Source of the DNA: Candidatus Bathyarchaeota archaeon
GTDB lineage: Archaea; Thermoproteota; Bathyarchaeia; Bathyarchaeales; Bathyarchaeaceae
Assembly (NCBI GenBank): GCA_963697165.1
Contig: CAVOMX010000011.1
Coordinates: 32,001 to 96,000 of the forward strand
Reading direction: 5' to 3'
DNA length: 64,000 bases
This document shows positions 1 to 64,000 of this stretch, one piece after another (within the stretch, counting starts at the first letter, position 1; every line of letters starts with the position of its first letter). The position numbers were made by a program, and so were the translations under genes. The notes beneath the pieces were generated by a model. The model saw only the letters and a list, made by a program, of their open reading frames with translations, ran no database searches and was not told the DNA's origin.

Positions 1-568
1 GTTAGAAGAGGACACGAAAATAGTTCTCTTTGTGGGACGACTCTATCACAGAAAAGGTCTAGAAACCCTGTTACATTCGATTCCGCCAGTCCTCAAAGAG
101 TTCAGTAACGTAAAATTTGTCATATCAGGAAAAGGCTTCAAACAAAAAGAAGAGAGCCTCAAAAACTTGGCAAAACAACTGGACATAGAAGAACACGTAA
201 CGTTTCTGGGATACGTTCCAGACGAAAAACTTCCCAATCTCTACTCTGCATCTGACATATTTGTGCTGCCCGCAATCTACGAAAACTTTCCATTTGCAAT
301 ACTTGAAGCCCAATCCACTGGACTTCCAGTTATTTCCACCAAGGTGGGAGGAATACCCGAGTTCTTAGTAGATAATGAAAACGGGTTTTTGATAGACCCC
401 GGAGACCCAACACAACTAACACAAAGAGTACTGACTCTGCTGCAGGACCCAAAACTTGCAAAAGAAATGGGTGATCGCGGAAGAAGGCTAATAGAAGAAA
501 AGTTTGATTGGCACCTCATTACAGGCCAAGTAATCGACCTGTACCACAAGCTTTTGGAGACAACTTAA
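1..568 (+). CDS. GT4-family glycosyltransferase, C-terminal part (5' end outside window)
   Basis: Frame open from position 2 (LEEDTKIVLFVGRL..KG); GT4 motifs DIFVLPAIYENFPFAILEAQSTGLPVI, VGGIPE, FDW. Confidence 0.92.
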   Translation, partial: LEEDTKIVLFVGRLYHRKGLETLLHSIPPVLKEFSNVKFVISGKGFKQKEESLKNLAKQLDIEEHVTFLGYVPDEKLPNLYSASDIFVLPAIYENFPFAILEAQSTGLPVISTKVGGIPEFLVDNENGFLIDPGDPTQLTQRVLTLLQDPKLAKEMGDRGRRLIEEKFDWHLITGQVIDLYHKLLETT

Positions 569-1568
569 CTACAATGAGTTGTCCCAGTGTTTATCTACCC
601 ACTCTTTTCCCTTGATTTCAGTATCGACTTTCCTGTAGACGTTCATGCAGCCCTGTAGCATATTCAAAAAGGGCGTGCCAAAGCAAAGACGGGTGAGAAA
701 ATAGTTTTTGTATACCCAACGTTGAGCCCTAACAGCAAAATCTGCATATGGAAGCAGGAATGGGCGCTTCACATCCTCAATTTTTTCGCCTATGATTTGA
801 GTCTCTGTTTCTTCACGTTGATAATGCTTGTCAATGAACTTTAGGTAACTGATGTCAGCCCAGTCAATACCCATGATTTCACAGCATAACTTGTCCATGG
901 CAAGAAGGTCACTACTTGTTAGGACAAGATTCATTGGTATGACGATTCCCCTGTTGGGTCCGTTTCCTTCCATGGCAAATGTAGCATCCATAACAACAAA
1001 CTTGGGTTTCAGCAGAACAAGCAAATCATGCATAACCATGTCAAAGTTAGGGTGAAGAAAAATGCGCCGATTATTAGGTATGCAGCCGAACAGGTTCTTT
1101 ATGGCGCCGCTATATGATTGTGAACTCGTGAGTCTTCATAACTGGAAGGTCAACAATAGAGTCTGCTTCGACAAGAGTTTTGGGCAACGGAAAATTTTTC
1201 AAGCAAAAGGTTTCAGGATTCTGAACATTCACGATTTCGTCGTTAGATAGGTTAATTGTCTTTCCGCCAGCCTTGGCGACTATCTTTTCTACGCCAGTCA
1301 TTGCCAGAGCATCGTCACAGCAGTAGTTGTAACCATTGGATTCACCAACAACAACCTCTTCAGCCCTGTCCCGAAGAAGGCTAACCAAATGAAAGAGAAG
1401 CTGAGGATTTGTTACAGCCCCCGGAATATAAGTTTTGGAGCACAAGTTCGGTTTAATGAAAACCTTGCCCCGAACATGCTTATCCCAATCCGCAGCTTTC
1501 AGCGCCTCTCGTAAAGCAGACTCCAAACCATCATCAGTTCTGAAGATGCCCATCTTCACCTTCTTCAT
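569..1568 (-). CDS. DUF362-family Fe-S protein, split by one apparent indel near 1110
   Basis: ORF 1110-1568 (VFIKPNL, AVTNP, GES, LPVMKTH) joins ORF 569-1039; removing one base gives KTHEFTIYSGAIKNLFGCIP, followed by MEGNGP..G and SSDLLAMD. Confidence 0.85.
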
Positions 1569-1571
1569 TTG

Positions 1572-2985
1572 TCAGTCACCCTCCGAGAGCTTTTTGATGC
1601 AGCCGGGGTCAGACATAAGATAGTCATCATGATATGAGAAAGCTCTTGCTCTACATCCGCCGCAAACAAACTTGTACTCACACTTGCCGCAACGCCCTTT
1701 CAGTTTTTCTCTGTCTCTGAGATCCTTGAATACTGAAGAGTTAAACCAGATATCTTTTAGTCGTTCCTTCTTTAGATTTCCAACTACTAGGGGCATGAAG
1801 ACACAGGGTTGAACATCCCCTTCGGGAGAGATGGCACAATAGAATCGTCCAGCTCCACAGCCTCCAATGAAGTCGGCTAGAGCCTTGGCTCTTTTGCTTA
1901 TCTTAGCGGCTTCCATGTGCGCAAGAGGCATTATGATATCTTTTTGGTGTTGGAGATTGAGACTGCAAAGCCACCCGAGCGAGCTGCGGAGTTGTACTCA
2001 ATATAGCAATTTTATGGTCCTCAGACAACTTTTTAGTGAAGAAACGTAGAAGCTCCTCACGCTCCTGAGGAGAAAGATCAGCCGCCACTATGTCTTTACC
2101 TCTACCTGTCGGCACAAAATTGAATAATGTGAATCTGTCAATTCCCATGTTCTCAGCCATTTCAAGCACTAAAGGAATTTCTTTTAGGTTATTTTTGGTG
2201 CCTGTTATTGCTACACAGGTACAGATGTTTTTGTCCATACAATTCTTTAATCCCTGTAACGTCTGCTCAAAAGCGCCAGTTTTTCCCCTGAAGAAATCAT
2301 GCGTCTTGGCGTTAGCGCCATCAAGGCTAACTTCCACGTAATGGACACCAATTTCCTTGAGTTTTCTAACGTTCTCTTCGTTAAGCAGGGTCCCATTTGT
2401 TGCTAAAGAAACATATAGTCCCGATTCAACAGCGTGACGTGCAACATCAAAGAAGTCTTTTCTCATCAAGGGTTCACCCCCTGAAAAGGCTAAAGAGGTA
2501 ACGCCGAAATCTGCCAGTTGATCCACAACCTTCATGGCATCCTCGGTAGAAAGCTCCATCTTTGAAATGCTGCCGGAGTCCGAGTAACAGTGCTTACATT
2601 TGAGATTACATTTGTATGTGAAGTTCCATACCACAAGGAAAGGTGCATGAACCTGTATGGGACGATTGAAACCAAACTCAGCAAAACCGGATACTATGCT
2701 GTTTATGGCTCTTCGGGTGTACGAGTCTGCAAAAAGTTTGGAAACACGGCTCTTTTCAACGGCTAATGCCTTTTGTATGAAACCTATCCAGAATCCTATG
2801 ACTCCAGCGTAAAGGCCACAGGAGAAACAAAAGGAGCATTTCTTGCCAGCGTAAGTATCCAGTGCGGTTTCAAGTGGGGTCCTGTTACATTTTTGGCATG
2901 CGGTCAAAGTGGTTTTCAGCATCCATTTTACGGGTGGCGTCTTTAGAACAGCGTTCCATAGTCGTTCGTTTGTCAACAAGTCCAT
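1572..2985 (-). CDS. Radical SAM/SPASM protein with Cys-rich N-terminal extension, split by an indel in an A5 run near 1943
   Basis: [36 protein letters not shown] part [34 protein letters not shown] in ORF 1572-1931; N-terminal CQKC and CSFCFSC. Confidence 0.88.
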
Positions 2986-3261
2986 TGGAATCTTTCCAGA
3001 GGGATGGTTTTAAGATACAATTAAAGTTAGTAGTGGAAACGGTAAAAATAAACTTACCGAGATAAAGAGCCAGACAAAACGTGCAACGTAATCGTGTGGC
3101 GGCTACAGCAAAAAGTTGGAGCCAACCAGTCAAGGGGCACCAGTATTCATCAAGATTTTGTGTTAAAAGTGGTTAGACTCTAATAATAGGTAATATCGAC
3201 AGATTTATGAGGAGGAGTCAGCCCTAACTTTCTAACTAAACTTTAGTTGGGTCGCTTTTAA

Positions 3262-4569
3262 ATGACAGATAATAACGGGGATAAATCGCAACCCTATGAA
3301 GAAGTAGAAAACTGGCCACCCTACACTTACACAGAATATCCAGAGGTTACAGCCGAGAACATTCGCACCTTCACAGAATTTTTGAATACTGAAAACGAAG
3401 TCGGCCTAAAAATGGAGCTGCAACCGTGGGTGTCTTTCTGTGACTCCAAATGCAGTTTTTGCTATTTCCCGAATGAAAGCTTTTCGAGACCCATTATGGC
3501 GCCATATGTTAAGGCTCTAAAGAAAGAGTTGAAAATGTATGCAAAAACCCGCTATATACAAACCAGCGTTTTTGACGAAGTGGTTTTGGGCGGTGGAAGT
3601 CCCACCGTGTTGGATGCAGACCAGCTAGTTGATATCCTATCATTCTGTAAAGAGAACTTCAACCTAACTGATGATGTTATGGTTAAGGTTGCTGGATGCA
3701 CACATAACCTTACTGTGGAGAAACTGAAGGCAATTTCAGATTTCGCTAACAGAGTGGATGCCAGATGCACCCAAATTGATATTGGTGTGCAGACGTTTGA
3801 TAATAAAATAAGAAAAATATTGAATATTGTTGATAGCGCAGAGGATGCATCAAAGGTTATTAAAACTGTGCGTGAAATGGGGATTTATGCCTGTATTGAC
3901 CTGATGTATAATCTTCCTGGAGAGACCATGGATACTGTCAAGAAAGATGTTGAAACTGCAATGGCATTAGAGCCTGAAGGGATTGATTATTATGCACTTA
4001 GCATACATCCAGAAACTCCTCTGCAAAAACAGGTCAATTCTGGAAAGGTGCCGGACTTAGCGGATTCAGAAACAGAGAAAAAGATGTACATAGAAGCGTA
4101 TGAACTGTTCAAGAAAGGAGGCTATAAACCGACAGGGCATAGCCGCTTCTCTTACGTACAAGAGCATTTTACCGAATCTTGTGTTGCAGGATGGCCTTGG
4201 GCGGGACAGCTTACAACTGGTTCCGGCTGTTTCATGGGTTATCTTGGGCCATTTTCGTATTTGAACATCGAGCCTGCACGTGCTTACATCGATTTTGTCT
4301 CTAAAGGAGCTTTCCCAATAGCGAAACTTTCAGTGGACTCCAAAGAGGATACAATGAAAAAGGTAATGACACGACTGTACGTCCGTCAGCCCGTGGACAA
4401 AATCAAATTCAAGAAAGAATTTGGCAAGACACCTGAAGAAGCTTTCCCAGATGCAATAAAACGATTAGTGAGCAAAGGTTTGATTGAGGTTGACAACAAG
4501 GAAATACGAGTAACAGAAAAGGGCGACCTGTGGAGATACAACATCGTATGGGAGTTCTGTGAAAAGTAA
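3262..4569 (+). CDS. HemN-like (class C) radical SAM protein
   Basis: YTEYP, FCDSKCSFC, GGGSPT, IGVQTF, DLMYNLPGET and a HemN_C-like tail (VTEKG). Confidence 0.85.
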   Translation: MTDNNGDKSQPYEEVENWPPYTYTEYPEVTAENIRTFTEFLNTENEVGLKMELQPWVSFCDSKCSFCYFPNESFSRPIMAPYVKALKKELKMYAKTRYIQTSVFDEVVLGGGSPTVLDADQLVDILSFCKENFNLTDDVMVKVAGCTHNLTVEKLKAISDFANRVDARCTQIDIGVQTFDNKIRKILNIVDSAEDASKVIKTVREMGIYACIDLMYNLPGETMDTVKKDVETAMALEPEGIDYYALSIHPETPLQKQVNSGKVPDLADSETEKKMYIEAYELFKKGGYKPTGHSRFSYVQEHFTESCVAGWPWAGQLTTGSGCFMGYLGPFSYLNIEPARAYIDFVSKGAFPIAKLSVDSKEDTMKKVMTRLYVRQPVDKIKFKKEFGKTPEEAFPDAIKRLVSKGLIEVDNKEIRVTEKGDLWRYNIVWEFCEK

Positions 4570-4705
4570 CGCGTGCAGATTTTTATTCTGTTCATGATGA
4601 GCTCTGTTGAGCATAATCGGTTATTAATCACTAAAAACCCGAGGGGGAAACAGAAACATCAGAAGGGGGTTTAACGGCTTTTTCTATACGCTAATCATAA
4701 TTAGC

Positions 4706-5935
4706 ATGCTAACTGTGACGTTTAATGTTTTGCCGCTTGAAGCAAAATCGGATGTGATAACAGTTCCAGATGAATATTCCTCAATTCAAGAGGCCATTAA
4801 CAATTCAAAATCAGGAGACACTGTTTTCGTTAAATCTGGGATCTACTTTGAGCACATAGTTGTCGACAAAAATGGTTTGAGACTTGCTGGAGAAAACAGG
4901 GATACAACAATAATTGATGGTGCCGGAACAGGCAACACAGTTTATGTGGAGGCAAACAATACTGAGGTAAGTGGCTTCACTGCACAGAATAGTGGCTGCA
5001 ACTTCACTGAAAGTGGAATTTACCTTAACAGTTTGTTCAACACATCTATTTCCAACAACAAAGTAAGCAGCAACCATCTTGGCGTTTACCTGTCTTCGTC
5101 GCCTAACTGTGTTCTCAGAGATAATAACATGACAGGTAACTTCTATAATTTTGGTGTTTCCGGACACAATCTTCAAGAATACATTCATGACATAGATGTT
5201 TCGAATATTGTGGATGAAAAACCCATTATTTACTGGGTTAACCAAACCAACAAGCAGCCTCCAGCCAATGCTGGATATGTAGCTATCATTAACTCCACAA
5301 AAATCACTGTTGAAAACTTAACATTAACAAAGAATTGGCAAGCGGTATTACTTGCATACACCACAAACTCAATTATCAAAAACGTCACAGTTACATCCAA
5401 CATGGATGCTATATGGCTAATAGAGTGCTCTAACTGTGTGGTTTACGGCAATAACGTAAACGAAAATAATTGGGGCGGCATCGCACTGGTAAATTCTTAT
5501 CTTTGTTCTGTTCAGTGCAACAACGTAAATAGCAATAAAGAGTATGGAATTTTCCTATCTTACTCCTCAGACAACATATTTTACCATAACAACTTGAACA
5601 ACAATAAAAGACAGGTTTGGCTTTACGGGGTCAACAACAATGTTTGGGATGCGGGCAATCTAATCGGCGGCAACTACTGGAGCAACTATAACGGCACAGA
5701 CAGTAAAGGAGACAACATTGGGGATACACCATATATCATCGATTCAGACACCAAAGACAGTTACCCACTTATGCAGCCTTGGATAATTCTGCCTCCCGAA
5801 GTCTCACCAATAAGCAGTGTGGTATATCTCATTACGGGGATAGGGACTATAATTGCACTTATTATAGGTATATACCTATTGAAACACCGAAAACGATCCT
5901 TTACTGGCGGCAAAATCCGACATACTGAAGAATAA
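4706..5935 (+). CDS. Parallel beta-helix (NosD/CASH) surface protein with C-terminal membrane anchor
   Basis: ITVPDEYSSIQEAIN..GDTVFVKSGIY, Asn-rich repeats, GGNYWSNY.G.D, DSYPL, C-terminal TM plus basic tail; the frame stays open upstream with hydrophobic residues, so the true start may be earlier. Confidence 0.85.
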   Translation: MLTVTFNVLPLEAKSDVITVPDEYSSIQEAINNSKSGDTVFVKSGIYFEHIVVDKNGLRLAGENRDTTIIDGAGTGNTVYVEANNTEVSGFTAQNSGCNFTESGIYLNSLFNTSISNNKVSSNHLGVYLSSSPNCVLRDNNMTGNFYNFGVSGHNLQEYIHDIDVSNIVDEKPIIYWVNQTNKQPPANAGYVAIINSTKITVENLTLTKNWQAVLLAYTTNSIIKNVTVTSNMDAIWLIECSNCVVYGNNVNENNWGGIALVNSYLCSVQCNNVNSNKEYGIFLSYSSDNIFYHNNLNNNKRQVWLYGVNNNVWDAGNLIGGNYWSNYNGTDSKGDNIGDTPYIIDSDTKDSYPLMQPWIILPPEVSPISSVVYLITGIGTIIALIIGIYLLKHRKRSFTGGKIRHTEE

Positions 5936-5953
5936 AAGGAGAGGGGAGATAAA

Positions 5954-6664
5954 ATGAAGAAACCCAAAGAGCTGATAAAGCTGATACTATTAGTAATGAT
6001 AGTATCTGTTTTCTTGTTTTACCTCAGTGTAGCCGTGTATGGTTGGGACAATTGGGGTTTCGCGATTCTAAACATCATATTTTTTGAAATCTTCGTTTTA
6101 TTTACTCAAGTTAGAAAGAGGCTGGCACGCCTTCCCACAAGCATTTACGTGGCATTCATATTTGCATTATATGCTGAAATGTATGGATTCCCTTTAACGA
6201 TGTACATTTTCACTTGGCTCTTTGGATACAATAACGTGTATACTTTGGGACAACTTCTTGCAGGAGTAATAGGAGAAAACTTGTTTGCCATAATTTTTCA
6301 CATAATCATATTGCCAGTCTCGAGCATAATCATGTTAATAGGGATACTTTTGATCATCTTTGGTTGGAGAAAAATTTTCAAGGCCAAAGGAGAACTTGTG
6401 ACAACGGGCATCTATGCATATGTTCGTAATCCACAGTATCTAGGAATTTTGTTACTCACGTTTGGCATGAACATTCAGTGGCTTACTATTCTTACGCTCT
6501 TGTTGTGGCCCGCCCTCGTTATTGTATATTATCGACTTGCCAAAGAAGAAGCAAAAGAGATAGAGAAGAAATTCGGAGAAGAGTATCTGAAATATAAGCA
6601 GAAGGTTCCCATGTTTATACCGCGGTTACAAATAAGGAAACATGCACAAACTGGTTTGGACTAG
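5954..6664 (+). CDS. Isoprenylcysteine carboxyl methyltransferase/PEMT-family integral membrane methyltransferase
   Basis: Multi-TM; LVTTGIYAYVRNPQYLG and EE..EKKFGEEYLKYKQKVPMFIP motifs. Confidence 0.85.
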   Translation: MKKPKELIKLILLVMIVSVFLFYLSVAVYGWDNWGFAILNIIFFEIFVLFTQVRKRLARLPTSIYVAFIFALYAEMYGFPLTMYIFTWLFGYNNVYTLGQLLAGVIGENLFAIIFHIIILPVSSIIMLIGILLIIFGWRKIFKAKGELVTTGIYAYVRNPQYLGILLLTFGMNIQWLTILTLLLWPALVIVYYRLAKEEAKEIEKKFGEEYLKYKQKVPMFIPRLQIRKHAQTGLD

Positions 6665-6791
6665 AAGCAAAGTCAGTTATGTAAGTTTTGGATATTTCAG
6701 TTCCATAAAAATGATTGATGTTTTGATTCAACAGAGTTAAATTTAAAAAGACTTATCTGAAGTTCCATCATTATTACTATTATGAGCATAA

Positions 6792-7943
6792 ATGAACCGA
6801 AGAAACGTTTTGGTTGTCCTTTTTTGTTCTCTGCTGATTGTTTCCCTTGCATTGCATTATGTTTTCCTTGTTAAAGATTCACCGAAAGGTGAGCCACTAG
6901 AGGTTTTTGTTGGAGTTGATGTAGCTTACGACAACATTGCAGAAATTGAAAGTCTTGCTAACGAAATCAGCAATTACACAAATCTCTTCGTGATCGGTTG
7001 CACCGGCATATCATATAACATCACGCAGCTCTACGAAACGTGTCAATATGTTTTCGAAAAAGGCTTTTCGTTCATAGTTTACTCTGACATGCCTCCTAGA
7101 TTGGAATGGTTTGTATGCTGTTATCTTGATTGTGGCAATCAATGGGGTGAAAAATTTCTGGGATTATATGCTTTTGATGAAGGAGGCGGAAGGCAGTTGG
7201 ACCTTAAAATACCTAGACCTTTTCGTGTTGATGAAGCAGACAACTACACTGATGCCGGAACCAAATTTGTAAATAGTGCAACTGAGCTCCTGAACTGGTA
7301 CTGCCAAGGTTTCAATAGTTCTATGAATTTTCCCTTGTTTACTTCAGACTATGCTCTTTACTGGTTTGACTACAAAGCGGGATATGATGTGGTCTTAGCA
7401 GAGTTTGGCTGGAATTACAGTAGACAATTGAATGTAGCACTCTGCAGAGGGGCAGCTACAGTTCAAAACAAGGATTGGGGAGCAATGATTACTTGGACAT
7501 ATAATGAGCCTCCGTATATTGAATCAGGCGAAGAACTTTACGATGACATGATTTTAGCATATGAAAATGGCGCAAAATATATTGTAGTATTTGACACCAA
7601 CAAAGAATATATCCATGGGATTTTGGAAGAAGAACATTTAGATGCTTTAAAACAATTTTGGCAATACACCCAAGACAATCCCAGAACAACTACTGTAACA
7701 AATAACAGAGTTGCATACGTTCTTCCAAAAGATTATGCATACGGTTTTCGAGGACCAAACGATAAAATTTGGGGCCTATGGGAGGCTGACGATTTTGCAT
7801 TCGAACTATGCACAAACCTTGGCAGTCTACTAGAACAATATGGAACCACATTAGACATAATTTATGATGATGGATTGAATTCTAGCAACACAAACTTATA
7901 TAGTAGACTAATATTTTGGAACGAAACAGTCTACGATACATAA
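6792..7943 (+). CDS. Secreted or membrane-anchored conserved hypothetical protein
   Basis: 383-aa ORF with N-terminal hydrophobic segment and aromatic-rich soluble domain (PLFTSDYALYWFDYKAGYDVV, WGAMITW). Confidence 0.7.
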   Translation: MNRRNVLVVLFCSLLIVSLALHYVFLVKDSPKGEPLEVFVGVDVAYDNIAEIESLANEISNYTNLFVIGCTGISYNITQLYETCQYVFEKGFSFIVYSDMPPRLEWFVCCYLDCGNQWGEKFLGLYAFDEGGGRQLDLKIPRPFRVDEADNYTDAGTKFVNSATELLNWYCQGFNSSMNFPLFTSDYALYWFDYKAGYDVVLAEFGWNYSRQLNVALCRGAATVQNKDWGAMITWTYNEPPYIESGEELYDDMILAYENGAKYIVVFDTNKEYIHGILEEEHLDALKQFWQYTQDNPRTTTVTNNRVAYVLPKDYAYGFRGPNDKIWGLWEADDFAFELCTNLGSLLEQYGTTLDIIYDDGLNSSNTNLYSRLIFWNETVYDT

Positions 7944-7957
7944 GTACGTCAGCGTTG

Positions 7958-9031
7958 TTACTCGCGAAGCGCTTGTGGAATGTAAGCGCATGCGGGATCG
8001 GATTCGAAGATGTCTCCTGTGTAGTATTCGGCTCGTGTTCTGCAGCCGCCGCATATCTCGCGGTATTCGCATATTCCACATTTGCCTTTGAGGTTGCGTT
8101 TGTCTCTTAGCTTCAGATAGAATTCGTCGTGTTGTAGGTCATTCCAGATTTCTCTGAGACTTTTATCTTTCAGGTTAGCCAATTTCAGATGTTCATTAAA
8201 TCCGCAGGGTTTAACGTCTCCATTCGGAGATATGCTCACGTAGTGGCCGTCCATAGTGCATTTACCCAAAAAATCGTTTGCGTACCAGTCCCAGAAATTG
8301 TGCATTCCCCTATCTCTGACTATACGGGCATAGAATGGACTATACACTTTGATGTCAACCTTGCCCTTGTACTCTTGATACAAATCGTAAACATGATTCC
8401 ATAGTGATTCATATTCTTCAGGCGAAGGAGCAAGTTCAACATTATATTTTCCGTTACCTACGGGAACGTAGTTGTGAATAACCACACGTTTAGCATCATA
8501 CTCGTCAGCTACGTTGACTAGATAATCCATTTCTTTAAGGTTAAGTTTTGTAACTGTGGTTACCAGACAATCTAGAAGCCCTACTTTTGACAAGTTTTGA
8601 ATTGCAGAGAGGGCTTTTTTATGTTCACCTTTTCCCCGAAGTTTGTCTTGTACTTCTTCAGGGCCATCAAAGCTAATGGAGGTCATGACGTTTTCTTTTA
8701 TGAGCTTGTTATAAGTATCGCCTTCAACAAAAAGGCCGTTTGTAATCAAGCTTACATTCATGCCCAATTGGTTTGCGTGATGAATTGGTTCAAAAATGTC
8801 TCCACGCGTAAGTGGTTCGCCGCCACTCAATCCAAACCATGTGGCGCCAAAATCATAAATCTCATCTACTACATGCAAGGCGCCTTTAACATCCATTTCG
8901 TCCTCGGCTGGAATCTTAGGAAGGTCTCCACCTCGAAAACTACAATACATACAATTGAGGTTACAGCCATGAGTGCATCGCCAAACCATAATAAACATAG
9001 GTCCTTTAGTTTGCAGGTGAATCAACCTCAT
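7958..9031 (-). CDS. Radical SAM/SPASM protein (AhbD/NirJ-like)
   Basis: VWRCTHGCNLNCMYC, SGGEPL, TNG, ISFDG; SPASM GKC..NGDVKPC..KGKCGICEYREICGGCRTRA..DPAC. Confidence 0.9.
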   Translation of the reverse strand: MRLIHLQTKGPMFIMVWRCTHGCNLNCMYCSFRGGDLPKIPAEDEMDVKGALHVVDEIYDFGATWFGLSGGEPLTRGDIFEPIHHANQLGMNVSLITNGLFVEGDTYNKLIKENVMTSISFDGPEEVQDKLRGKGEHKKALSAIQNLSKVGLLDCLVTTVTKLNLKEMDYLVNVADEYDAKRVVIHNYVPVGNGKYNVELAPSPEEYESLWNHVYDLYQEYKGKVDIKVYSPFYARIVRDRGMHNFWDWYANDFLGKCTMDGHYVSISPNGDVKPCGFNEHLKLANLKDKSLREIWNDLQHDEFYLKLRDKRNLKGKCGICEYREICGGCRTRAEYYTGDIFESDPACAYIPQALRE

Positions 9032-9143
9032 CTTTTAGTATTCTACTACAAGATTTTCCATATATATTAAAATATTGTTTTTACTTACATATAGAAAATA
9101 TGCAAAAGATTTCTACCCCAAAGTGCTTGCTCCATACCTAAAA

Positions 9144-9794
9144 CTATCTTTTTGACTGTAATTCGGCATTTCTGATGACAAAATATCCTTTCGAGCCTTC
9201 CCAGAAAACTTCTGAATCAAGTACGTTTATTCTTTTCTTGTATAGGGGACAATCTAGAACAAAAGTGTGGTATGCTCCAAGTTCACCCGAAGAATTTATT
9301 TTTTGTTGCTTTTCCAGTTCCTCCATTTTCTGTATGATGTTCATGTCTAGTTCTTTTCCAATCCAGCTTTTTCGGGAGCCCCAGGAAGTGTCTAGTTCAA
9401 TTATCTTTGTTTGGAATCCCAGATTCTTTATTTCTTTGAGAGCTGCTATTGGTTTTTTTCCCCAAAGTGGAGCGTAGTGTTCAACGTTTATGGGATCGCA
9501 AATCTGTTTGTACCAATCAATGTGTTCGGGCGTTATCATCACTCCAGAGATAACTTTGGTTGCATTCAAGGCCCTAAGCGTTTTTCTTATTGCGGGCAAT
9601 TCTTTTTCAGTAGTTACAACGGGTATTCCCAGAGTTTCTGACACTAGTTCTAGTAGCCAACTGTTTAATCGATGTGCTTTACTGCCATTTTTCACGAATA
9701 ACAAGTAATCCACGTTGATTCCGCTGTTTAATGCCACGTAAAGTGCGTGCATCGAATCTTTTCCCCCAGACGAAAAAGCAACTACTTTCGACAT
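9144..9794 (-). CDS. DUF71/Dph6-like PP-loop ATP pyrophosphatase (divergent copy)
   Basis: SSGGKDS PP-loop, APLWG, WIGKEL, GELGAYHTFVLDCPLY. Confidence 0.82.
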   Translation of the reverse strand: MSKVVAFSSGGKDSMHALYVALNSGINVDYLLFVKNGSKAHRLNSWLLELVSETLGIPVVTTEKELPAIRKTLRALNATKVISGVMITPEHIDWYKQICDPINVEHYAPLWGKKPIAALKEIKNLGFQTKIIELDTSWGSRKSWIGKELDMNIIQKMEELEKQQKINSSGELGAYHTFVLDCPLYKKRINVLDSEVFWEGSKGYFVIRNAELQSKR

Positions 9795-9885
9795 TTTGGT
9801 AACACCTACAGTTCAGTGCAGTAACTTGGCTGTTTTACATCTGTAGAATATGAGCATATAAGAATACCGTGACCACCATCGCAAA

Positions 9886-9905
9886 TAGGTGGATACTCCA
9901 ACGTA
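9886..9905. promoter_or_regulatory. Imperfect palindrome (core TGGATACTCCA) next to a minus-strand TATA element, upstream of the DUF71 gene
   Basis: taggTGGATACTCCAacgta; minus-strand TTATAAA at 9913-9907; core differs by one base from the btuF palindrome core TGGATAATCCA. Confidence 0.4.
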
Positions 9906-9994
9906 GTTTATAACGACTCAAGGGCATAACAAAAATTGGGCACATAACAACGCCACTTGCATTTGACGAGAAAATCAGCATTCTTCAGCTACTA

Positions 9995-11158
9995 TTAGTT
10001 ACACATGTTTGAATAAACACAGCTCATAATAGCCGCAATAATGCTTCCGACGAAATCTCCTAAATTATCTACAGCTGCTAAACGGGTATCATCAAGTTTG
10101 AGGTTCTCTGACTGATTCTTGTTACATAAGCAATTGATTACGGCCGTTTCAAAGATTCCAATGATCATGTACTTGTCGAACATGTCTCTTGGAATCAAAC
10201 CCGCTTTTACATCATCGTCAAGTCTGAAACCTGCAATTACAAAGGGAGCCACTTTCGGATCAGACAATGCATGCTGTACTTCTTCTTTAAATTGATCAAA
10301 ATGTTCAGCAAGCTTGGGATGAGTACCCAAAAAGAGATTCATTGCGTGTTCAATGCAAATCTTTCTTTCTTTTAATCGTTTTGTTAAACATCTATCCGCA
10401 ACAACTTGTTGCTCGTTATAAAGAGTCTTCTTTAACGATTCTTTGACAGATTTGCCTACAAGTTCCCCCAACACCGTTGCGGTTCCTGCATATTTAATAG
10501 GTGTTCCCCGTTTTGTACATGCAACAACTACGCTGTCTGTTACTGTTCCGCTGGCGAGATCTCCAGAAAAGCAACTTCTGATATCTAGTTCTCTAAGGGC
10601 TACGGTCTTGGCTTCTATAACAGTTTTTAGTATGTCAACCATGCAGCTTTCCGTAAGATTTCCATCGATAAGCAAGATGATGTTAATTGTACCAACTGAA
10701 TCGATTTTGGAAGAGTTTGGTTTAGAAATGGTAAGTTCTCCTGCCGTGGCTGCAACTTCGACCCCCGCAGTCACGAAGGCGTTTAAGGTTATGTCTTGAT
10801 GTCTTTGATGTGAAACATCCACGTTTCGCACATCGGCATGTGTCATAATTCCCACGACCGCATCTTGGTCAATACCTAGTTTTACTAAAGCTCTTTTTAG
10901 AATGATTTCTGGGTTTTCATGAAGTTCTTTGTCAAGGTCTTCGTAGCTTCTGTCACAGTTCTCGTTATTATCTTCTGGCACATGAATGCTGATTATTTTG
11001 TTTGCTTTCCTGAAACCGCCATTATGGACGGCTGAGCTAAGCACCTCAAGAGGTCGTTCAGAGGATATAACCAGTTTGTGTTTGTCCACATCAGCTTTGA
11101 TGAAATCAATGGATGTTTGCAGTCTCATTTTCAGATACCTTCTCATAGGGTGTTGCAT
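9995..11158 (-). CDS. cbiZ: Adenosylcobinamide amidohydrolase CbiZ with C-terminal CobZ-like domain (CbiS-like fusion)
   Basis: LSSAVHNGG, GIMT, VTAGV, GTINIIL, EAK..AL, ASGTVTDS, YAG.AT.LG; C-terminal LKERKI..ALSDPKV..IAGFRLDDD..GLIP resembles archaeal CobZ; start may be the ATG at 11128. Confidence 0.85.
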   Translation of the reverse strand: MQHPMRRYLKMRLQTSIDFIKADVDKHKLVISSERPLEVLSSAVHNGGFRKANKIISIHVPEDNNENCDRSYEDLDKELHENPEIILKRALVKLGIDQDAVVGIMTHADVRNVDVSHQRHQDITLNAFVTAGVEVAATAGELTISKPNSSKIDSVGTINIILLIDGNLTESCMVDILKTVIEAKTVALRELDIRSCFSGDLASGTVTDSVVVACTKRGTPIKYAGTATVLGELVGKSVKESLKKTLYNEQQVVADRCLTKRLKERKICIEHAMNLFLGTHPKLAEHFDQFKEEVQHALSDPKVAPFVIAGFRLDDDVKAGLIPRDMFDKYMIIGIFETAVINCLCNKNQSENLKLDDTRLAAVDNLGDFVGSIIAAIMSCVYSNMCN

Positions 11159-11300
11159 ACCGAAATTTAAGTTATTCCAGAATATCAGATTTGAACCCTG
11201 AACGCGTGTAATGAATTGTTTATAATAAACCCAAAAAAACGAACAAGCATAGGTAAAAGCATATTTGTTGACAGGGCATAATGGAACACATGCACTAGAC

Positions 11301-12644
11301 CTAGAGATTTCTTCGTAAGACTGCTAAAAAGCCATCTCGCCTGATTTTTCTAAGTATACTCTTTGGTGACCTGTGGAAATCTCTGAGGAATTTTCTTTGA
11401 AGTTTTAGCAGCATGTTATAATCGAAATCGTCAGTCTTAACGTAAGCCACAAAATCTTCGAAACGATCGTAAAGACCATTCTTTATAACCTCGTCATACA
11501 AAACACTGCCCGGATACGCCACAAAAATGTTGAAATGGATCCAATCAGGATTCAGTTTCTTGGCAAAATTGAACGTGGCTTTCATGTCACTGACTGTTTC
11601 TCCGGGTATCCCCAACATTAAAGAACAGGAGATTTGGATTCCCTCTTCTCTACAAAGCTTAAACGCGTTAACCGTCTGCTCAAGAGAAACACCCTTATTG
11701 AGTTTCTTCAAAATATGAGGAGACCCTGATTCCACACCAAACCAGATAGTTCTGCATCCAGCAGCCCTCATTTCCTTCAACAAATCTCGCGAAACCAAAT
11801 CAGCTCGGGTATCGCAAATCCATTCAATGTCCAGTTCAGACTTTAAGAGTCTACAGAATTCGATTGTTCTCTTTTTGTTAATCGTGAAATTGTCTCCAAT
11901 AAAATAGATTCCTTGTGAACCATACTTGTTGACAAGATGATCAATCTCCTCTACAACACGAGAGGGACTAAAGGCGCGACACTTGGATCCCCATAATCCC
12001 TTAGTGTCACAAAAAGCACAATTGTATGGGCATCCCCGTATTACGTTCATTGTGTCCACGGGATTAGCATCCAAAAATTCCATCTTTCTCAAGTAAAGGT
12101 CCATCGGCAGTAAATGTCTAGCCGGAAAAGGAATCTGATCCAAGTCACTAATTAGAACCGGAGCATTTTTCGCTACTTTCCCATTATATCTGCAAGCGAC
12201 GCCCGGAATTTTGGAAATAACTGAATCGTCGTCACCTTTTGTAATGCTGTTTGCAAGCTCCACAATTGCACGTTCGCCTTCTCCCATAACCACATAATCT
12301 ATCTCTGGATGCTGCAACATGCTCTCAGGCAAGTATGAAGGATGCCAGCCGCCTACTACAACCGTGCAGGAAGGAAGCACCTCTTTAACTGCCTTAGCAG
12401 TTTCAATACAGCGCTGATAAGTTACTGAACCACAGGTTATGCCAACAATTTGTGGCGCAAGCCTTCTGACTTCACTTTTTATGTAATCTGTTGGCTTCTT
12501 AAGCATATAATTATCAATTATTTCTACCTGAAAATCAGCCTTTTCGAGAGCCGCAGCGACATAAGCTAGCCCCAGTGGAGGAAGTTTTCTACCAAAAATC
12601 CAAGGCGAATCTTCTGGCGGAGCTGTCGTCATCAACAAAATCAC
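11301..12644 (-). CDS. Cobalamin-binding radical SAM protein (#1)
   Basis: PPLGLAYVAA, GGWHPS, GEGE, PFPARHL, RGCPYNCAFC, GVESGS, GIPGET. Confidence 0.92.
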   Translation of the reverse strand: MILLMTTAPPEDSPWIFGRKLPPLGLAYVAAALEKADFQVEIIDNYMLKKPTDYIKSEVRRLAPQIVGITCGSVTYQRCIETAKAVKEVLPSCTVVVGGWHPSYLPESMLQHPEIDYVVMGEGERAIVELANSITKGDDDSVISKIPGVACRYNGKVAKNAPVLISDLDQIPFPARHLLPMDLYLRKMEFLDANPVDTMNVIRGCPYNCAFCDTKGLWGSKCRAFSPSRVVEEIDHLVNKYGSQGIYFIGDNFTINKKRTIEFCRLLKSELDIEWICDTRADLVSRDLLKEMRAAGCRTIWFGVESGSPHILKKLNKGVSLEQTVNAFKLCREEGIQISCSLMLGIPGETVSDMKATFNFAKKLNPDWIHFNIFVAYPGSVLYDEVIKNGLYDRFEDFVAYVKTDDFDYNMLLKLQRKFLRDFHRSPKSILRKIRRDGFLAVLRRNL

Positions 12645-12839
12645 TTGCAGTTCTTCTCCTTTTTCTATTCACAGCGTGTGATCTTAAATTATGCAGTGGG
12701 TAATTTATTTATGTATACCAGAAATTATACTTCCCTAAAACAACAAAACCAGCTTCTTTTGCTTGTGCATATGAAAAAACGGAAGCTTTTTAAAATTCTC
12801 ATCGTTAGTACACTTTCATCAAGTGACGGATTTGATAAA

Positions 12840-13997
12840 ATGTCCTGTTCTAGTCCTCCAGGAAAACAGAATGGTCCTCTGATGATAACTTCTTGGAGAG
12901 CTACAGGAGCTTGCAACCTTAATTGTTTATACTGTAATGTTAATGCAAACATGAAGCCATCCCCTGACGAATTAAATACAGAAGAAGCGCTAAATCTTGT
13001 TGACCAAGTTTACGAGTTTGGCTCCCAATGGTTCGGATTAAAAGGCGGAGAACCACTTGTACGAAAAGACGTTTTTGAAATTATTAGTTACGCGAGGAGC
13101 CGCGGGCTTAAGGTATGCCTATTAACCAACGGATACTTCGTGGATGGAGAAATTTACGACAACTTGGTCAAAAACGAAGTTTACACATCAATCAGTATAG
13201 ATGGTCCAGAAAAAGTGAATGATATCCTAAGAGGGAAAGGGGCATACAAAGCAGCTCTTTCAGCTATCAAAAAATTGTCAAAAGCGGGCATCCTAAACGG
13301 TTTATCGATGGCAGCCACAAGCATAAACTACAAAGAAGCAGAGCATATAGTCAATTTAGCTGAAGAGTACGGCGCAAGGTTTGTGTGGTTCAACCATCTG
13401 GTTCCATCTGGAAGAGCCCACGAAAACGTTCACTTAGAACCAACACCTGAACAGTATGAATGGTTCCTTAACAACGTATACGACTTGACCAAAAAAGAGT
13501 ACAAGCACGATTTTGGGTTCCACATACATTGCCCATTCTACGCCAGAATAGTTAAACAGAGAGATCCAGAAAACTTTTCGGATTGGTACGAGAACGAATT
13601 CACGGGCAAATGCATTTACTTCCTGTTTGGCGGATACCTAAGCGTGCTTGAGAACGGGGACGTAATACCCTGCTTCTATTCTGAAGGCCTAAAAATTGGA
13701 AACATTAAAGAAAAAACATTGACAGAACTCTGGGAAGAAGTTAAAAAATCAGGGTTTTATCCGCAACTACAAGACCCCAATAACCTGAAAGGAAAGTGTG
13801 GAGGCTGTGAATACCGTGACGTATGTGGTGGCGGATGTAGAAATAGAGCACACGCCCAAACAGGTGACTGGTTCGGTTCTGATTTAGCGTGCGGACATGT
13901 GCCTGAGGATAGACAAGAAAACTCTTTGCATACATGTATGCCAGCCACAAGTATAGCATGCGTCAAGAAGGAAAAAAGTAAAAATACACAAGATTAA
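12840..13997 (+). CDS. Radical SAM/SPASM protein (AhbD/NirJ-like) with Cys-containing C-terminal tail
   Basis: ATG 12840 chosen by alignment to paralogs (GPLMITSWRATGACNLNCLYC); GKC..NGDVIPC..KGKCGGCEYRDVCGGGCRNRA. Confidence 0.88.
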   Translation: MSCSSPPGKQNGPLMITSWRATGACNLNCLYCNVNANMKPSPDELNTEEALNLVDQVYEFGSQWFGLKGGEPLVRKDVFEIISYARSRGLKVCLLTNGYFVDGEIYDNLVKNEVYTSISIDGPEKVNDILRGKGAYKAALSAIKKLSKAGILNGLSMAATSINYKEAEHIVNLAEEYGARFVWFNHLVPSGRAHENVHLEPTPEQYEWFLNNVYDLTKKEYKHDFGFHIHCPFYARIVKQRDPENFSDWYENEFTGKCIYFLFGGYLSVLENGDVIPCFYSEGLKIGNIKEKTLTELWEEVKKSGFYPQLQDPNNLKGKCGGCEYRDVCGGGCRNRAHAQTGDWFGSDLACGHVPEDRQENSLHTCMPATSIACVKKEKSKNTQD

Positions 13998-14191
13998 ACA
14001 TCAAAAAATTGAAGCCATGATTTGCAGCACAATTCAGTCAAGTTTGTGGATTTGGGCTATTAGTGTGTTTGATTTAAGTAATGGCGCGACTGTTAGATAC
14101 ATAAAAGCGCCATTTTCTAAATTTGTCACCAATAGATACAAAACTTAGCAGGGGTGAACAGTTTATACAGCAAAGGCATCAGGAGTGACGT

Positions 14192-15769
14192 TTGATGGAT
14201 GCAGACTTGGTTTTAATTGATTGTAATGTTTTGACAATGAATCCAGCTCAGCCTCATGCAGAAGCAATAGCAATGAAAGAGGATAGAATTGTCAAGGTCG
14301 GCACAAAAGAAGAGATCAGCAGATGTGTTGGAAAAAACACAAAAATAATTGAACTAAAGGGATCAACGGTTGTTCCAGGATTAATAGACACTCATTTGCA
14401 TATTGCCGATTTTGGAAGGTTCTTAAAGTGGCTTGATTTGAATGGTGTCAAATCCATCAAAGAAATGCAGAAGGAAATCAAAAAGCGTGTACAGGAGACG
14501 CAGAAAGGAAAATGGATTTTAGGCAAGGGATGGAGCCAAACAAGTTTCGTTGAGAGCCGATATCCAAACAGTCAGGACTTGGATGAAGTCGCAGTAGACT
14601 ATCCAGTCATTCTTTATCACCAAAGTGGTTGTATGGGTGTCGTCAATAGCAAAGCACTAGAATTAGCGGGAATAACAAAGGAAACAAACGCTCCAGCAGG
14701 GGGAACAATAGAGCAGGACCCAGAAACAGGTGAGCCAACGGGTGTCTTGCGTGAGAACGCCATGAATTTGATATGGACGATCATTCCCGAGCCAGATGAA
14801 AAAGAGGTTTTAGATGCAACTAGACTAGCATGCGAAAAGGTTGTGCAAGCCGGAGTAACCAGCGTAAACTGGATTGTTTCATCATTGAGCGAGACTCAAA
14901 TAATTCAGAGACTTCGTGCAGAAAACAAGTTACCCATAAGAGTTTATATTATATTTCCAGCAAATATTTTGGATCAAATAACCGGTTTATGTTCACGTAC
15001 AGATCTTGACGATGATTGGGTACGGATTGGCGCAGTTAAAATTTTTGTTGATGGGTCTCTAGCTGCGCGAACGGCTTCTCTGAAGGAGCCATACAGCGAC
15101 GACATTACAGTAAAAGGAAGCCTGCTATACACGCAAGAGGAGATTAACACGTTAGTTGCCAAACTTCACAAAGCCAATTTTCGTCTAGTAATACATGCTA
15201 TGGGCGACCAGGCCATAGAAATGGTGGTAAATATCCTAGAAAAAACTTTGAAACAATCACCTAAAAAAAATCATCGTTATCGCATAGAGCACGCGTCAGT
15301 TCTCAACAAAGACTTGATTCAACGAATCAAGAAACTAGGAGTAAACGTGGCGATACAACCGTGCACCGTCATTTCCGAGTTTACGGCATGGTCAGCAATT
15401 GAACGTTTAGGAGCCAAAAGAGCCAGATGGCTGTATCCGCTTAAAACACTCATTAAAGAAGGCATACGGGTTAGCGGCGGATCGGACTGTCCAATGGAAC
15501 AGATAAGTCCCTTTGCAGGCATGCAAGCAGCAGTAACGAGGCAATTCTTTCCTGAGGAACAAATTACAGTTTACGACGCCTTACGTATGTACACTGTTAA
15601 CGCGGCATACGCATCCTTTGATGAGAACATCAAGGGATCAATTGAAGAAAACAAACTGGCAGACCTCACAGTTATTTCATGTGACCCACGAACAACTCCG
15701 CCGTACCAAATCGAAAATATTAAAGTGCAAATGACTATTGTGGGCGGAAAAATTGTTTACCAAAAATAG
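14192..15769 (+). CDS. Metal-dependent amidohydrolase (Amidohydro_3/YtcJ-like)
   Basis: PGLIDTHLH, KIFVDGSL..RTA, HAMGD, RIEHAS, GGSDCP, YTVNAAYA, KLADL. Confidence 0.9.
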   Translation: MMDADLVLIDCNVLTMNPAQPHAEAIAMKEDRIVKVGTKEEISRCVGKNTKIIELKGSTVVPGLIDTHLHIADFGRFLKWLDLNGVKSIKEMQKEIKKRVQETQKGKWILGKGWSQTSFVESRYPNSQDLDEVAVDYPVILYHQSGCMGVVNSKALELAGITKETNAPAGGTIEQDPETGEPTGVLRENAMNLIWTIIPEPDEKEVLDATRLACEKVVQAGVTSVNWIVSSLSETQIIQRLRAENKLPIRVYIIFPANILDQITGLCSRTDLDDDWVRIGAVKIFVDGSLAARTASLKEPYSDDITVKGSLLYTQEEINTLVAKLHKANFRLVIHAMGDQAIEMVVNILEKTLKQSPKKNHRYRIEHASVLNKDLIQRIKKLGVNVAIQPCTVISEFTAWSAIERLGAKRARWLYPLKTLIKEGIRVSGGSDCPMEQISPFAGMQAAVTRQFFPEEQITVYDALRMYTVNAAYASFDENIKGSIEENKLADLTVISCDPRTTPPYQIENIKVQMTIVGGKIVYQK

Positions 15770-15806
15770 TTTTCTGGAATTCTAAACTACATAGATTTGC
15801 ACTTGT

Positions 15807-16016
15807 TTGGCGGATTCAACAACATTTGATGTCGAAACATTTACCGCAGGTAACAGAAAAGCAATGTAGTATAAAGCAGCAAATACAATAGAAGAATAGT
15901 TTGTTCAAGGAAAAAATAAAGATGATAGTGACTTAAAACTAGAAATTGTAGAAAAAATAGTTGAACACATAACATGCCATATCAAGCAAACTTGGGAAGA
16001 ATTTGTTTCCACATAA
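15807..16016 (+). pseudogene. Possible decayed ORF with two in-frame TAG codons
   Basis: Single frame TTG..TAA: MADSTTFDVETFTAGNRKAM*YKAANTIEE*FVQGKNKDDSDLKLEIVEKIVEHITCHIKQTWEEFVST; TAG at 15867 and 15897. Confidence 0.25.
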
Positions 16017-16521
16017 AAAAGAAGATTATTATATCTATGAATATCGTCTTTCAGAACCATCGGAACACACTTAAACTTGTATGAAAACCTACTATCTTAA
16101 TACTTGATTTTCATGAATCTGGCGTTTTACTTTTTTGGAATGTAGTACGCTATTATGTAATTGTGACAAAATAACACCTGAGACTTGAGAGGAAAAGTAA
16201 GAGTGTTTATTCATAGAGCATGCAGAGAATATTACCCACTGGATTTAGGAATTCAACTCAAGAAACAGCTAAATAAACTTGACAAAACATCTCCTTTTAC
16301 ACTATTCTAAACACTAAATGAAAAGAATTCCCTTAAGGATTTGAAATAGCATAGTATTCTCTTGTCTCTCTTCTATAGTTAGACCAAGCTACCGTTAACA
16401 AAAGGATTCCACTGTTTGTACATACCAAATATAATTAAGACTTGTAGAATTTACTAAAGAAGAGGGGTTGTAAGCCTTAAAGAAATAAGGAAACTAAAGA
16501 GAGTTTGAGAGATTTTTAAGT

Positions 16522-16809
16522 TTATGATGGTCTCAAGTATATTTTTAGTTGGTTTTTTCTGACTTTGATTATCACACCTTTTTCTTTGCGACAAGCAGAT
16601 CCTTTTTGTAGTGCTGAAATGGCTAGTTTATTTCTAATGGTAGTGTTGGCACCTAGAATTTCTTTGGCAGCTTCTTTAGTTATTTCAACGTCGAGATGAG
16701 TTAATTTCCATTCTTCTGGATCAATAATAACACCTTTGATTTTTCCAAGCTTCATCTCTTCAACATATATTGGTGAACCAATAAGTTCTGGACTTTTTAT
16801 TCTAATCAC
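16522..16809 (-). CDS. PRC-barrel domain protein
   Basis: ELIGSPIY..LGKIKGVIIDPEEWKLTHLDV pattern, about 95 aa. Confidence 0.7.
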   Translation of the reverse strand: MIRIKSPELIGSPIYVEEMKLGKIKGVIIDPEEWKLTHLDVEITKEAAKEILGANTTIRNKLAISALQKGSACRKEKGVIIKVRKNQLKIYLRPS

Positions 16810-16922
16810 CCCCTATCGATAAATATGAGCTTCTTTCTCACACTTATTACTAGCATCATTCTCTGCTAAAGACCCTTTCCATTGTTGGATTGCCTTTTTT
16901 ATCTGACCAATAACAAAGACAT

Positions 16923-17026
16923 AAGACGAAAGTACCAACTAGAAAGTTTTAATATAGTCTCCTATCCTAGAGTCTGAGAAATGATTGTTAAGGTATCAAA
17001 ACAAGACGAGAAGTACCAGTAGTAAA
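16923..17026 (+). repeat. Imperfect direct repeat, 80-bp period, upstream of cbiB
   Basis: AAGACGAAAGTACCAACTAGAAA (16923-16945) vs AAGACGAGAAGTACCAGTAGTAAA (17003-17026). Confidence 0.55.
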
Positions 17027-17087
17027 CCATCATTTAACTAAAAATGATAAAAATATAAGTCTCAAGTTTCCCAGTGGCGTTGACCTG

Positions 17088-18074
17088 ATGATAAATGTTA
17101 CAGGATTGTTAATCACGCTTTGCGTTCTCGGCTTAGCCATAATCATAGACAGAATTATCGGAGATCCGCCGCCACCTCCATGGAAGTCACTATATTACAA
17201 AATTCATCCAACAGTCTGGATGGGCAGTTTAACAAATTCACTAAAGCCCCATTTCAAGAACTCTAACCCAAAAATCGAAAAAATAAACGGTGTTCTCTTA
17301 GCGCTTGTAGTAATAGCAGTTTTTACGTTACCAGTCTACTTTGGGTTAAAAACTATTTTCACCTCACTTCACGTTATCGTTTATGTTCTAGTTGCCGCTT
17401 TGATACTGAAACTAACTATCTGCATAAAACTGGAAACAGACTGGGGAAAAGCAGCAGCAAAAGCAATCGAATCTGGAGACCTGACAGAAGCCCGAAGGTA
17501 TGCTCACTTTTCGCGAAGAGACAACAAAAATTTGACGGGCCCACTAATAGTCTCTTCTGTTATCGAGTCAATAACCGAAAACCTGACAGATTTTAGACTC
17601 TCTCCCATAATCTATTACGGCTTTTTTGGTGTTCCAGGCGCCGTTGCGTTCAGAGCAATAAACACACTTGATGGAATGGTGGGATTTAGAGACCCTGAAA
17701 ACATCAAAATTGGATGGTTTTCTGCGAAGCTGGACACAGTAGTTAATTATATCCCATCGCGATTAACGGCAATACTGATAGTTCTTGCATCAGCCATTTT
17801 AGGAGAAGACTACAAGAATGCTTGGACAATCGCCCGTCGAGACCAAACCAAGGTTCCTAGTCTAAATCATGGATGGCAAATGGCAGCTATTGCAGGAGCC
17901 CTCAGAGTACAATTAGAAAAACCTGGACACTACATTATTGGCGACCCAACAGAGGAGCTGAATCCAAACAAAATAATACGAACATTAAGAATCCGAAACG
18001 TATCCTTGATACTATGCATACTGTTTATGATTCCAATATTTATACTAATGGACAACTATATATTCCCATTTTAG
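17088..18074 (+). CDS. cbiB: Adenosylcobinamide-phosphate synthase CbiB
   Basis: D.IIGDP, HPTVWMG, IESITENLTD, FRAINTLDGMVG, GWFSAKLDT.VNYIPSR, SLNHGW.MAA.AGAL.V.LEKPG.Y. Confidence 0.93.
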   Translation: MINVTGLLITLCVLGLAIIIDRIIGDPPPPPWKSLYYKIHPTVWMGSLTNSLKPHFKNSNPKIEKINGVLLALVVIAVFTLPVYFGLKTIFTSLHVIVYVLVAALILKLTICIKLETDWGKAAAKAIESGDLTEARRYAHFSRRDNKNLTGPLIVSSVIESITENLTDFRLSPIIYYGFFGVPGAVAFRAINTLDGMVGFRDPENIKIGWFSAKLDTVVNYIPSRLTAILIVLASAILGEDYKNAWTIARRDQTKVPSLNHGWQMAAIAGALRVQLEKPGHYIIGDPTEELNPNKIIRTLRIRNVSLILCILFMIPIFILMDNYIFPF

Positions 18075-18209
18075 ACGATATAATTGACTTTGATGCCTTT
18101 TCATTGGCTTATCGTTATTTTAACATATGTGAATACGATTATGCAAAACATATTAATCGCACGTAACTTCATCTTTGTGGCATAATAAACTTAGGGAAGA
18201 AACTTAAGG

Positions 18210-19588
18210 ATGAACGTAACTCTTGTGAATCCACCATACCCGAAGGGTGCACATCAGCATCCACCATTTACACCCTTAGGTTTAGGATATTTGGCTGCTG
18301 TTTTAGAAAAGAATCAACATCAAGTTGACGTTATAGATTGCCAAGCATCTAAACTTTCATACGAAGATTTTAAACGAGAAATCAGCAAACGCCAACCCAA
18401 CATGGTTGGATTAACATCCACCACTCTCACATACAAGTCAGCCTTGAAAGTAATAAAAATAGTTAAAGAAGTCCACCCAAGATGCTTAACCGTTCTTGGT
18501 GGCTGTCATGTTACGTTCTGGGACGATAAAGCACTGCAAGAATGCCCACAATTGGATTTAGTAGTAAGGAAAGAGGGCGAAAACACGATAGCAGAGATTG
18601 CAGAACGGTTCGAGGCAGGCAAGGACTTTCAGGATATTCTAGGAGTAACATACAGAAAGGGTGAAGAAATCTACGGAATCCAGATAGACCGTACATAGAA
18701 GACCTTGACAGCTTACCGTTTCCATCTCATCATCTTTGGCCTCTTGAGAACCTACGGAAATATGGAAACATAATATTCCCGTTAATGACAAGCCGAGGCT
18801 GCGTCTACTGGTGCGAATTCTGCTCAGCAGTCAGAATGTTCGGGAGAGGATACCGAATGCGGAGTGCAAAAAACGTCGTAGACGAAATCGAGTATCTTCA
18901 CAAAACATATGGCGCACAAAATTTCACATTTTATGATGATGCATTCACGGTAGACCAAGCAAGAGTCGAAGAAATATGCAAAGAAATCCATGAACGCAAA
19001 CTGAAGATAAAGTGGGATTGTGGAACTCGTGTTGACATGGTAACGAAGGATTTGCTTCAGAAAATGAAGGATGCGGGTTGTATTGCCGTATGGTTTGGCG
19101 TCGAGGCAGGATCACAGCAAGTTATAGATGCAATGGGAAAGGGTTTTACAGCAAATAGGACAAAAACGGCGTTTAAATTGGCGCAAGAAACGGGCCTAAT
19201 GACAATTGCAAGTGTAGTTTTGGGATTTCCAGGAGAAACCCGAGAAAGTGCATTGGAAACAATAAAATTTATTGAAGAAATCAACCCAGACGACGTAGGC
19301 TATTATATTGCTACTCCTTATCCAGGGACTCCTATGGCTGAGAATGTGAAGAAAATGGGTTGGCTAAGGGTAACTGACTTTGACAAATATGACACAGCGA
19401 CGCCCATCTTTGAGTTACCCACATTAAGTATGGAAGAAGTGAGAGAAATCCGCGAGAAGGCTTTCCACAGGTTTTATCTTCGTCCGACATACATTCTTCG
19501 CATGTTCGCCAAAGGTGGAACATACGGATTTTCAGCAACAAAAACAGCGCTTGCACATCTAATTAGAGCAATAAAGGCCAAATTCTAG
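18210..19588 (+). CDS. Cobalamin-binding radical SAM protein (#2), one base missing near 18671
   Basis: NPPYP..PLGLGYLAAVLE, GGCH; repaired linker RNPDRPYIEDLDSLPFP; TSRGCVYWCEFC, GVEAGS, GFPGET. Confidence 0.9.
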
Positions 19589-19839
19589 CACTTAATCAAA
19601 AGGTTATTCACAAATTGTTAGCGTTGCAGTTTCTATATTATGGACAGGCATCACCAAATTATCATTTTATTGAATGGTAATAGCATAAACTGAATTTTAA
19701 GATTGTACATTGGATAAATAGAGAAACAAACAAGGCTTCTGAAATCTTGAACACAAAAAGTATGATTCTACGACAGCATCAGATGAGGTAACGGTCTATT
19801 TACTTTCCCATGGAGACGTGAGTGGACACTTTGTTGCAG

Positions 19840-21226
19840 TTAAAACTTGGATTTAATGGCTTGAACAAGGTAAGATAAGGCTATTCGGGATACTGTAAAA
19901 CCGTACCTGCCTCTCTTAATGAACATACGAAGAATAAAGGTGGGACGAAGATAGAAACTTCGAAAAGCCTTTGCGTAAAGTTCCTCTAACTCTTTCGTGC
20001 TTAACATCGGAGTTTCAAAGACTGGAGTCTTGCAGTCATATTTGTCAAAGTCAGTTATTTTTAGCCAACCATTTTCTTTGACACGATCGTACAGGGGCGT
20101 TCCGGGGAGAGGCGTAGCTATGTTATAATAGGCCATATCATCAGGACTAATTTTCTGAGTAAACTTTATGGTTTTCAAAGCACTTTCCTTAGTCTCACCG
20201 GGGAAACCGAGAAGCACGTTCGGAGCAGGTGTTAGTCCAAGCTCTCTTACCCAACCAACTGCTCTAATCGTTTGCTCGGTGGAGATTCCCTTCTGCATTT
20301 CATCTAAAACATGCTGTGAACCTGACTCGACTCCAAACCACACTGAGACGCAACCGGCATCCCTCATTGTAATGAGCAACTCTTTTGTAACCATGTCCAC
20401 ACGGGTTCCACAGTTCCAGTTTATCTTCAAGCCCCTTTTCTTGATTTCATCACATAACTCTTCAGTTCTAGCTTTATCGACAGTGAATGCATCATCGCAG
20501 AACGTAAACTGGGTCGCACAATAAGTCTTGTGTAGATATTCAATCTCATCCACGACATTCTTGATGCTTCTCATCCGATATCTTCGACCAAACATTCTGA
20601 CCGCAGCACAGAATTCGCACCAGTAGATGCAGCCTCGGGTAGTCGTTAAATAAAACACATCCTCGACTTTCCGAAGTTCCTCAAGAGGCCAGAGATGACG
20701 GGCAGGAAACGGTAAGCTGTCAAGGTCTTCTATGTAAGGGACGATCTGGGTTTTTCACAATTTTTCCGTCTTTTCTAACGGTTGTACCTAACAGATCATG
20801 AATGCTTTTTCCCGCTTCTAATCGTTGTACTAGCTCCAGAAATGTGGTTTCGCCCTCTTTCCTTACAATCATGTCCAGTTGTGGACATTCATTTAGAGCC
20901 TCCTCATCCCAGAAGGTGGCATGTGAGCCCCCAAGAACTGTTAAACAGTCAGGGCAGACTTCTTTAGTGATTCTTGCTATCTGTAAAGCGGAGTTATACA
21001 AGCGTGTGGTCGAGGTTATTCCGACGATGTTGGGTTGTCGCTTGCTGAGTTCGCGTTTAAAATCGTCATATGAAAGGTTGGATGCTTGGCAATCAATAAC
21101 ATCAACGTCATATTGATTCTTTTCTAAAACAGCAGCCAAATACCCTAAACCTAACGGTGGAAATGGAGTATGCTGGTAGGGTTGAGTTGGGTATGGCGGA
21201 TTCACAAGAGTTACATGTGGTCGCAT
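19840..21226 (-). CDS. Cobalamin-binding radical SAM protein (#3), one extra base near 20738
   Basis: NPPYP..PLGLGYLAAVLE, GGSH; repaired linker KNPDRPYIEDLDSLPFPA; TTRGCIYWCEFC, GVESGS. Confidence 0.9.
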
Positions 21227-21441
21227 ATTAGTAGGTCACTACCGTTTTTATCCTCTCGGAAATACATAAAGCTGATTGTTTAAATGTTTTTCACAATTGC
21301 ATTTACACCAAAAAAGGTCATAACAATGAAAGGTGTGTGCTTGAGTATTAACTCTATTTGGAAACGAAAAATGTAGGATTCAGATTTAATTAAAAAAGAA
21401 AAGGGATTGGGGTTGGGTTAATTTGCTTGTGTATTGTATGC

Positions 21442-22113
21442 TTATGTCATCTGTCTTGGGGATATGCCGAACCAGCCGAAGAGTGTGACGAATATCGGTA
21501 TTATAATTCCGTAGATCAGCTTAGGTAATAGAATGGTGAACGCGACATATGGAATATCTGTTGCCATGCTAATAGGTGAGATCACTCCGGCCCACAACTG
21601 AAATGCGCTAGCAATAGCTCCAGCGATAAGTGCAGAAACTACCATTCTTCGGAAACTGTAAGAGCCCCTGTTTAATGCACCAGAAATGTAGCCGACCAGC
21701 ATAGCGCTCACTACGAATCCAAGGTTAGTAATTTCTTGAACCATAAATCCTGCAGACAACTCTATGTAGCCCATAGCGACATATGCAGCGTATACATCGT
21801 TAACATATAGAGCATATATGCTACCTAGCAGGAATCCTGCGCCACCTCCAGCCCACTTATTCCAGATTAATCCAGCAAACAATGGAATTGCCGTAACTAG
21901 AAGTGCTTCACCAAGACCATCAACAAGGATAGCATTAAGACCGAAAGAGGGGTCTACTTCAAGGAGGAGTTCAGCAATTGTAGTTGGAAAGATTATGATT
22001 AAGAATGCCGCGATAACAGGTAGTATTATCCCATAGATTATATCATTTAGTTTCCATTCAGTCCAGCTTGCCATTTTATGTTCACTTCTTTCTTTTTTCA
22101 CTGTTACTATCAT
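21442..22113 (-). CDS. Integral membrane protein (about 5-6 TM), possibly ECF S-component-like
   Basis: Hydrophobic 223-aa ORF; IPLFAGLIWNKWAGGGAGFLLG; likely start is the internal ATG (MASWTEW); U-rich tract downstream on the minus strand near 21390-21405. Confidence 0.65.
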   Translation of the reverse strand: MIVTVKKERSEHKMASWTEWKLNDIIYGIILPVIAAFLIIIFPTTIAELLLEVDPSFGLNAILVDGLGEALLVTAIPLFAGLIWNKWAGGGAGFLLGSIYALYVNDVYAAYVAMGYIELSAGFMVQEITNLGFVVSAMLVGYISGALNRGSYSFRRMVVSALIAGAIASAFQLWAGVISPISMATDIPYVAFTILLPKLIYGIIIPIFVTLFGWFGISPRQMT

Positions 22114-22307
22114 TATACATTTATATTTTGTGCATTAATCAACTTGCAGACACAAGTATACATTTCAATCGCAATAATTGTTTTGGGTACTGAAAAACAA
22201 GTGTAAACCCATATTACAACAGCATAATTGAATGAAATTCTAAAAGAAAAAGGTCAGACAAAACCAAAAACGATGAAACATAAAATTATACTAAAAGGGA
22301 ATAATTA

Positions 22308-22351
22308 TAAAAAAAGAAAATGCAGATATGCACCAAAAAATGTGCACATCT
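22308..22351 (-). terminator. Stem-loop plus U-tract downstream of the rnfD-like gene
   Basis: Minus strand AGATGTGCAC-attttttg-GTGCATATCT (10-bp stem, one G-U) followed by gcattttctttttt. Confidence 0.6.
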
Positions 22352-22368
22352 TTAGGGTTTTTATGTAG

Positions 22369-23706
22369 CTACTGCTTGTTAATTTTGTCTCTAGCAGAAA
22401 CGATTATAGTCTTTAGATCGATTCTCGCTGGACAAATAAATGTACAGTGACCACAGTTGTCACAGTATTCGGCACCTAGTTTTTCAACTCTTGCCCAATT
22501 GCCTTTGTCAGCAGCTTCTTTGATCAGTATGACTGGAAGATTTTTGCAACAGGTTGTTAGACATTGTCCACAGCGAATACAATCAGTGACCATGGCGTCT
22601 CCAAGTTTTTTAGCTTTTGGAAGCTTTACTTTGATTCTAGTTTTGCTCGCTTTAGGAACTCCGACGCGGTCAAGTATAGGACATGTTAGGTTCATGATTA
22701 TCAGTGCGAGAATTGATCCACCCAAGAATCCAGTGTACGTCTGAATGATAATTGTCAATATTGCTAAGCCTGCACCAAATATGAGTTGGCCTAAACGGGT
22801 CAGTGGAGTAGTTGCAGGGTCGGTAGCCATGAAGAATGCCATGAAGATTGAACTGCCCATGAATAGGTGGAACACTAGTCTAAGTATTGGATCTCCGCCG
22901 TAAATGAATCCCATAATAACAGCAAACACTGCAGTGGTAACTAGGTAAGTCAGAGTTATTCTCCATTTAATGTATCCGCGGCAAACTGCAAACAAAACGA
23001 GACCTATCGCCATCACAAGGATGCTTGAAAAGCCACCGATCCAGCCGTGAGTATTTTGCAACCAGCATAGTAAAGAGAACATCAGGAAGCGGATTCTCGA
23101 ATGAACCCATAGTATAGGGGGTTCAGAGGACTAGTAGAATAGCAGGTCAGCAGGGTAGAGCCGAAAGTTGTGGTTTCCATTGGGTAGTAGTCGGGGAAAC
23201 CAAAACTACCTGGGTTTAGAGGATTTTGCAATTGTATAGAACTGGTGTGATCTGAAGGCAATAGGGATGTAATAGCGGGCATAAATAGCAAACCGAGAAT
23301 CAGAAGTTTCGCGATTGCAGCTGGATTAACGTATTTTCTGCCAGCCAACCCTGCAAGTTTCTTGAAGACAACCAATCCTACAGCCGAAATTAGAGCAGGA
23401 TACAGGTATTGTTCAAGTCCACCAGCCAAAGTTGGGTTTGATTCCATGGCCATTATAGGCAAACCTAACGAGTAGGACATGGCAACGATTAATCCGAATA
23501 CAGCAGCAGACATCATGTTTTTGGGTCCCTTAGAACCCATTACCATAGAAAGCAGAAAATCGCAGCCCACAGCAACTCCAACACGAAAGTAGGGATATTA
23601 CAAGTGATTCAAGACCAAACACGAAATAGGATAAGAATGCAATAAAGAATAGCGCAATTAACGTGTACTGCATCAACAGATTTTTTGTCATAGGAGCTTT
23701 TACCAT
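22369..23706 (-). CDS. RnfD/NqrB-family membrane protein fused to a C-terminal 2x[4Fe-4S] domain; three apparent indels (near 23583, 23105, 23052)
   Basis: Reconstructed MVKAPMTKN..SVGVAVGCDF..SAAVFGLI..KYVNPAA..AKYHGWIGGFSS..IKWRI..AFFMATDPATTP..GSILALIIMN; then CIRCGQCLTTC and CDNCGHCTFICPARIDL (RnfC C-terminus-like). Confidence 0.8.
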
Positions 23707-23861
23707 TTTTAGTAACCTCATATTTATGTGAGTTAGCTTTCTAAAATTTTGAATATTTAAGCTTTTAGACACTTTCTATCATGAATTTTTTGATGAAGAA
23801 CACGTGCTTTTTTGACTTCTGACATCAGAAAAACTTCCAAAAACTTTCAAAAAAGAGGTAA

Positions 23862-23904
23862 AAGACGATAAGAACAGTAAGACGATACAATAAAACAAGA
23901 CAAA
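23862..23904 (+). repeat. Three short direct repeats in the divergent rnfD-like / rSAM #4 intergenic region
   Basis: AAGACGATA (23862), AAGACGATA (23879), AAGACAAA (23897); spacing 17-18 bp. Confidence 0.4.
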
Positions 23905-24125
23905 CGTTAAACAGATTTAGACATGTATACAGATAAAGCGCCCCACTAGACAAAAAAGGTAAAACGGGCGTGGTTTTATTTTAAATCATATTTGGGCTAG
24001 GGAGATTTGGTTTTTTTCCAAACGTTTTTAGGTTTCCATCGAAATAACTGACATTGTTGAGTTTTGCTCAGCCATAAATGTGATAACAGGTTTGAACGTA
24101 CCTGCCAAGGTAGTGAACAGCAAAT

Positions 24126-25583
24126 ATGCGTATTTGTTTGATTAATCCGCCACGCATTCATCCAAAAGGTTGGGGAAAACCAACGGTGTATCAGCCGTGG
24201 GGAATAGCATACGTAGCGGCTGTACTAGAAAAGCAACATAAAGTAAGCATTATAGATGTTCCCACAGAAGGCTGGAGAAATCTTGAACAGATAGATGAAA
24301 CAAAATATCGGGTAGGTTTAACAAACAAAGAGATAAGCTGACAGAATAAAACAGTTGTCACCCGATATTGTTGGAATAAACATCCCATTTTCTGGTTGGT
24401 CAAAATACGCATTTGAGGTTGCTGACACAGTAAAAAGCATTGACAAGGATATCACCACAGTGCTGGATGGGTTACATCCATCTGCAAGATCTGTAGAATG
24501 TCTTTCAGATTCAAACGTAGATTTTGTTGTAAGAGGAGAAGGAGAACAGACAATATCAGAGTTAGTAGGCGCACTAGAACAAGGCAAAACTGAAGATCTT
24601 GAAAAAATAAAAGGAATCGGCTTCATCAAAAACGGGAAGACAATTATTACACCTCCAAGACCAGGAGATTCAAGATTTAGATTCTCTGCCCTTTCCGGCA
24701 AGGCATCTACTTCCGATGGAAACATACTTTGCTGCAGTAAAGGAAAACCCCATAAGAGGAGTAATCCACAAACGGTGGGCAATAATGACCAGCAGCAGAG
24801 GTTGCCCGCACGAGTGCATCTTTTGTTCTAATCATATTGTTATGGGAAGAAAGTGGCGGGCTAGAAGCCCAGAGAAAGTGGTCGAGGAAATCGAACAGTT
24901 AGTTGACACCTACAAAATTGAACAGATTGACTTCTACGATGACAACATGACGCTGAAAAAGAAGCGGGTAATAGAAATTTGTGATTTGATAAAAGAAAGG
25001 GGTTTAGACATCGAATGGTATGTTCCAACAGGTGTTAGAGCGGACACTCTGGATGAAGAGCTTTTGACAAAAATGAAGGCGTCTGGCTGCAGGGGATTAC
25101 GGATTGCTCCCGAGTCTGGCGTTCAACGTGTTGTGAATCAGATCATAAAAAAGAACCTGAACTTGAAAGATGTAGAAAAAGCTGTTGTTTTGATCCAAAA
25201 AAGTGGGAATCAAGTTAGGCGTTTTCTTTATACTGGGGCTTATCGGCGAAACAAAAGAGGATATAAAAGAAACAATAAATTATGCATATAAACTGAGAAA
25301 ACTAGGAGCCGAAAATTTCCACTTCAGCATAGCTACCCCTTTATATGGAACAGAACTCTATGAGCAGGCTATGCGCGGCGGTTTCTTAAGGGACGGCTTT
25401 AGTGATGAAGCTTTAGCTGCGGCTGAACCTCTGATTGAAACTGCAGAGTTTACGGCAGACGAGTTGCGTGAATTATGTTTGCAAGCAAATTTGGTGAATC
25501 AGACTATTACTCAGGATAAACTATTGAAGGCAATTCGTAACCCAAAGAAAGCGATAAAGATGTTATTGAGAAGAAGTGAGTGA
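24126..25583 (+). CDS. Cobalamin-binding radical SAM protein (#4), three apparent 1-bp insertions (near 24335, 24664, 25195)
   Basis: LINPP..PWGIAYVAAVLE; DGLHPS; GEGE; repaired PPRPEIQDLDSLPFPARHL; SSRGCPHECIFC; APESG; GLIGET. Confidence 0.87.
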
Positions 25584-25717
25584 AGTAGAGGCTGAAACAC
25601 ATTTTTTGGTCGATAATTTGGATAAAGACTCTAAATGGGCATAACAACAATAAAGATATAGCTAAGAAGTTCTAACTGTTTGACTATTCTGGCTTTTGCC
25701 GCAATTCGGTGTGAAAA

Positions 25718-27115
25718 GTGACGAAGATGGGTAGAAAACTTAAGACATCATTGGTCAACCCACCACCCCTAAAAGGAGTTTATCGGCATCAGCTTTATCT
25801 GCCCATAGGCCTAGCCTATCTGGCAGCAGTCCTTGAAGAAAATGGACATGAAGTATCTGTTATAGATTGTCCAGCGCTAGAAATGACCCATGAAGATTTG
25901 AAAGCAAAGTTATCTTCCATTCAACCTGATTTGATTGGCATCACGTCTATGACGCCAACGATACAGTCGGCTCTTCAATCCGCGCATGTTGCAAAAGAAG
26001 CATGCTCTGAATCACTGGTTGTATTGGGAGGTCCACATGCCACTTTTATGGATGAACAAGTTCTTGTTGAAGAAGAGGCAGTGGACATAGTTGTGAGGAG
26101 CGAGGGCGAACAAACCTTACTAGAGCTAACACAAAACGTATCCAACCCGAAAGGACTCAACAGCATTGATGGAGTAACATTTAGAAAGGATGGACAGATT
26201 GTTCGCACACCTAACAGGCCATTTATGGAAAAACTTGACGAACTACCCCTTCCGGCATACAAATACTTCCCGCTAGAAAAATACAGGCTTTTTGGGAGAA
26301 AGATGCTTCCAATAATAACAAGCAGAGGCTGCCCCTCCCAGTGTTCGTTTTGTACGTCAGCTCAAATGTTTGGGAAAGGCTTCAGGGCGCGGAGTCCAAA
26401 AAACATCGTGGATGAGCTTGAGTGGTTAAGAGACGAGCATGGAGCTGATGCTTTCACATTTTATGACGACACGTTTACGCTTAATAAGAAAAGGGCAATC
26501 AAGATTTGTGAAGAAATCAAGAGTAGAAAGATTGGTCTTCCATGGGATTGTCAAACTAGAGTTAGCACAGTTTCAAGAGAGATTCTGCTCAAAATGCGGG
26601 AAGCAAACTGTCAACAGGTCTTTTTTGGGGTTGAATCAGGGTGTCAAAAGATTCTGGATGCTGTGAAAAAGGGAACTACGGTTGAACAAAACGAGAAAGC
26701 GATTAGATTAGCGAAGGATGTTGGTTTGTTCGTCGCCGTTTCCGTGATGATTGGATATCCTGGAGAGACCAAAGATATGTTACAAGAGACTGTTGATCTT
26801 ATCAGAAAAGCGGAGCCCGACGATGTATACATATGTGTGGCGACGCCGTATCCCGGCACTGAGCTTCGCAGACTTGTTGAAGAGAATGGATGGGAGATGT
26901 CTAACGATTGGGGACGCTACGACACAATAACGCCTGTTTTTGCGAATCCTAACTTGTCGGCAGAGGATATCAGAAAATTACGAACCTCTTTCTATAACAG
27001 TTTTTATTCTCCAAAATATGTGCTCCGTCACCTGTTTAAAAGAAACTTCTATAGTCGAGTGATGGCTCGAACTGCTGTGAATCATCTGCTCTGGAGAATA
27101 AGGAACAGTTTCTAA
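25718..27115 (+). CDS. Cobalamin-binding radical SAM protein (#5)
   Basis: LVNPPP..PIGLAYLAAVLE, GGPHAT, EGE, TSRGCPSQCSFC, GVESG, GYPGET; likely start ATG 25727. Confidence 0.93.
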   Translation: MTKMGRKLKTSLVNPPPLKGVYRHQLYLPIGLAYLAAVLEENGHEVSVIDCPALEMTHEDLKAKLSSIQPDLIGITSMTPTIQSALQSAHVAKEACSESLVVLGGPHATFMDEQVLVEEEAVDIVVRSEGEQTLLELTQNVSNPKGLNSIDGVTFRKDGQIVRTPNRPFMEKLDELPLPAYKYFPLEKYRLFGRKMLPIITSRGCPSQCSFCTSAQMFGKGFRARSPKNIVDELEWLRDEHGADAFTFYDDTFTLNKKRAIKICEEIKSRKIGLPWDCQTRVSTVSREILLKMREANCQQVFFGVESGCQKILDAVKKGTTVEQNEKAIRLAKDVGLFVAVSVMIGYPGETKDMLQETVDLIRKAEPDDVYICVATPYPGTELRRLVEENGWEMSNDWGRYDTITPVFANPNLSAEDIRKLRTSFYNSFYSPKYVLRHLFKRNFYSRVMARTAVNHLLWRIRNSF

Positions 27116-27144
27116 TCAAGAAAAAATTGCGAGCTTTAGGCGCC

Positions 27145-27885
27145 CTACTTTTTTGGCAGCATCGATTTATGGAACAGCATAATAATTGTTGGTGTTGCAG
27201 TGTATACAGGCTTTAAACGTTTAACTTCACATAAATCGAATTTTGCACCGAGCATCTGCGTTAAAGTTTCTACGGTGAAATAGTATTTGTGTGCGTCATA
27301 ACGCAAACCCTCTATCCCTTCAGGCGTGGATACTATCAAATGTCCATCAGTTTTGAGAACTCTGTAAGCCTCATCTACGAAACTGTGCGGATTCCATAAG
27401 TGCTCCATTATTTCAGAAGCTAAAACAACATCAAAAATGTTTGAGGCAAAGGATAATCGTTCTGCGTCGCCAGCTACAGCTAATAGACCTTCACAGCTGT
27501 GAGCTTGAACAGCAACTGTTGGCAGGTCTACGGATGCTACGTTGTTGCCCATTTGTGATATGCGTTCGCCGATGATCCCGTCTCCAGAGCCAACATCTAG
27601 TATGTCCAAACCGTTTCCCAGACGACCAACCATGTCAGAAATGAGTTCTATTCTCTCCTGATTAAATGGGCGTGTGCGTGTATCGTGAAGAGCCTCCATC
27701 AGTGCATTGTATGCGCGCTCTGAGTCATATTTCTGCCACTCCACCCACATCCGCTTACTCTTGTTCCTAAACTTGTAGCGGGTTTCTCTTATGATGAGAT
27801 GCTTCAACTGGGAAGGATTTGATAGCAAATAAGCAAACCCGTGAACTTGACTTTTAATCAGCTTTAACATGGACGTCTCCATCAT
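27145..27885 (-). CDS. Class I SAM-dependent methyltransferase
   Basis: ILDVGSGDG, GDAERLSF, FDVVLASEIMEHL, RVLKTDGHLIVSTP. Confidence 0.88.
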   Translation of the reverse strand: MMETSMLKLIKSQVHGFAYLLSNPSQLKHLIIRETRYKFRNKSKRMWVEWQKYDSERAYNALMEALHDTRTRPFNQERIELISDMVGRLGNGLDILDVGSGDGIIGERISQMGNNVASVDLPTVAVQAHSCEGLLAVAGDAERLSFASNIFDVVLASEIMEHLWNPHSFVDEAYRVLKTDGHLIVSTPEGIEGLRYDAHKYYFTVETLTQMLGAKFDLCEVKRLKPVYTATPTIIMLFHKSMLPKK

Positions 27886-27939
27886 TGTTATTCTATCTTA
27901 AGGGATACACAAGATTCAATGCCGGTACAACATATGAAA

Positions 27940-29031
27940 CTAACGCTGCAGACACGCCTGAGCTTCCTTCAGCAAAGATATAATCGGTAAGTTGTATGGA
28001 CATTTTGGTTCGCATTCGCCGCAATCCGAACATTTGGTGACGTCAACTTCAAGTCCGCTATATAGTTTTTTTGCCCAAGTCTTCAACCCGTAAGTATTGT
28101 AGAGAATATGAAACCTGAGAATAGCTGCTATGTCAAGGTTTTGAGAACAAGGCAAACAGAGTCCACAGTCTCGGCAGTGTTTCTCATCAAATTGCACTCT
28201 AAAACAGTCTTTTTCATCCGTTGTTAACCCTACGTAATTTTCTCCCACTTTAACGGCGGTCTCAACTTCTTCAACTGATTTGCATCCTGTGACAACCACG
28301 GATACATCCTGCGCCAAAACAAACCTGAGGGCACTGCTTACCATTGAACGTGTATCCTGTCCCAACAGAGCCTTCAGTCCGGGATCGTCAGAAAGTAAAG
28401 ACAATGAAGGCTCATATAAGCAGGTTATGAGCTTAGAGGTCTTGGCTGACAAAGGCTTCATTATGGCAATACCGATGTCTAACTCTTTTGTTAGAGGAAC
28501 CAACTCATCCAGAGCTTGCCTTGTGACAATGTTAAGGGGCACAAGTACAGTGTCGAACTCGTTTGTTTTGATGGCTTTAATCAACACGCGAGGCTTGTGG
28601 CCTGTAATGCCGATGAAGTCTACCAAGCCTTCAGAACGAGCCTTTTTACACATCTCCAGTGAACCACTTGGACCCATTGCATGTTCAAGAGTTTTTTCGT
28701 CATCTATCCCATGAAGCTGAATCAAATCCAATCTGTCCGTTTTTAGTCGGCGCAAACTACTTTTGAAGTCAGCTAACGATTCGCTTTTCGTTCTTGAGGC
28801 AGTCTTTGTAGCTAAAAAGCACTTATCCCTTACATCATGTAATGCTGCTCCAATCTTTTCTTCGCTGTCCCCATCCAGTTTTGCAGTGTCGAAATAGTTT
28901 ATTCTCAAATCATAAGCTCTTTGGATGACCTTGACTGCTTCATCCATACTTAGCTGCGAAATCCATGTGCCGCCAAAACCGACAATGGACACCTGAAGAC
29001 CTGTTCTGCCAAGAGTTCTTTTCTGCAACAA
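27940..29031 (-). CDS. Aldo/keto reductase with C-terminal 4Fe-4S dicluster
   Basis: RTLGRTGLQVSIVGFGG, NYFDTA, ATK, LDLIQLHG; CRDCGLCLPC and CSDCGECEPKCP. Confidence 0.9.
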   Translation of the reverse strand: MLQKRTLGRTGLQVSIVGFGGTWISQLSMDEAVKVIQRAYDLRINYFDTAKLDGDSEEKIGAALHDVRDKCFLATKTASRTKSESLADFKSSLRRLKTDRLDLIQLHGIDDEKTLEHAMGPSGSLEMCKKARSEGLVDFIGITGHKPRVLIKAIKTNEFDTVLVPLNIVTRQALDELVPLTKELDIGIAIMKPLSAKTSKLITCLYEPSLSLLSDDPGLKALLGQDTRSMVSSALRFVLAQDVSVVVTGCKSVEEVETAVKVGENYVGLTTDEKDCFRVQFDEKHCRDCGLCLPCSQNLDIAAILRFHILYNTYGLKTWAKKLYSGLEVDVTKCSDCGECEPKCPYNLPIISLLKEAQACLQR

Positions 29032-29092
29032 AGTAATCCTCCAGCATTCTACAACAGAAACAATTTGAAGAAATTGTGCAGATGGCTAGAGA

Positions 29093-30480
29093 TTAGCTGA
29101 AGCTTAGTTTGGCCATCATGGTTCTTTTAAGCCACGCCAAGGCAGTTTTGGTCGTCGAGTAGCCGTATACTCCTCCTTTGCTGAACGCACGAATAATGTA
29201 AGTTGGACGAAGATAGAATTTTCGATGCGCCATATCATGCAGTTCTCTTAGTTCATTCATGCTCATTGTTGGCGTCTCGAAAATAGGTGTAGCAGTGTCA
29301 TATTTGTTGAAGTCTGTTATCTTTATCCAACCCATCTTTTTCACGTAATCGTACATGGGAGTCCCAGGATAGGGCGTAGCAATGTAAACGCCTATCTCGT
29401 CAGATTTTATTCGCTTCAAAAGGTTTATGCTTTCCATGGCGGTTTCGCGGGTTTCACCAGGAAAACCAAGAATCATACTTGCGACAGTCATCAGACCAAC
29501 TTCGTTTGCCCACTTGAAAGCATTAAAAGTCTGTGTGAGCGAGATTCCCTTGCCCATCGCTTTTATAACCTGTTCCGATCCTGCCTCGACGCCAAACCAT
29601 ACGGCAATACAACCCGCATCCTTCATTTTCTGAAGCAAATCCTTCGTTACCATGTCAACACGGGTTTCGCAATCCCACTTAATCTTTAAGCCTCGCTTCA
29701 GGATTTCGTTACATATTTCCTCGGTTCTGGATTGGTCTACAGTGAATGCGTCATCATAGAAGGTGTATTGATCTTCGCCATATTTTTTATAGAGAAACTC
29801 AAGTTCGTCCACAACCTTTTGTGGGCTTCTCATCCGATACTTTCGACCAAACATCCTAACTGCAGAACAGAAGTCACACCAGAATGTACAGCCCCTGCTT
29901 GTCATAACTGGAAAAATAATTTTTCCATACTTTTTGAAGTGTTCAATAGGCCAAAGATGAAAGGCAGGATAAGGTAGACTTTCAAGGTCTTCGATGTGAG
30001 GACGGTCTGGATTCTTTATGATATCGTCGCCTTTTCGGCAAGTTGTGCCCACAACATCATGAAAACTCTTGCCATTTTCCACCTTTTTGACTATCTCAAG
30101 AAGTGTAGTTTCGCCTTCTCCCCTCACGATTATATCCAGCTGCGGGCATTCATTTAGAGCCTCCTCGTCCCAGAAGGTGGCGTGTGAGCCTCCAATAATT
30201 GTTAAGCAGTCGGGTAAAACGTCCTTAGCCACTTTTATTATGTTAAGGGCGGACTTGTAGGTGAGAGTTGTAGAAGTTAATCCAACAATGTCAGGTTTAC
30301 GTTTGCCAAGTTCTTTTTCCACATCGCTTAATGTGAGGTGTAGAGCTTGGCAGTCGATGACGTTGACGTCGTACCCTTTTTCTCTAGGACTGCGGCGAGG
30401 TATCCTAGACCAAGAGGCATGAATGGTGGGTGCTGGTGAGCGCCTGGTGGGTATGGTGGATTTACAAGAGTTACTTGCAT
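29093..30480 (-). CDS. Cobalamin-binding radical SAM protein (#6), one base missing in an A-run near 30379
   Basis: ATG at 30480 gives MQVTLVNPPYPPGAHQHPPFMPLGLGYLAAVLEKK, which joins GYDVNVIDCQ; TSRGCTFWCDFC, GVEAGS. Confidence 0.9.
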
Positions 30481-30676
30481 CCTTCACACTTTCCTAAAAT
30501 ATTTTCGTTTAATAAGACAAAGAGGGCTATTAATAAGGTTAGTGCGGAATATTTTCCAGAAACCCAAGAGGTTATGGATGAAAAAATAGTAAAAAAGATT
30601 GAACAAAAATGATGCATAAGCAAGCCATAAAATGATGAAGGAACATCTTAAATGACAAAGCTTAGAGGTACAACTG

Positions 30677-32161
30677 ATGAAAACACTTCTCATTAATCCG
30701 CCACAGACATTTTTTCCGGGTTCAGATATTCCAGCAGCTAATCTGCCTTTAGGTTTAATGTACATAGCCGCGGTTTTAGATGAGGCAGGATATAATGTGG
30801 AAATTTTAGATGCATTCATGACTGATTTGGCGTTCCGAAAAAAGGGTGATATAACAGAAGTTGGAATGTCTTACGAAAAAATAAGAGAAGAAATACAGAG
30901 AAGAAATCCAGACATTGTGGGTATAGCAAATCCGTTCACAAGCCAAGTAGAGCATGCGATTAAAGTTGCTGATATTGTCAAAGAAATAGACTCTAGCATT
31001 TTAACTGTGGTTGGAGGTCCTCATGGAACCGTAGTGCCAGTAGAATTCTTGGAAGCGGCAAAGAATGTTGACATTGTAGCAATCGGTGAAGGCGAATACA
31101 CAATGTTAGACATTTTAGGGTTCTTTGAGGGAAACAAGAAAATCAATGATATACAGGGGATTGCTCACCGTATGGCGGGTAAGGTAGTGTTGAATTCGCC
31201 AAGAGAATTTAACAAAAATTTGGATGTGTTGCCGTATCCTGCTTACCATTTAGTGAATATGGAAAAATATCTTAATCCTAAAACGATAGAATATCGCAGT
31301 TTTAAGAAAAGAGCATTATCGATGGTGACCAGCAGGGGATGCCCTTTCAATTGTAGCTTCTGTTCGGTTCATCTGCACATGGGAAAGACGTTTAGAGCGC
31401 ACTCGGTAGATTATGTTGTAGATCATATTGAGCATTTGGTAAACAAATACCACGTTAAGACGATATACTTTGAGGATGACAACCTCACATTTGACATACA
31501 GAGATTTGAGGCAATTTGTGACAAGATCATTGAAAGAGACATCAAATTCCAGTGGGAAACACCGAATGGAGTAAGGGCAGACTATTTGACGTTAGATCTT
31601 TTGAAGAAAATGAAAAAGACAGGATGCCAAAGCGTTTTTGTTGGCGTCGAATCTGGTGACCAGTATGTTTTGGATAACATAATTGGTAAGAGCCTCAGAT
31701 TGAAGAATGTGGTCAAGTTTGCTAAGATGTGCAAGAAAATTGGGCTGAGAACTGGGGCTTTTTACATTATTGGTTTTCCCGGGGAAACGAAAGAAAACAT
31801 GAGAAATACTGTCGAGTTTGCCCTTATGTTGAAGAGAAAATATGATGTTGGCATGCACCTTCTTTTTGCAACTCCGTCATACGGCACAAGACTGTACGAT
31901 GAATGCAAGAAAAATGGGTATATCCGAGGCAGTTTGACGCCGAGGGCTTTTGCTGAGGTTAGACAAAACTGGGGATTGCCGTTGATAGAAACCGAAAAAT
32001 TCACGGCTATTGATGTAAAAGAGATCGCTATAACTGCACTTAAGACATACAGGAGATTGTCCATAATCAACTATGTTAAGCAGCCCAGAAAAACATTGAA
32101 GAGTGTGATGAGTCAGCCAAATCTTGTTGGAAAATTCATCAAGAACATGCAATCTCGATGA
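30677..32161 (+). CDS. Cobalamin-binding radical SAM protein (#7)
   Basis: LINPP..PLGLMYIAAVL, GGPH, GEGE, TSRGCPFNCSFC, GVESG, GFPGET. Confidence 0.93.
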   Translation: MKTLLINPPQTFFPGSDIPAANLPLGLMYIAAVLDEAGYNVEILDAFMTDLAFRKKGDITEVGMSYEKIREEIQRRNPDIVGIANPFTSQVEHAIKVADIVKEIDSSILTVVGGPHGTVVPVEFLEAAKNVDIVAIGEGEYTMLDILGFFEGNKKINDIQGIAHRMAGKVVLNSPREFNKNLDVLPYPAYHLVNMEKYLNPKTIEYRSFKKRALSMVTSRGCPFNCSFCSVHLHMGKTFRAHSVDYVVDHIEHLVNKYHVKTIYFEDDNLTFDIQRFEAICDKIIERDIKFQWETPNGVRADYLTLDLLKKMKKTGCQSVFVGVESGDQYVLDNIIGKSLRLKNVVKFAKMCKKIGLRTGAFYIIGFPGETKENMRNTVEFALMLKRKYDVGMHLLFATPSYGTRLYDECKKNGYIRGSLTPRAFAEVRQNWGLPLIETEKFTAIDVKEIAITALKTYRRLSIINYVKQPRKTLKSVMSQPNLVGKFIKNMQSR

Positions 32162-32367
32162 ACAACGCAAAACATCAAGATGGGAAAACAAATCAGTAAT
32201 TGTTTTTTTCTACTTGTAGGATATGCGTCATTTTGGGTGTTGTTTTAGAAACCTTTAATTCAGGATATTCGATAGAATCAAATGCATGGTAAAGGCAGCT
32301 AGGGTTAAATCGCCTACATCTTACAGTAGAATCGCGGTTTTACCCTTTCACAAGATAACGCTTTGAA

Positions 32368-35244
32368 GTGAAAAACATGAGAATCACAAAAATTACCTGT
32401 TCAACAGTTGCATCCGTCTTAGTTTCGTTATTGATTGTATCATCTTTTATGATGGTCCCAGTTTCTGTTAGCGGCATCGTTGCTGATGCAAGCACTACAC
32501 TAGATGATTACGGCGATTTACTTCAGTATGAGTGGCCACAGATTCACGGCGATTCAGGTTTTACTCGTTACTCGGAGGGACCAGCCCCCGAATCAGCGGA
32601 CATCCTGTGGAAAACAACCATCGAGGGGATAGAAAGTTATGTTGCAGCATTTAACGGTAAAATCTTCGTTACAACAGCAACGAATGTTATTGCCCTTGAC
32701 AAGGACACAGGAGCAATCATCTGGAATACCACCCTTCCTGACCGTCAGCGGTGGCCAGCGGTATTCAAAATTGATGAAACTCGCCTGATCATATCAAATT
32801 ATTGTCTTGAAACAGAAACTGGAGAAATTTTGTGGAGAAGTGACGAGTTTTCTGCTAAAGTGTCCTATTGGGCTGAAAGTGTTTACAGTCCAGAAGAAAA
32901 AATGTTCTATACTCAAGGTGACTCGGTAGTTCTAGCTTGGAACGTCTCTGATATGTCAGAGCCGCCCGTACTAGAATGGGAAACCTATGTGTCGGGAAGC
33001 ACAGGATCTGGAACGGGTATACAATATGGCGATGGAAGAGTTTTCCCCGGATCTTTTGAGCCTCACCAGATGGCTCTTAATGCCACGACAGGCGAGGTTC
33101 TTTGGGATGTTGAAACAACAGGTGCAATGTGCTTCTCAGGTTCCTATTATGAGGGCAAGTTACTCAAGGCTGCTGAGCAAGATAACATGTTTTACTGTTT
33201 CGATGCTGATACGGGCAACATATTATGGGAGTATAGTCCAGGAACTCAGCTTGGATATTGGGTCAGCGGTAGCGCCGTAGCGTATGACATGGTCTATGAA
33301 CTCAATAAGGATGGACATCTTTACGCATTGGATGTGAACACGGGTAAATTGGTATGGAAATACCAAGGCGCAGATTACATGTATTGGCCAGGTTGGCCAG
33401 TGGTTGGTGATGGAAAAATCTATGCCACAGTAGGTCAAAGAGTGTCTATTCATCCTTACACATTGGAATATGGTGAATCTAAGTTTGTGTGTCTCGACGC
33501 CTATACGGGAGATCTCATCTGGGAACTGCCTATAGAAGCCTATGCTCCAAGAGAGTCTACTACAATCGCGTACGGAAACTTGTATCTTATTCCGGGTTAC
33601 ATTGAAGAATTCAAAATGAATAGCTACGTAACTCTCAACGAGGTTTGGGCTATAGGCGCTCAGCCAAGGTCTATGTGGCGTAGCGATTCGGAGAACACTG
33701 GAACGGGTCAGTCAGGTCCCACCAATCTAAATGTCAGGTGGAAGTTTACGACAGGCGGCGGAGTTGTTTCTACGCCAAGCATTGTCAATGGAAGAGTTTA
33801 TGTTGGTTCACAAGACAAAAACATCTATTGTCTCGATGCAGGAGACGGCAGACTTTTGTGGAATTTCGCGACTGAGGCTCGAATCAAATCGTCACCAGCT
33901 GTGGTTAACGGAAGGGTGTATATTGGACCCGACGATGGGTATGTTTATTGTCTGGACGCAAAAGATGGCAGCTTCATCTGGAAGAGTTACGCTGGCGGTT
34001 ACATTGAAGCCCACTTCGATGCTGTAACTGGAATACGCTCTTCGCCCATAGTGGTGAATAATATGCTGTATGTTGGTTCGCTGGACACCAATTTATACTG
34101 TTTAGATGCAGACAACGGAGATGTCCTGTGGACATACAAGACCGATGGTCAAATCACGTCCTCTCCAGCGGTATCAGATGGCGCAGTTTATGTCACTTCG
34201 CAGGAGCCGACCTCGGGTGCTCTATACAAAATAGATTCCATCAATGGAGATTTCATTTGGAAGCTGGATATTTCGTATATTCTTTCGGCTGATAGAGGCA
34301 TTGATTTGCATGTATCGCCAACAGTTGCAGATGGCATGGTTTTTGTAGCTGCAAATAAGGATGAGTATCATGGGGTAAACGCGACAACGGGTGAAGTTGT
34401 GTGGACATTCGTTACTGCTAGGGGCACAGAAGATGCAGGAGGATATTTGGTTGGTTCTATGGCGTATCATGATGGCAAACTTTTCATTATTGACATGTTC
34501 TTCATAACAGCCCTTGACGCAAAGACTGGAGAAGTCATTTGGAAGAGCTGGCAGGGAACGGAGTTGTATGCTTCACCTACCTATGCTGATGGCAAAGTCT
34601 ATGTTGCTACAGACAGGCGCATAATTTACGTCCTAAATGCCTCAGATGGAAAGAGGCTCTCATTTTTTGAGCCTAACTCTAACTGCTGGTCCTCCCCCGC
34701 AGTCTATGAGGGAAGAATGTACATAGGAAGCAACGACTGGAATGTCTACTGCTTTGGCAATTACCCAGTAACAAATGGTCAGATTTCCCTCATATTAAAC
34801 AATAATCAAATTAAACAGGGAGAATCTGTTACGGGTAGTGGTCAAATTACTCCCGGAATTGCATATGCGCCCATAACTGTGTCTTTTGTAAAATCTGACG
34901 GCACCACAGACAAGTTACAAGTTAGAGCACGCAATGATGGAACCTTCAACTTTGATTACATACCCGATAAAGTGGGCGAGTGGACAGTCTCCATCAGGTG
35001 TTCAGGAGCATCATATATAATGCAGAGCATGGAACTCTCCTTCAATGTTGTTGATAATCAGCAATCTGTACCAGAGCAAACACCACCAGAACATGAAGAA
35101 CCGACAAATGAGCAGACCTCAGGCATACCAGCAGAATATATCATTGTGGCGGTTACCGCATTAATTGTGGCGGTGATTGCAGTAGTTGCTTACCTATTTG
35201 TTAAGAAGAGGAACCGAAGTTCACCTGTTGCGATAACAAGCTAA
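32368..35244 (+). CDS. PQQ-like/BamB-type double beta-propeller surface protein with C-terminal membrane anchor
   Basis: Signal peptide; repeated SSP.V..G.VYVGS.D..YCLDA..G...W blades; Ig-like segment; TM plus KKRNR tail. Confidence 0.88.
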   Translation: MKNMRITKITCSTVASVLVSLLIVSSFMMVPVSVSGIVADASTTLDDYGDLLQYEWPQIHGDSGFTRYSEGPAPESADILWKTTIEGIESYVAAFNGKIFVTTATNVIALDKDTGAIIWNTTLPDRQRWPAVFKIDETRLIISNYCLETETGEILWRSDEFSAKVSYWAESVYSPEEKMFYTQGDSVVLAWNVSDMSEPPVLEWETYVSGSTGSGTGIQYGDGRVFPGSFEPHQMALNATTGEVLWDVETTGAMCFSGSYYEGKLLKAAEQDNMFYCFDADTGNILWEYSPGTQLGYWVSGSAVAYDMVYELNKDGHLYALDVNTGKLVWKYQGADYMYWPGWPVVGDGKIYATVGQRVSIHPYTLEYGESKFVCLDAYTGDLIWELPIEAYAPRESTTIAYGNLYLIPGYIEEFKMNSYVTLNEVWAIGAQPRSMWRSDSENTGTGQSGPTNLNVRWKFTTGGGVVSTPSIVNGRVYVGSQDKNIYCLDAGDGRLLWNFATEARIKSSPAVVNGRVYIGPDDGYVYCLDAKDGSFIWKSYAGGYIEAHFDAVTGIRSSPIVVNNMLYVGSLDTNLYCLDADNGDVLWTYKTDGQITSSPAVSDGAVYVTSQEPTSGALYKIDSINGDFIWKLDISYILSADRGIDLHVSPTVADGMVFVAANKDEYHGVNATTGEVVWTFVTARGTEDAGGYLVGSMAYHDGKLFIIDMFFITALDAKTGEVIWKSWQGTELYASPTYADGKVYVATDRRIIYVLNASDGKRLSFFEPNSNCWSSPAVYEGRMYIGSNDWNVYCFGNYPVTNGQISLILNNNQIKQGESVTGSGQITPGIAYAPITVSFVKSDGTTDKLQVRARNDGTFNFDYIPDKVGEWTVSIRCSGASYIMQSMELSFNVVDNQQSVPEQTPPEHEEPTNEQTSGIPAEYIIVAVTALIVAVIAVVAYLFVKKRNRSSPVAITS

Positions 35245-35261
35245 ACAATATAGAACATATA

Positions 35262-36458
35262 TTAGACCAAGATTTCCGATGCTTCAGAGTAGACCTGAAA
35301 CATTTTCTGGGAACAAATGTCCCAAGAAAAGTTTTTGCTAACAAAGTATCTGCCAGAGCGCCCCATCTTTTCCCGTAAGTCTTTGTTTGAAAGCAGACAG
35401 GAAATGGCGTTGGCTAGCTCGTAACTGTCGGGTTCAACAAGTAATCCAGTTTCTTTGTTTTTTACGACCTCATTGATTGCGCTAACGTTGAATGCAACCA
35501 CTGGCTTAGCCGTGGCTTGTGCCTCCAACAAGGATATTCCCTGCCCTTCCTGTATTGATGGTGAAGCAAAAACATCAGCGCAATTATATAACCTGTGAAG
35601 CATGGCTTCGGAAACGTCGCCTAAAAAGGCAAACGTGTCCATTACACCTTGCTCTTTTGAGTAGGAAATCAGATTGTTTTTGAGTGGGCCTTCTCCAACT
35701 ACCACGAACTTTGTTTCTTTATGCTCTTTGATGACATGTTTTGCTGCTTCGATTAGGTAATGTAAGCCTTTTCTGGGTATTAGGTTGCCAACGAAGAGTA
35801 CCAACTGTTTGTTGTTTCCGCCGATTCTATCCTTGAGGTGTTCACAATTTTGTGTTGGCTTGAATCTTTGGATGTCCACACCATTTGGAACTATCCGTAT
35901 TTTCTTACTATCAACAGCATACAACTGAACCAATTTTTTGGCTGAATATCTGCTGACAGTAACTATCAAGGTTGCGTCTCTTGATGCTTCCTTTTCGATT
36001 CGTGCAAGATTCCACATGAAAACGTTAGAGAGCTTCATTCTAAGGGATGGAGAAACACTCTTTGACGATTGAATATACTCGTCCGCCAGAACCCCATGAA
36101 CAGTCTGAATGAATGGCTTTCGGATTTTCCGATTTTTTAAGGCTTTCAGGAATTTGTATCCGCTAACAGTGTGCGCTTCATAGACGTCGGCTTTGATGAC
36201 ATCAACCATTCTTGAGAGGGAACGGTTGAAAATCCAGTTGTCCAACGGAAAAAGCACATCAGTAGAGAGGACGGGAACGAGGGTGGTTCCGTTTATCACA
36301 GCAGGTTTGTTGAAGCCCTTTTTTGTTCCGCTGTAAACTGTCGTGTCGACTTTATTTAGCAAGTTTTTGGCATTCTCAACTATTCGGCGTTCAACGCCTC
36401 CGAAGTAAAGGTGAGGTGGCTGAGTGTTAAAGACGGCTACCTTCAGCTTCCTGTTCAT
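35262..36458 (-). CDS. GT4-family glycosyltransferase
   Basis: GGVERR, VPNGVD, FVGNL..RKG, PSIQEGQGISLLEAQA. Confidence 0.92.
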   Translation of the reverse strand: MNRKLKVAVFNTQPPHLYFGGVERRIVENAKNLLNKVDTTVYSGTKKGFNKPAVINGTTLVPVLSTDVLFPLDNWIFNRSLSRMVDVIKADVYEAHTVSGYKFLKALKNRKIRKPFIQTVHGVLADEYIQSSKSVSPSLRMKLSNVFMWNLARIEKEASRDATLIVTVSRYSAKKLVQLYAVDSKKIRIVPNGVDIQRFKPTQNCEHLKDRIGGNNKQLVLFVGNLIPRKGLHYLIEAAKHVIKEHKETKFVVVGEGPLKNNLISYSKEQGVMDTFAFLGDVSEAMLHRLYNCADVFASPSIQEGQGISLLEAQATAKPVVAFNVSAINEVVKNKETGLLVEPDSYELANAISCLLSNKDLREKMGRSGRYFVSKNFSWDICSQKMFQVYSEASEILV

Positions 36459-36530
36459 GTATGTGTGCCTCTAAGTTTGAAGCGTTTTTTCCTATGCCAT
36501 TCTTTGGCAACATTAAGTATTAAAATGGAA

Positions 36531-37544
36531 CTAGATGGGGTAAGCCCCGCATACTTTACAGAACTTGCTTTTTACGTTGCCGCCTGTAGATTTGCAGTAT
36601 GGGCACTGTTTGCCTTCTACATCTTTGAAGGCCTCAGAGGGTACCCCAAAAGTGGACCTGAAAATCTCATAATAGAACAGGTGCTCTTTGTCTCTTATTG
36701 TGACCTGATCAGTTTCCTGATACTTTTTGGATTTCTGTTGGAAATATTTGTCAGAAATTTTTTCGCCGAAAACTTTTGGAAAAATGGTGGTTCCTGAGCC
36801 AAATTCTAGTGGAGTTTTTATTCTCCACACGATTTCGTCGGGCAGGAGACCCTCGTAGGCTTTACGCATTATCCATTTTCCCCACATTTTGCCGCGTTCA
36901 CGCCTAATCATCAGATTTGTGTCAACATTGTAGGTGTACGATTTGAATTCAGGATCAAGAAACGGGGGCTTGGATACTAGTCCGAGCGATTTTGCCATGG
37001 GAATCGATGTGAATTGCATCACCTGCCACATGTTTGACAGGTAGTCCTTTAGTTCTTGTTCGTTGAGACCAAAAAGCCAACTGTATCCGCCTAGGAGTTC
37101 GTCTAAACCATCGCCTGTCATCATTGCTTTGATTCCATTTTCTTTTGCAGCTTTCAAACCGACGTAGGCTGCTACGCTGTTTCTGACGTCCATGGGGTCA
37201 AAAACCTTCAGAATCTTGATTACATCTTGGATGGCTGAGTGCATCTCCTCTTCGCCAAAAACATGAACAGTGTGATTCATCTTCAGCAAGTCTGCCATCA
37301 GCTTTGCATACTTGAGGTCTAGAGCAGGCGAGTTCTCGAAGGCGACAGTGAATGACTCCAGTTTAGTGTATTTCGATGCTTCAAATGCGACGATGCTTGT
37401 GTCTAATCCTCCAGAAAACAGGATTCCGTCAGTTAGATTTCTTTTCACAACCTTGTCTGTGAGTTGACGAATCTCTGAACAAATTTGATTGATTGAATCC
37501 AAATCTAATCCCTTCAGAACCGAGCTTACAGGATGGTTATGCAA
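36531..37544 (-). CDS. Asparagine-synthase-like ATP-dependent amide ligase (synthetase domain only) with C-terminal Zn ribbon
   Basis: LFSGGLDTS, MTGDGLDELLGGY, PFLD, KWIMRKA..LPDEIVWR.K.P..GSG; CPYC..CKVCG; no N-terminal Ntn glutaminase domain. Confidence 0.82.
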   Translation of the reverse strand: MHNHPVSSVLKGLDLDSINQICSEIRQLTDKVVKRNLTDGILFSGGLDTSIVAFEASKYTKLESFTVAFENSPALDLKYAKLMADLLKMNHTVHVFGEEEMHSAIQDVIKILKVFDPMDVRNSVAAYVGLKAAKENGIKAMMTGDGLDELLGGYSWLFGLNEQELKDYLSNMWQVMQFTSIPMAKSLGLVSKPPFLDPEFKSYTYNVDTNLMIRRERGKMWGKWIMRKAYEGLLPDEIVWRIKTPLEFGSGTTIFPKVFGEKISDKYFQQKSKKYQETDQVTIRDKEHLFYYEIFRSTFGVPSEAFKDVEGKQCPYCKSTGGNVKSKFCKVCGAYPI

Positions 37545-37613
37545 ATTTAAGGTTTGTTAGCTAAACCTCAGCTAAATCAACAAGTATGTCCTAGTTTGGA
37601 AGCTAGAAAATGT

Positions 37614-38180
37614 TTACTGAATTTTGTATTTTCGAATTAAAGCCACTGCAGCCAAAGCAACAACTAGAGAACTCAATGATGGAAGCGCTGTTACTAGGGT
37701 TAAACCGAATGGAGTGAAACTTAAGAAGAGACCTGCTAGGGCTGTGATGGCAAAGCTTAATCCTATGGAGAAAGTGATTCTTTCGATTACATCTAGTGCT
37801 TGCTCTTTGGGAAACAGTGTTTCGGTTAGGCAATAGCCTGGCAGAAAGGCTACGAGAATGAAGGCAAATATGTAACGTATGTAGGATAGCGGGTGTCCGG
37901 TTTCTGGAAGTAACAGGATTGAAATGAATGAAAGAGCGGATGTGACTATTGCTATCCAGAACCAGCGGCTTGTTTTCGGAGACAGGAATCTGATGAAGTT
38001 TTTGTGGTATGCTGGTTCTTCTAGGGCAACTAGCCCTTTTTTGTGGAGAGCCTTTATTTCCTGTTCTATGGCTATGGGTGTAGCGTCAACCTGTGCTTGA
38101 ACTAACTGAAATAGCTCTTTCACATTGCCTGGTTGCTTTGTCTCTAAGATGTCTAGTATTACATTTTCGAGGGAGTTCAT
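37614..38180 (-). CDS. DUF1616-family membrane protein with N-terminal HTH-like segment
   Basis: R..F.F....FLPGY.LT..LFP....LD.IER...SIGLS.A....GL.L.FTP.G. Confidence 0.8.
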   Translation of the reverse strand: MNSLENVILDILETKQPGNVKELFQLVQAQVDATPIAIEQEIKALHKKGLVALEEPAYHKNFIRFLSPKTSRWFWIAIVTSALSFISILLLPETGHPLSYIRYIFAFILVAFLPGYCLTETLFPKEQALDVIERITFSIGLSFAITALAGLFLSFTPFGLTLVTALPSLSSLVVALAAVALIRKYKIQ

Positions 38181-38319
38181 TTGTACACCAGTTTTCTTAT
38201 TGGCGGTTTACCATAAAAGCGTAGTTCTTGAACTGTGCTGGTTTAGAACTGTAAATAGGACAAAAACAGTAGAAGTCGATACTGCTAAGCTGTTCACAGG
38301 GCGATAAGGCTAGGAGTCT

Positions 38320-38340
38320 AATAGAAAAAATAAAAGAGGG
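38320..38340 (-). terminator. U-rich archaeal terminator-like tract after mtrH
   Basis: Minus strand ccctcttttattttttctatt about 40 nt after the stop codon. Confidence 0.4.
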
Positions 38341-38379
38341 CATATTAGCCCATAGGAAATTTCTGGTTTGCTTAGGGAT

Positions 38380-39297
38380 TTAGCCTACTAGCTTGAAGAG
38401 CGGATGTTTGCCTTCTTCGGCTGGTCGTGTGCCAAGCTCTGCGGTCGCAGTCAGTATGTATGTGTCAACTACTGCAACAGCGGGGAAGACGAATTCTGCA
38501 AATTCAATTGGACCAAACATGATCCAGTCACATCCGATCATTGGCAGTATGGCATTCTGTGCTGCGTCGACGGCTTTTTTGATGTCTTTCGGGAAGTTGC
38601 CTTTAACCCATCCAAGGGTGTCAGAAACGTTTCCGATGCCGGTTCCAACGGCTCCGCGGTCACCATACAGTTCTTTGATTACATATATGGATCTGAGGCC
38701 TGCTCCTACGCCTATGCCCCATGCGGGCATAGCTGTGTCGATGAGAGCGCCTTCTATTCCCGCTTGGTCAGCCATTTCTAGTATTCCGGGTAAAACATCG
38801 AGTTTGCCTTGGACGGTGTCGTCTGTGGGGTTGTCACATAGGATAATGGATGCTTTTACGTCGCTGTCTTTCAGGTTTTGTAGTTCTGCTTCTTTGACTC
38901 CTTTGTAGATGGAGTTGTTGATGAGTCTAGCTGATAGGCCAACTTCGTGTGCCCATTTGATTGTTTCCATTCTGAGTTTGGGGCTTATGGCGTCTATTTG
39001 TATTGGTGCTTGTGTTACTTCGCTGATGAAGGTGATGTATTTTTGGAATGCGGGTACCGAAGTGCCTACAACATCCAAAATGAAGGGGTTGGTTGTCATG
39101 TCAGAGAGCTCGTCCATCCTGTTGATGAGAGCTTCTGCGCGTGCCTTGTCGAAGATTCCTTCCTTCTTATCTGTAACAATCTTGTGACCACTGTAAAAGA
39201 TTGTGGCAGTAAGAGCTGTTGGAACTTCTCCAGGTTGACCTCCGACTTTAATGCCGCCAGCGTTTATAATTTTTTGTTCCTTTTCAAACCTAAACAT
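38380..39297 (-). CDS. mtrH: MtrH/MtxH-family pterin:corrinoid methyltransferase
   Basis: MFRFEKEQK..GGQPGE.PT....IFY..HKIV.D...G.FD...AE.L, NSI, GIGN, MFGPIE. Confidence 0.88.
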   Translation of the reverse strand: MFRFEKEQKIINAGGIKVGGQPGEVPTALTATIFYSGHKIVTDKKEGIFDKARAEALINRMDELSDMTTNPFILDVVGTSVPAFQKYITFISEVTQAPIQIDAISPKLRMETIKWAHEVGLSARLINNSIYKGVKEAELQNLKDSDVKASIILCDNPTDDTVQGKLDVLPGILEMADQAGIEGALIDTAMPAWGIGVGAGLRSIYVIKELYGDRGAVGTGIGNVSDTLGWVKGNFPKDIKKAVDAAQNAILPMIGCDWIMFGPIEFAEFVFPAVAVVDTYILTATAELGTRPAEEGKHPLFKLVG

Positions 39298-39341
39298 TCT
39301 AATTCACTTCTCGCATTTTTGCGGAGAATTTACCGCTGAAC

Positions 39342-39767
39342 TTACTTTCCTAGAGCCTTCTTTGCGAGGGCTACAGCTTCTTCCCTAGTCTCGCCGAAGA
39401 GAGCACCTATTTCTTCAGCATCATCTTTGTCTACTGCAGCGCCACCGATCATGATAGTGACTTTGCCTTTTAGGCCTGCAGCTTCTATGGCTGACATTAG
39501 GGCGGGTATGTTGTTTTTGGCGGGTGCGGTGTTTATTGATACTGCTATGATGTCTGCGTTGACTTCTTTTGCTTTTTGGGCGAATGATTCTGCTGGTGCT
39601 TTTTTGCCTACGTCATAGCATTTGAATTGTGCTTTTGTTAGTGATTTTCGTACCATTTCTTTGGGGGTTAGGTGTACGTCAGGGTCTAGGGTGCCTATTA
39701 CAATGATTCCAAGTGGGTTTTCTGGTTCAGCCGGTTCTTTTTCCATCATGGATTTTAACCAAGACAT
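39342..39767 (-). CDS. Stand-alone cobalamin-binding (corrinoid) protein
   Basis: IVIGTLDPDVH..K.MV, YDVG, ADIIAVS, IMIGGAAV..IGA; 141 aa with no N-terminal cap domain. Confidence 0.85.
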   Translation of the reverse strand: MSWLKSMMEKEPAEPENPLGIIVIGTLDPDVHLTPKEMVRKSLTKAQFKCYDVGKKAPAESFAQKAKEVNADIIAVSINTAPAKNNIPALMSAIEAAGLKGKVTIMIGGAAVDKDDAEEIGALFGETREEAVALAKKALGK

Positions 39768-39820
39768 AAAGATTTCATCCTTTATTGTTGAGTAACTGGG
39801 GTTTTATGGATAGACGGGCG

Positions 39821-39850
39821 TATAAGCTTTTTGTCGCAACATTATAAAAA
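39821..39850. promoter_or_regulatory. Divergent promoter region (corrinoid-mtrH / cobS) with central TTGTCGCAA element
   Basis: Minus-strand AAAAAGCTTATA and plus-strand ATTATAAAAA flank TTGTCGCAA (39831-39839). Confidence 0.45.
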
Positions 39851-39894
39851 GACAGTTTTTGGTGTTGTTTATTGGGCAAGCTTAAAAGTATATT

Positions 39895-40683
39895 ATGGTT
39901 CATAGTTTTGCTTGTCAATGCGTATTTGGAGGCTGTTCTGGGTTGCTTGTTAAGGGCTTGAAGGGTTTGTTTGGTTTTTTAACGATTTTGCCTATTGGGA
40001 TGGAGTCTATTGAGGCGTTGTCTAAGTACTTTTTTTTGTGCCCCATTGTAGGGTTGGCTATTGGTTTGGTTGCTGGGGCTGTAGGATTTGGGGTAGGTTT
40101 TGTTTTGCCTGATTTGATTTGTGGTTTTCTTGTTTTGGTTGTTATTCAGCTTTTGACGGGTTTTCATCATTTGGATGGTCTTTTGGATTTTAGTGATGCA
40201 GCGATGGCTAGGGGCGATACGAAACGGAGGTTGGAGGTTATGCATGATATGTTTACGGGTGCGGCTGCTGTGGCGTCTGGGGTTATTGTTCTTGCTTTGA
40301 CAGGTTTGGCCTTTGGAAGTTTTTCGGGTTTGGACATCTTGAAGGTGGCGATTGTTGCTGAGGTTGTGGCTAAGGAGAGCATGGTTTTGACTGCATATCT
40401 TGGAAAGAAACCAACCTACAAGGGGTCAGGATATTATGTGGTTGAAGCCATGGAGAAAAAGCATCTTGAGGCGTTTTCTTCTTTGGTTTTGTGTGCTGCT
40501 GTAGGTTTTGTTTTGGTGGGGGTCTGGTTTGTTTTTGTTTTGGCTGCTATGGGTGTTGCTGTTTTGGTGTTGACGTCTTACTCTAACAAGACTTTGGAGA
40601 GTGTAACCGGAGACGTTATGGGAGCAAGCAACGAAATCAACAGAATGATAGCACTTATCATGATGGTCGCAATAATGGTCTAA
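39895..40683 (+). CDS. cobS: Adenosylcobinamide-GDP ribazoletransferase (cobalamin synthase)
   Basis: FLTILP, P.VG..IG, LTGFHHLDGLLDFSDA, RRLEVMHD..TGA, GSG, VTGDVMGASNE; true start may be a few codons downstream. Confidence 0.92.
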   Translation: MVHSFACQCVFGGCSGLLVKGLKGLFGFLTILPIGMESIEALSKYFFLCPIVGLAIGLVAGAVGFGVGFVLPDLICGFLVLVVIQLLTGFHHLDGLLDFSDAAMARGDTKRRLEVMHDMFTGAAAVASGVIVLALTGLAFGSFSGLDILKVAIVAEVVAKESMVLTAYLGKKPTYKGSGYYVVEAMEKKHLEAFSSLVLCAAVGFVLVGVWFVFVLAAMGVAVLVLTSYSNKTLESVTGDVMGASNEINRMIALIMMVAIMV

Positions 40684-40878
40684 AAACAGAAACTTGATAC
40701 ATTAAAACCAAATTAGCACTGATTTCAGAAAAGTTACTGTTTTCAACAATGAAGTATCATTAGTCTCCTAATACCGATACGGGTTTTGGGAAAGCAATAA
40801 ATTATGTTCAACAGAAAAAGGTAATCATATTGGCTTTGCTGGTGGTTTACAACGAGAAACAAGAAAATACTGCTGCTT

Positions 40879-43135
40879 TTGCTAATATTCGCTTTTTCAT
40901 TCTTGCTTAGAGTAGCAGTCATCTTTCATAACCCTTATCCCCCAAGTTCAGACATTGGCTTTCACGGCAGCATCATAAACCTCATACTCGATCAAGGAGA
41001 ATTACCAAACTGGAACCCGTATCATATGGGAGGCGAACCACTCGCAACACCACCCGGATTCCACTTTTTCGTAACTACCATGATACTTCTCACTGGAATG
41101 GATCTGATACTTGCAGAACTAATCACAGCTGCATTCTACAGCTCAGTCATAGTATTTCCTGCATTTCTTGTATCAAAGAAAATATGGAATAACAACAGTG
41201 CAGGTTTACTTGCAGCATTTTTTACAACAATTTCAACTTTGAGTCTTGAGATGATAAGTTGGGGCGGATACACAAACATTGTGTCCCTCTTGCTAATCGT
41301 AATAATTTTTTATCTGTTCCTCAAAGATACAAACAAACCAAAACTTAGTCACTTGCTTATAGGTGCCCTTCTTTTTGGGAGTCTAATTATAACTCATACG
41401 TTTAGCTTGTTTGTAGTTTTTCCAATCTTAGGGTTCTACCTTGTTTTGTTGCTGATAGGAAAATGGAAGAAAATAGAAGACATACAAATAAAGAGTGTGT
41501 TGCGTTTTTTTGTGGTTTCTGTAGGTGCAGGTGTTGTAGCCGTGTCGCCATGGATACTTAGGGTCTTTAGTTTTTATGTTGGTGCATCATCTGAAGGGGC
41601 AGCAACTGGTGGACTTGATAACCGAAACATTATACTTGAGAACCGTGCGGTTGATAGTATAATTTTGCTGTTAGTGATTGTTGTTATTCCAGCATTGGTT
41701 ATGTTTAAAGTATCAAGAAAAAAAATGTTTGACATCCAAAGTCTTCTTTTGATTGCATGGTTTCTTGTTCCGGTAGTTATGACGCAGGCTTACCTGTTTG
41801 GAGTAATCATTGATTACTCAAGATTCATGTACTTTTTTGACTTCCCAGTAATCATAATAATCTCAGCAGGGCTACTCTACCTTTTCCGTTACACAGCGAT
41901 AGCTATCAAGAAAGCCCCAAGAATCAGATTGAACAGAATCAAAAAAACTCTCCCAATAACAGCATTAATTACAAGTATAATCATTTTCATCATCGTTTCG
42001 CCAGGGTCAATCTTTCCAGACGATGCCATGCAAAGAGGGAACTTCTACTCAACAATACAAGAACCTGAAGCCGCAACACTAGAATGGATCAGAAACAATA
42101 CTCCAGAAGACTCTGTTCTTGTAGCAGATCACTCCTATGGATGGTGGCTTGGAGGAATTGGTGAAAGAACAACCCTGAGCGCTGCAGACTTTGAATTTCT
42201 CATATATTCCCACGAGCTGGAGGTTGCCAGAGCAGCACAGCTTTTTTTTGACAAAAACGACTACTATTTTGATAATAGCTTAATTCAAGTTAGAGACAAC
42301 GAGGGAAACGTTTCGGGTAAAGGCATAGAAGTTAGCATAGAACTGTTGAGTGGAGAATCTTTCCCAATATTTAACATCCAAGAAGAGGAGATGGTTTTTG
42401 AGTATCTGATTTACACTCAGGGAAAAGAAATCAATAGAACCAGAACAGTTTCAGAAATGGAAAGGGTTGGAACACCTACCATAATTAAAGAGGAAAACTC
42501 CTTTGTAACATTGATGGTACAATACCAAGATGAATTGTTCACGGTTAATAGAACATTGACAGTAAAACGAGGAGAAAGATTCGCTGAACTGTCATATGAC
42601 ATAGGGGTCAAAAATTTTCAAACTAACCTGTACCACATTTGGTTTCCAATAAATGTTAGAGAAGGTATCATGACCCGAGATGAGCTAGGTTTTCGCCAGG
42701 TTGGATTTTACTCTTGGTTTGGATTTTACTACTACCGGAATCAATTGTTTGGACAGGTAATCTTCCAAGAAGACCTCCCTGGACAGATTGATCACATAGA
42801 AAAGGAACCAAAAAGGGTCCGGATGCTGTTTAGATACCCAGGAAATAGAACTGTAAACATCAAAATGTTGATTGGGGTGTTTGACGCCCACGATCTAAGC
42901 TGGTCAGACGAGAGAAATAGTAGAAGACAAATATCTTGAATTTCTAGCAGCGCCCCAAGAAACAGAAACCACAGACTCATTGTTTATATGGGATTACACA
43001 GAAATGATCGAAAAATACAAAGTTTCATTTGTAGTTTGCAGAGACCAAGAAGTCTATTTGAAGTTCTCTGAAGATCCCAACTTTCGGCTATTATTCAACA
43101 GCGGAAACGTCGCCATTTTTCAAGTAGTAAAATGA
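40879..43135 (+). CDS. GT-C-like multi-TM membrane protein (paralog A), indel near 42912
   Basis: PSSDIGFH after TM1, PPGFH, EMISWGGYTN, about 12 TMs, EWIRNNTPEDSV; the shifted frame continues EIVEDKY..KYKVSFVVC..FNSGNVAIFQVVK to TGA 43135; start may lie near 40842. Confidence 0.72.
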
Positions 43136-43437
43136 CCTATTTCTATTAGGTTCAAAAGGAATCTGGAAGACCAAAAATCATCTATTCTATCCTAAGTAAA
43201 ATTAACCGCCAACTGTCCCACTTGCTTCTAGAAGACTAGCGAAGATAATACATCTCAAATTAAACTGCCGTAAAACCTTCTGCAAATATGAGAAAAGCGG
43301 ATACTAGAAAAAGATAAAGAGCATTCAATGACAACTAAAACAGCATCCAAAAGATCTCAGTATCTGAGGAAGTAAAAATAAAATATATTACTTCCCAGAA
43401 TAATCTGGTCTCATCCAATTCAAAGTAAAATCAACCA

Positions 43438-43752
43438 TTGAATCCAGAAAGGTGTAGGCGTATGATTGAAAATGAATTCAATATTCTACCAGGAGGTTGG
43501 CGCAACAAGGATGAGCCTATTATTCTTTGGGAGACTTTGGAAATACATAGTGCGTGTATAGTTATTCAGACTTTGAATAAGGCATACTATACGAAGTCTT
43601 ATCAGAGAATGCCTTTCGAGGTCTTTGTTGAGATTACCAGCAAAGGATCTATAGATAATCTTTTTACAAAGATAATTTCTTTAGAGGAGTCAATCAAAGA
43701 ACGAGTATGGTATGTTGGTGGCTTCTATAAGGCGGAGATCGAATATTCATGA
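43438..43752 (+). CDS. Hypothetical protein
   Basis: About 100-aa ORF filling the intergenic gap (probable ATG 43462); no motif recognised. Confidence 0.4.
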   Translation: MNPERCRRMIENEFNILPGGWRNKDEPIILWETLEIHSACIVIQTLNKAYYTKSYQRMPFEVFVEITSKGSIDNLFTKIISLEESIKERVWYVGGFYKAEIEYS

Positions 43753-43786
43753 GCGATACTATTGTCCCTGTTTACGCGGAATATAA

Positions 43787-44926
43787 TTGGGCTTCAAGGA
43801 TTGGATGTATAGTGGTGTGCAAAACCTGAAAATAGCTTTTCTGACCGAGTTTTTCCACCCCCACGTAGGCGGATGTGAGCGAAGGTATTTGGAAATTGGG
43901 AGTAGACTAGCGACCAAGGGCCATGAAATAGATGTGTTTACCATTAAATATGATCAAAATTTGCCTAAAGAAGAACAAGTAAACGGAATATCTGTACACC
44001 GATATGCTTATTCTCGGAACTACGTTTCACCTAATGGCTTTCGTTCTTTTGGGGGTATTGCAAAATATTCAGCAGCCACTTTCATGCGATTACTAGGCTC
44101 AGATTACGATCTTTATTACTGTAACCAGTGGCCAATGCTTCACTCTGTATTTGCAAAACCTGTAGCTACTCCTCTAATTCAGGAGTGGTGTGAAGTTTGG
44201 ACTAATTTTATAAAAGTAATTTTGATGCAGAGACTACTAAAGAAGGTTGGCGACTACCATGTTGCTGTTTCAGAATTTACGAGACAAAGACTATTGAATC
44301 TTCTGAAGATTAGCCCCTCAAAAGTTGCCTTGATTCCCAATGGGGTCGACTTCGCAAAGTTTAGCAGTTCACATACCAAGGTATGGGGGCGGATCGTCTA
44401 CGCCGGCCGTATCGAGTCTCATAAACATGTAGATTTGTTAGTTGAGGCTTTTCGTAAAGTTAAAAATAAAATACCTGCCACAGAGTTACATATTATAGGT
44501 TCTGGTACAAAACTTCAGTCAATCAGGGACAGGGCTGCGGGTATCAAGGATTGTTTTGTTCATGGCTTTATGCCCGAAGATGAGATGGTTGATTTATTGA
44601 AAAGTGCTTGGCTTTTTGTTTTGCCAAGCGAGAGAGAAGGTTCAGGTATTGTGGTCCTGGAGGCAATGGCGGCGGGTGTACCCTTTGTTACTATAGACCA
44701 TCCAGATAACGCCACAAAGGAATTTTGCAATTTCAAATGCGGTCTAGTGGTAGAACCGCGAGAAATTTCAATTGCTGCAGCTATTACTCAGCTTTTTAAT
44801 AATGAGGAGCTATGGAAAGAACTGAGCTTAAACGCTTTGAACTTTGCTAAAAAATACGACTGGGATATAATCACAAATTATGTTGAAGACTTTTTTGGAC
44901 GGGTAGTCAAGAATGCTGGCAAATAG
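43787..44926 (+). CDS. GT4-family glycosyltransferase
   Basis: KIAFLTEFFHPHVGGCE, IPNGVD, YAGRI..HK, PSEREGSGIVVLEAMAAG; overlaps the start of the next gene. Confidence 0.92.
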   Translation: MGFKDWMYSGVQNLKIAFLTEFFHPHVGGCERRYLEIGSRLATKGHEIDVFTIKYDQNLPKEEQVNGISVHRYAYSRNYVSPNGFRSFGGIAKYSAATFMRLLGSDYDLYYCNQWPMLHSVFAKPVATPLIQEWCEVWTNFIKVILMQRLLKKVGDYHVAVSEFTRQRLLNLLKISPSKVALIPNGVDFAKFSSSHTKVWGRIVYAGRIESHKHVDLLVEAFRKVKNKIPATELHIIGSGTKLQSIRDRAAGIKDCFVHGFMPEDEMVDLLKSAWLFVLPSEREGSGIVVLEAMAAGVPFVTIDHPDNATKEFCNFKCGLVVEPREISIAAAITQLFNNEELWKELSLNALNFAKKYDWDIITNYVEDFFGRVVKNAGK

Positions 44927-47171
44927 GCGTTTGTCTTCATATCTTCCTTTGTTTCTAATTCTACTGCTAGTAATCATTTCTTTCGTTTATTATTTTGTTG
45001 GGTTAAGCAATTTCAAGGCTCCGCCTGGTTCTGATTATGGGAATTATCTTACTCAAGTAGAGATTTTGCGTGGAAACGACTTAAGAGGATGGGGTCTTCG
45101 GCATAACCCAATTTTTTTTATCATACTTGATATTTTTCTTAGAATATTTGAAGAGTTTGATGCATTGAAAATTGTAGCCTCTTTGGTCTTTTCATTATTG
45201 GCTATTCCATTTTTTCTTTTTGCAAAAAAACTCTCGGGTAGTCGTCTTGCTGCTGTGATTTGTACATGGCTTTTTGTTTTCTTCATAAGTAATTCTGAGA
45301 TGATTTCGTGGGGAGGAAACCCCAACTTTCTAGGTTTTTCTTTTATGTTACTCACTTTATTCTTTTTTACCGATTTAATGGATGAACCTTCTAAAAAGAA
45401 CCTACTACTTTCAGGTTTCTTCTTGAGCTTAGTTATAGGCACACACATTCTTGTTGCAATTTACTTGTTGTTTTCGTTTTTGATCTTCTTTATAGCGACA
45501 ACGTTGGCGAATAGAGGAATTAACAAAATCCGAGTCAAAAATATATTTCTAATGACTTTAGTTACCGTGGTATTTTGCATACCCTACTTTTCTTTTTACA
45601 TTAATTTTCTTAGGAATTCTTCAAATGAGATGGCGCAAAATACTCTTTTTCAAATACAGATACCGCAAATTTCCTTTGGTAGCATATGGGGATTGGTGGA
45701 ATACTGGGAATTCTTTGTTGTAGCAATTGTATTTGTTCTAGGCATCTTTGCGCTATCTAAATACGTTAAGGAGGAGAATAAAAATAATGGACTGCTTCTC
45801 TGCAGTCTTTCCCTGTCGCCACTTCTTCTAGCTTTGGTTACTGAACACCTTTTCCGATGGCTCTATTTTCTGCCCATCCCCCTGATTTTGTGTTTCGGTA
45901 TTTACTTAAGAGACCTGTTTTTCGATGTAGTCTGGCTTTTTGACAATATCAAAGAAAACATCATTATACATGCTTACAAGAGTGTTAAAAATTCAAGGAA
46001 GACCATTTACCTTCTTGTTATTTGTTTTATATCAATAATCGGTTTCTATTCAACAGTAATGACGTTTAGATATTTTTATCCGAACAATAGATCAGTAATA
46101 GCAGCACCACTAAGTTACCAGTTCATAGAGAATGATGAAATCGAAGCATTCAAATGGATCAAAGAGAACACTGCCCCGAATGCCACAATAGCAACCTCTG
46201 GACATCCAAATGGGAATATAGGTGGCGGAGGCAATTCATACGGCTGGTGGATCGAAGGATATTGCAAGCGAGTATGTGTATTTTCAGGAGATCTCAACTA
46301 CTTCTCGTACAAACTTGAGCGAGACGAAATCCGAATCGCCAATCGCATTTTCGCAGGAACTTATTCTGCTGAATACGAGAATCTTAGAGTAACCGAGTCT
46401 TATCCTTCAAGCACCACAAACCCAAAGATCGCTGCCTTTATTGATAACGATTATCAAGACATGTCTTACCTTAAACGATGCCCAACATCAATTGTTTTTC
46501 TCTCCAAACGAAAACCATCTGAAAATAGGATTGCTCCATTCTACTCTGAAAATAGGACTTCAAGCATCGAATATGGCGATACATGGGCAAACCTTACTTT
46601 TACCTACGAGCAACCTTATTTTGAACTCATTCGAAGTATAATCATTGGAGAAGAGAAGTCATCGGTGGATGTCGTCTTTCAAATACTGCCCAAAAACTCT
46701 ACGCTGAGGTTGTTCAAGGTTAATCTATGGTGCATTGTTCGACACATCACTGGAAGATTGTGAGCCAATAGAAGATTATGGATTTTCCCTTTCTCAAACA
46801 CCACCCAATGAAGATGCACAAACTCAAATCACATTACAAGAAACCAACGGAAACGTTGACGAGTGCCAAAGTCCTGTTCGAAAACCCAAAAGGCTCCATG
46901 CCAGTTATATCTTACTCCTTCGAACCATTGCAAGACAGTCTTTATGTTCGTATTAGGATATTAATAGAATCCCCCACCGAGGATACCGATGACACTCAGG
47001 AATTTCAACTTTTACGATTCATATGACTTGATCAAAGATCTGACACATTGATTATATCCTCCTAAACAGGTATCGAGTGAACGAATTTCAGAGGTTTCTT
47101 TATGACTCTGAACACTTTACCTTTTTGAAGAGTTTCAAAACGAAAGCATAGTTATATTCAAAGTTAATTAG
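44913..47171 (+). CDS. GT-C-like multi-TM membrane protein (paralog B), several indels between 46460 and 47130
   Basis: PGSDYGNY, EMISWGGNPN, KWIKENT, YGWWIEG; fragments 46735-46956 and 46778-47026 plus IDYILLNR..FQNESIVIFKVN reconstruct a C-terminus ending at TAG 47171. Confidence 0.65.
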
Positions 47172-47217
47172 GTTGAATTCAAAAATTAGAAGAAAAGGCA
47201 TTTATTCGCTGTTTCGT

Positions 47218-47804
47218 TTACAATGGTACATTGGGAAGATAGCTAACGTAGATTTCAAAATAGTTAATATTCCTGTTAGTTGTGGCAAACACCATATTAA
47301 TGGAGACGGTTTCTCCGCTTTTCAGACTCAACTCGTAACAGCCCCGAAATGGATTACCGCGATGAAGCGTCCCCACAATGTCTCCTTCTTCATCATACAT
47401 GTATACATCTATCCCGACGAGACAATCGCTAATGCCTTCTTGTCGAGAATTGAATAATTTCCTCTACGGTGTAATCATTCCTGACTGTTGCGTTTATTAC
47501 AATTGCAGGAACACCCATGTAAGCCTCATAGCCGCTATCGGACGTAAAGCTTACGTTGGAATAATCGTAAGTTAGAGTGGCTGATTCAAGAAAGATTTTG
47601 GTTATTTTATAACTGTTGTTTGGAAAGTATGGTGGCCTAGATAAATAGTGTGGACCAATTGTCATAGTATCAGATGCTGAAAAATCAGATAGTGCGTCTG
47701 ATTCCTTGAGATGACAATCGGTGTTTGTTAGCATAAAGAACAAACAGTATACTGACTCCTACAATAATGACTGCGATTGACGAAATCCAGATGCGTCTTC
47801 CCAA
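47218..47804 (-). CDS. Membrane-anchored hypothetical protein (about 195 aa), two apparent indels
   Basis: TTG 47804 gives MGRRIWISSIAVIIVGVSILFVLY; joins ORF 47429-47743 (KIFLESAT, VINATVRNDY) and ORF 47218-47400 via QEGISDCLVGIDVYMYD. Confidence 0.6.
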
Positions 47805-47879
47805 CTCACTCAAGCTCTCGACTGTATTATAGGGTTAACTATAATTAAACTTTTAAAGCCGAGATAGGATATTATTTGT

Positions 47880-47988
47880 TGTTTTCCTTTTGTCGTGGAG
47901 AGAGTTGCTACCTGAAGTTCTCGGAATACCCAAACTTCAGATTCGTATTCAACAGCGGAAACGTCGCAGTTTTCCAATAGTAAAATAA
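47880..47988 (+). pseudogene. Remnant of the 3' end of a GT-C-like paralog
   Basis: Encodes YLKFSEYPNFRFVFNSGNVAVFQ vs YLKFSEDPNFRLLFNSGNVAIFQ at 43054-43123; 22-bp identity between 47946-47967 and 43092-43113. Confidence 0.75.
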
Positions 47989-47998
47989 AACGGTTCTA

Positions 47999-48088
47999 TC
48001 AATGACAGCTTTTCGCGTTCACATGCACAATCGTTTCAACCATATCATCTAATTCGTTGACAGTTACATGTCTTATTGAATCCAGCAC
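47999..48088 (-). CDS. Possible 29-aa small protein
   Basis: GTG start 6 nt after SD-like GGGGTGA; MLDSIRHVTVNELDDMVETIVHVNAKSCH. Confidence 0.25.
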   Translation of the reverse strand: MLDSIRHVTVNELDDMVETIVHVNAKSCH

Positions 48089-48175
48089 CTTAATTCACCC
48101 CGCCTAAACGATCAATGATGGTTGGGCACAATTTAGTTCCATTGATTAGAACAGACTGTTCTAGTTACTGAACAT

Positions 48176-48388
48176 TCACTGCGTCTGAATTCTTTTACGG
48201 TTTTTTGATAATCTGAAAAGAATACTGGAAACCAGCCTCTTTCGTTTGAGGTTTATTTCCAGAGTCCCAGTTTCCATGCAATCCAAACAGATGTTAAACT
48301 CGCAGGCCAAACCGTCATGAAAAACAAACTTGCAGGGATACACTGCAACAACCGAATCGCCGCAACAATCACAGAACATGTGCTTCAT
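48176..48388 (-). CDS. Small putative Zn-finger protein with basic tail
   Basis: MKHMFCDCCG..ICLDC..KRKR..KNRKR. Confidence 0.5.
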   Translation of the reverse strand: MKHMFCDCCGDSVVAVYPCKFVFHDGLACEFNICLDCMETGTLEINLKRKRLVSSILFRLSKNRKRIQTQ

Positions 48389-48663
48389 GACTTCAACCTT
48401 AAGAGGCAAGAGATGACACAACTTAAAAGGAAAGTTTCTTGAGCAAAAATGCTAGTAAAACGGATGTATTTACGAATTAGATATAATACAGTATAGAAAC
48501 AAAGCCAGACCAAAAAGGAGCAAATAATAATTCTCACCCAAAAGAAGAACAAAAAACAACATACACTAGAAGATGCCGCTAATCCACGTGAAACTGATAT
48601 TTTAATTAAGGCAATCTCTGTAACAATGTACTTCTGGCGCCCAATAACATTGGAGGACTATTA

Positions 48664-50964
48664 GTGCGAAGATTAAAACTATCAACTATTGAACTGATTT
48701 TCATACTAATTTCCGTATCCATGTTATGTTCTATCACATTTTACCAAATGTCCACAGCAGGAATACTACCAGGCAACGACCCTGGAGTACACCTTGGAAA
48801 ATCACAAAAAATCGTAATCGACCAAAGAGTCACATACAGTGCAGTCCCATGGTATCCCCCCCTATTTCACACAATACTCGCAATGCTCCAAATATTAGCA
48901 GGAACCCTAGACGTCATAACAGCTGCATTTATATTAAAAATGCTAATCGCAACACTCAACATCCTAATCCTATTATCCACCTACCTGCTGTGCCGAAAAT
49001 TATTCGGAACAGGCGTCGCAGTTGCAGCATCCGTCTTTACGATTTTGTCAGTTCCACTTTCTGAAATGATCTTCTGGGGAGGCTATGCAAACTTTCTGGG
49101 TTTAGCATACATAGCATTCATTTTTTATATAATGAACAAAGACATACAAGTTTACCTTAAAATGGGACTCCTATTTGTTGGATCATTCACCATCGTATTG
49201 ACACATCAACTTGCCACCTTCGTCTTCATTCTAATGTTCATTCCTGCTTTTCTAGTCAACAGAACAAGCGGCAAAAAAAGAAAAAACCTAGCATTACTCG
49301 GAGTTGTTATTGGCGGAGGCTTAGCACTGCTGGCATGGTACGCAAGGCTGTTAATCGAGTATTCCAGCATGATTATTGAGCATCTCTTTTTTGCAATGCA
49401 AGAGAACGTTTACAACATACCCGAAGTATGGTTTGACGCATTAATCAGAAACAATTTTGGGGAATCACTATTTTTGGCGTTAGCAGGCATTCCCTTGACC
49501 TTCATCTTACTAAAGAAAAAGAGAATGTGGGAGGCATTAGTATTAATTTTTTCGTGGATTGCCATTCCCTTTCTTTTGTCTCAGTCATACCTTTTTGAGC
49601 TGTACTTACCATACATTCGTTTCGTCTACTTTTTTGCCACACCAATAGCCATTCTCGCAGGAGTATTCACCTACAGTCTCACAAAGATACCCGAATTCGT
49701 CGAGAAGAAAATCGCCTCAAACAACAGAATAAAACAAACAATCATGAAGGCTACCAAAGTTTTCACTCTGACAATAATAATTGCGTTATTCATCATACAA
49801 GGCGCCTTCTTTCTACAAAGAACCGAAACATATCCACAATTCTATGAAAGAGGGTCAATCTCAAGCTACAGTTCGGGTCTTTGGATAAAAGAACATTCAC
49901 CATCAGAAGGAACAATTGTTACAGCAAGAAGCCCGGGGTCATTGTTCTCCATCTTTTCGGGTCATCAAACAATTGAAGAAACAAACCCTTATTATTCCAG
50001 AACCGCAGTTGCCGAATCAGTATTGTATAGCTTCTATGAGATAGAAAACAGTCGCACGCTCATTCGAGAGTATGCGCATGCAACCCCAAACGCAGGACAG
50101 GAAATTTATGTCCCAATTCATAACATTTGGAAGAGAGGCATCAGCATAACTAACCAAAATGCAAGCCTGATTTATATTGATCCGCTAGGCAAGTGGGTTA
50201 CAATTCCGCTATCCGAAACAGAGGAATCGATTCACTGGGTTATGAGAACCCCTGATGAGGCACAGCTGGTTTCAGAATATATTCACGATATTTTCACCGT
50301 CGAGAAGATTGTTACGTTTTCGAGCAACAGTTCAGTAATTGATGTTAGTTGGGTTATTGAGGCTCACAAAAACTTAGCAGACGTCAAACTGACAGTTAGC
50401 AATGATATGGATCCATCTTTAGATTTTAAGGAAGCCATTGTTCCAGGAGTTCTTGAATGGCAGAATCCTTGGGACAACTCCACATACGTTCACGAGAACG
50501 GTCTTTGGACTGTTATAGAGGGTTCTTTCGATATGGTAGACGGAAATGTTGTAGCGATACTTGATCCAAAAAATGATGTGTTAGCGGTTTTCGAATTCCT
50601 TGACAGACCAGATTGGCTTATCCTTGGCGCCCTAGAAAACCGGTTCATAGACGTTTTGAGGCTCCGATACGAATTAGGCAATTTGAATGCAAACGAAAAA
50701 AAGGAAATCTCATGTTCAATACTTCTTTGCACCTCAGACTTCCAAGACATCAAACAGTGGGCAGCATCGGATTTGCAGCAACAATATGATTCAACAACAA
50801 AACTAAAGATCGAAGAAAGAGACTATGCCACATACATTGAAGAGTATGACATCAAGTTTGTGGTCTTTGACACAAAACAGGTTCTTACAGACAAAGTGGC
50901 ATCTCCTGACCTAGACAGAATTTACGACAACAACAGAACCACAATATACACCACAAAAAGATAG
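48664..50964 (+). CDS. GT-C-like multi-TM membrane protein (paralog C, intact)
   Basis: PGNDPGVH, WYPPLFH, EMIFWGGYAN, LTHQ, RFVYF, LWIKEHS, EEYDIKFVVFD. Confidence 0.75.
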   Translation: MRRLKLSTIELIFILISVSMLCSITFYQMSTAGILPGNDPGVHLGKSQKIVIDQRVTYSAVPWYPPLFHTILAMLQILAGTLDVITAAFILKMLIATLNILILLSTYLLCRKLFGTGVAVAASVFTILSVPLSEMIFWGGYANFLGLAYIAFIFYIMNKDIQVYLKMGLLFVGSFTIVLTHQLATFVFILMFIPAFLVNRTSGKKRKNLALLGVVIGGGLALLAWYARLLIEYSSMIIEHLFFAMQENVYNIPEVWFDALIRNNFGESLFLALAGIPLTFILLKKKRMWEALVLIFSWIAIPFLLSQSYLFELYLPYIRFVYFFATPIAILAGVFTYSLTKIPEFVEKKIASNNRIKQTIMKATKVFTLTIIIALFIIQGAFFLQRTETYPQFYERGSISSYSSGLWIKEHSPSEGTIVTARSPGSLFSIFSGHQTIEETNPYYSRTAVAESVLYSFYEIENSRTLIREYAHATPNAGQEIYVPIHNIWKRGISITNQNASLIYIDPLGKWVTIPLSETEESIHWVMRTPDEAQLVSEYIHDIFTVEKIVTFSSNSSVIDVSWVIEAHKNLADVKLTVSNDMDPSLDFKEAIVPGVLEWQNPWDNSTYVHENGLWTVIEGSFDMVDGNVVAILDPKNDVLAVFEFLDRPDWLILGALENRFIDVLRLRYELGNLNANEKKEISCSILLCTSDFQDIKQWAASDLQQQYDSTTKLKIEERDYATYIEEYDIKFVVFDTKQVLTDKVASPDLDRIYDNNRTTIYTTKR

Positions 50965-50984
50965 TTGCCTTTACGTTGCAGACT

Positions 50985-52067
50985 TTACCTTTCACGTAGA
51001 CTTTTTGGAATATACGCGCATGAAGGATCAGACTCGAAGATATCACCAGTGTACATTTCTGCTCTGGTTCGGCATCCACCGCAAACGTCATTGTATTCGC
51101 ATACGCCACATTTGCCCTTCAAGTTTTTACGGTCTCTAAGCTGTATTGCAAGCTCTGATTTTTGCAGTTCGCCCCAGGTTTGCTTCAACGATTTATTCTG
51201 GATGTTTCCCAGTCGGATACGGTCATTGAAGCTGCATGGAATAATGTCTCCGTTTTCGATTACGCTCATGTATTTGCCTGCGATTGCGCATTTGCCAAGG
51301 AAGAAGTTCTTGAACCAATCATCAAAGTTTGGGATTCCCCGCTGTTTAGCAACCCGCGCATAGAATGGACAATAAACGTTGACTTCAGGTTTCCCTTTAT
51401 ACTTCATGCTCAAATCGTAGACGTCGTTCCAGATTCTTTCGTACTGCTGTGGCGAGGGGTTCTTGGCGAGGTGCTCTTTTGTGTTGTTGAATGGAACGAA
51501 TCCGTGAATCACAACCCACCGTGCGCCATTTGCTTCAGCCAATTTGATGATGTGCTCCATATCTTCGGCGTTGACGTTATTACGGTCTTGGTCGACGTTA
51601 GCAAGGGTTGCAACAAGACAGTCCAGCAGTCCCGCTTTGGAGCTCTTCTCTATTGCCGAAACGGCTTTTTCGTATGCACCTTTTCCGCGTATGGCATCGT
51701 TGATTTCTTCGGCTCCATCAATACTTACTGAGATTCTAACCCCATTTCGGACTAGGACGTCGAAGATTTTGTCGTCAAGAAAATAGCCACTGGTTATTAG
51801 GCTCACATTCAAGCCTACTTTTTTGGCGTACTCAATTATTTCGGGGAGATCCTTTCGTTGAAGAGGTTCTCCGCCGCTTATTCCAAGAAAGGTTGCCCCA
51901 AAATCATAGATTTCATCTATTATATGCTTGGTTTCTTTGGTTCCAAGCGCGTCAGAGGCTACGGGAGTTGATGCAAAACCGCAGTGCAAACAGTTGCTGG
52001 TGCAGGCTTGTGTACATCTCCAAGGCAAAATAAACAGGGGTCCAGTTTGTCTCACAATACTCACCAT
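50985..52067 (-). CDS. Radical SAM/SPASM protein (AhbD/NirJ-like)
   Basis: GPLFILPWRCTQACTSNCLHC, SGGEPL, VSIDG; GKC..NGDIIPC..KGKCGVCEYNDVCGGCRTRA..DPSC. Confidence 0.9.
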   Translation of the reverse strand: MVSIVRQTGPLFILPWRCTQACTSNCLHCGFASTPVASDALGTKETKHIIDEIYDFGATFLGISGGEPLQRKDLPEIIEYAKKVGLNVSLITSGYFLDDKIFDVLVRNGVRISVSIDGAEEINDAIRGKGAYEKAVSAIEKSSKAGLLDCLVATLANVDQDRNNVNAEDMEHIIKLAEANGARWVVIHGFVPFNNTKEHLAKNPSPQQYERIWNDVYDLSMKYKGKPEVNVYCPFYARVAKQRGIPNFDDWFKNFFLGKCAIAGKYMSVIENGDIIPCSFNDRIRLGNIQNKSLKQTWGELQKSELAIQLRDRKNLKGKCGVCEYNDVCGGCRTRAEMYTGDIFESDPSCAYIPKSLRER

Positions 52068-52358
52068 ACGCAGACGTTAAGAGTTTAATGATGAAATAAA
52101 AACGTATTTCCTAAAAATAACTTTGCTCAATTTTGGGAAAGACAACTAAATCAACGGCATCTGGGTTTTCCAAGAAAATCATCTAAAAAGCAAACAATCC
52201 AGATTGAACAGTTCGGGTTAAATTTTAGGCCCCAAACCCAAACATTTACGTTTACTTTTACATTCTCTCTTACTCTTACTCACTCACATAGAAAACACGC
52301 TACACGCACGGACATGCGCTTACGTGTGTATGCATTACTGACAGGTCATGTGTTCCTT

Positions 52359-53144
52359 CTACAACCATCCTAATTTGTTCGCATCAACATCAAAATTACA
52401 GGCTTGCAGTTCCTTAATTAGCTCAAAATACCACCCATTTTTATATTCAATCCAAAGAACTCCGTTGTAATCGTTTGGAATTTCGAAATCTTTCTTTTTT
52501 CTATAAATTGCAATCACGTTTTGTCTTCCAAGTCTTCCTAAAAAATAACCTAATTCAAAAATGACGTTTTGTCTTGCTCTATATTTTGCTTCATCTGAAG
52601 TTTTTTCTTCTGGGTAAGCTAGATCATCGGGGGATAAAAGCACTACCGCAAATGAAACGTGCGCATAATCAGTAATTTTCTCGATTATAGTTCGTCCTCT
52701 ATTTGGTTGTTCATGTAAAAGGATGGGATCAAGATCTAACTTTTGCAGTGTTTGAGCCACATCTAATTTCATTTCGTTGTCATGGCCATGAACTACAAAA
52801 ATCTTGTTTGATCTAACCTGATTGTTCACTTTATTATCTGAAGCAGGTGGAGATAACAAAAGCTTTACTTTTTGTAACAAACTATTGGATGCATTGGTAA
52901 TTTCTCTTAATTTTGCTTGTTCATGTTTAGTAAATCCAGTGGTAAATGATTGGTCACTAAATGGAACGTGTTCAATAAACTTCAATTCTTTAAAAAAGCC
53001 TAGAACTTGTAAATCTTTCAACAACAAATTAAATTTATCTACGTACGTTTCGTAACTATTCCAAAATTCGTTAGAAAAATCTTCCTTTGAACTAGAAGCA
53101 AGTGTTTCTAAATCTACTATTAAAGAACCAAAATCTATCCCCAT
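52359..53144 (-). CDS. CAP12/Pycsar-type TIR-like nucleotide-binding domain protein
   Basis: KIFVVHGHD, LHEQPNRGRTIIEK, FAVVLLSPDD, RARQNVIFELGYFLG.LGR, EIPND..G; visibly more AT-rich than flanking genes. Confidence 0.87.
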   Translation of the reverse strand: MGIDFGSLIVDLETLASSSKEDFSNEFWNSYETYVDKFNLLLKDLQVLGFFKELKFIEHVPFSDQSFTTGFTKHEQAKLREITNASNSLLQKVKLLLSPPASDNKVNNQVRSNKIFVVHGHDNEMKLDVAQTLQKLDLDPILLHEQPNRGRTIIEKITDYAHVSFAVVLLSPDDLAYPEEKTSDEAKYRARQNVIFELGYFLGRLGRQNVIAIYRKKKDFEIPNDYNGVLWIEYKNGWYFELIKELQACNFDVDANKLGWL

Positions 53145-53504
53145 TTACCCAACCACTTTTAAAAACTAATTCCTTTACCCCCTATATTACATATTCTTTG
53201 AATAAATTGACATTAACCTTTTCAATAACACAATTCTTGGATTCCACGTATTTCTTTCAAGGTATAGATATTCTCGTTTTTTAGCTTCTTTCTAGTGCCG
53301 TTCTCGGTTTTGATTATTAAATCGTTATGGTTAAAGTTTTGACAGTACTCGATTAGAAAATCATCTATTAAATAACGATAGAGTTCCATGAAGAAACAAA
53401 CAAGATTAGGTTTTCCATACTGTACCGAATGGAGGAAACGAGATGTGATGCTAGTTTTGCTTTGACTAATGCCCTGTGAGTTTTCGATGATGGTATTTCG
53501 TAGG

Positions 53505-54797
53505 CTAGGTTGAAGATGTTGTTTGTTTTTCTTTGTTGTTCTTTGTTTCTAAGTTGTTGATGAAATTTACTAGTTCGCGATTGCTCTTCACGGTTATGGC
53601 GCCTTTGTTTTTGAGTTTCTTTAGGTATTCTGTGGCTTTGCCGTTCGTGAAGTCTCTCTCTTCGATGAACCCCTCTTCAAGCAGGATGGTTGGTATTCCT
53701 TTCTCCAAAGCTGTTTCTGCAGCGTCGAGGTTACGAAGGTTTCCTTCACCAAACTGGGTCGGCGTTACCACAAGAACATCGACTTTACTTATCATCTGCA
53801 GGTTTGCCTTGTGTGCTTCGTCTGTTATCGGAGAAAATGGAGCCTCGTTTGTTGTTGGAACAGACAGCAACTGGGCAGTCTCGTGGTCTGTATCTAACAG
53901 GTTGAGGACTCCAGCAGTTACACGGTAACCCTCATCCACCAGAGTCTTCATCACGGGGCTACCAGTTCCGCCTCCACAAATCAAGTGAACAATAATGTTC
54001 TTCGGTATCAGAATTATGGGTCTTGAGATGGGAATCACATGAAGAGAACCCGTAACAGGATGCTTCTTAACGATAGTGTCAACACCAAAAACTTTTTTGA
54101 CGTTTTCGCTTGTAAGAGTCTCATCCGATTTGCCAACAGCAACAATCTTACCGTCCTTTAAAAGAATAATAGAATCACAGTAGCGGGCAGCCAAGTTAAA
54201 ATCATGAAAAACTGCGACAATCAACAACTTCCGTGTTTCGCACAGATGTTTGATCAGGTCCATTATTTCCAGTTGGTTGCCGATGTCCAAGTGGGTTGTT
54301 GGCTCGTCTAACAAAAGAATGTTGGGTTCCTGAGCTAGGGCACGAGCAATTATCACCCGCTGTATTTCTCCACCGCTGAGTTCGGTTACAGGTCGGTCAG
54401 CAAACTTCCAAGTGCGGGTTATCTCCATGGAATGCTTTGCAATCTCTAGGTCCTTTTTGCTTTCCATCTTGAACCGTGGCATGTGAGGATTTCGACCCAT
54501 AAGAACAACTTCAAGAGCAGTGAAATCGAAAGTTACCGGCGTAGACTGCGGAACCACCGCCAACTGTTTTGCAACATCCACAGTTTTCATGTCGTAAATG
54601 TTCTTTTCGTCTATCAGAATTGTTCCTTTCTTTGGCTTTAGAACTCTGCTTATGCTTTTTAGTAGCGTAGTTTTTCCTGAGCCGTTGGGACCAAGAATGC
54701 CTAAAAACTGTCCGCTTTCAACAGCAAAACCAATATCCTTCAGGACATCAACGGAACCATAAGAACAGTTAACACCATCAATTGTTAATGTCACCAT
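53505..54797 (-). CDS. btuD: Cobalamin/Fe-siderophore ABC transporter ATPase with C-terminal extension
   Basis: GPNGSGKTT, LSGGE, LLLDEPT, HD.NLAARY; extra domain VHLICGGGTG..GVLN..DTD. Confidence 0.85.
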   Translation of the reverse strand: MVTLTIDGVNCSYGSVDVLKDIGFAVESGQFLGILGPNGSGKTTLLKSISRVLKPKKGTILIDEKNIYDMKTVDVAKQLAVVPQSTPVTFDFTALEVVLMGRNPHMPRFKMESKKDLEIAKHSMEITRTWKFADRPVTELSGGEIQRVIIARALAQEPNILLLDEPTTHLDIGNQLEIMDLIKHLCETRKLLIVAVFHDFNLAARYCDSIILLKDGKIVAVGKSDETLTSENVKKVFGVDTIVKKHPVTGSLHVIPISRPIILIPKNIIVHLICGGGTGSPVMKTLVDEGYRVTAGVLNLLDTDHETAQLLSVPTTNEAPFSPITDEAHKANLQMISKVDVLVVTPTQFGEGNLRNLDAAETALEKGIPTILLEEGFIEERDFTNGKATEYLKKLKNKGAITVKSNRELVNFINNLETKNNKEKQTTSST

Positions 54798-54811
54798 CTC
54801 TTTTAGTCACC

Positions 54812-55891
54812 TTATACTGAGTATCCTCTCTTTCGTCTGCGAAGTAGATATATGAAAAACGGACCTCCTGAAAGTGCTGTGATAACTCCAACAGGTGCTT
54901 CGCCAGAACCCATTGCTATTCGTGCTATTGCGTCACAGAACATTAGAAAAGAAGCACCAACAACAGCGGAAGTGGGTAGGAGAATTCGATGGTCAGGACC
55001 TACTATAACTCGTGTCAAGTGTGGAATTATCAAACCAACGAAACCAATTAACCCACTAATAGAAACAGCGGCTGCGGTCAGGAGAGCCCCACAGATAAGC
55101 AATATCCTTTTCACTTTTTCTATTTCAACACCTAAATGCTGTGCTTGATCTTCTCCTAAAGCAAGAATATTCAAGTCGCGTGAATAAAGATAAGAAATGA
55201 CAATGCCAATAATTATGAGCGGCAAAATGGACCAAACTTTAGTCCAGTTTTCAGTAGATGATAGGCTTCCAATAAGCCAGAAAGTTAGTCCATGAAGAAC
55301 ACTTTCGCTGGCGATTACTTGCAGAAAAGTGACTATGGCACTTTGGAAGTAAGTTACCGCGATACCTGTTAAAAGCAACATTGTAACTGGAACTCTGGAA
55401 CCGTATTTAGATATGCTGTAAACAATAAGCACAGTAGTTAAAGAACCAACAAAAGCAAAGACTTGAACAGTGTTTACGCCAAAAAGGGATATTCCTATTC
55501 CAAGAACTAAGACAAGCGCTGAACCTAATGACGCACCCGACATAGCTCCAATGACGTAAGGGTCAGCCATTGGATTTCTGAATATTCCTTGATATATTAC
55601 GCCTGCAGTCGCCAAGGCTGCACCAACCAGAGCACCACAGATAACTCGCGGGAGTCTGATTTGCATAATTATTACTTCAGCAGTTTGAGTGATATCTGAA
55701 GGCGCCACCAAATCTCCTAAGAAAGGAACGTTTTTGATCAGTATATTCAAAATGTCGCTAAAAGAAATAGGGGCGTAACCAAGGTTGAGTGATAAAATAA
55801 AAATAATTCCAAACGCAACTATAAGTATGACCAGATATAGCTTCCAGTGAGAAACGTGTCTTAAATGAGATGTTTTAGTGTCTGTTTTCAT
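54812..55891 (-). CDS. btuC: FecCD/BtuC-family ABC permease
   Basis: RLPR, Q.IFRNPMADPY..G, W.IGSL, LGE..A..LG, G.IGFVGLIIPH, PVG.ITA..GGPFF. Confidence 0.88.
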   Translation of the reverse strand: MKTDTKTSHLRHVSHWKLYLVILIVAFGIIFILSLNLGYAPISFSDILNILIKNVPFLGDLVAPSDITQTAEVIIMQIRLPRVICGALVGAALATAGVIYQGIFRNPMADPYVIGAMSGASLGSALVLVLGIGISLFGVNTVQVFAFVGSLTTVLIVYSISKYGSRVPVTMLLLTGIAVTYFQSAIVTFLQVIASESVLHGLTFWLIGSLSSTENWTKVWSILPLIIIGIVISYLYSRDLNILALGEDQAQHLGVEIEKVKRILLICGALLTAAAVSISGLIGFVGLIIPHLTRVIVGPDHRILLPTSAVVGASFLMFCDAIARIAMGSGEAPVGVITALSGGPFFIYLLRRRKRGYSV

Positions 55892-55937
55892 TTATGTTTC
55901 ACAAGTTATTTTAGGGTATAAAAAAGAGAGAGATATT

Positions 55938-57024
55938 TTAGGGTTGTCCAAAGATTTCTGGATGAACCATCTTTGCAATAGCTTCTAGCGCGTCAACGAG
56001 TCTTGGACCTGTCCTAGAGATTATGTCTGCATTGATTTCGTAGAGTGCATCGTTCTGAACTGCACTTATTGAGTTCCATCCAGGACGGTCTCCCACAGCC
56101 TCTATGGTGTCATAGAAGTTATCTCGCCCCATGTACATGTCTGGGAAAAACATCACGTCAGGATTCTTTTCGATAACTGCCTCAGAACTAATTTGTGGCC
56201 AACTTGTGGTTGCATCGTTGAAGATGTTTTCTCCACCTGCCAAAGTTATCAGTTCGTCAATGAATGTGTTTGGGCCTACGCTCATGAGGGGTTCGTTCCA
56301 AACTTCATGGTATACTGTTGGAGTAGTAGTTGCACCCATTACTTGATTTGCTACGGCATCTATTCTTGCTCTCATGTCTGTAACGACGGCGCTAGCTTCA
56401 GCGTCTTTGTAAGTTGCTCGTCCCACCAAAAGGATATCCTGAAGAATAGCGTCAAGGGTTCTGGCCTTCTATTACTAAGACATTATATCCTAGGTCATTT
56501 AGAGTCGCAGCAGCGTCTAGGCTTCCAGTGCTTGCAAGAACTAGGTCAGGCTCTAATGCCACTATTGGTTCCACTGATGGTCCGTAATAATTTCCGATGC
56601 TGCTCATGTTGCCTGCTTCGACCCATGCTGTGAAATTGTAAGGATAGTCACAGTAGTCCGTAACACCCACAACCATGTCGCCTGCTCCAATAAGAAACAG
56701 TGTTTCAGTGTTGCTTGGTGCTAACGACACTATTCGTTCTGGAGCCGAAGTCAAGGTTACTACGTTACCCATAGCATCAACTAGCGTGACTTGCTGGTAT
56801 TCGGTGATTTGTTCTTGCTGTTCAGCAATAGTTTCTTGGTAGTCGGTGATCTGTCCTTGTATTGTAGTTAGTGTTCCTTGGATGTCACCTAGTGAGTTTT
56901 CTAATGAACTGTTGGAATCTGTCAAGTCATTGATTTGTCCTTGAAAAGTGACGAGTCCATAAGTTGCAACAACTAAGGAAACAACCGCTAAAATCGCTAT
57001 GATATATGTGATAGTTTTGTCCAT
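55938..57024 (-). CDS. btuF: Cobalamin-binding protein BtuF with N-terminal TM and coiled-coil stalk; one extra base near 56463
   Basis: PERIVSLAPSNTE.LF..GAG..VVGVT.YCDYP; repaired EGRTLDAILQDILLVG; TFI.ELI..AGG.NIF, RPGW..I.AV, R.GPRLV. Confidence 0.85.
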
Positions 57025-57039
57025 TGATTTCTACATCCA

Positions 57040-57062
57040 TTAGGATGGATAATCCATCCTAA
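57040..57062. promoter_or_regulatory. Perfect 23-bp palindrome (candidate operator) between the TATA box and the btuF start
   Basis: TTAGGATGGAT-A-ATCCATCCTAA; minus-strand TTTTATATA at 57076-57068; btuF ATG at 57024. Confidence 0.7.
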
Positions 57063-57139
57063 CAGCATATATAAAACTTGCGACAAAACCAGACAAAAAA
57101 GGCTACAAACATACAATAAACACGGAAGTCACACAAAAT

Positions 57140-57784
57140 TTACACAATCGACACGTTAAGATAAGCCATATCCTTCCCAACCTTCCTCTTCACAGACGCT
57201 ACCTTGAACGATTTCGAGTATAACGGACACTCAAGAACTAGTGTATGAAATTCGCCGTTTTCACCCAAAGGATCAACTTTTCCAATCTTTGACAGAAACT
57301 CGGCACCCGTCTCTTCACTGATAACGAAACCCAGCCACTCTTCCCCTAAGTCTTTCAAGTTCACACCAGTAATCAATGCCTTGAATCCTGAACCGAAGAT
57401 TTCATCGAAAAGCTCGGATGTGTCTCTCCCGTATATTGGCTCAAGCAGCTCCAAACCAATCTTCTTACAGACAGCTTCAAAAGCCGTCACATGCGCCTCA
57501 ACATCAATATCCCCAGCCACCAAAGCGTCAACATTAAGGCTTTTTAGCGCCTCAACCAAAGCTTCCTCTTTATGACAATCAACAATTGTCAGATGTTTAC
57601 CCATGGATTTTGCTAATATCTTCAGAGATTCCAAGTTCTCCGCATGAGGAGAAGGCCAAGGAAGAGTTGGAAGTAAAGTTATAAGATGATCAACATTGAC
57701 GCCTTGTTTTTCGACAAGTTGCACGGCATATAGTGAATCTTTACCACCAGAAAATAGAGCAGCAGCCTTCATGGAAACAAGCAT
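57140..57784 (-). CDS. DUF71/Dph6-like PP-loop ATP pyrophosphatase (second copy)
   Basis: ALFSGGKDS, LVAGDI, EPIYG, WLG, DPLGENGEFHTLVLECPLY; probable ATG 57772. Confidence 0.85.
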   Translation of the reverse strand: MLVSMKAAALFSGGKDSLYAVQLVEKQGVNVDHLITLLPTLPWPSPHAENLESLKILAKSMGKHLTIVDCHKEEALVEALKSLNVDALVAGDIDVEAHVTAFEAVCKKIGLELLEPIYGRDTSELFDEIFGSGFKALITGVNLKDLGEEWLGFVISEETGAEFLSKIGKVDPLGENGEFHTLVLECPLYSKSFKVASVKRKVGKDMAYLNVSIV

Positions 57785-57822
57785 CCTCTACAAACTCTTC
57801 AAACAAACATTTGAGGAAATAT

Positions 57823-58716
57823 TTAAGAAATTGGGTTAATCATTTTTTCCAGTAGTTCTAAGGCTTCAACGAGTCTAGGTCCGGGTCTGGAAATAAAGTC
57901 TCGTGGAACCTCATAGAGTCTGCCGTCTCTAACAGCAGTTATGTTCTCCCAGCCCAGCCGTTTCTTGACAGCCTCGAAGCTTCCCCAAAATCTGGGAACA
58001 CCTGGAATAACTGGAAACACGATGATGTCAGGGTTCCGCTTTATGATGTCTTCTGGTTGGATTACTGGCCACTCTGAAACTGCGTCTTCAAAAATGTTTG
58101 TTCCGCCAGCCAAGTTGATTAGGTTACCAATCCATGTTTTTGAATTCACGCTGATGTAAGGTCTGTTCCAGACCTCAAAATATACGGTTGGCTTATGAGG
58201 CAATGTCTTCGAGTTTGCTATTACAGCGTTTATCTTATGTTTCAGGGTTTCCACAAGGTCGCTGGCTTGGGCACTGTTTCCAGTTACATTTCCCACCAGC
58301 AGGAGGTCGTCGAGAACATTATCCATACTGTGCGGAGATAAGGTCAAAACGTTTAATCCTAAACTTTTGAGTCTGTTGGCGACTTTTGTTGTCAGTTCAC
58401 ATCTGCGGCTGCAGTTCGTCTTGCAATTGTTTGTCTTCACTGTACACTGGGCTGTGGAAACCAGAATTAGGTCAGGCTTCAAGTCCACAATAGCCTCAAC
58501 TGACGGGTTCCAGTAACCTCCAACCCGCGCTATTTCGTCTGTTTCAATCTTTGCCTCTAGTTCAGCGGGATAGTTGCAGTGGTCTGTTACTCCAACAACT
58601 TTGTCGCCAGCACCAACAGCAAACAGCATCTCCGTGTTGCTGGGAGAAAGAGACACTATCCTTTCTGGATGAACCGTTAGATCCGTCACATAACTATAAT
58701 CATCTGCCATCTGCAA
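57823..58716 (-). CDS. BtuF-like cobalamin-binding protein without signal/TM segment, with Cys4 insertion
   Basis: PERIVSLSPSNTEMLFAVGAG..VVGVT..CNYP, AGG.NIF, RPGPRLV; insert CTVKTNNCKTNCSRRC; in-frame TAG about 11 codons upstream of the start. Confidence 0.82.
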   Translation of the reverse strand: MQMADDYSYVTDLTVHPERIVSLSPSNTEMLFAVGAGDKVVGVTDHCNYPAELEAKIETDEIARVGGYWNPSVEAIVDLKPDLILVSTAQCTVKTNNCKTNCSRRCELTTKVANRLKSLGLNVLTLSPHSMDNVLDDLLLVGNVTGNSAQASDLVETLKHKINAVIANSKTLPHKPTVYFEVWNRPYISVNSKTWIGNLINLAGGTNIFEDAVSEWPVIQPEDIIKRNPDIIVFPVIPGVPRFWGSFEAVKKRLGWENITAVRDGRLYEVPRDFISRPGPRLVEALELLEKMINPIS

Positions 58717-58822
58717 TGTCGCTCCCGAGTCCTGAGTTCCTAGAATCTAGAATCAGCCGGTGACTTTAGAACCTTTTTCTTAAACCAACACAGAAACATG
58801 TTTGCTCTTCTGAACTGCAGGT

Positions 58823-60646
58823 CTATTTTACAGTGACAGATTTGGCTAAGTTTCGGGGCATATCAGGGTCATTGCCGCGCTCAAGTGCCATGTAGTATGC
58901 GAGGAGCTGAAGCGGAACAACAAAAGGTATCGGAGACAAAACTTCAGGCAATCCCGTGTCTATCTCTATGTAATCGTCAGCCAACGCTTTTATCTCCTCA
59001 TCACCCTTCTCAACCACTACGATTACGGAGGCGCCGCGGGCCTTCATCTCCATAATGTTGCTGATTATAGTTCTATGCGTGCCATCCTTTGGGCATACGA
59101 AAATTACAGGAAATCCGGGTTCAATCAGGCTGATGGGACCATGCTTGCTTTCTCCGGCAGGATAAGCTATAGACGGAATGTAAGAAATCTCCATGAGCTT
59201 CAGTCTACCCTCAAGGGCTACAGCCGAGCTGATTCCCCTTCCCAAAAAGAAGAAAACTTGCTTACCCCGATATTTCTTGGCTAATTGTTTCACCTTTTCT
59301 TCTTGACTGGCAACAGCGCGTTCAACAATTTCTGGTATTTGATCAAGCTTCTTCTCAATTTCCTCGATTTCCACATGAGAAATTTTTCCCCGCTTCTTGG
59401 CAAGCCTTATGGCAAGCTGTGAGAGCACCGAAAGCTGAGACGTGAAAGTTTTCGTTGCTGCAACTCCGATCTCTGGACCCGACTGCTGACAGATGTACAC
59501 TCTGGCGATACGTGTCAGGGTGGAGCCGATATTGTTTGTGAGTCCCAGGACTGTGGCTGCGCGTAGCCTAGCGCTTTCAACTGCGTCTAGGGTGTCGGCG
59601 GTTTCTCCGGATTGGCTGACGACCAGAAGGGTGCTGTCGATGTTCACTGATTTTCCATGTTGTTCAACAAACTCTGAGGCTATAACAGGATGGGTTGCCA
59701 AAAAGGACAGCTTGGAGAACAAGTATGACGCTGCAAGGCAGGCATGATATGAGGTTCCACATGCCACCAAAAATACTTCTCCTGCCCGATCAAGAAAGGT
59801 GGTCATCAACTCCAAGTATTTGTCCTGCAGCCTGAGGGTGTTTCTTAAACTTAAAGGCTGCTCGTGAATCTCCTTTAGCATAAAGTAGGGATAGCCCTGC
59901 TTCTCAGCCATCTCGGGAGCCCAGTCTATAGTCTCAGGTTCCCTATTGACCTGTTTCCAATCAGCGATACTGCGGATTTCGTACTCCCTATCGCTTAAAA
60001 TAACAAGTTCTCCGTCTTCAACGATAACAGACTTGTTTGTTTTCGGAAGAAAGGCTGGAATGTCAGATGCGACATACATGCTGTCCGCGGCTACTCCAAG
60101 AACAAGAGGACTCTCTTTACGGGCACAAACGATCTTGTCAGGCTCGTTAACATAGATCACGGCGATTGCGTAAGAGCCGTCTAATCGCTTCACAGTCTCG
60201 CGAACTGCATCAACAAAAAACAAACCAGTCTTCAGTTTTTCTTCGATAAGGTGCCCGATGACTTCGGTGTCGGTTTTGGATTTGAAAGTATGTCCAAGGT
60301 CTTCAAGTTCAGCTTTGAGTTCGGCAAAATTTTCGATGATTCCGTTATGAACGACTGCGATTTGGTTTTTGCAATCTGTGTGTGGATGGGAGTTCTCTTT
60401 GTAAGGTGCGCCGTGTGTTGCCCATCGTGTATGACCTATCCCCAATCGTCCAGGAAGAGCGTCGAGGTTGTGTAATTCATGAACCTCGTCAATTTTTCCG
60501 CTATCCTTTTTTATAAAAAGCCGACCATCGCTAATGGTTGCGATTCCCACCGAGTCGTAGCCTCGATACTCTAGCTTTTTTAAGCCGCAATGAATTGTCG
60601 ATGCAGCCTCACCTGTTCGTAGGATGGATCCAAATATTCCACACAT
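58823..60646 (-). CDS. glmS: Glutamine--fructose-6-phosphate transaminase (isomerizing)
   Basis: MCGI, LEYRGYDS.G, GHTRWATHG, HNGIIEN, SQSGETADT, AATKT, KHGP, PRNLAKSVTV. Confidence 0.97.
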   Translation of the reverse strand: MCGIFGSILRTGEAASTIHCGLKKLEYRGYDSVGIATISDGRLFIKKDSGKIDEVHELHNLDALPGRLGIGHTRWATHGAPYKENSHPHTDCKNQIAVVHNGIIENFAELKAELEDLGHTFKSKTDTEVIGHLIEEKLKTGLFFVDAVRETVKRLDGSYAIAVIYVNEPDKIVCARKESPLVLGVAADSMYVASDIPAFLPKTNKSVIVEDGELVILSDREYEIRSIADWKQVNREPETIDWAPEMAEKQGYPYFMLKEIHEQPLSLRNTLRLQDKYLELMTTFLDRAGEVFLVACGTSYHACLAASYLFSKLSFLATHPVIASEFVEQHGKSVNIDSTLLVVSQSGETADTLDAVESARLRAATVLGLTNNIGSTLTRIARVYICQQSGPEIGVAATKTFTSQLSVLSQLAIRLAKKRGKISHVEIEEIEKKLDQIPEIVERAVASQEEKVKQLAKKYRGKQVFFFLGRGISSAVALEGRLKLMEISYIPSIAYPAGESKHGPISLIEPGFPVIFVCPKDGTHRTIISNIMEMKARGASVIVVVEKGDEEIKALADDYIEIDTGLPEVLSPIPFVVPLQLLAYYMALERGNDPDMPRNLAKSVTVK

Positions 60647-60927
60647 TATTCATTCCTCATTTTTTTGTAGATTTTACAGTTACTGACTATAATGTAATCG
60701 GGTTGTGCAGACTTTAGTTAAACTGAAAGAGCGGCTATAAACATTTTTAGGAATCGTGTTTTAGAATTATAATGAAAATTGTAGGGGTTCTCACTAAAAG
60801 GTTAAGTACATTACAGGTACAGTTTTTCGGTTATAACGGTACATCTCATTCCACAAGACTTCAAGCTTTACACGAACTACCATAAGAAATATGAATCCAG
60901 AAGCACAACAAAAAGAGGGATAGCACT

Positions 60928-61266
60928 ATGGTTCTTTCAGACTTCCTTTACCCCGGAGAAACGATAGTATTCCAGAGCGGCAAGATTGAAAGTCTTAACG
61001 ACAACTTCTCATTCTACATAACCAATCAACGAATACTGCTCTATAGACGACGCGGAGTTTTGTTCAAGAAAGACAGAATCATTGCAGAGAGAATCGAGGA
61101 CATCAGATCAATGCAATATGTAGAAAGGGGTATATTACGAAAGAGGGGCATTTTGTGCATTGACACTTTTAGTAAGAAGATGGAGCCAATAGTGGGCAAA
61201 GTAGGGGACATTAAAGCCATATGGCAAGAGATGCAAAAATACATCAGACAAGACATGCCGATTTAG
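60928..61266 (+). CDS. Small bacterial-type PH-domain protein
   Basis: L.PGE.I, YITNQRILL, IEDIRS...E.GIL..G.L. Confidence 0.65.
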   Translation: MVLSDFLYPGETIVFQSGKIESLNDNFSFYITNQRILLYRRRGVLFKKDRIIAERIEDIRSMQYVERGILRKRGILCIDTFSKKMEPIVGKVGDIKAIWQEMQKYIRQDMPI

Positions 61267-61318
61267 TGGAACTGAAAGGCTTGACTCTAGGCTAGGTGCA
61301 TCAAATAATGGATAGACA

Positions 61319-61639
61319 TTATTCTCTTCTGAGTCCAAAAATTAAACCGACTATTAGGCTGACTATGAAGGGGATGTGTGCCAATAGTGGAGTAATCAGG
61401 GTTAGCGCTGGATTAATGGCGTTAACTATGTTTGATGCCATTTCGGATAATCCACCGTAATCTACGTTGATCACGTTTGTGTAAGCCAAAATGATCAGAG
61501 AAAAGACAACAATCCCAAGGATTAAAGCGATCTTAAGGAATTTTTTCATGGCGTAACCTATTAGAAATCCTCCGATTCCACCTATGCACAACTGAAAAAC
61601 GATGGGAAGCAGTGATTCATTAAGTGTTAGTGTCGTCAT
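61319..61639 (-). CDS. FUN14-family small membrane protein
   Basis: QL.IGGIGGFLIGYA.KK..KI; G.I.V.Y-like segment. Confidence 0.8.
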   Translation of the reverse strand: MTTLTLNESLLPIVFQLCIGGIGGFLIGYAMKKFLKIALILGIVVFSLIILAYTNVINVDYGGLSEMASNIVNAINPALTLITPLLAHIPFIVSLIVGLIFGLRRE

Positions 61640-61891
61640 TCCATTTTTCTCTACACATTAGGCATCTAATAAAAGTAACCGTTAACTGAATCGATTAAAG
61701 TTGTTCAGGCAGTAAGCATTTGAGTTATAACATATATTATGTCTTATTAATGCATACATGAAAACAAAAAAACAGGTCATTTTTGGCTTGTTCAATGCCA
61801 TAATTTAAGTAAAAACCGATGTTCCTATGCAGCACTACAGCAATCAACCATTAAAAAAATATTTATAACACACTCAGCCATAAACTCAATC

Positions 61892-62851
61892 ATGAAGAAA
61901 AAGCTGCTCCTCAGCAATGAAGGAAGACAACTAAAAGCAAAAGACATAGCCGTTTTCGAAGACCCCGAGAGACTCAAATCAGTACTGAACAAACTCAGCT
62001 GGAAGATACTTCAAATCCTAAGCGAAACAGAAATGTACCCCATGGAAATCGCAAGAAAACTAAACGTTCACGAACAGAAAATCTATTATCACATCAGAAA
62101 ACTGATAAAAGCGGGAGCAATAAAGGTCGTTAGAGAAGAAGAAAAGAAGGGAGCAGTCGCAAAATACTACAAAGCCACTTTTCCAGCAATGGGAGTAGAA
62201 TTGCCTTTTGGTTACCAAACAATCAACAGGTTACCAATCACCAGCATAAACGAAAAAATGAAGCAGTTCCTAAGCCCCATCATCAAAGACGACACGTTTG
62301 ACGGAAAACTTGTTGTAGGAAGCCCTGACCAGCATGGCCCCTTCAAGGCAAAAGCCAGAGATGGACACTACGCCGCATACCTAACACTCTTTTTGGGACA
62401 ATTCGTGAATTTACCGGAAGACTTTGCAATAAAACTAGATGTTGACGTGAAAGCAGAGAAGGACGAAAATAACAACCTAATTCTGGTGGGCGGACCCGGA
62501 ACCAACCTTATCACCCAAGAATTCAACGAGTATTTGCCCATACGCTTTAACATGATGCCCTCTGAACATGGCTTCCTTTTGGGAGGACTGGTCTCAGAAA
62601 AAACCCAGAAGATCTACACCGCCGATGGCATGGGAGTAATAGCGAGAATACCTAACCCATGGAACAAAGAAAAAACAGTAATTGTTCTTGCTGGCAACAA
62701 GGCAGTTGGAACAAAAGCCTGTGTATTGGCTCTCACAAAATTCGGGGATAAGACGCTGAAGAATTTTAGCGGAGAAAAATTTGCTGTTGTTATTCAGGGA
62801 TTCGACCTTGAAGGCGATGGAAAGGTTGACTCCATAGAAGTCCTCGAATAA
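61892..62851 (+). CDS. ArsR-type HTH transcriptional regulator with C-terminal alpha/beta domain
   Basis: WKIL..L....YP.EIARKL...EQKIYYHIRKL..AG.I; NLILVGGP..N; TATA-like ATTTATAA near 61861. Confidence 0.8.
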   Translation: MKKKLLLSNEGRQLKAKDIAVFEDPERLKSVLNKLSWKILQILSETEMYPMEIARKLNVHEQKIYYHIRKLIKAGAIKVVREEEKKGAVAKYYKATFPAMGVELPFGYQTINRLPITSINEKMKQFLSPIIKDDTFDGKLVVGSPDQHGPFKAKARDGHYAAYLTLFLGQFVNLPEDFAIKLDVDVKAEKDENNNLILVGGPGTNLITQEFNEYLPIRFNMMPSEHGFLLGGLVSEKTQKIYTADGMGVIARIPNPWNKEKTVIVLAGNKAVGTKACVLALTKFGDKTLKNFSGEKFAVVIQGFDLEGDGKVDSIEVLE

Positions 62852-62923
62852 CCTAAGCGTTACCGAACACAGCGTAGTTCATATACTAAAGGAATATCTG
62901 AAGGCTGCAGTATTTTTTGTAGC

Positions 62924-63355
62924 ATGAAATCTGTAACTGTTGTCTTTTCTGCACATGGACACAAGAATACACTTGCAACTCACAAGACAACCTTTGAAGT
63001 CACAAAAGAGGAGACTCTATCGAATCGGGGCGAATGTATAGTGGCTGTAGAATCAACGAAGGCTGCAGTTGATTTGCCGGTTGAATTCAAGGAAGCGGCA
63101 CGAAAAGAGGGGGCACGAATAAAAGTAACGGTTGAGGCAGGTGAACTGAAGGAAACAGTTAACGCGAAAGGGAGCCCTCTACTAGAGTTTACGCATCCCA
63201 CAGATTTGGTGGTGCGAAAAAGTGACTATGTGTGTGGTCGAACATTGGCGATTAGGGCAGACAAGGCTGCCCTTGACTTTTCAAGAGAGCTTGTTCAAAA
63301 ACTAAAAGACCCAAATCAAACAGTTAAAGTCACGTTGACAGCGGAAGTTTACTGA
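62924..63355 (+). CDS. DUF371 (MTH639-like) protein
   Basis: GH.N..ATH.TT.EVTKE..L..RG.CI, V.RKSDY...RTLAI.A.KAA.D. Confidence 0.88.
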   Translation: MKSVTVVFSAHGHKNTLATHKTTFEVTKEETLSNRGECIVAVESTKAAVDLPVEFKEAARKEGARIKVTVEAGELKETVNAKGSPLLEFTHPTDLVVRKSDYVCGRTLAIRADKAALDFSRELVQKLKDPNQTVKVTLTAEVY

Positions 63356-64000
63356 ATTTGGGCATCCACAACAACCTGCCAAGTGTACGGAGCAACCTCT
63401 CGGACGCTCTTAGCTAAAAGAAACTTCGTTACTTGCCGCATGTTTTGCTTCACTGCTTCGGTTATTAGAACTTGTGCTGTTTCCAGCGGATTTGAATCCT
63501 TCACGAAACCGTAATAATGCACAATACCGCCTCCTGGCTTGATGGCTTCGCAGGCTACATCCACAAACTCTAACGCCGTCTCCGGCAGATTCATGATTAC
63601 ACGATCAGCCTTTCCAGACAAATGCTCTCTTACAACTTGCCTAGCATCCCCAAGAAAGGGCACAACTTGTTTTTCGGCGCGGTTCACTGCAACATTTCGT
63701 TTCATAAGAGCCACAGCGTCGGGGTTAACATCAACAGCGTAGACCCGCACGTTTTTTTGTTTTTTTGCAATTGGAATTGCGAAGGGTCCGACTCCGGCGA
63801 ATAGGTCAACCACCGTTTCTCCCGTTTTCACCTGCGAAGCAACCCTGTCGTGTTCACTCGAAAGTCTTGGAGAAAAATAGGCTTTGGCAACGTCAACATG
63901 ATATGTGCAGCCATACTCTCGGTACACCGTAACGGTTTTTTTGGCTCCAGCTATCACTTCAAAGTCTCTTAGGCGATAAACTCCTTCAACCGCTCCAGAC
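63349..64000 (-). CDS. trm5: Trm5/Met-10+ family tRNA methyltransferase, C-terminal part (5' end outside window)
   Basis: E.GC...VD....[33 protein letters not shown]. Confidence 0.82.

Follow-up and report, generated by a model that had tools for sequence, protein, structure and literature searches.

Introduction

Gene clusters of the gms-gmm(-grs) type have been described from Thermococcus guaymasensis and other archaea (PMC11214058; PMC11186832). Multiple copies of Gmm2 in Bathyarchaeota, some of them on one scaffold, are also already in print (Garcia et al. 2024, PMC11214058), so that the statement in the original prediction that no comparable pathway is known is not supported. The source data of one of these studies give the protein UCC58939.1 as a Gms homologue (PMC11186832). 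The cgm and pgm genes adjoin genes for aromatic degradation, the Cgm and Pgm methylases respond to amphiphiles, and Ted originates from a Bathyarchaeon (Garcia et al. 2025, 10.1101/2025.10.20.683597).

Results and Discussion

Extent and assembly state of the cluster

The stretch of DNA that was analysed (64 kb, hereafter the window) carries 12 of the 38 radical-SAM genes (PF04055) of this 1.99-Mb genome, with 1.2 being expected. When the genes of this genome were placed at random, 12 within any 64 kb were reached in none of 20,000 placements, the highest number being 10. The complete congener G005 has 13 of its 39 radical-SAM genes within 64 kb, which was again matched by none of 20,000 random placements. 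The density of radical-SAM genes in the window is thus more than chance. Seven of the twelve are B12-binding, four are of the SPASM type and one is HemN-like. All gene kinds listed in the original prediction (12 radical SAM, cobamide, DUF71, MtrH plus corrinoid protein, Fe-S, methyltransferase and ligase genes) were found in place.

The left edge, which had been set at position 569, is an edge of the window and not of the cluster. The cluster extends for about 15 kb further upstream (L001), where three GT2 genes, cobD, cobY, cobS2, a second HemN-like gene, tes2, a UbiA/DGGGP-synthase-like gene, an NAD-dependent epimerase gene, a DUF1616-like gene and a GT4 gene are encoded. Five of the six glycosyltransferase-like genes claimed for 569-58716 do lie there, while the sixth is the 3' part of a GT4 gene at 2-568 (+).

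In the present assembly, frameshifts break five of the 12 radical-SAM genes, all five being whole in congeners. In other public runs, contigs do not have the extra base found here at 20738, 24340, 24664 and 25194, and have one base more at 30376. Because of the whole congener genes and these differing contigs, the frameshifts most likely arose in assembly. Where 18210-19588 and 1572-2985 are broken, the contigs that span the breaks show one gap, for which no position is listed.

The term "island", in its mobile sense, is not supported. Neither an odd composition nor borders formed by tRNA or integrase genes were seen: the GC content is 0.409 compared to 0.414 for the genome, and the window contains no tRNA genes. 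The 41 genes show 10 strand switches and make up at least 11 transcription units, so this is not a single operon.

Candidate genes for a tetraether core

The gene tes2 (L001:9094-10590) codes for a second tetraether synthase. Tes2 scores 506.7 bits, above the Tes family cut-off of 450 (NF045702), and matches 7TOL with an E-value of 1e-132; cluster ligands and Met/Tyr positions are retained in an alignment that also includes Tes1. It forms a clade of its own (support 100), distinct from the housekeeping Tes that these genomes also have, and no relatives more than 42% identical were found outside the two families among 1.84 billion representatives. The substrate of Tes2 may differ from that of Tes1.

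The adjacent ubiA2 (L001:8240-9097) codes for a UbiA/DGGGP-synthase-like second prenyltransferase. UbiA2 stays below the curated cut-offs for archaeal DGGGP synthase (166.7 bits for a cut-off of 269, and 151.6 for one of 296), as does the canonical DGGGP-synthase-like copy (234.9 of 269 bits), which belongs to a separate clade. DGGGP synthase is the nearest solved relative of UbiA2 (E 3e-23).

A radical SAM/SPASM gene at 1572-2985 (-), frameshifted here, has an AhbD-like core and an N-terminal extension of about 115 residues. Its protein is 77% identical to the orthologue from G024, which is UCC58939.1. The latter matches Gms from M. okinawensis with 44.65% identity (E 3e-108), well within the limits used by Li et al. 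(E <1e-50, >30%). Whole orthologues have 470-477 aa, with the AhbD model beginning at residue 117-130, and so show the Gms architecture of an AhbD-like radical SAM/SPASM core with an N-terminal extension of about 100 residues and more than 420 aa in total. The gene product is likely a GMGT synthase (Gms). In all genomes mapped, a DUF362 (Fe-S) gene, here at 569-1568 (-) with a one-base break near 1117, is found immediately downstream.

The original prediction held that the substrate cannot be read from the sequence and named tetraether lipids as one of its candidates. Gms and Tes family membership do point to tetraether lipids, which are the best-supported substrate class given Tes2, the UbiA paralogue and the Gms orthologue.

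Seven B12-radical SAM enzymes

Four of the seven enzymes belong to a Gmm-like clade: B (18210-19588, +, frameshifted), C (19840-21226, -, one-base break at 20738), E (25718-27115, +) and F (29093 to about 30483, -, break at 30376). They share 41% identity (E 1e-109 or lower) with the B12 enzyme encoded next to gms in G055 and are sister to its family; "Gmm-like" refers to this proxy and not to Gmm, Grs, Cgm or Ted references. Outside the Gmm-type clade are A (11301-12644, -), D (about 24126-25583, +, three one-base breaks) and its sister G (30677-32161, +), which is confined to genus g1 in the regions mapped. Groups A, C, D and E are each one-to-one across both families, which indicates that these paralogues are old and have been retained. 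Whole orthologues have 447-495 aa with B12-binding and radical SAM domains, as defined for Gmm/Gmm2 (both domains, at least 400 aa).

All seven end in a basic tail (+5 to +10 over 45 residues), and the structure model of enzyme E shows two basic helices at the C-terminus. A basic C-terminal tail has been reported for membrane-bound Cgm. Since C18, a B12 enzyme encoded elsewhere in the genome, carries a similar tail, it is a trait of the subfamily. The seven enzymes likely add methyl groups to tetraether lipids.

It is very unlikely that the radical enzymes instead remodel the corrinoid or another tetrapyrrole, by lower-ligand methylation as in BzaD/E or side-chain removal as in AhbC/D, with the lipid genes being bystanders. 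The top NCBIfam names are BchE, AhbD and HutW, the cluster holds many amide ligases and hydrolases, and Nesbo et al. mention that a B12 locus of Bathy-6 has homologues of BzaCDE. However, none of the radical SAM proteins reaches the curated NCBIfam cut-off for BzaD/E, HpnJ/HpnR, BchE, AhbC/D or MgmA, and scores are far below it (113-136 of 450 for BzaD, 200-310 of 500 for AhbD). Gms is itself an AhbD homologue, and a search of the cluster found neither BzaAB/F-type nor AhbAB genes; family f9 has a double-AsnC protein, but this scores as an Lrp regulator.

Other genes of the cluster

A HemN/HutW-like radical SAM gene (3262-4569, +) is a conserved cluster member. It is followed by NosD-like, PEMT-like and uncharacterised genes (4706-7943, +), which are strain-variable and outside the core: position 4569 is joined directly to 7940 in one contig of run X3, and the genes are absent from the regions of G175 and G154. 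A short SPASM radical SAM protein that lacks the N-terminal extension (7958-9031, -) is about 50% identical to its paralogues at 12645-13997 (+, conserved, true start probably near 12840) and 50985-52067 (-). The gene at 12645-13997 is followed by a conserved amidohydrolase-3 gene (+, within 12645-15769). For the short SPASM and HemN-like enzymes, as for A, D and G, family scores stay far under the cut-offs and the closest folds are generic (19-23% identity).

A membrane protein of no known family is encoded together with an RnfD-like/two-cluster ferredoxin fusion (21442-23706, -); the fusion gene is broken here and whole in G005, and its product is a candidate for electron supply. A class I methyltransferase and an aldo-keto reductase/ferredoxin fusion are found at 27145-29031 (-).

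The glycosylation-related genes include a GT4 gene with an Asn-synthase-like ATP-dependent amide ligase gene (35262-37544, -), and three GT-C-like membrane proteins (genes starting at 40879, 44913 and 48664) with a further GT4 (43787) within 40879-50964 (+). The GT-C assignments are weak (TIGR04154 E 8e-12 for 48664-50964; for 40879, its orthologue in G005 matches DUF6541 with E 5e-21); distant counterparts of the first and third of these proteins occur in family f9. A conserved PQQ-type beta-propeller protein (32368-35244, +) is secreted and C-terminally anchored. Since the window has six glycosyltransferase-like genes and the upstream part another four, one could imagine a surface glycan, borne by the beta-propeller proteins, on which the methylases act. 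One GT-C has a weak STT3-type match, and the nearest fold and PDB profile match is a sugar enzyme, AprD4. We regard this as highly improbable: the match to AprD4 is generic with 22% identity, enzymes B, C, E and F group with gms-adjacent enzymes, and the GT-C genes are the least conserved cluster members (25-34%).

Cobamide genes

A DUF71 ATP pyrophosphatase gene and cbiZ (adenosylcobinamide amidohydrolase) lie at 9144-11158 (-), and btuD, btuC, a broken btuF, another DUF71 gene and a second btuF at 53505-58716 (-). The btu block is of the ordinary archaeal type for cobamide uptake; in G175 and G154 it is not next to the array (0 of 7), which counts against the joint function proposed below. 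Further genes are cbiB of the cluster clade (CbiB2, 17088-18074, +) and cobS1 (39895-40683, +), which is of the canonical clade and above the TIGR00317 cut-off. A second, canonical cbiB is found outside the cluster in G005, G154 and G175.

In keeping with the supply of cofactor to the radical enzymes that was originally proposed, the cobamide genes track this set of enzymes: 43 of 45 cobS-bearing genomes belong to the six cluster genera, as do all 41 genomes with at least two cobS. Cofactor supply alone does not explain the second cobamide-loop set. CobD2, CbiB2, CobY2 and CobS2 each form a cluster clade separate from the canonical copy. One might therefore envisage that these four join a corrinoid, via an amino-alcohol phosphodiester, to a glycosylated UbiA2/Tes2 tetraether, and that the radical enzymes tailor the resulting membrane-anchored cobamide or related conjugate. 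To our knowledge, no such tetraether-linked cobamide has been described. In its favour, cobS2-cobY2 faces the epimerase-ubiA2-tes2 operon, CobS2 scores 97-111 bits compared to 149-150 for CobS1, and a CbiA/CfbB-like amidase gene is inserted into the clusters of G005 and G003. Only one cobT exists (adjoining cobS1 in f9, elsewhere in this genome), which leaves CobS2 without a dedicated base activator. Nevertheless, the cluster copy is the sole cobY in genus g1 (4 of 4 genomes) and so probably serves ordinary cobamide completion, and CbiB2 and CobD2 are at or close to curated cut-offs. We consider such a conjugate quite unlikely.

A lignin O-demethylase locus within the cluster

The MtrH-family protein and the corrinoid protein, initially taken for a supply module, are mtgA (38380-39297, -) and mtgC (39342-39767, -; 141 aa, 14.95 kDa). 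A DUF1616 membrane gene lies with them (-, within 37614-39767). By gene order and sequence, they are orthologues of the lignin O-demethylase genes in print (PMC10989822). Genes mtgB_1 and mtgB_2 follow the DUF1616 gene in G005 and G003, and mtgB is present in 14 of 16 congeners. In the genome analysed here (81% complete), no match to the substrate-specific MtgB was found, and none at its mtg locus; G019 and G024 likewise keep the cluster and mtgA/mtgC without mtgB. All 36 genomes of the six genera have mtgA (two weak matches among 31 others), and the mtgB family occurs in 30 of 37 genomes of the cluster genera and in none of 31 others. A link between the demethylase locus and a lipid/cobamide cluster was not found in the literature searched.

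Distribution and conservation

The same six genera, which belong to two families, carry Tes2, enzyme A, doubled cobS, mtgA and mtgB; apart from the weak mtgA matches, none of these was found in the 24-26 other genera searched. Among 78 genomes, 39 have Tes2, 40 have enzyme A, 37 have both and 36 have neither, and the two are discordant in one of 64 good genomes. Both genes are on different contigs in 17 of the 37 genomes. These are not 37 independent cases, as six genera in two families may reflect one gain and several losses. The synteny check that had been proposed shows that the genes stay associated in both families, with shuffled order.

An unlikely explanation is that methoxy-consuming lineages acquired the demethylase, salvage, lipid and glycosylation genes together, as a loose neighbourhood of corrinoid users, with no joint pathway and with paralogues doing unrelated jobs. 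It would fit the frequent strand switches and the gene order, which is shuffled in every genome compared. It would also fit the splitting of the cluster in G009, G114, G140 and G024, in the last of which two blocks lie about 170 kb from each other. This splitting and the number of transcription units also speak against the one multi-step pathway assumed originally. Of 37 genomes, 7 have lost mtgB and kept the remainder, which agrees with it too, and linkage of btu, cbiZ and DUF71 genes is an ordinary salvage arrangement. However, tes2-ubiA2-epimerase and cobS2-cobY2 are within 6 kb of each other in 34 of 39 Tes2 genomes, and gms-DUF362 comes after cobS2-cobY2 in G175, G154 and G162. Flanking housekeeping genes are not retained: core genes are kept in f9 regions in 42 of 62 cases, compared to 0 of 3 and 4 of 28 for the flanks. 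Plain gms-gmm-like pairs exist in G055 and G042.

Proposed function

On the gene content and its conservation, we think it rather probable that the region is a tetraether-tailoring battery which shares its cobamide supply with a demethylase, as a conserved neighbourhood of several transcription units. UbiA2 and Tes2 would make a tetraether core separate from that of the housekeeping pair, and Gms would bridge its two lipid chains. B, C, E and F may add methyl groups at different sites, while other B12-radical chemistry could fall to A, D and G, with backbone methylation that leads to butanetriol tetraethers as one candidate. That the glycerol-backbone methylase still missing for butanetriol tetraethers is one of these three is possible, if doubtful. 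GT4, GT2 and GT-C enzymes would attach head-group sugars, while RnfD-ferredoxin, DUF362 and reductase-ferredoxin proteins would provide electrons of low potential at the membrane. Both the radical enzymes and the MtgA/MtgB/MtgC demethylase would likely receive their cobamide through the uptake and finishing genes. The purpose may be a membrane adapted to the phenols that the cells demethylate, similar to the response of Cgm and Pgm to amphiphiles.

A more far-reaching version is improbable. It would combine a second dedicated tetraether pathway, yielding a heavily methylated, bridged glycolipid in the lignin-demethylating Bathyarchaeia that CobD2-CbiB2-CobY2-CobS2 couple to a corrinoid as membrane-anchored B12, with A, D or G acting also as butanetriol backbone methylase. 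The neighbourhood yields a short list of testable candidates for the unusual membrane lipids of Bathyarchaeia.

Comparison with known systems

Tes2 resembles Tes/GDGT-MAS (MJ0619, PDB 7TOL) in exceeding the family cut-off and in having every cluster-binding motif; it differs in being a lineage-specific second copy with 40-44% identity to the housekeeping Tes found alongside it. Every gene of archaeal cobinamide salvage (BtuFCD, CbiZ, CbiB, CobD, CobY, CobS, CobT) is present in this genome, with btu-DUF71 and cbiZ linkage as described for the DUF71-B12 subgroup (PMC3541065), but a second, diverged cobS (in f9 also cobY, cbiB and cobD) is tied to tes2.

With the bathyarchaeial MtgA/MtgB/MtgC system (Yu et al. 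2023, PMC10989822), the mtg loci share the order mtgC, mtgA, membrane gene, mtgB_1, mtgB_2, N-termini that match the cloning primers and the size of MtgC. In the passages of that account that were consulted, the locus is not said to lie in a lipid/cobamide cluster; here it is embedded in one.

Cgm, Pgm and Ted (10.1101/2025.10.20.683597), compared by description, are likewise Gmm-related B12-radical SAM enzymes with a C-terminal membrane contact, but are single enzymes of at least 495 aa, while the seven reported here have 447-495 aa. Neither grs nor an hgs neighbour was recognised in the cluster. As in the gms-gmm(-grs) clusters, a Gms orthologue is found together with B12-radical SAM genes related to Gmm. 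Here, these are joined by a second tes and prenyltransferase gene, four additional radical-SAM genes, a pair of cobS genes, a second clade of cbiB, cobY and cobD, and the mtg locus, and the seven B12 enzymes fall into at least six old lineages.

Clustering and integrity of the gene neighbourhood

As a result of Pfam and NCBIfam scans (59 ORFs), all gene kinds named in the original prediction could be recovered, from the twelve radical SAM genes to the cobamide, redox, methyltransferase and glycosyltransferase genes interleaved with them. Within the genome (G000; 1.99 Mb, 81% complete; window at C11:32001-96000), 12 of the 38 radical SAM matches and 8 of the 14 B12-binding matches fall into the window. 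Judged by its named relatives, the genome belongs to the genus Ca. Bathyarchaeum. Chance clustering of radical SAM genes is ruled out by random placement, which reached 12 matches in none of 20,000 trials. In G005, a complete congener, 13 of 39 radical SAM matches lie inside 64 kb.

Frameshifts break five radical SAM genes, the DUF362 gene, the RnfD fusion and btuF in G000; the congeners have these genes whole. Single extra bases at 1117, 20738, 23053, 23124, 23584, 24340, 24664 and 25194 are absent from contigs of up to four other runs, while the base missing at 30376 is present in contigs from other runs (up to four). As the breaks occur neither in the other runs nor in the congeners, a pseudogene graveyard is ruled out and the genes are treated as intact in life. 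Recent tandem duplication of the B12 paralogues is ruled out as well, since the paralogue groups are older than the family split. The GC content is ordinary and the strand switches 10 times among 41 window genes; thus, this is a neighbourhood, neither an operon nor a mobile island. An RNA run (X20) yielded short contigs in 21 of 30 and in 18 of 30 bins, which, with strand unknown and no silent-stretch control, is no measure of expression.

Some further genes are of note. The RnfD-like membrane protein encoded at 22369-23706 is fused to an RnfC-like ferredoxin domain; no other rnf genes were found near it, and G154 (family f9, the second cluster-bearing family) and locus L037 have two copies. 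The protein encoded at 6792-7943 (383 aa) belongs to no named family and has at least 6 paralogues elsewhere in G000. The short SPASM gene at 7958-9031 (-) has a 98% identical copy of only about 1 kb on a different contig (L003, C8:10668-11705), to be explained by strain mixing or by duplication in recent times. A stand-alone TIR-domain gene (52359-53144, -; PF10137, Cap12/Pycsar type, E 4.5e-37) separates the final SPASM gene (50985-52067, -) from btuD; no cyclase adjoins it, and no such TIR gene was seen at this position in congeners.

Conservation and co-distribution

Regions of 100 kb in G005 and G003, two 60-kb blocks in G024, 80 kb in G009, 43-100 kb in five f9 genomes and 26 loci around B12 enzyme E (25718-27115, +) were mapped. 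Both families have the same set of genes, at 45-65% identity and in shuffled order. In the f9 genomes G175 and G154, 42 of 62 core ORFs each are matched at 35% identity or more, while the flanks are matched in 0 of 3 (left), 0 of 7 (btu block, 53505-58716, -) and 4 of 28 cases (right). The cluster is split in several genomes, with two blocks in G024 and, in G009, G114 and G140, the block of the second tetraether synthase gene (tes2) away from the B12 array, which counts against a single unit.

We counted co-distribution over 78 genomes of the order. Tes2 occurs in 39 and enzyme A (11301-12644, -) in 40; both are found in 37 and neither in 36, so that only two genomes have Tes2 alone (73% and 89% complete) and three have enzyme A alone (58%, 86% and 92%). 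Related genomes not being independent, these counts stand for a few gains or losses. The two genes occur in the same 6 of 32 genera and are absent from the sister genus g17 and from six f9 genera. Where they share a contig (20 of the 37 genomes) they are 9-53 kb apart. Similarly, cobS occurs in 45 of the 78 genomes, 43 of them in the six cluster genera, with at least two copies in 41, and the cluster copy (cobS2) is located within 6 kb of tes2 in 34 of the 39 Tes2 genomes. A class-wide system is ruled out, as no such cluster surrounds the best B12 matches of G074, G042 and G055 or the split tes of G032, and matches at the level of Tes2 were not found outside the two families. For genomes beyond the order, the distribution is judged from these comparisons. 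Enzymes D and E are also encoded, with 71-85% identity, on a 2.2-kb contig in a gammaproteobacterial bin (L032), which is probably misbinned Bathyarchaeial DNA.

The Tes2 block upstream of the window

Upstream, the cluster extends to three GT2 genes, cobD, cobY, a second cobS and a second HemN-like gene. An operon in this region codes for an epimerase, a UbiA prenyltransferase and a 498-aa radical SAM protein. Judged by sequence, the latter is a second copy of Tes (506.7 bits, above the cut-off of 450; E 1e-132 to GDGT-MAS). In congeners and f9 genomes, a housekeeping tes scoring about 680 bits is located away from the cluster, whose own copy scores 460-510 bits, and the two form separate clades. 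Relatives of Tes2 above 42% identity were not found beyond the two families in a library of 50% representatives. The f9 genus of G032, which has no cluster, carries a split extra tes homologue (L085-L086, C55:22620-24145).

The cluster copies of UbiA, cbiB, cobS, cobY and cobD also form clades apart from the canonical copies elsewhere in the same genomes (FastTree, 8-18 rows each), and in the genus of G000 the cluster copy is the only cobY (4 of 4 genomes). No second cobT was found to accompany the cobS2-cobY2 pair fixed beside tes2. That the pair attaches corrinoid to something other than ribazole is conceivable, and we consider it improbable. Some congeners have a CbiA/CfbB-like a,c-diamide synthase and a methyltransferase inserted in the cluster (L006:7042-9180 in G005; also G003, L026, L028 and L029), which are absent from G000.

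Radical SAM enzymes of the cluster

In the protein encoded at 1572-2985 (-), an extension of 115 residues precedes an AhbD-like core, and this is the anatomy described for Gms by Garcia et al. (PMC11214058). The orthologue in G024 (77% identity) is UCC58939.1, listed as a Gms homologue by Li et al. (44.65%, E 3e-108; PMC11186832, supplement row). The gene is thus assigned, from sequence comparison, as an ortholog of a published Gms homologue. A double-AsnC gene of f9 was considered as AhbAB; this is ruled out, as it scores as an Lrp regulator.

The seven B12 enzymes form old groups in a quick tree (54 rows): A, C (19840-21226, -), D (24126-25583, +) and E are one-to-one in both families, B (18210-19588, +) and F (29093-30483, -) have f9 counterparts, and G (30677-32161, +) is sister to D. 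B, C, E and F group together, with A, D and G outside; the sister of this clade is the family of the B12 enzyme encoded next to gms in G055, with which they share 41% identity. The remaining radical SAM genes of the window, three short SPASM paralogues and the HemN-like gene, received no assignment. All seven have basic C-terminal tails. The model of enzyme E (pLDDT 91.8) has two C-terminal helices, and a fold search retrieved generic B12-radical SAM folds only. Close PDB relatives were not found for the HemN-like (3262-4569, +) and gms-like proteins, and no characterised enzyme is among the 120 matches listed from enzyme E and the gms-adjacent pair of G055. Many Bathyarchaeota hold several Gmm2 copies, 29 of them at least four, some on one scaffold (Garcia et al., 10.1101/2023.10.20.563219), so that the multi-copy part of the B12 enzymes has been seen before.

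A lignin O-demethylase locus inside the cluster

For lignin O-demethylation, the gene order mtgC-mtgA-membrane gene-mtgB_1-mtgB_2 has been published, with MtgB_2 demethylating guaiacol onto MtgC (Yu et al., PMC10989822). Their primer for MtgC corresponds to the N-terminus of the 141-aa protein at 39342-39767, and the published concentration figures give a mass of 15.2 kDa against 14.95 here. Their MtgB_2 primer matches a 300-aa gene that comes next in G005 and G003, where the order agrees with the published one. From the primer, mass and gene-order matches we conclude that this locus sits inside the cluster. The primer match overrides a GHL10-like reading of the MtgB family (ESM Atlas).

All 36 genomes searched from the six genera have mtgA (38380-39297), while 31 others gave two weak matches; the mtgB family occurs in 30 of 37 and in none of the 31. 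No mtgB was found in G000, which is one of seven genomes with mtgA and no mtgB match (also G019, G024, G101, G106, G131 and G166). This suggests that the methyl donor is a different one or that the reaction runs in reverse. Regeneration of SAM through a MetE/MesA-type methionine synthase supplied by MtgA/MtgC was rejected, as PF01717 is matched in none of five genomes. Corrinoid proteins usually have the motif DxHxxG; MtgC has DVHLTP instead, and no cap domain. G000 encodes another small corrinoid protein beside a hybrid-cluster protein gene (L094:6376-6816, C10); its identity to MtgC is 64%.

Proposed mechanism

Several steps of tetraether formation are established as radical SAM chemistry: Tes joins the tails of archaeol, Gms links the chains of GDGT, Gmm, Cgm and Pgm methylate them and Ted desaturates them; cgm and pgm adjoin aromatic-degradation genes and respond to amphiphiles (10.1101/2025.10.20.683597). 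We propose that the cluster prenyltransferase (a DGGGP-synthase-like paralogue) and Tes2 would make a second tetraether core, which Gms would bridge, the B12 enzymes would methylate or otherwise alter, and glycosyltransferases would decorate with sugars. The Fe-S membrane proteins would supply electrons, and imported, re-finished cobamide would serve B12 enzymes and MtgC alike; the benefit would be a membrane adapted to growth on lignin phenols. Gene content, clustering, orthologies and co-distribution are the observed part, and we lean moderately towards the mechanism as a whole.

A Bathy-8 culture makes butanetriol tetraethers as marker lipid (PMC12694404, a review; PMC13003381), and no enzyme for this step is named in the literature searched. 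That enzymes A-G include a backbone methylase is plausible but less likely than not: G000 has four further B12 enzymes outside the cluster, and the cluster is also present in f9.

Relation to known systems

Nesbo et al. (PMC11697101) found between 7 and 20 B12-radical SAM genes in each Bathy-6 genome, suggested that they act in lignin metabolism and also described btu-cbiZ salvage; the accessible part of that paper does not describe the cluster, and that of the B. tardum paper has nothing on lipids or radical SAM genes. In the literature searched, neither a second tes nor a doubled cobS is described, nor any connection of these with mtg, though subscription papers and supplements may hold some. 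Gene-neighbourhood figures of PMC11214058 and bioRxiv supplements may already show part of the cluster.

Among the archaea of sediments, Bathyarchaeia rank with the most abundant. The cluster would narrow the candidates for the butanetriol step to seven genes, which can be expressed in the same hosts as Gms, Gmm and Ted before them. The published demethylase genes of the cultured Bathy-8 organism match this locus, so that co-expression and product can be examined in the metatranscriptome and lipids already available from it. A second Tes that comes with a prenyltransferase and a linked cobS paralogue of its own would represent a new branch of ether-lipid chemistry, and would matter for the use of GMGT and methyl-GDGT as proxies in peat and marine sediment. 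The cluster is real and conserved, and represents the gms-gmm kind in a much expanded form that includes new parts.
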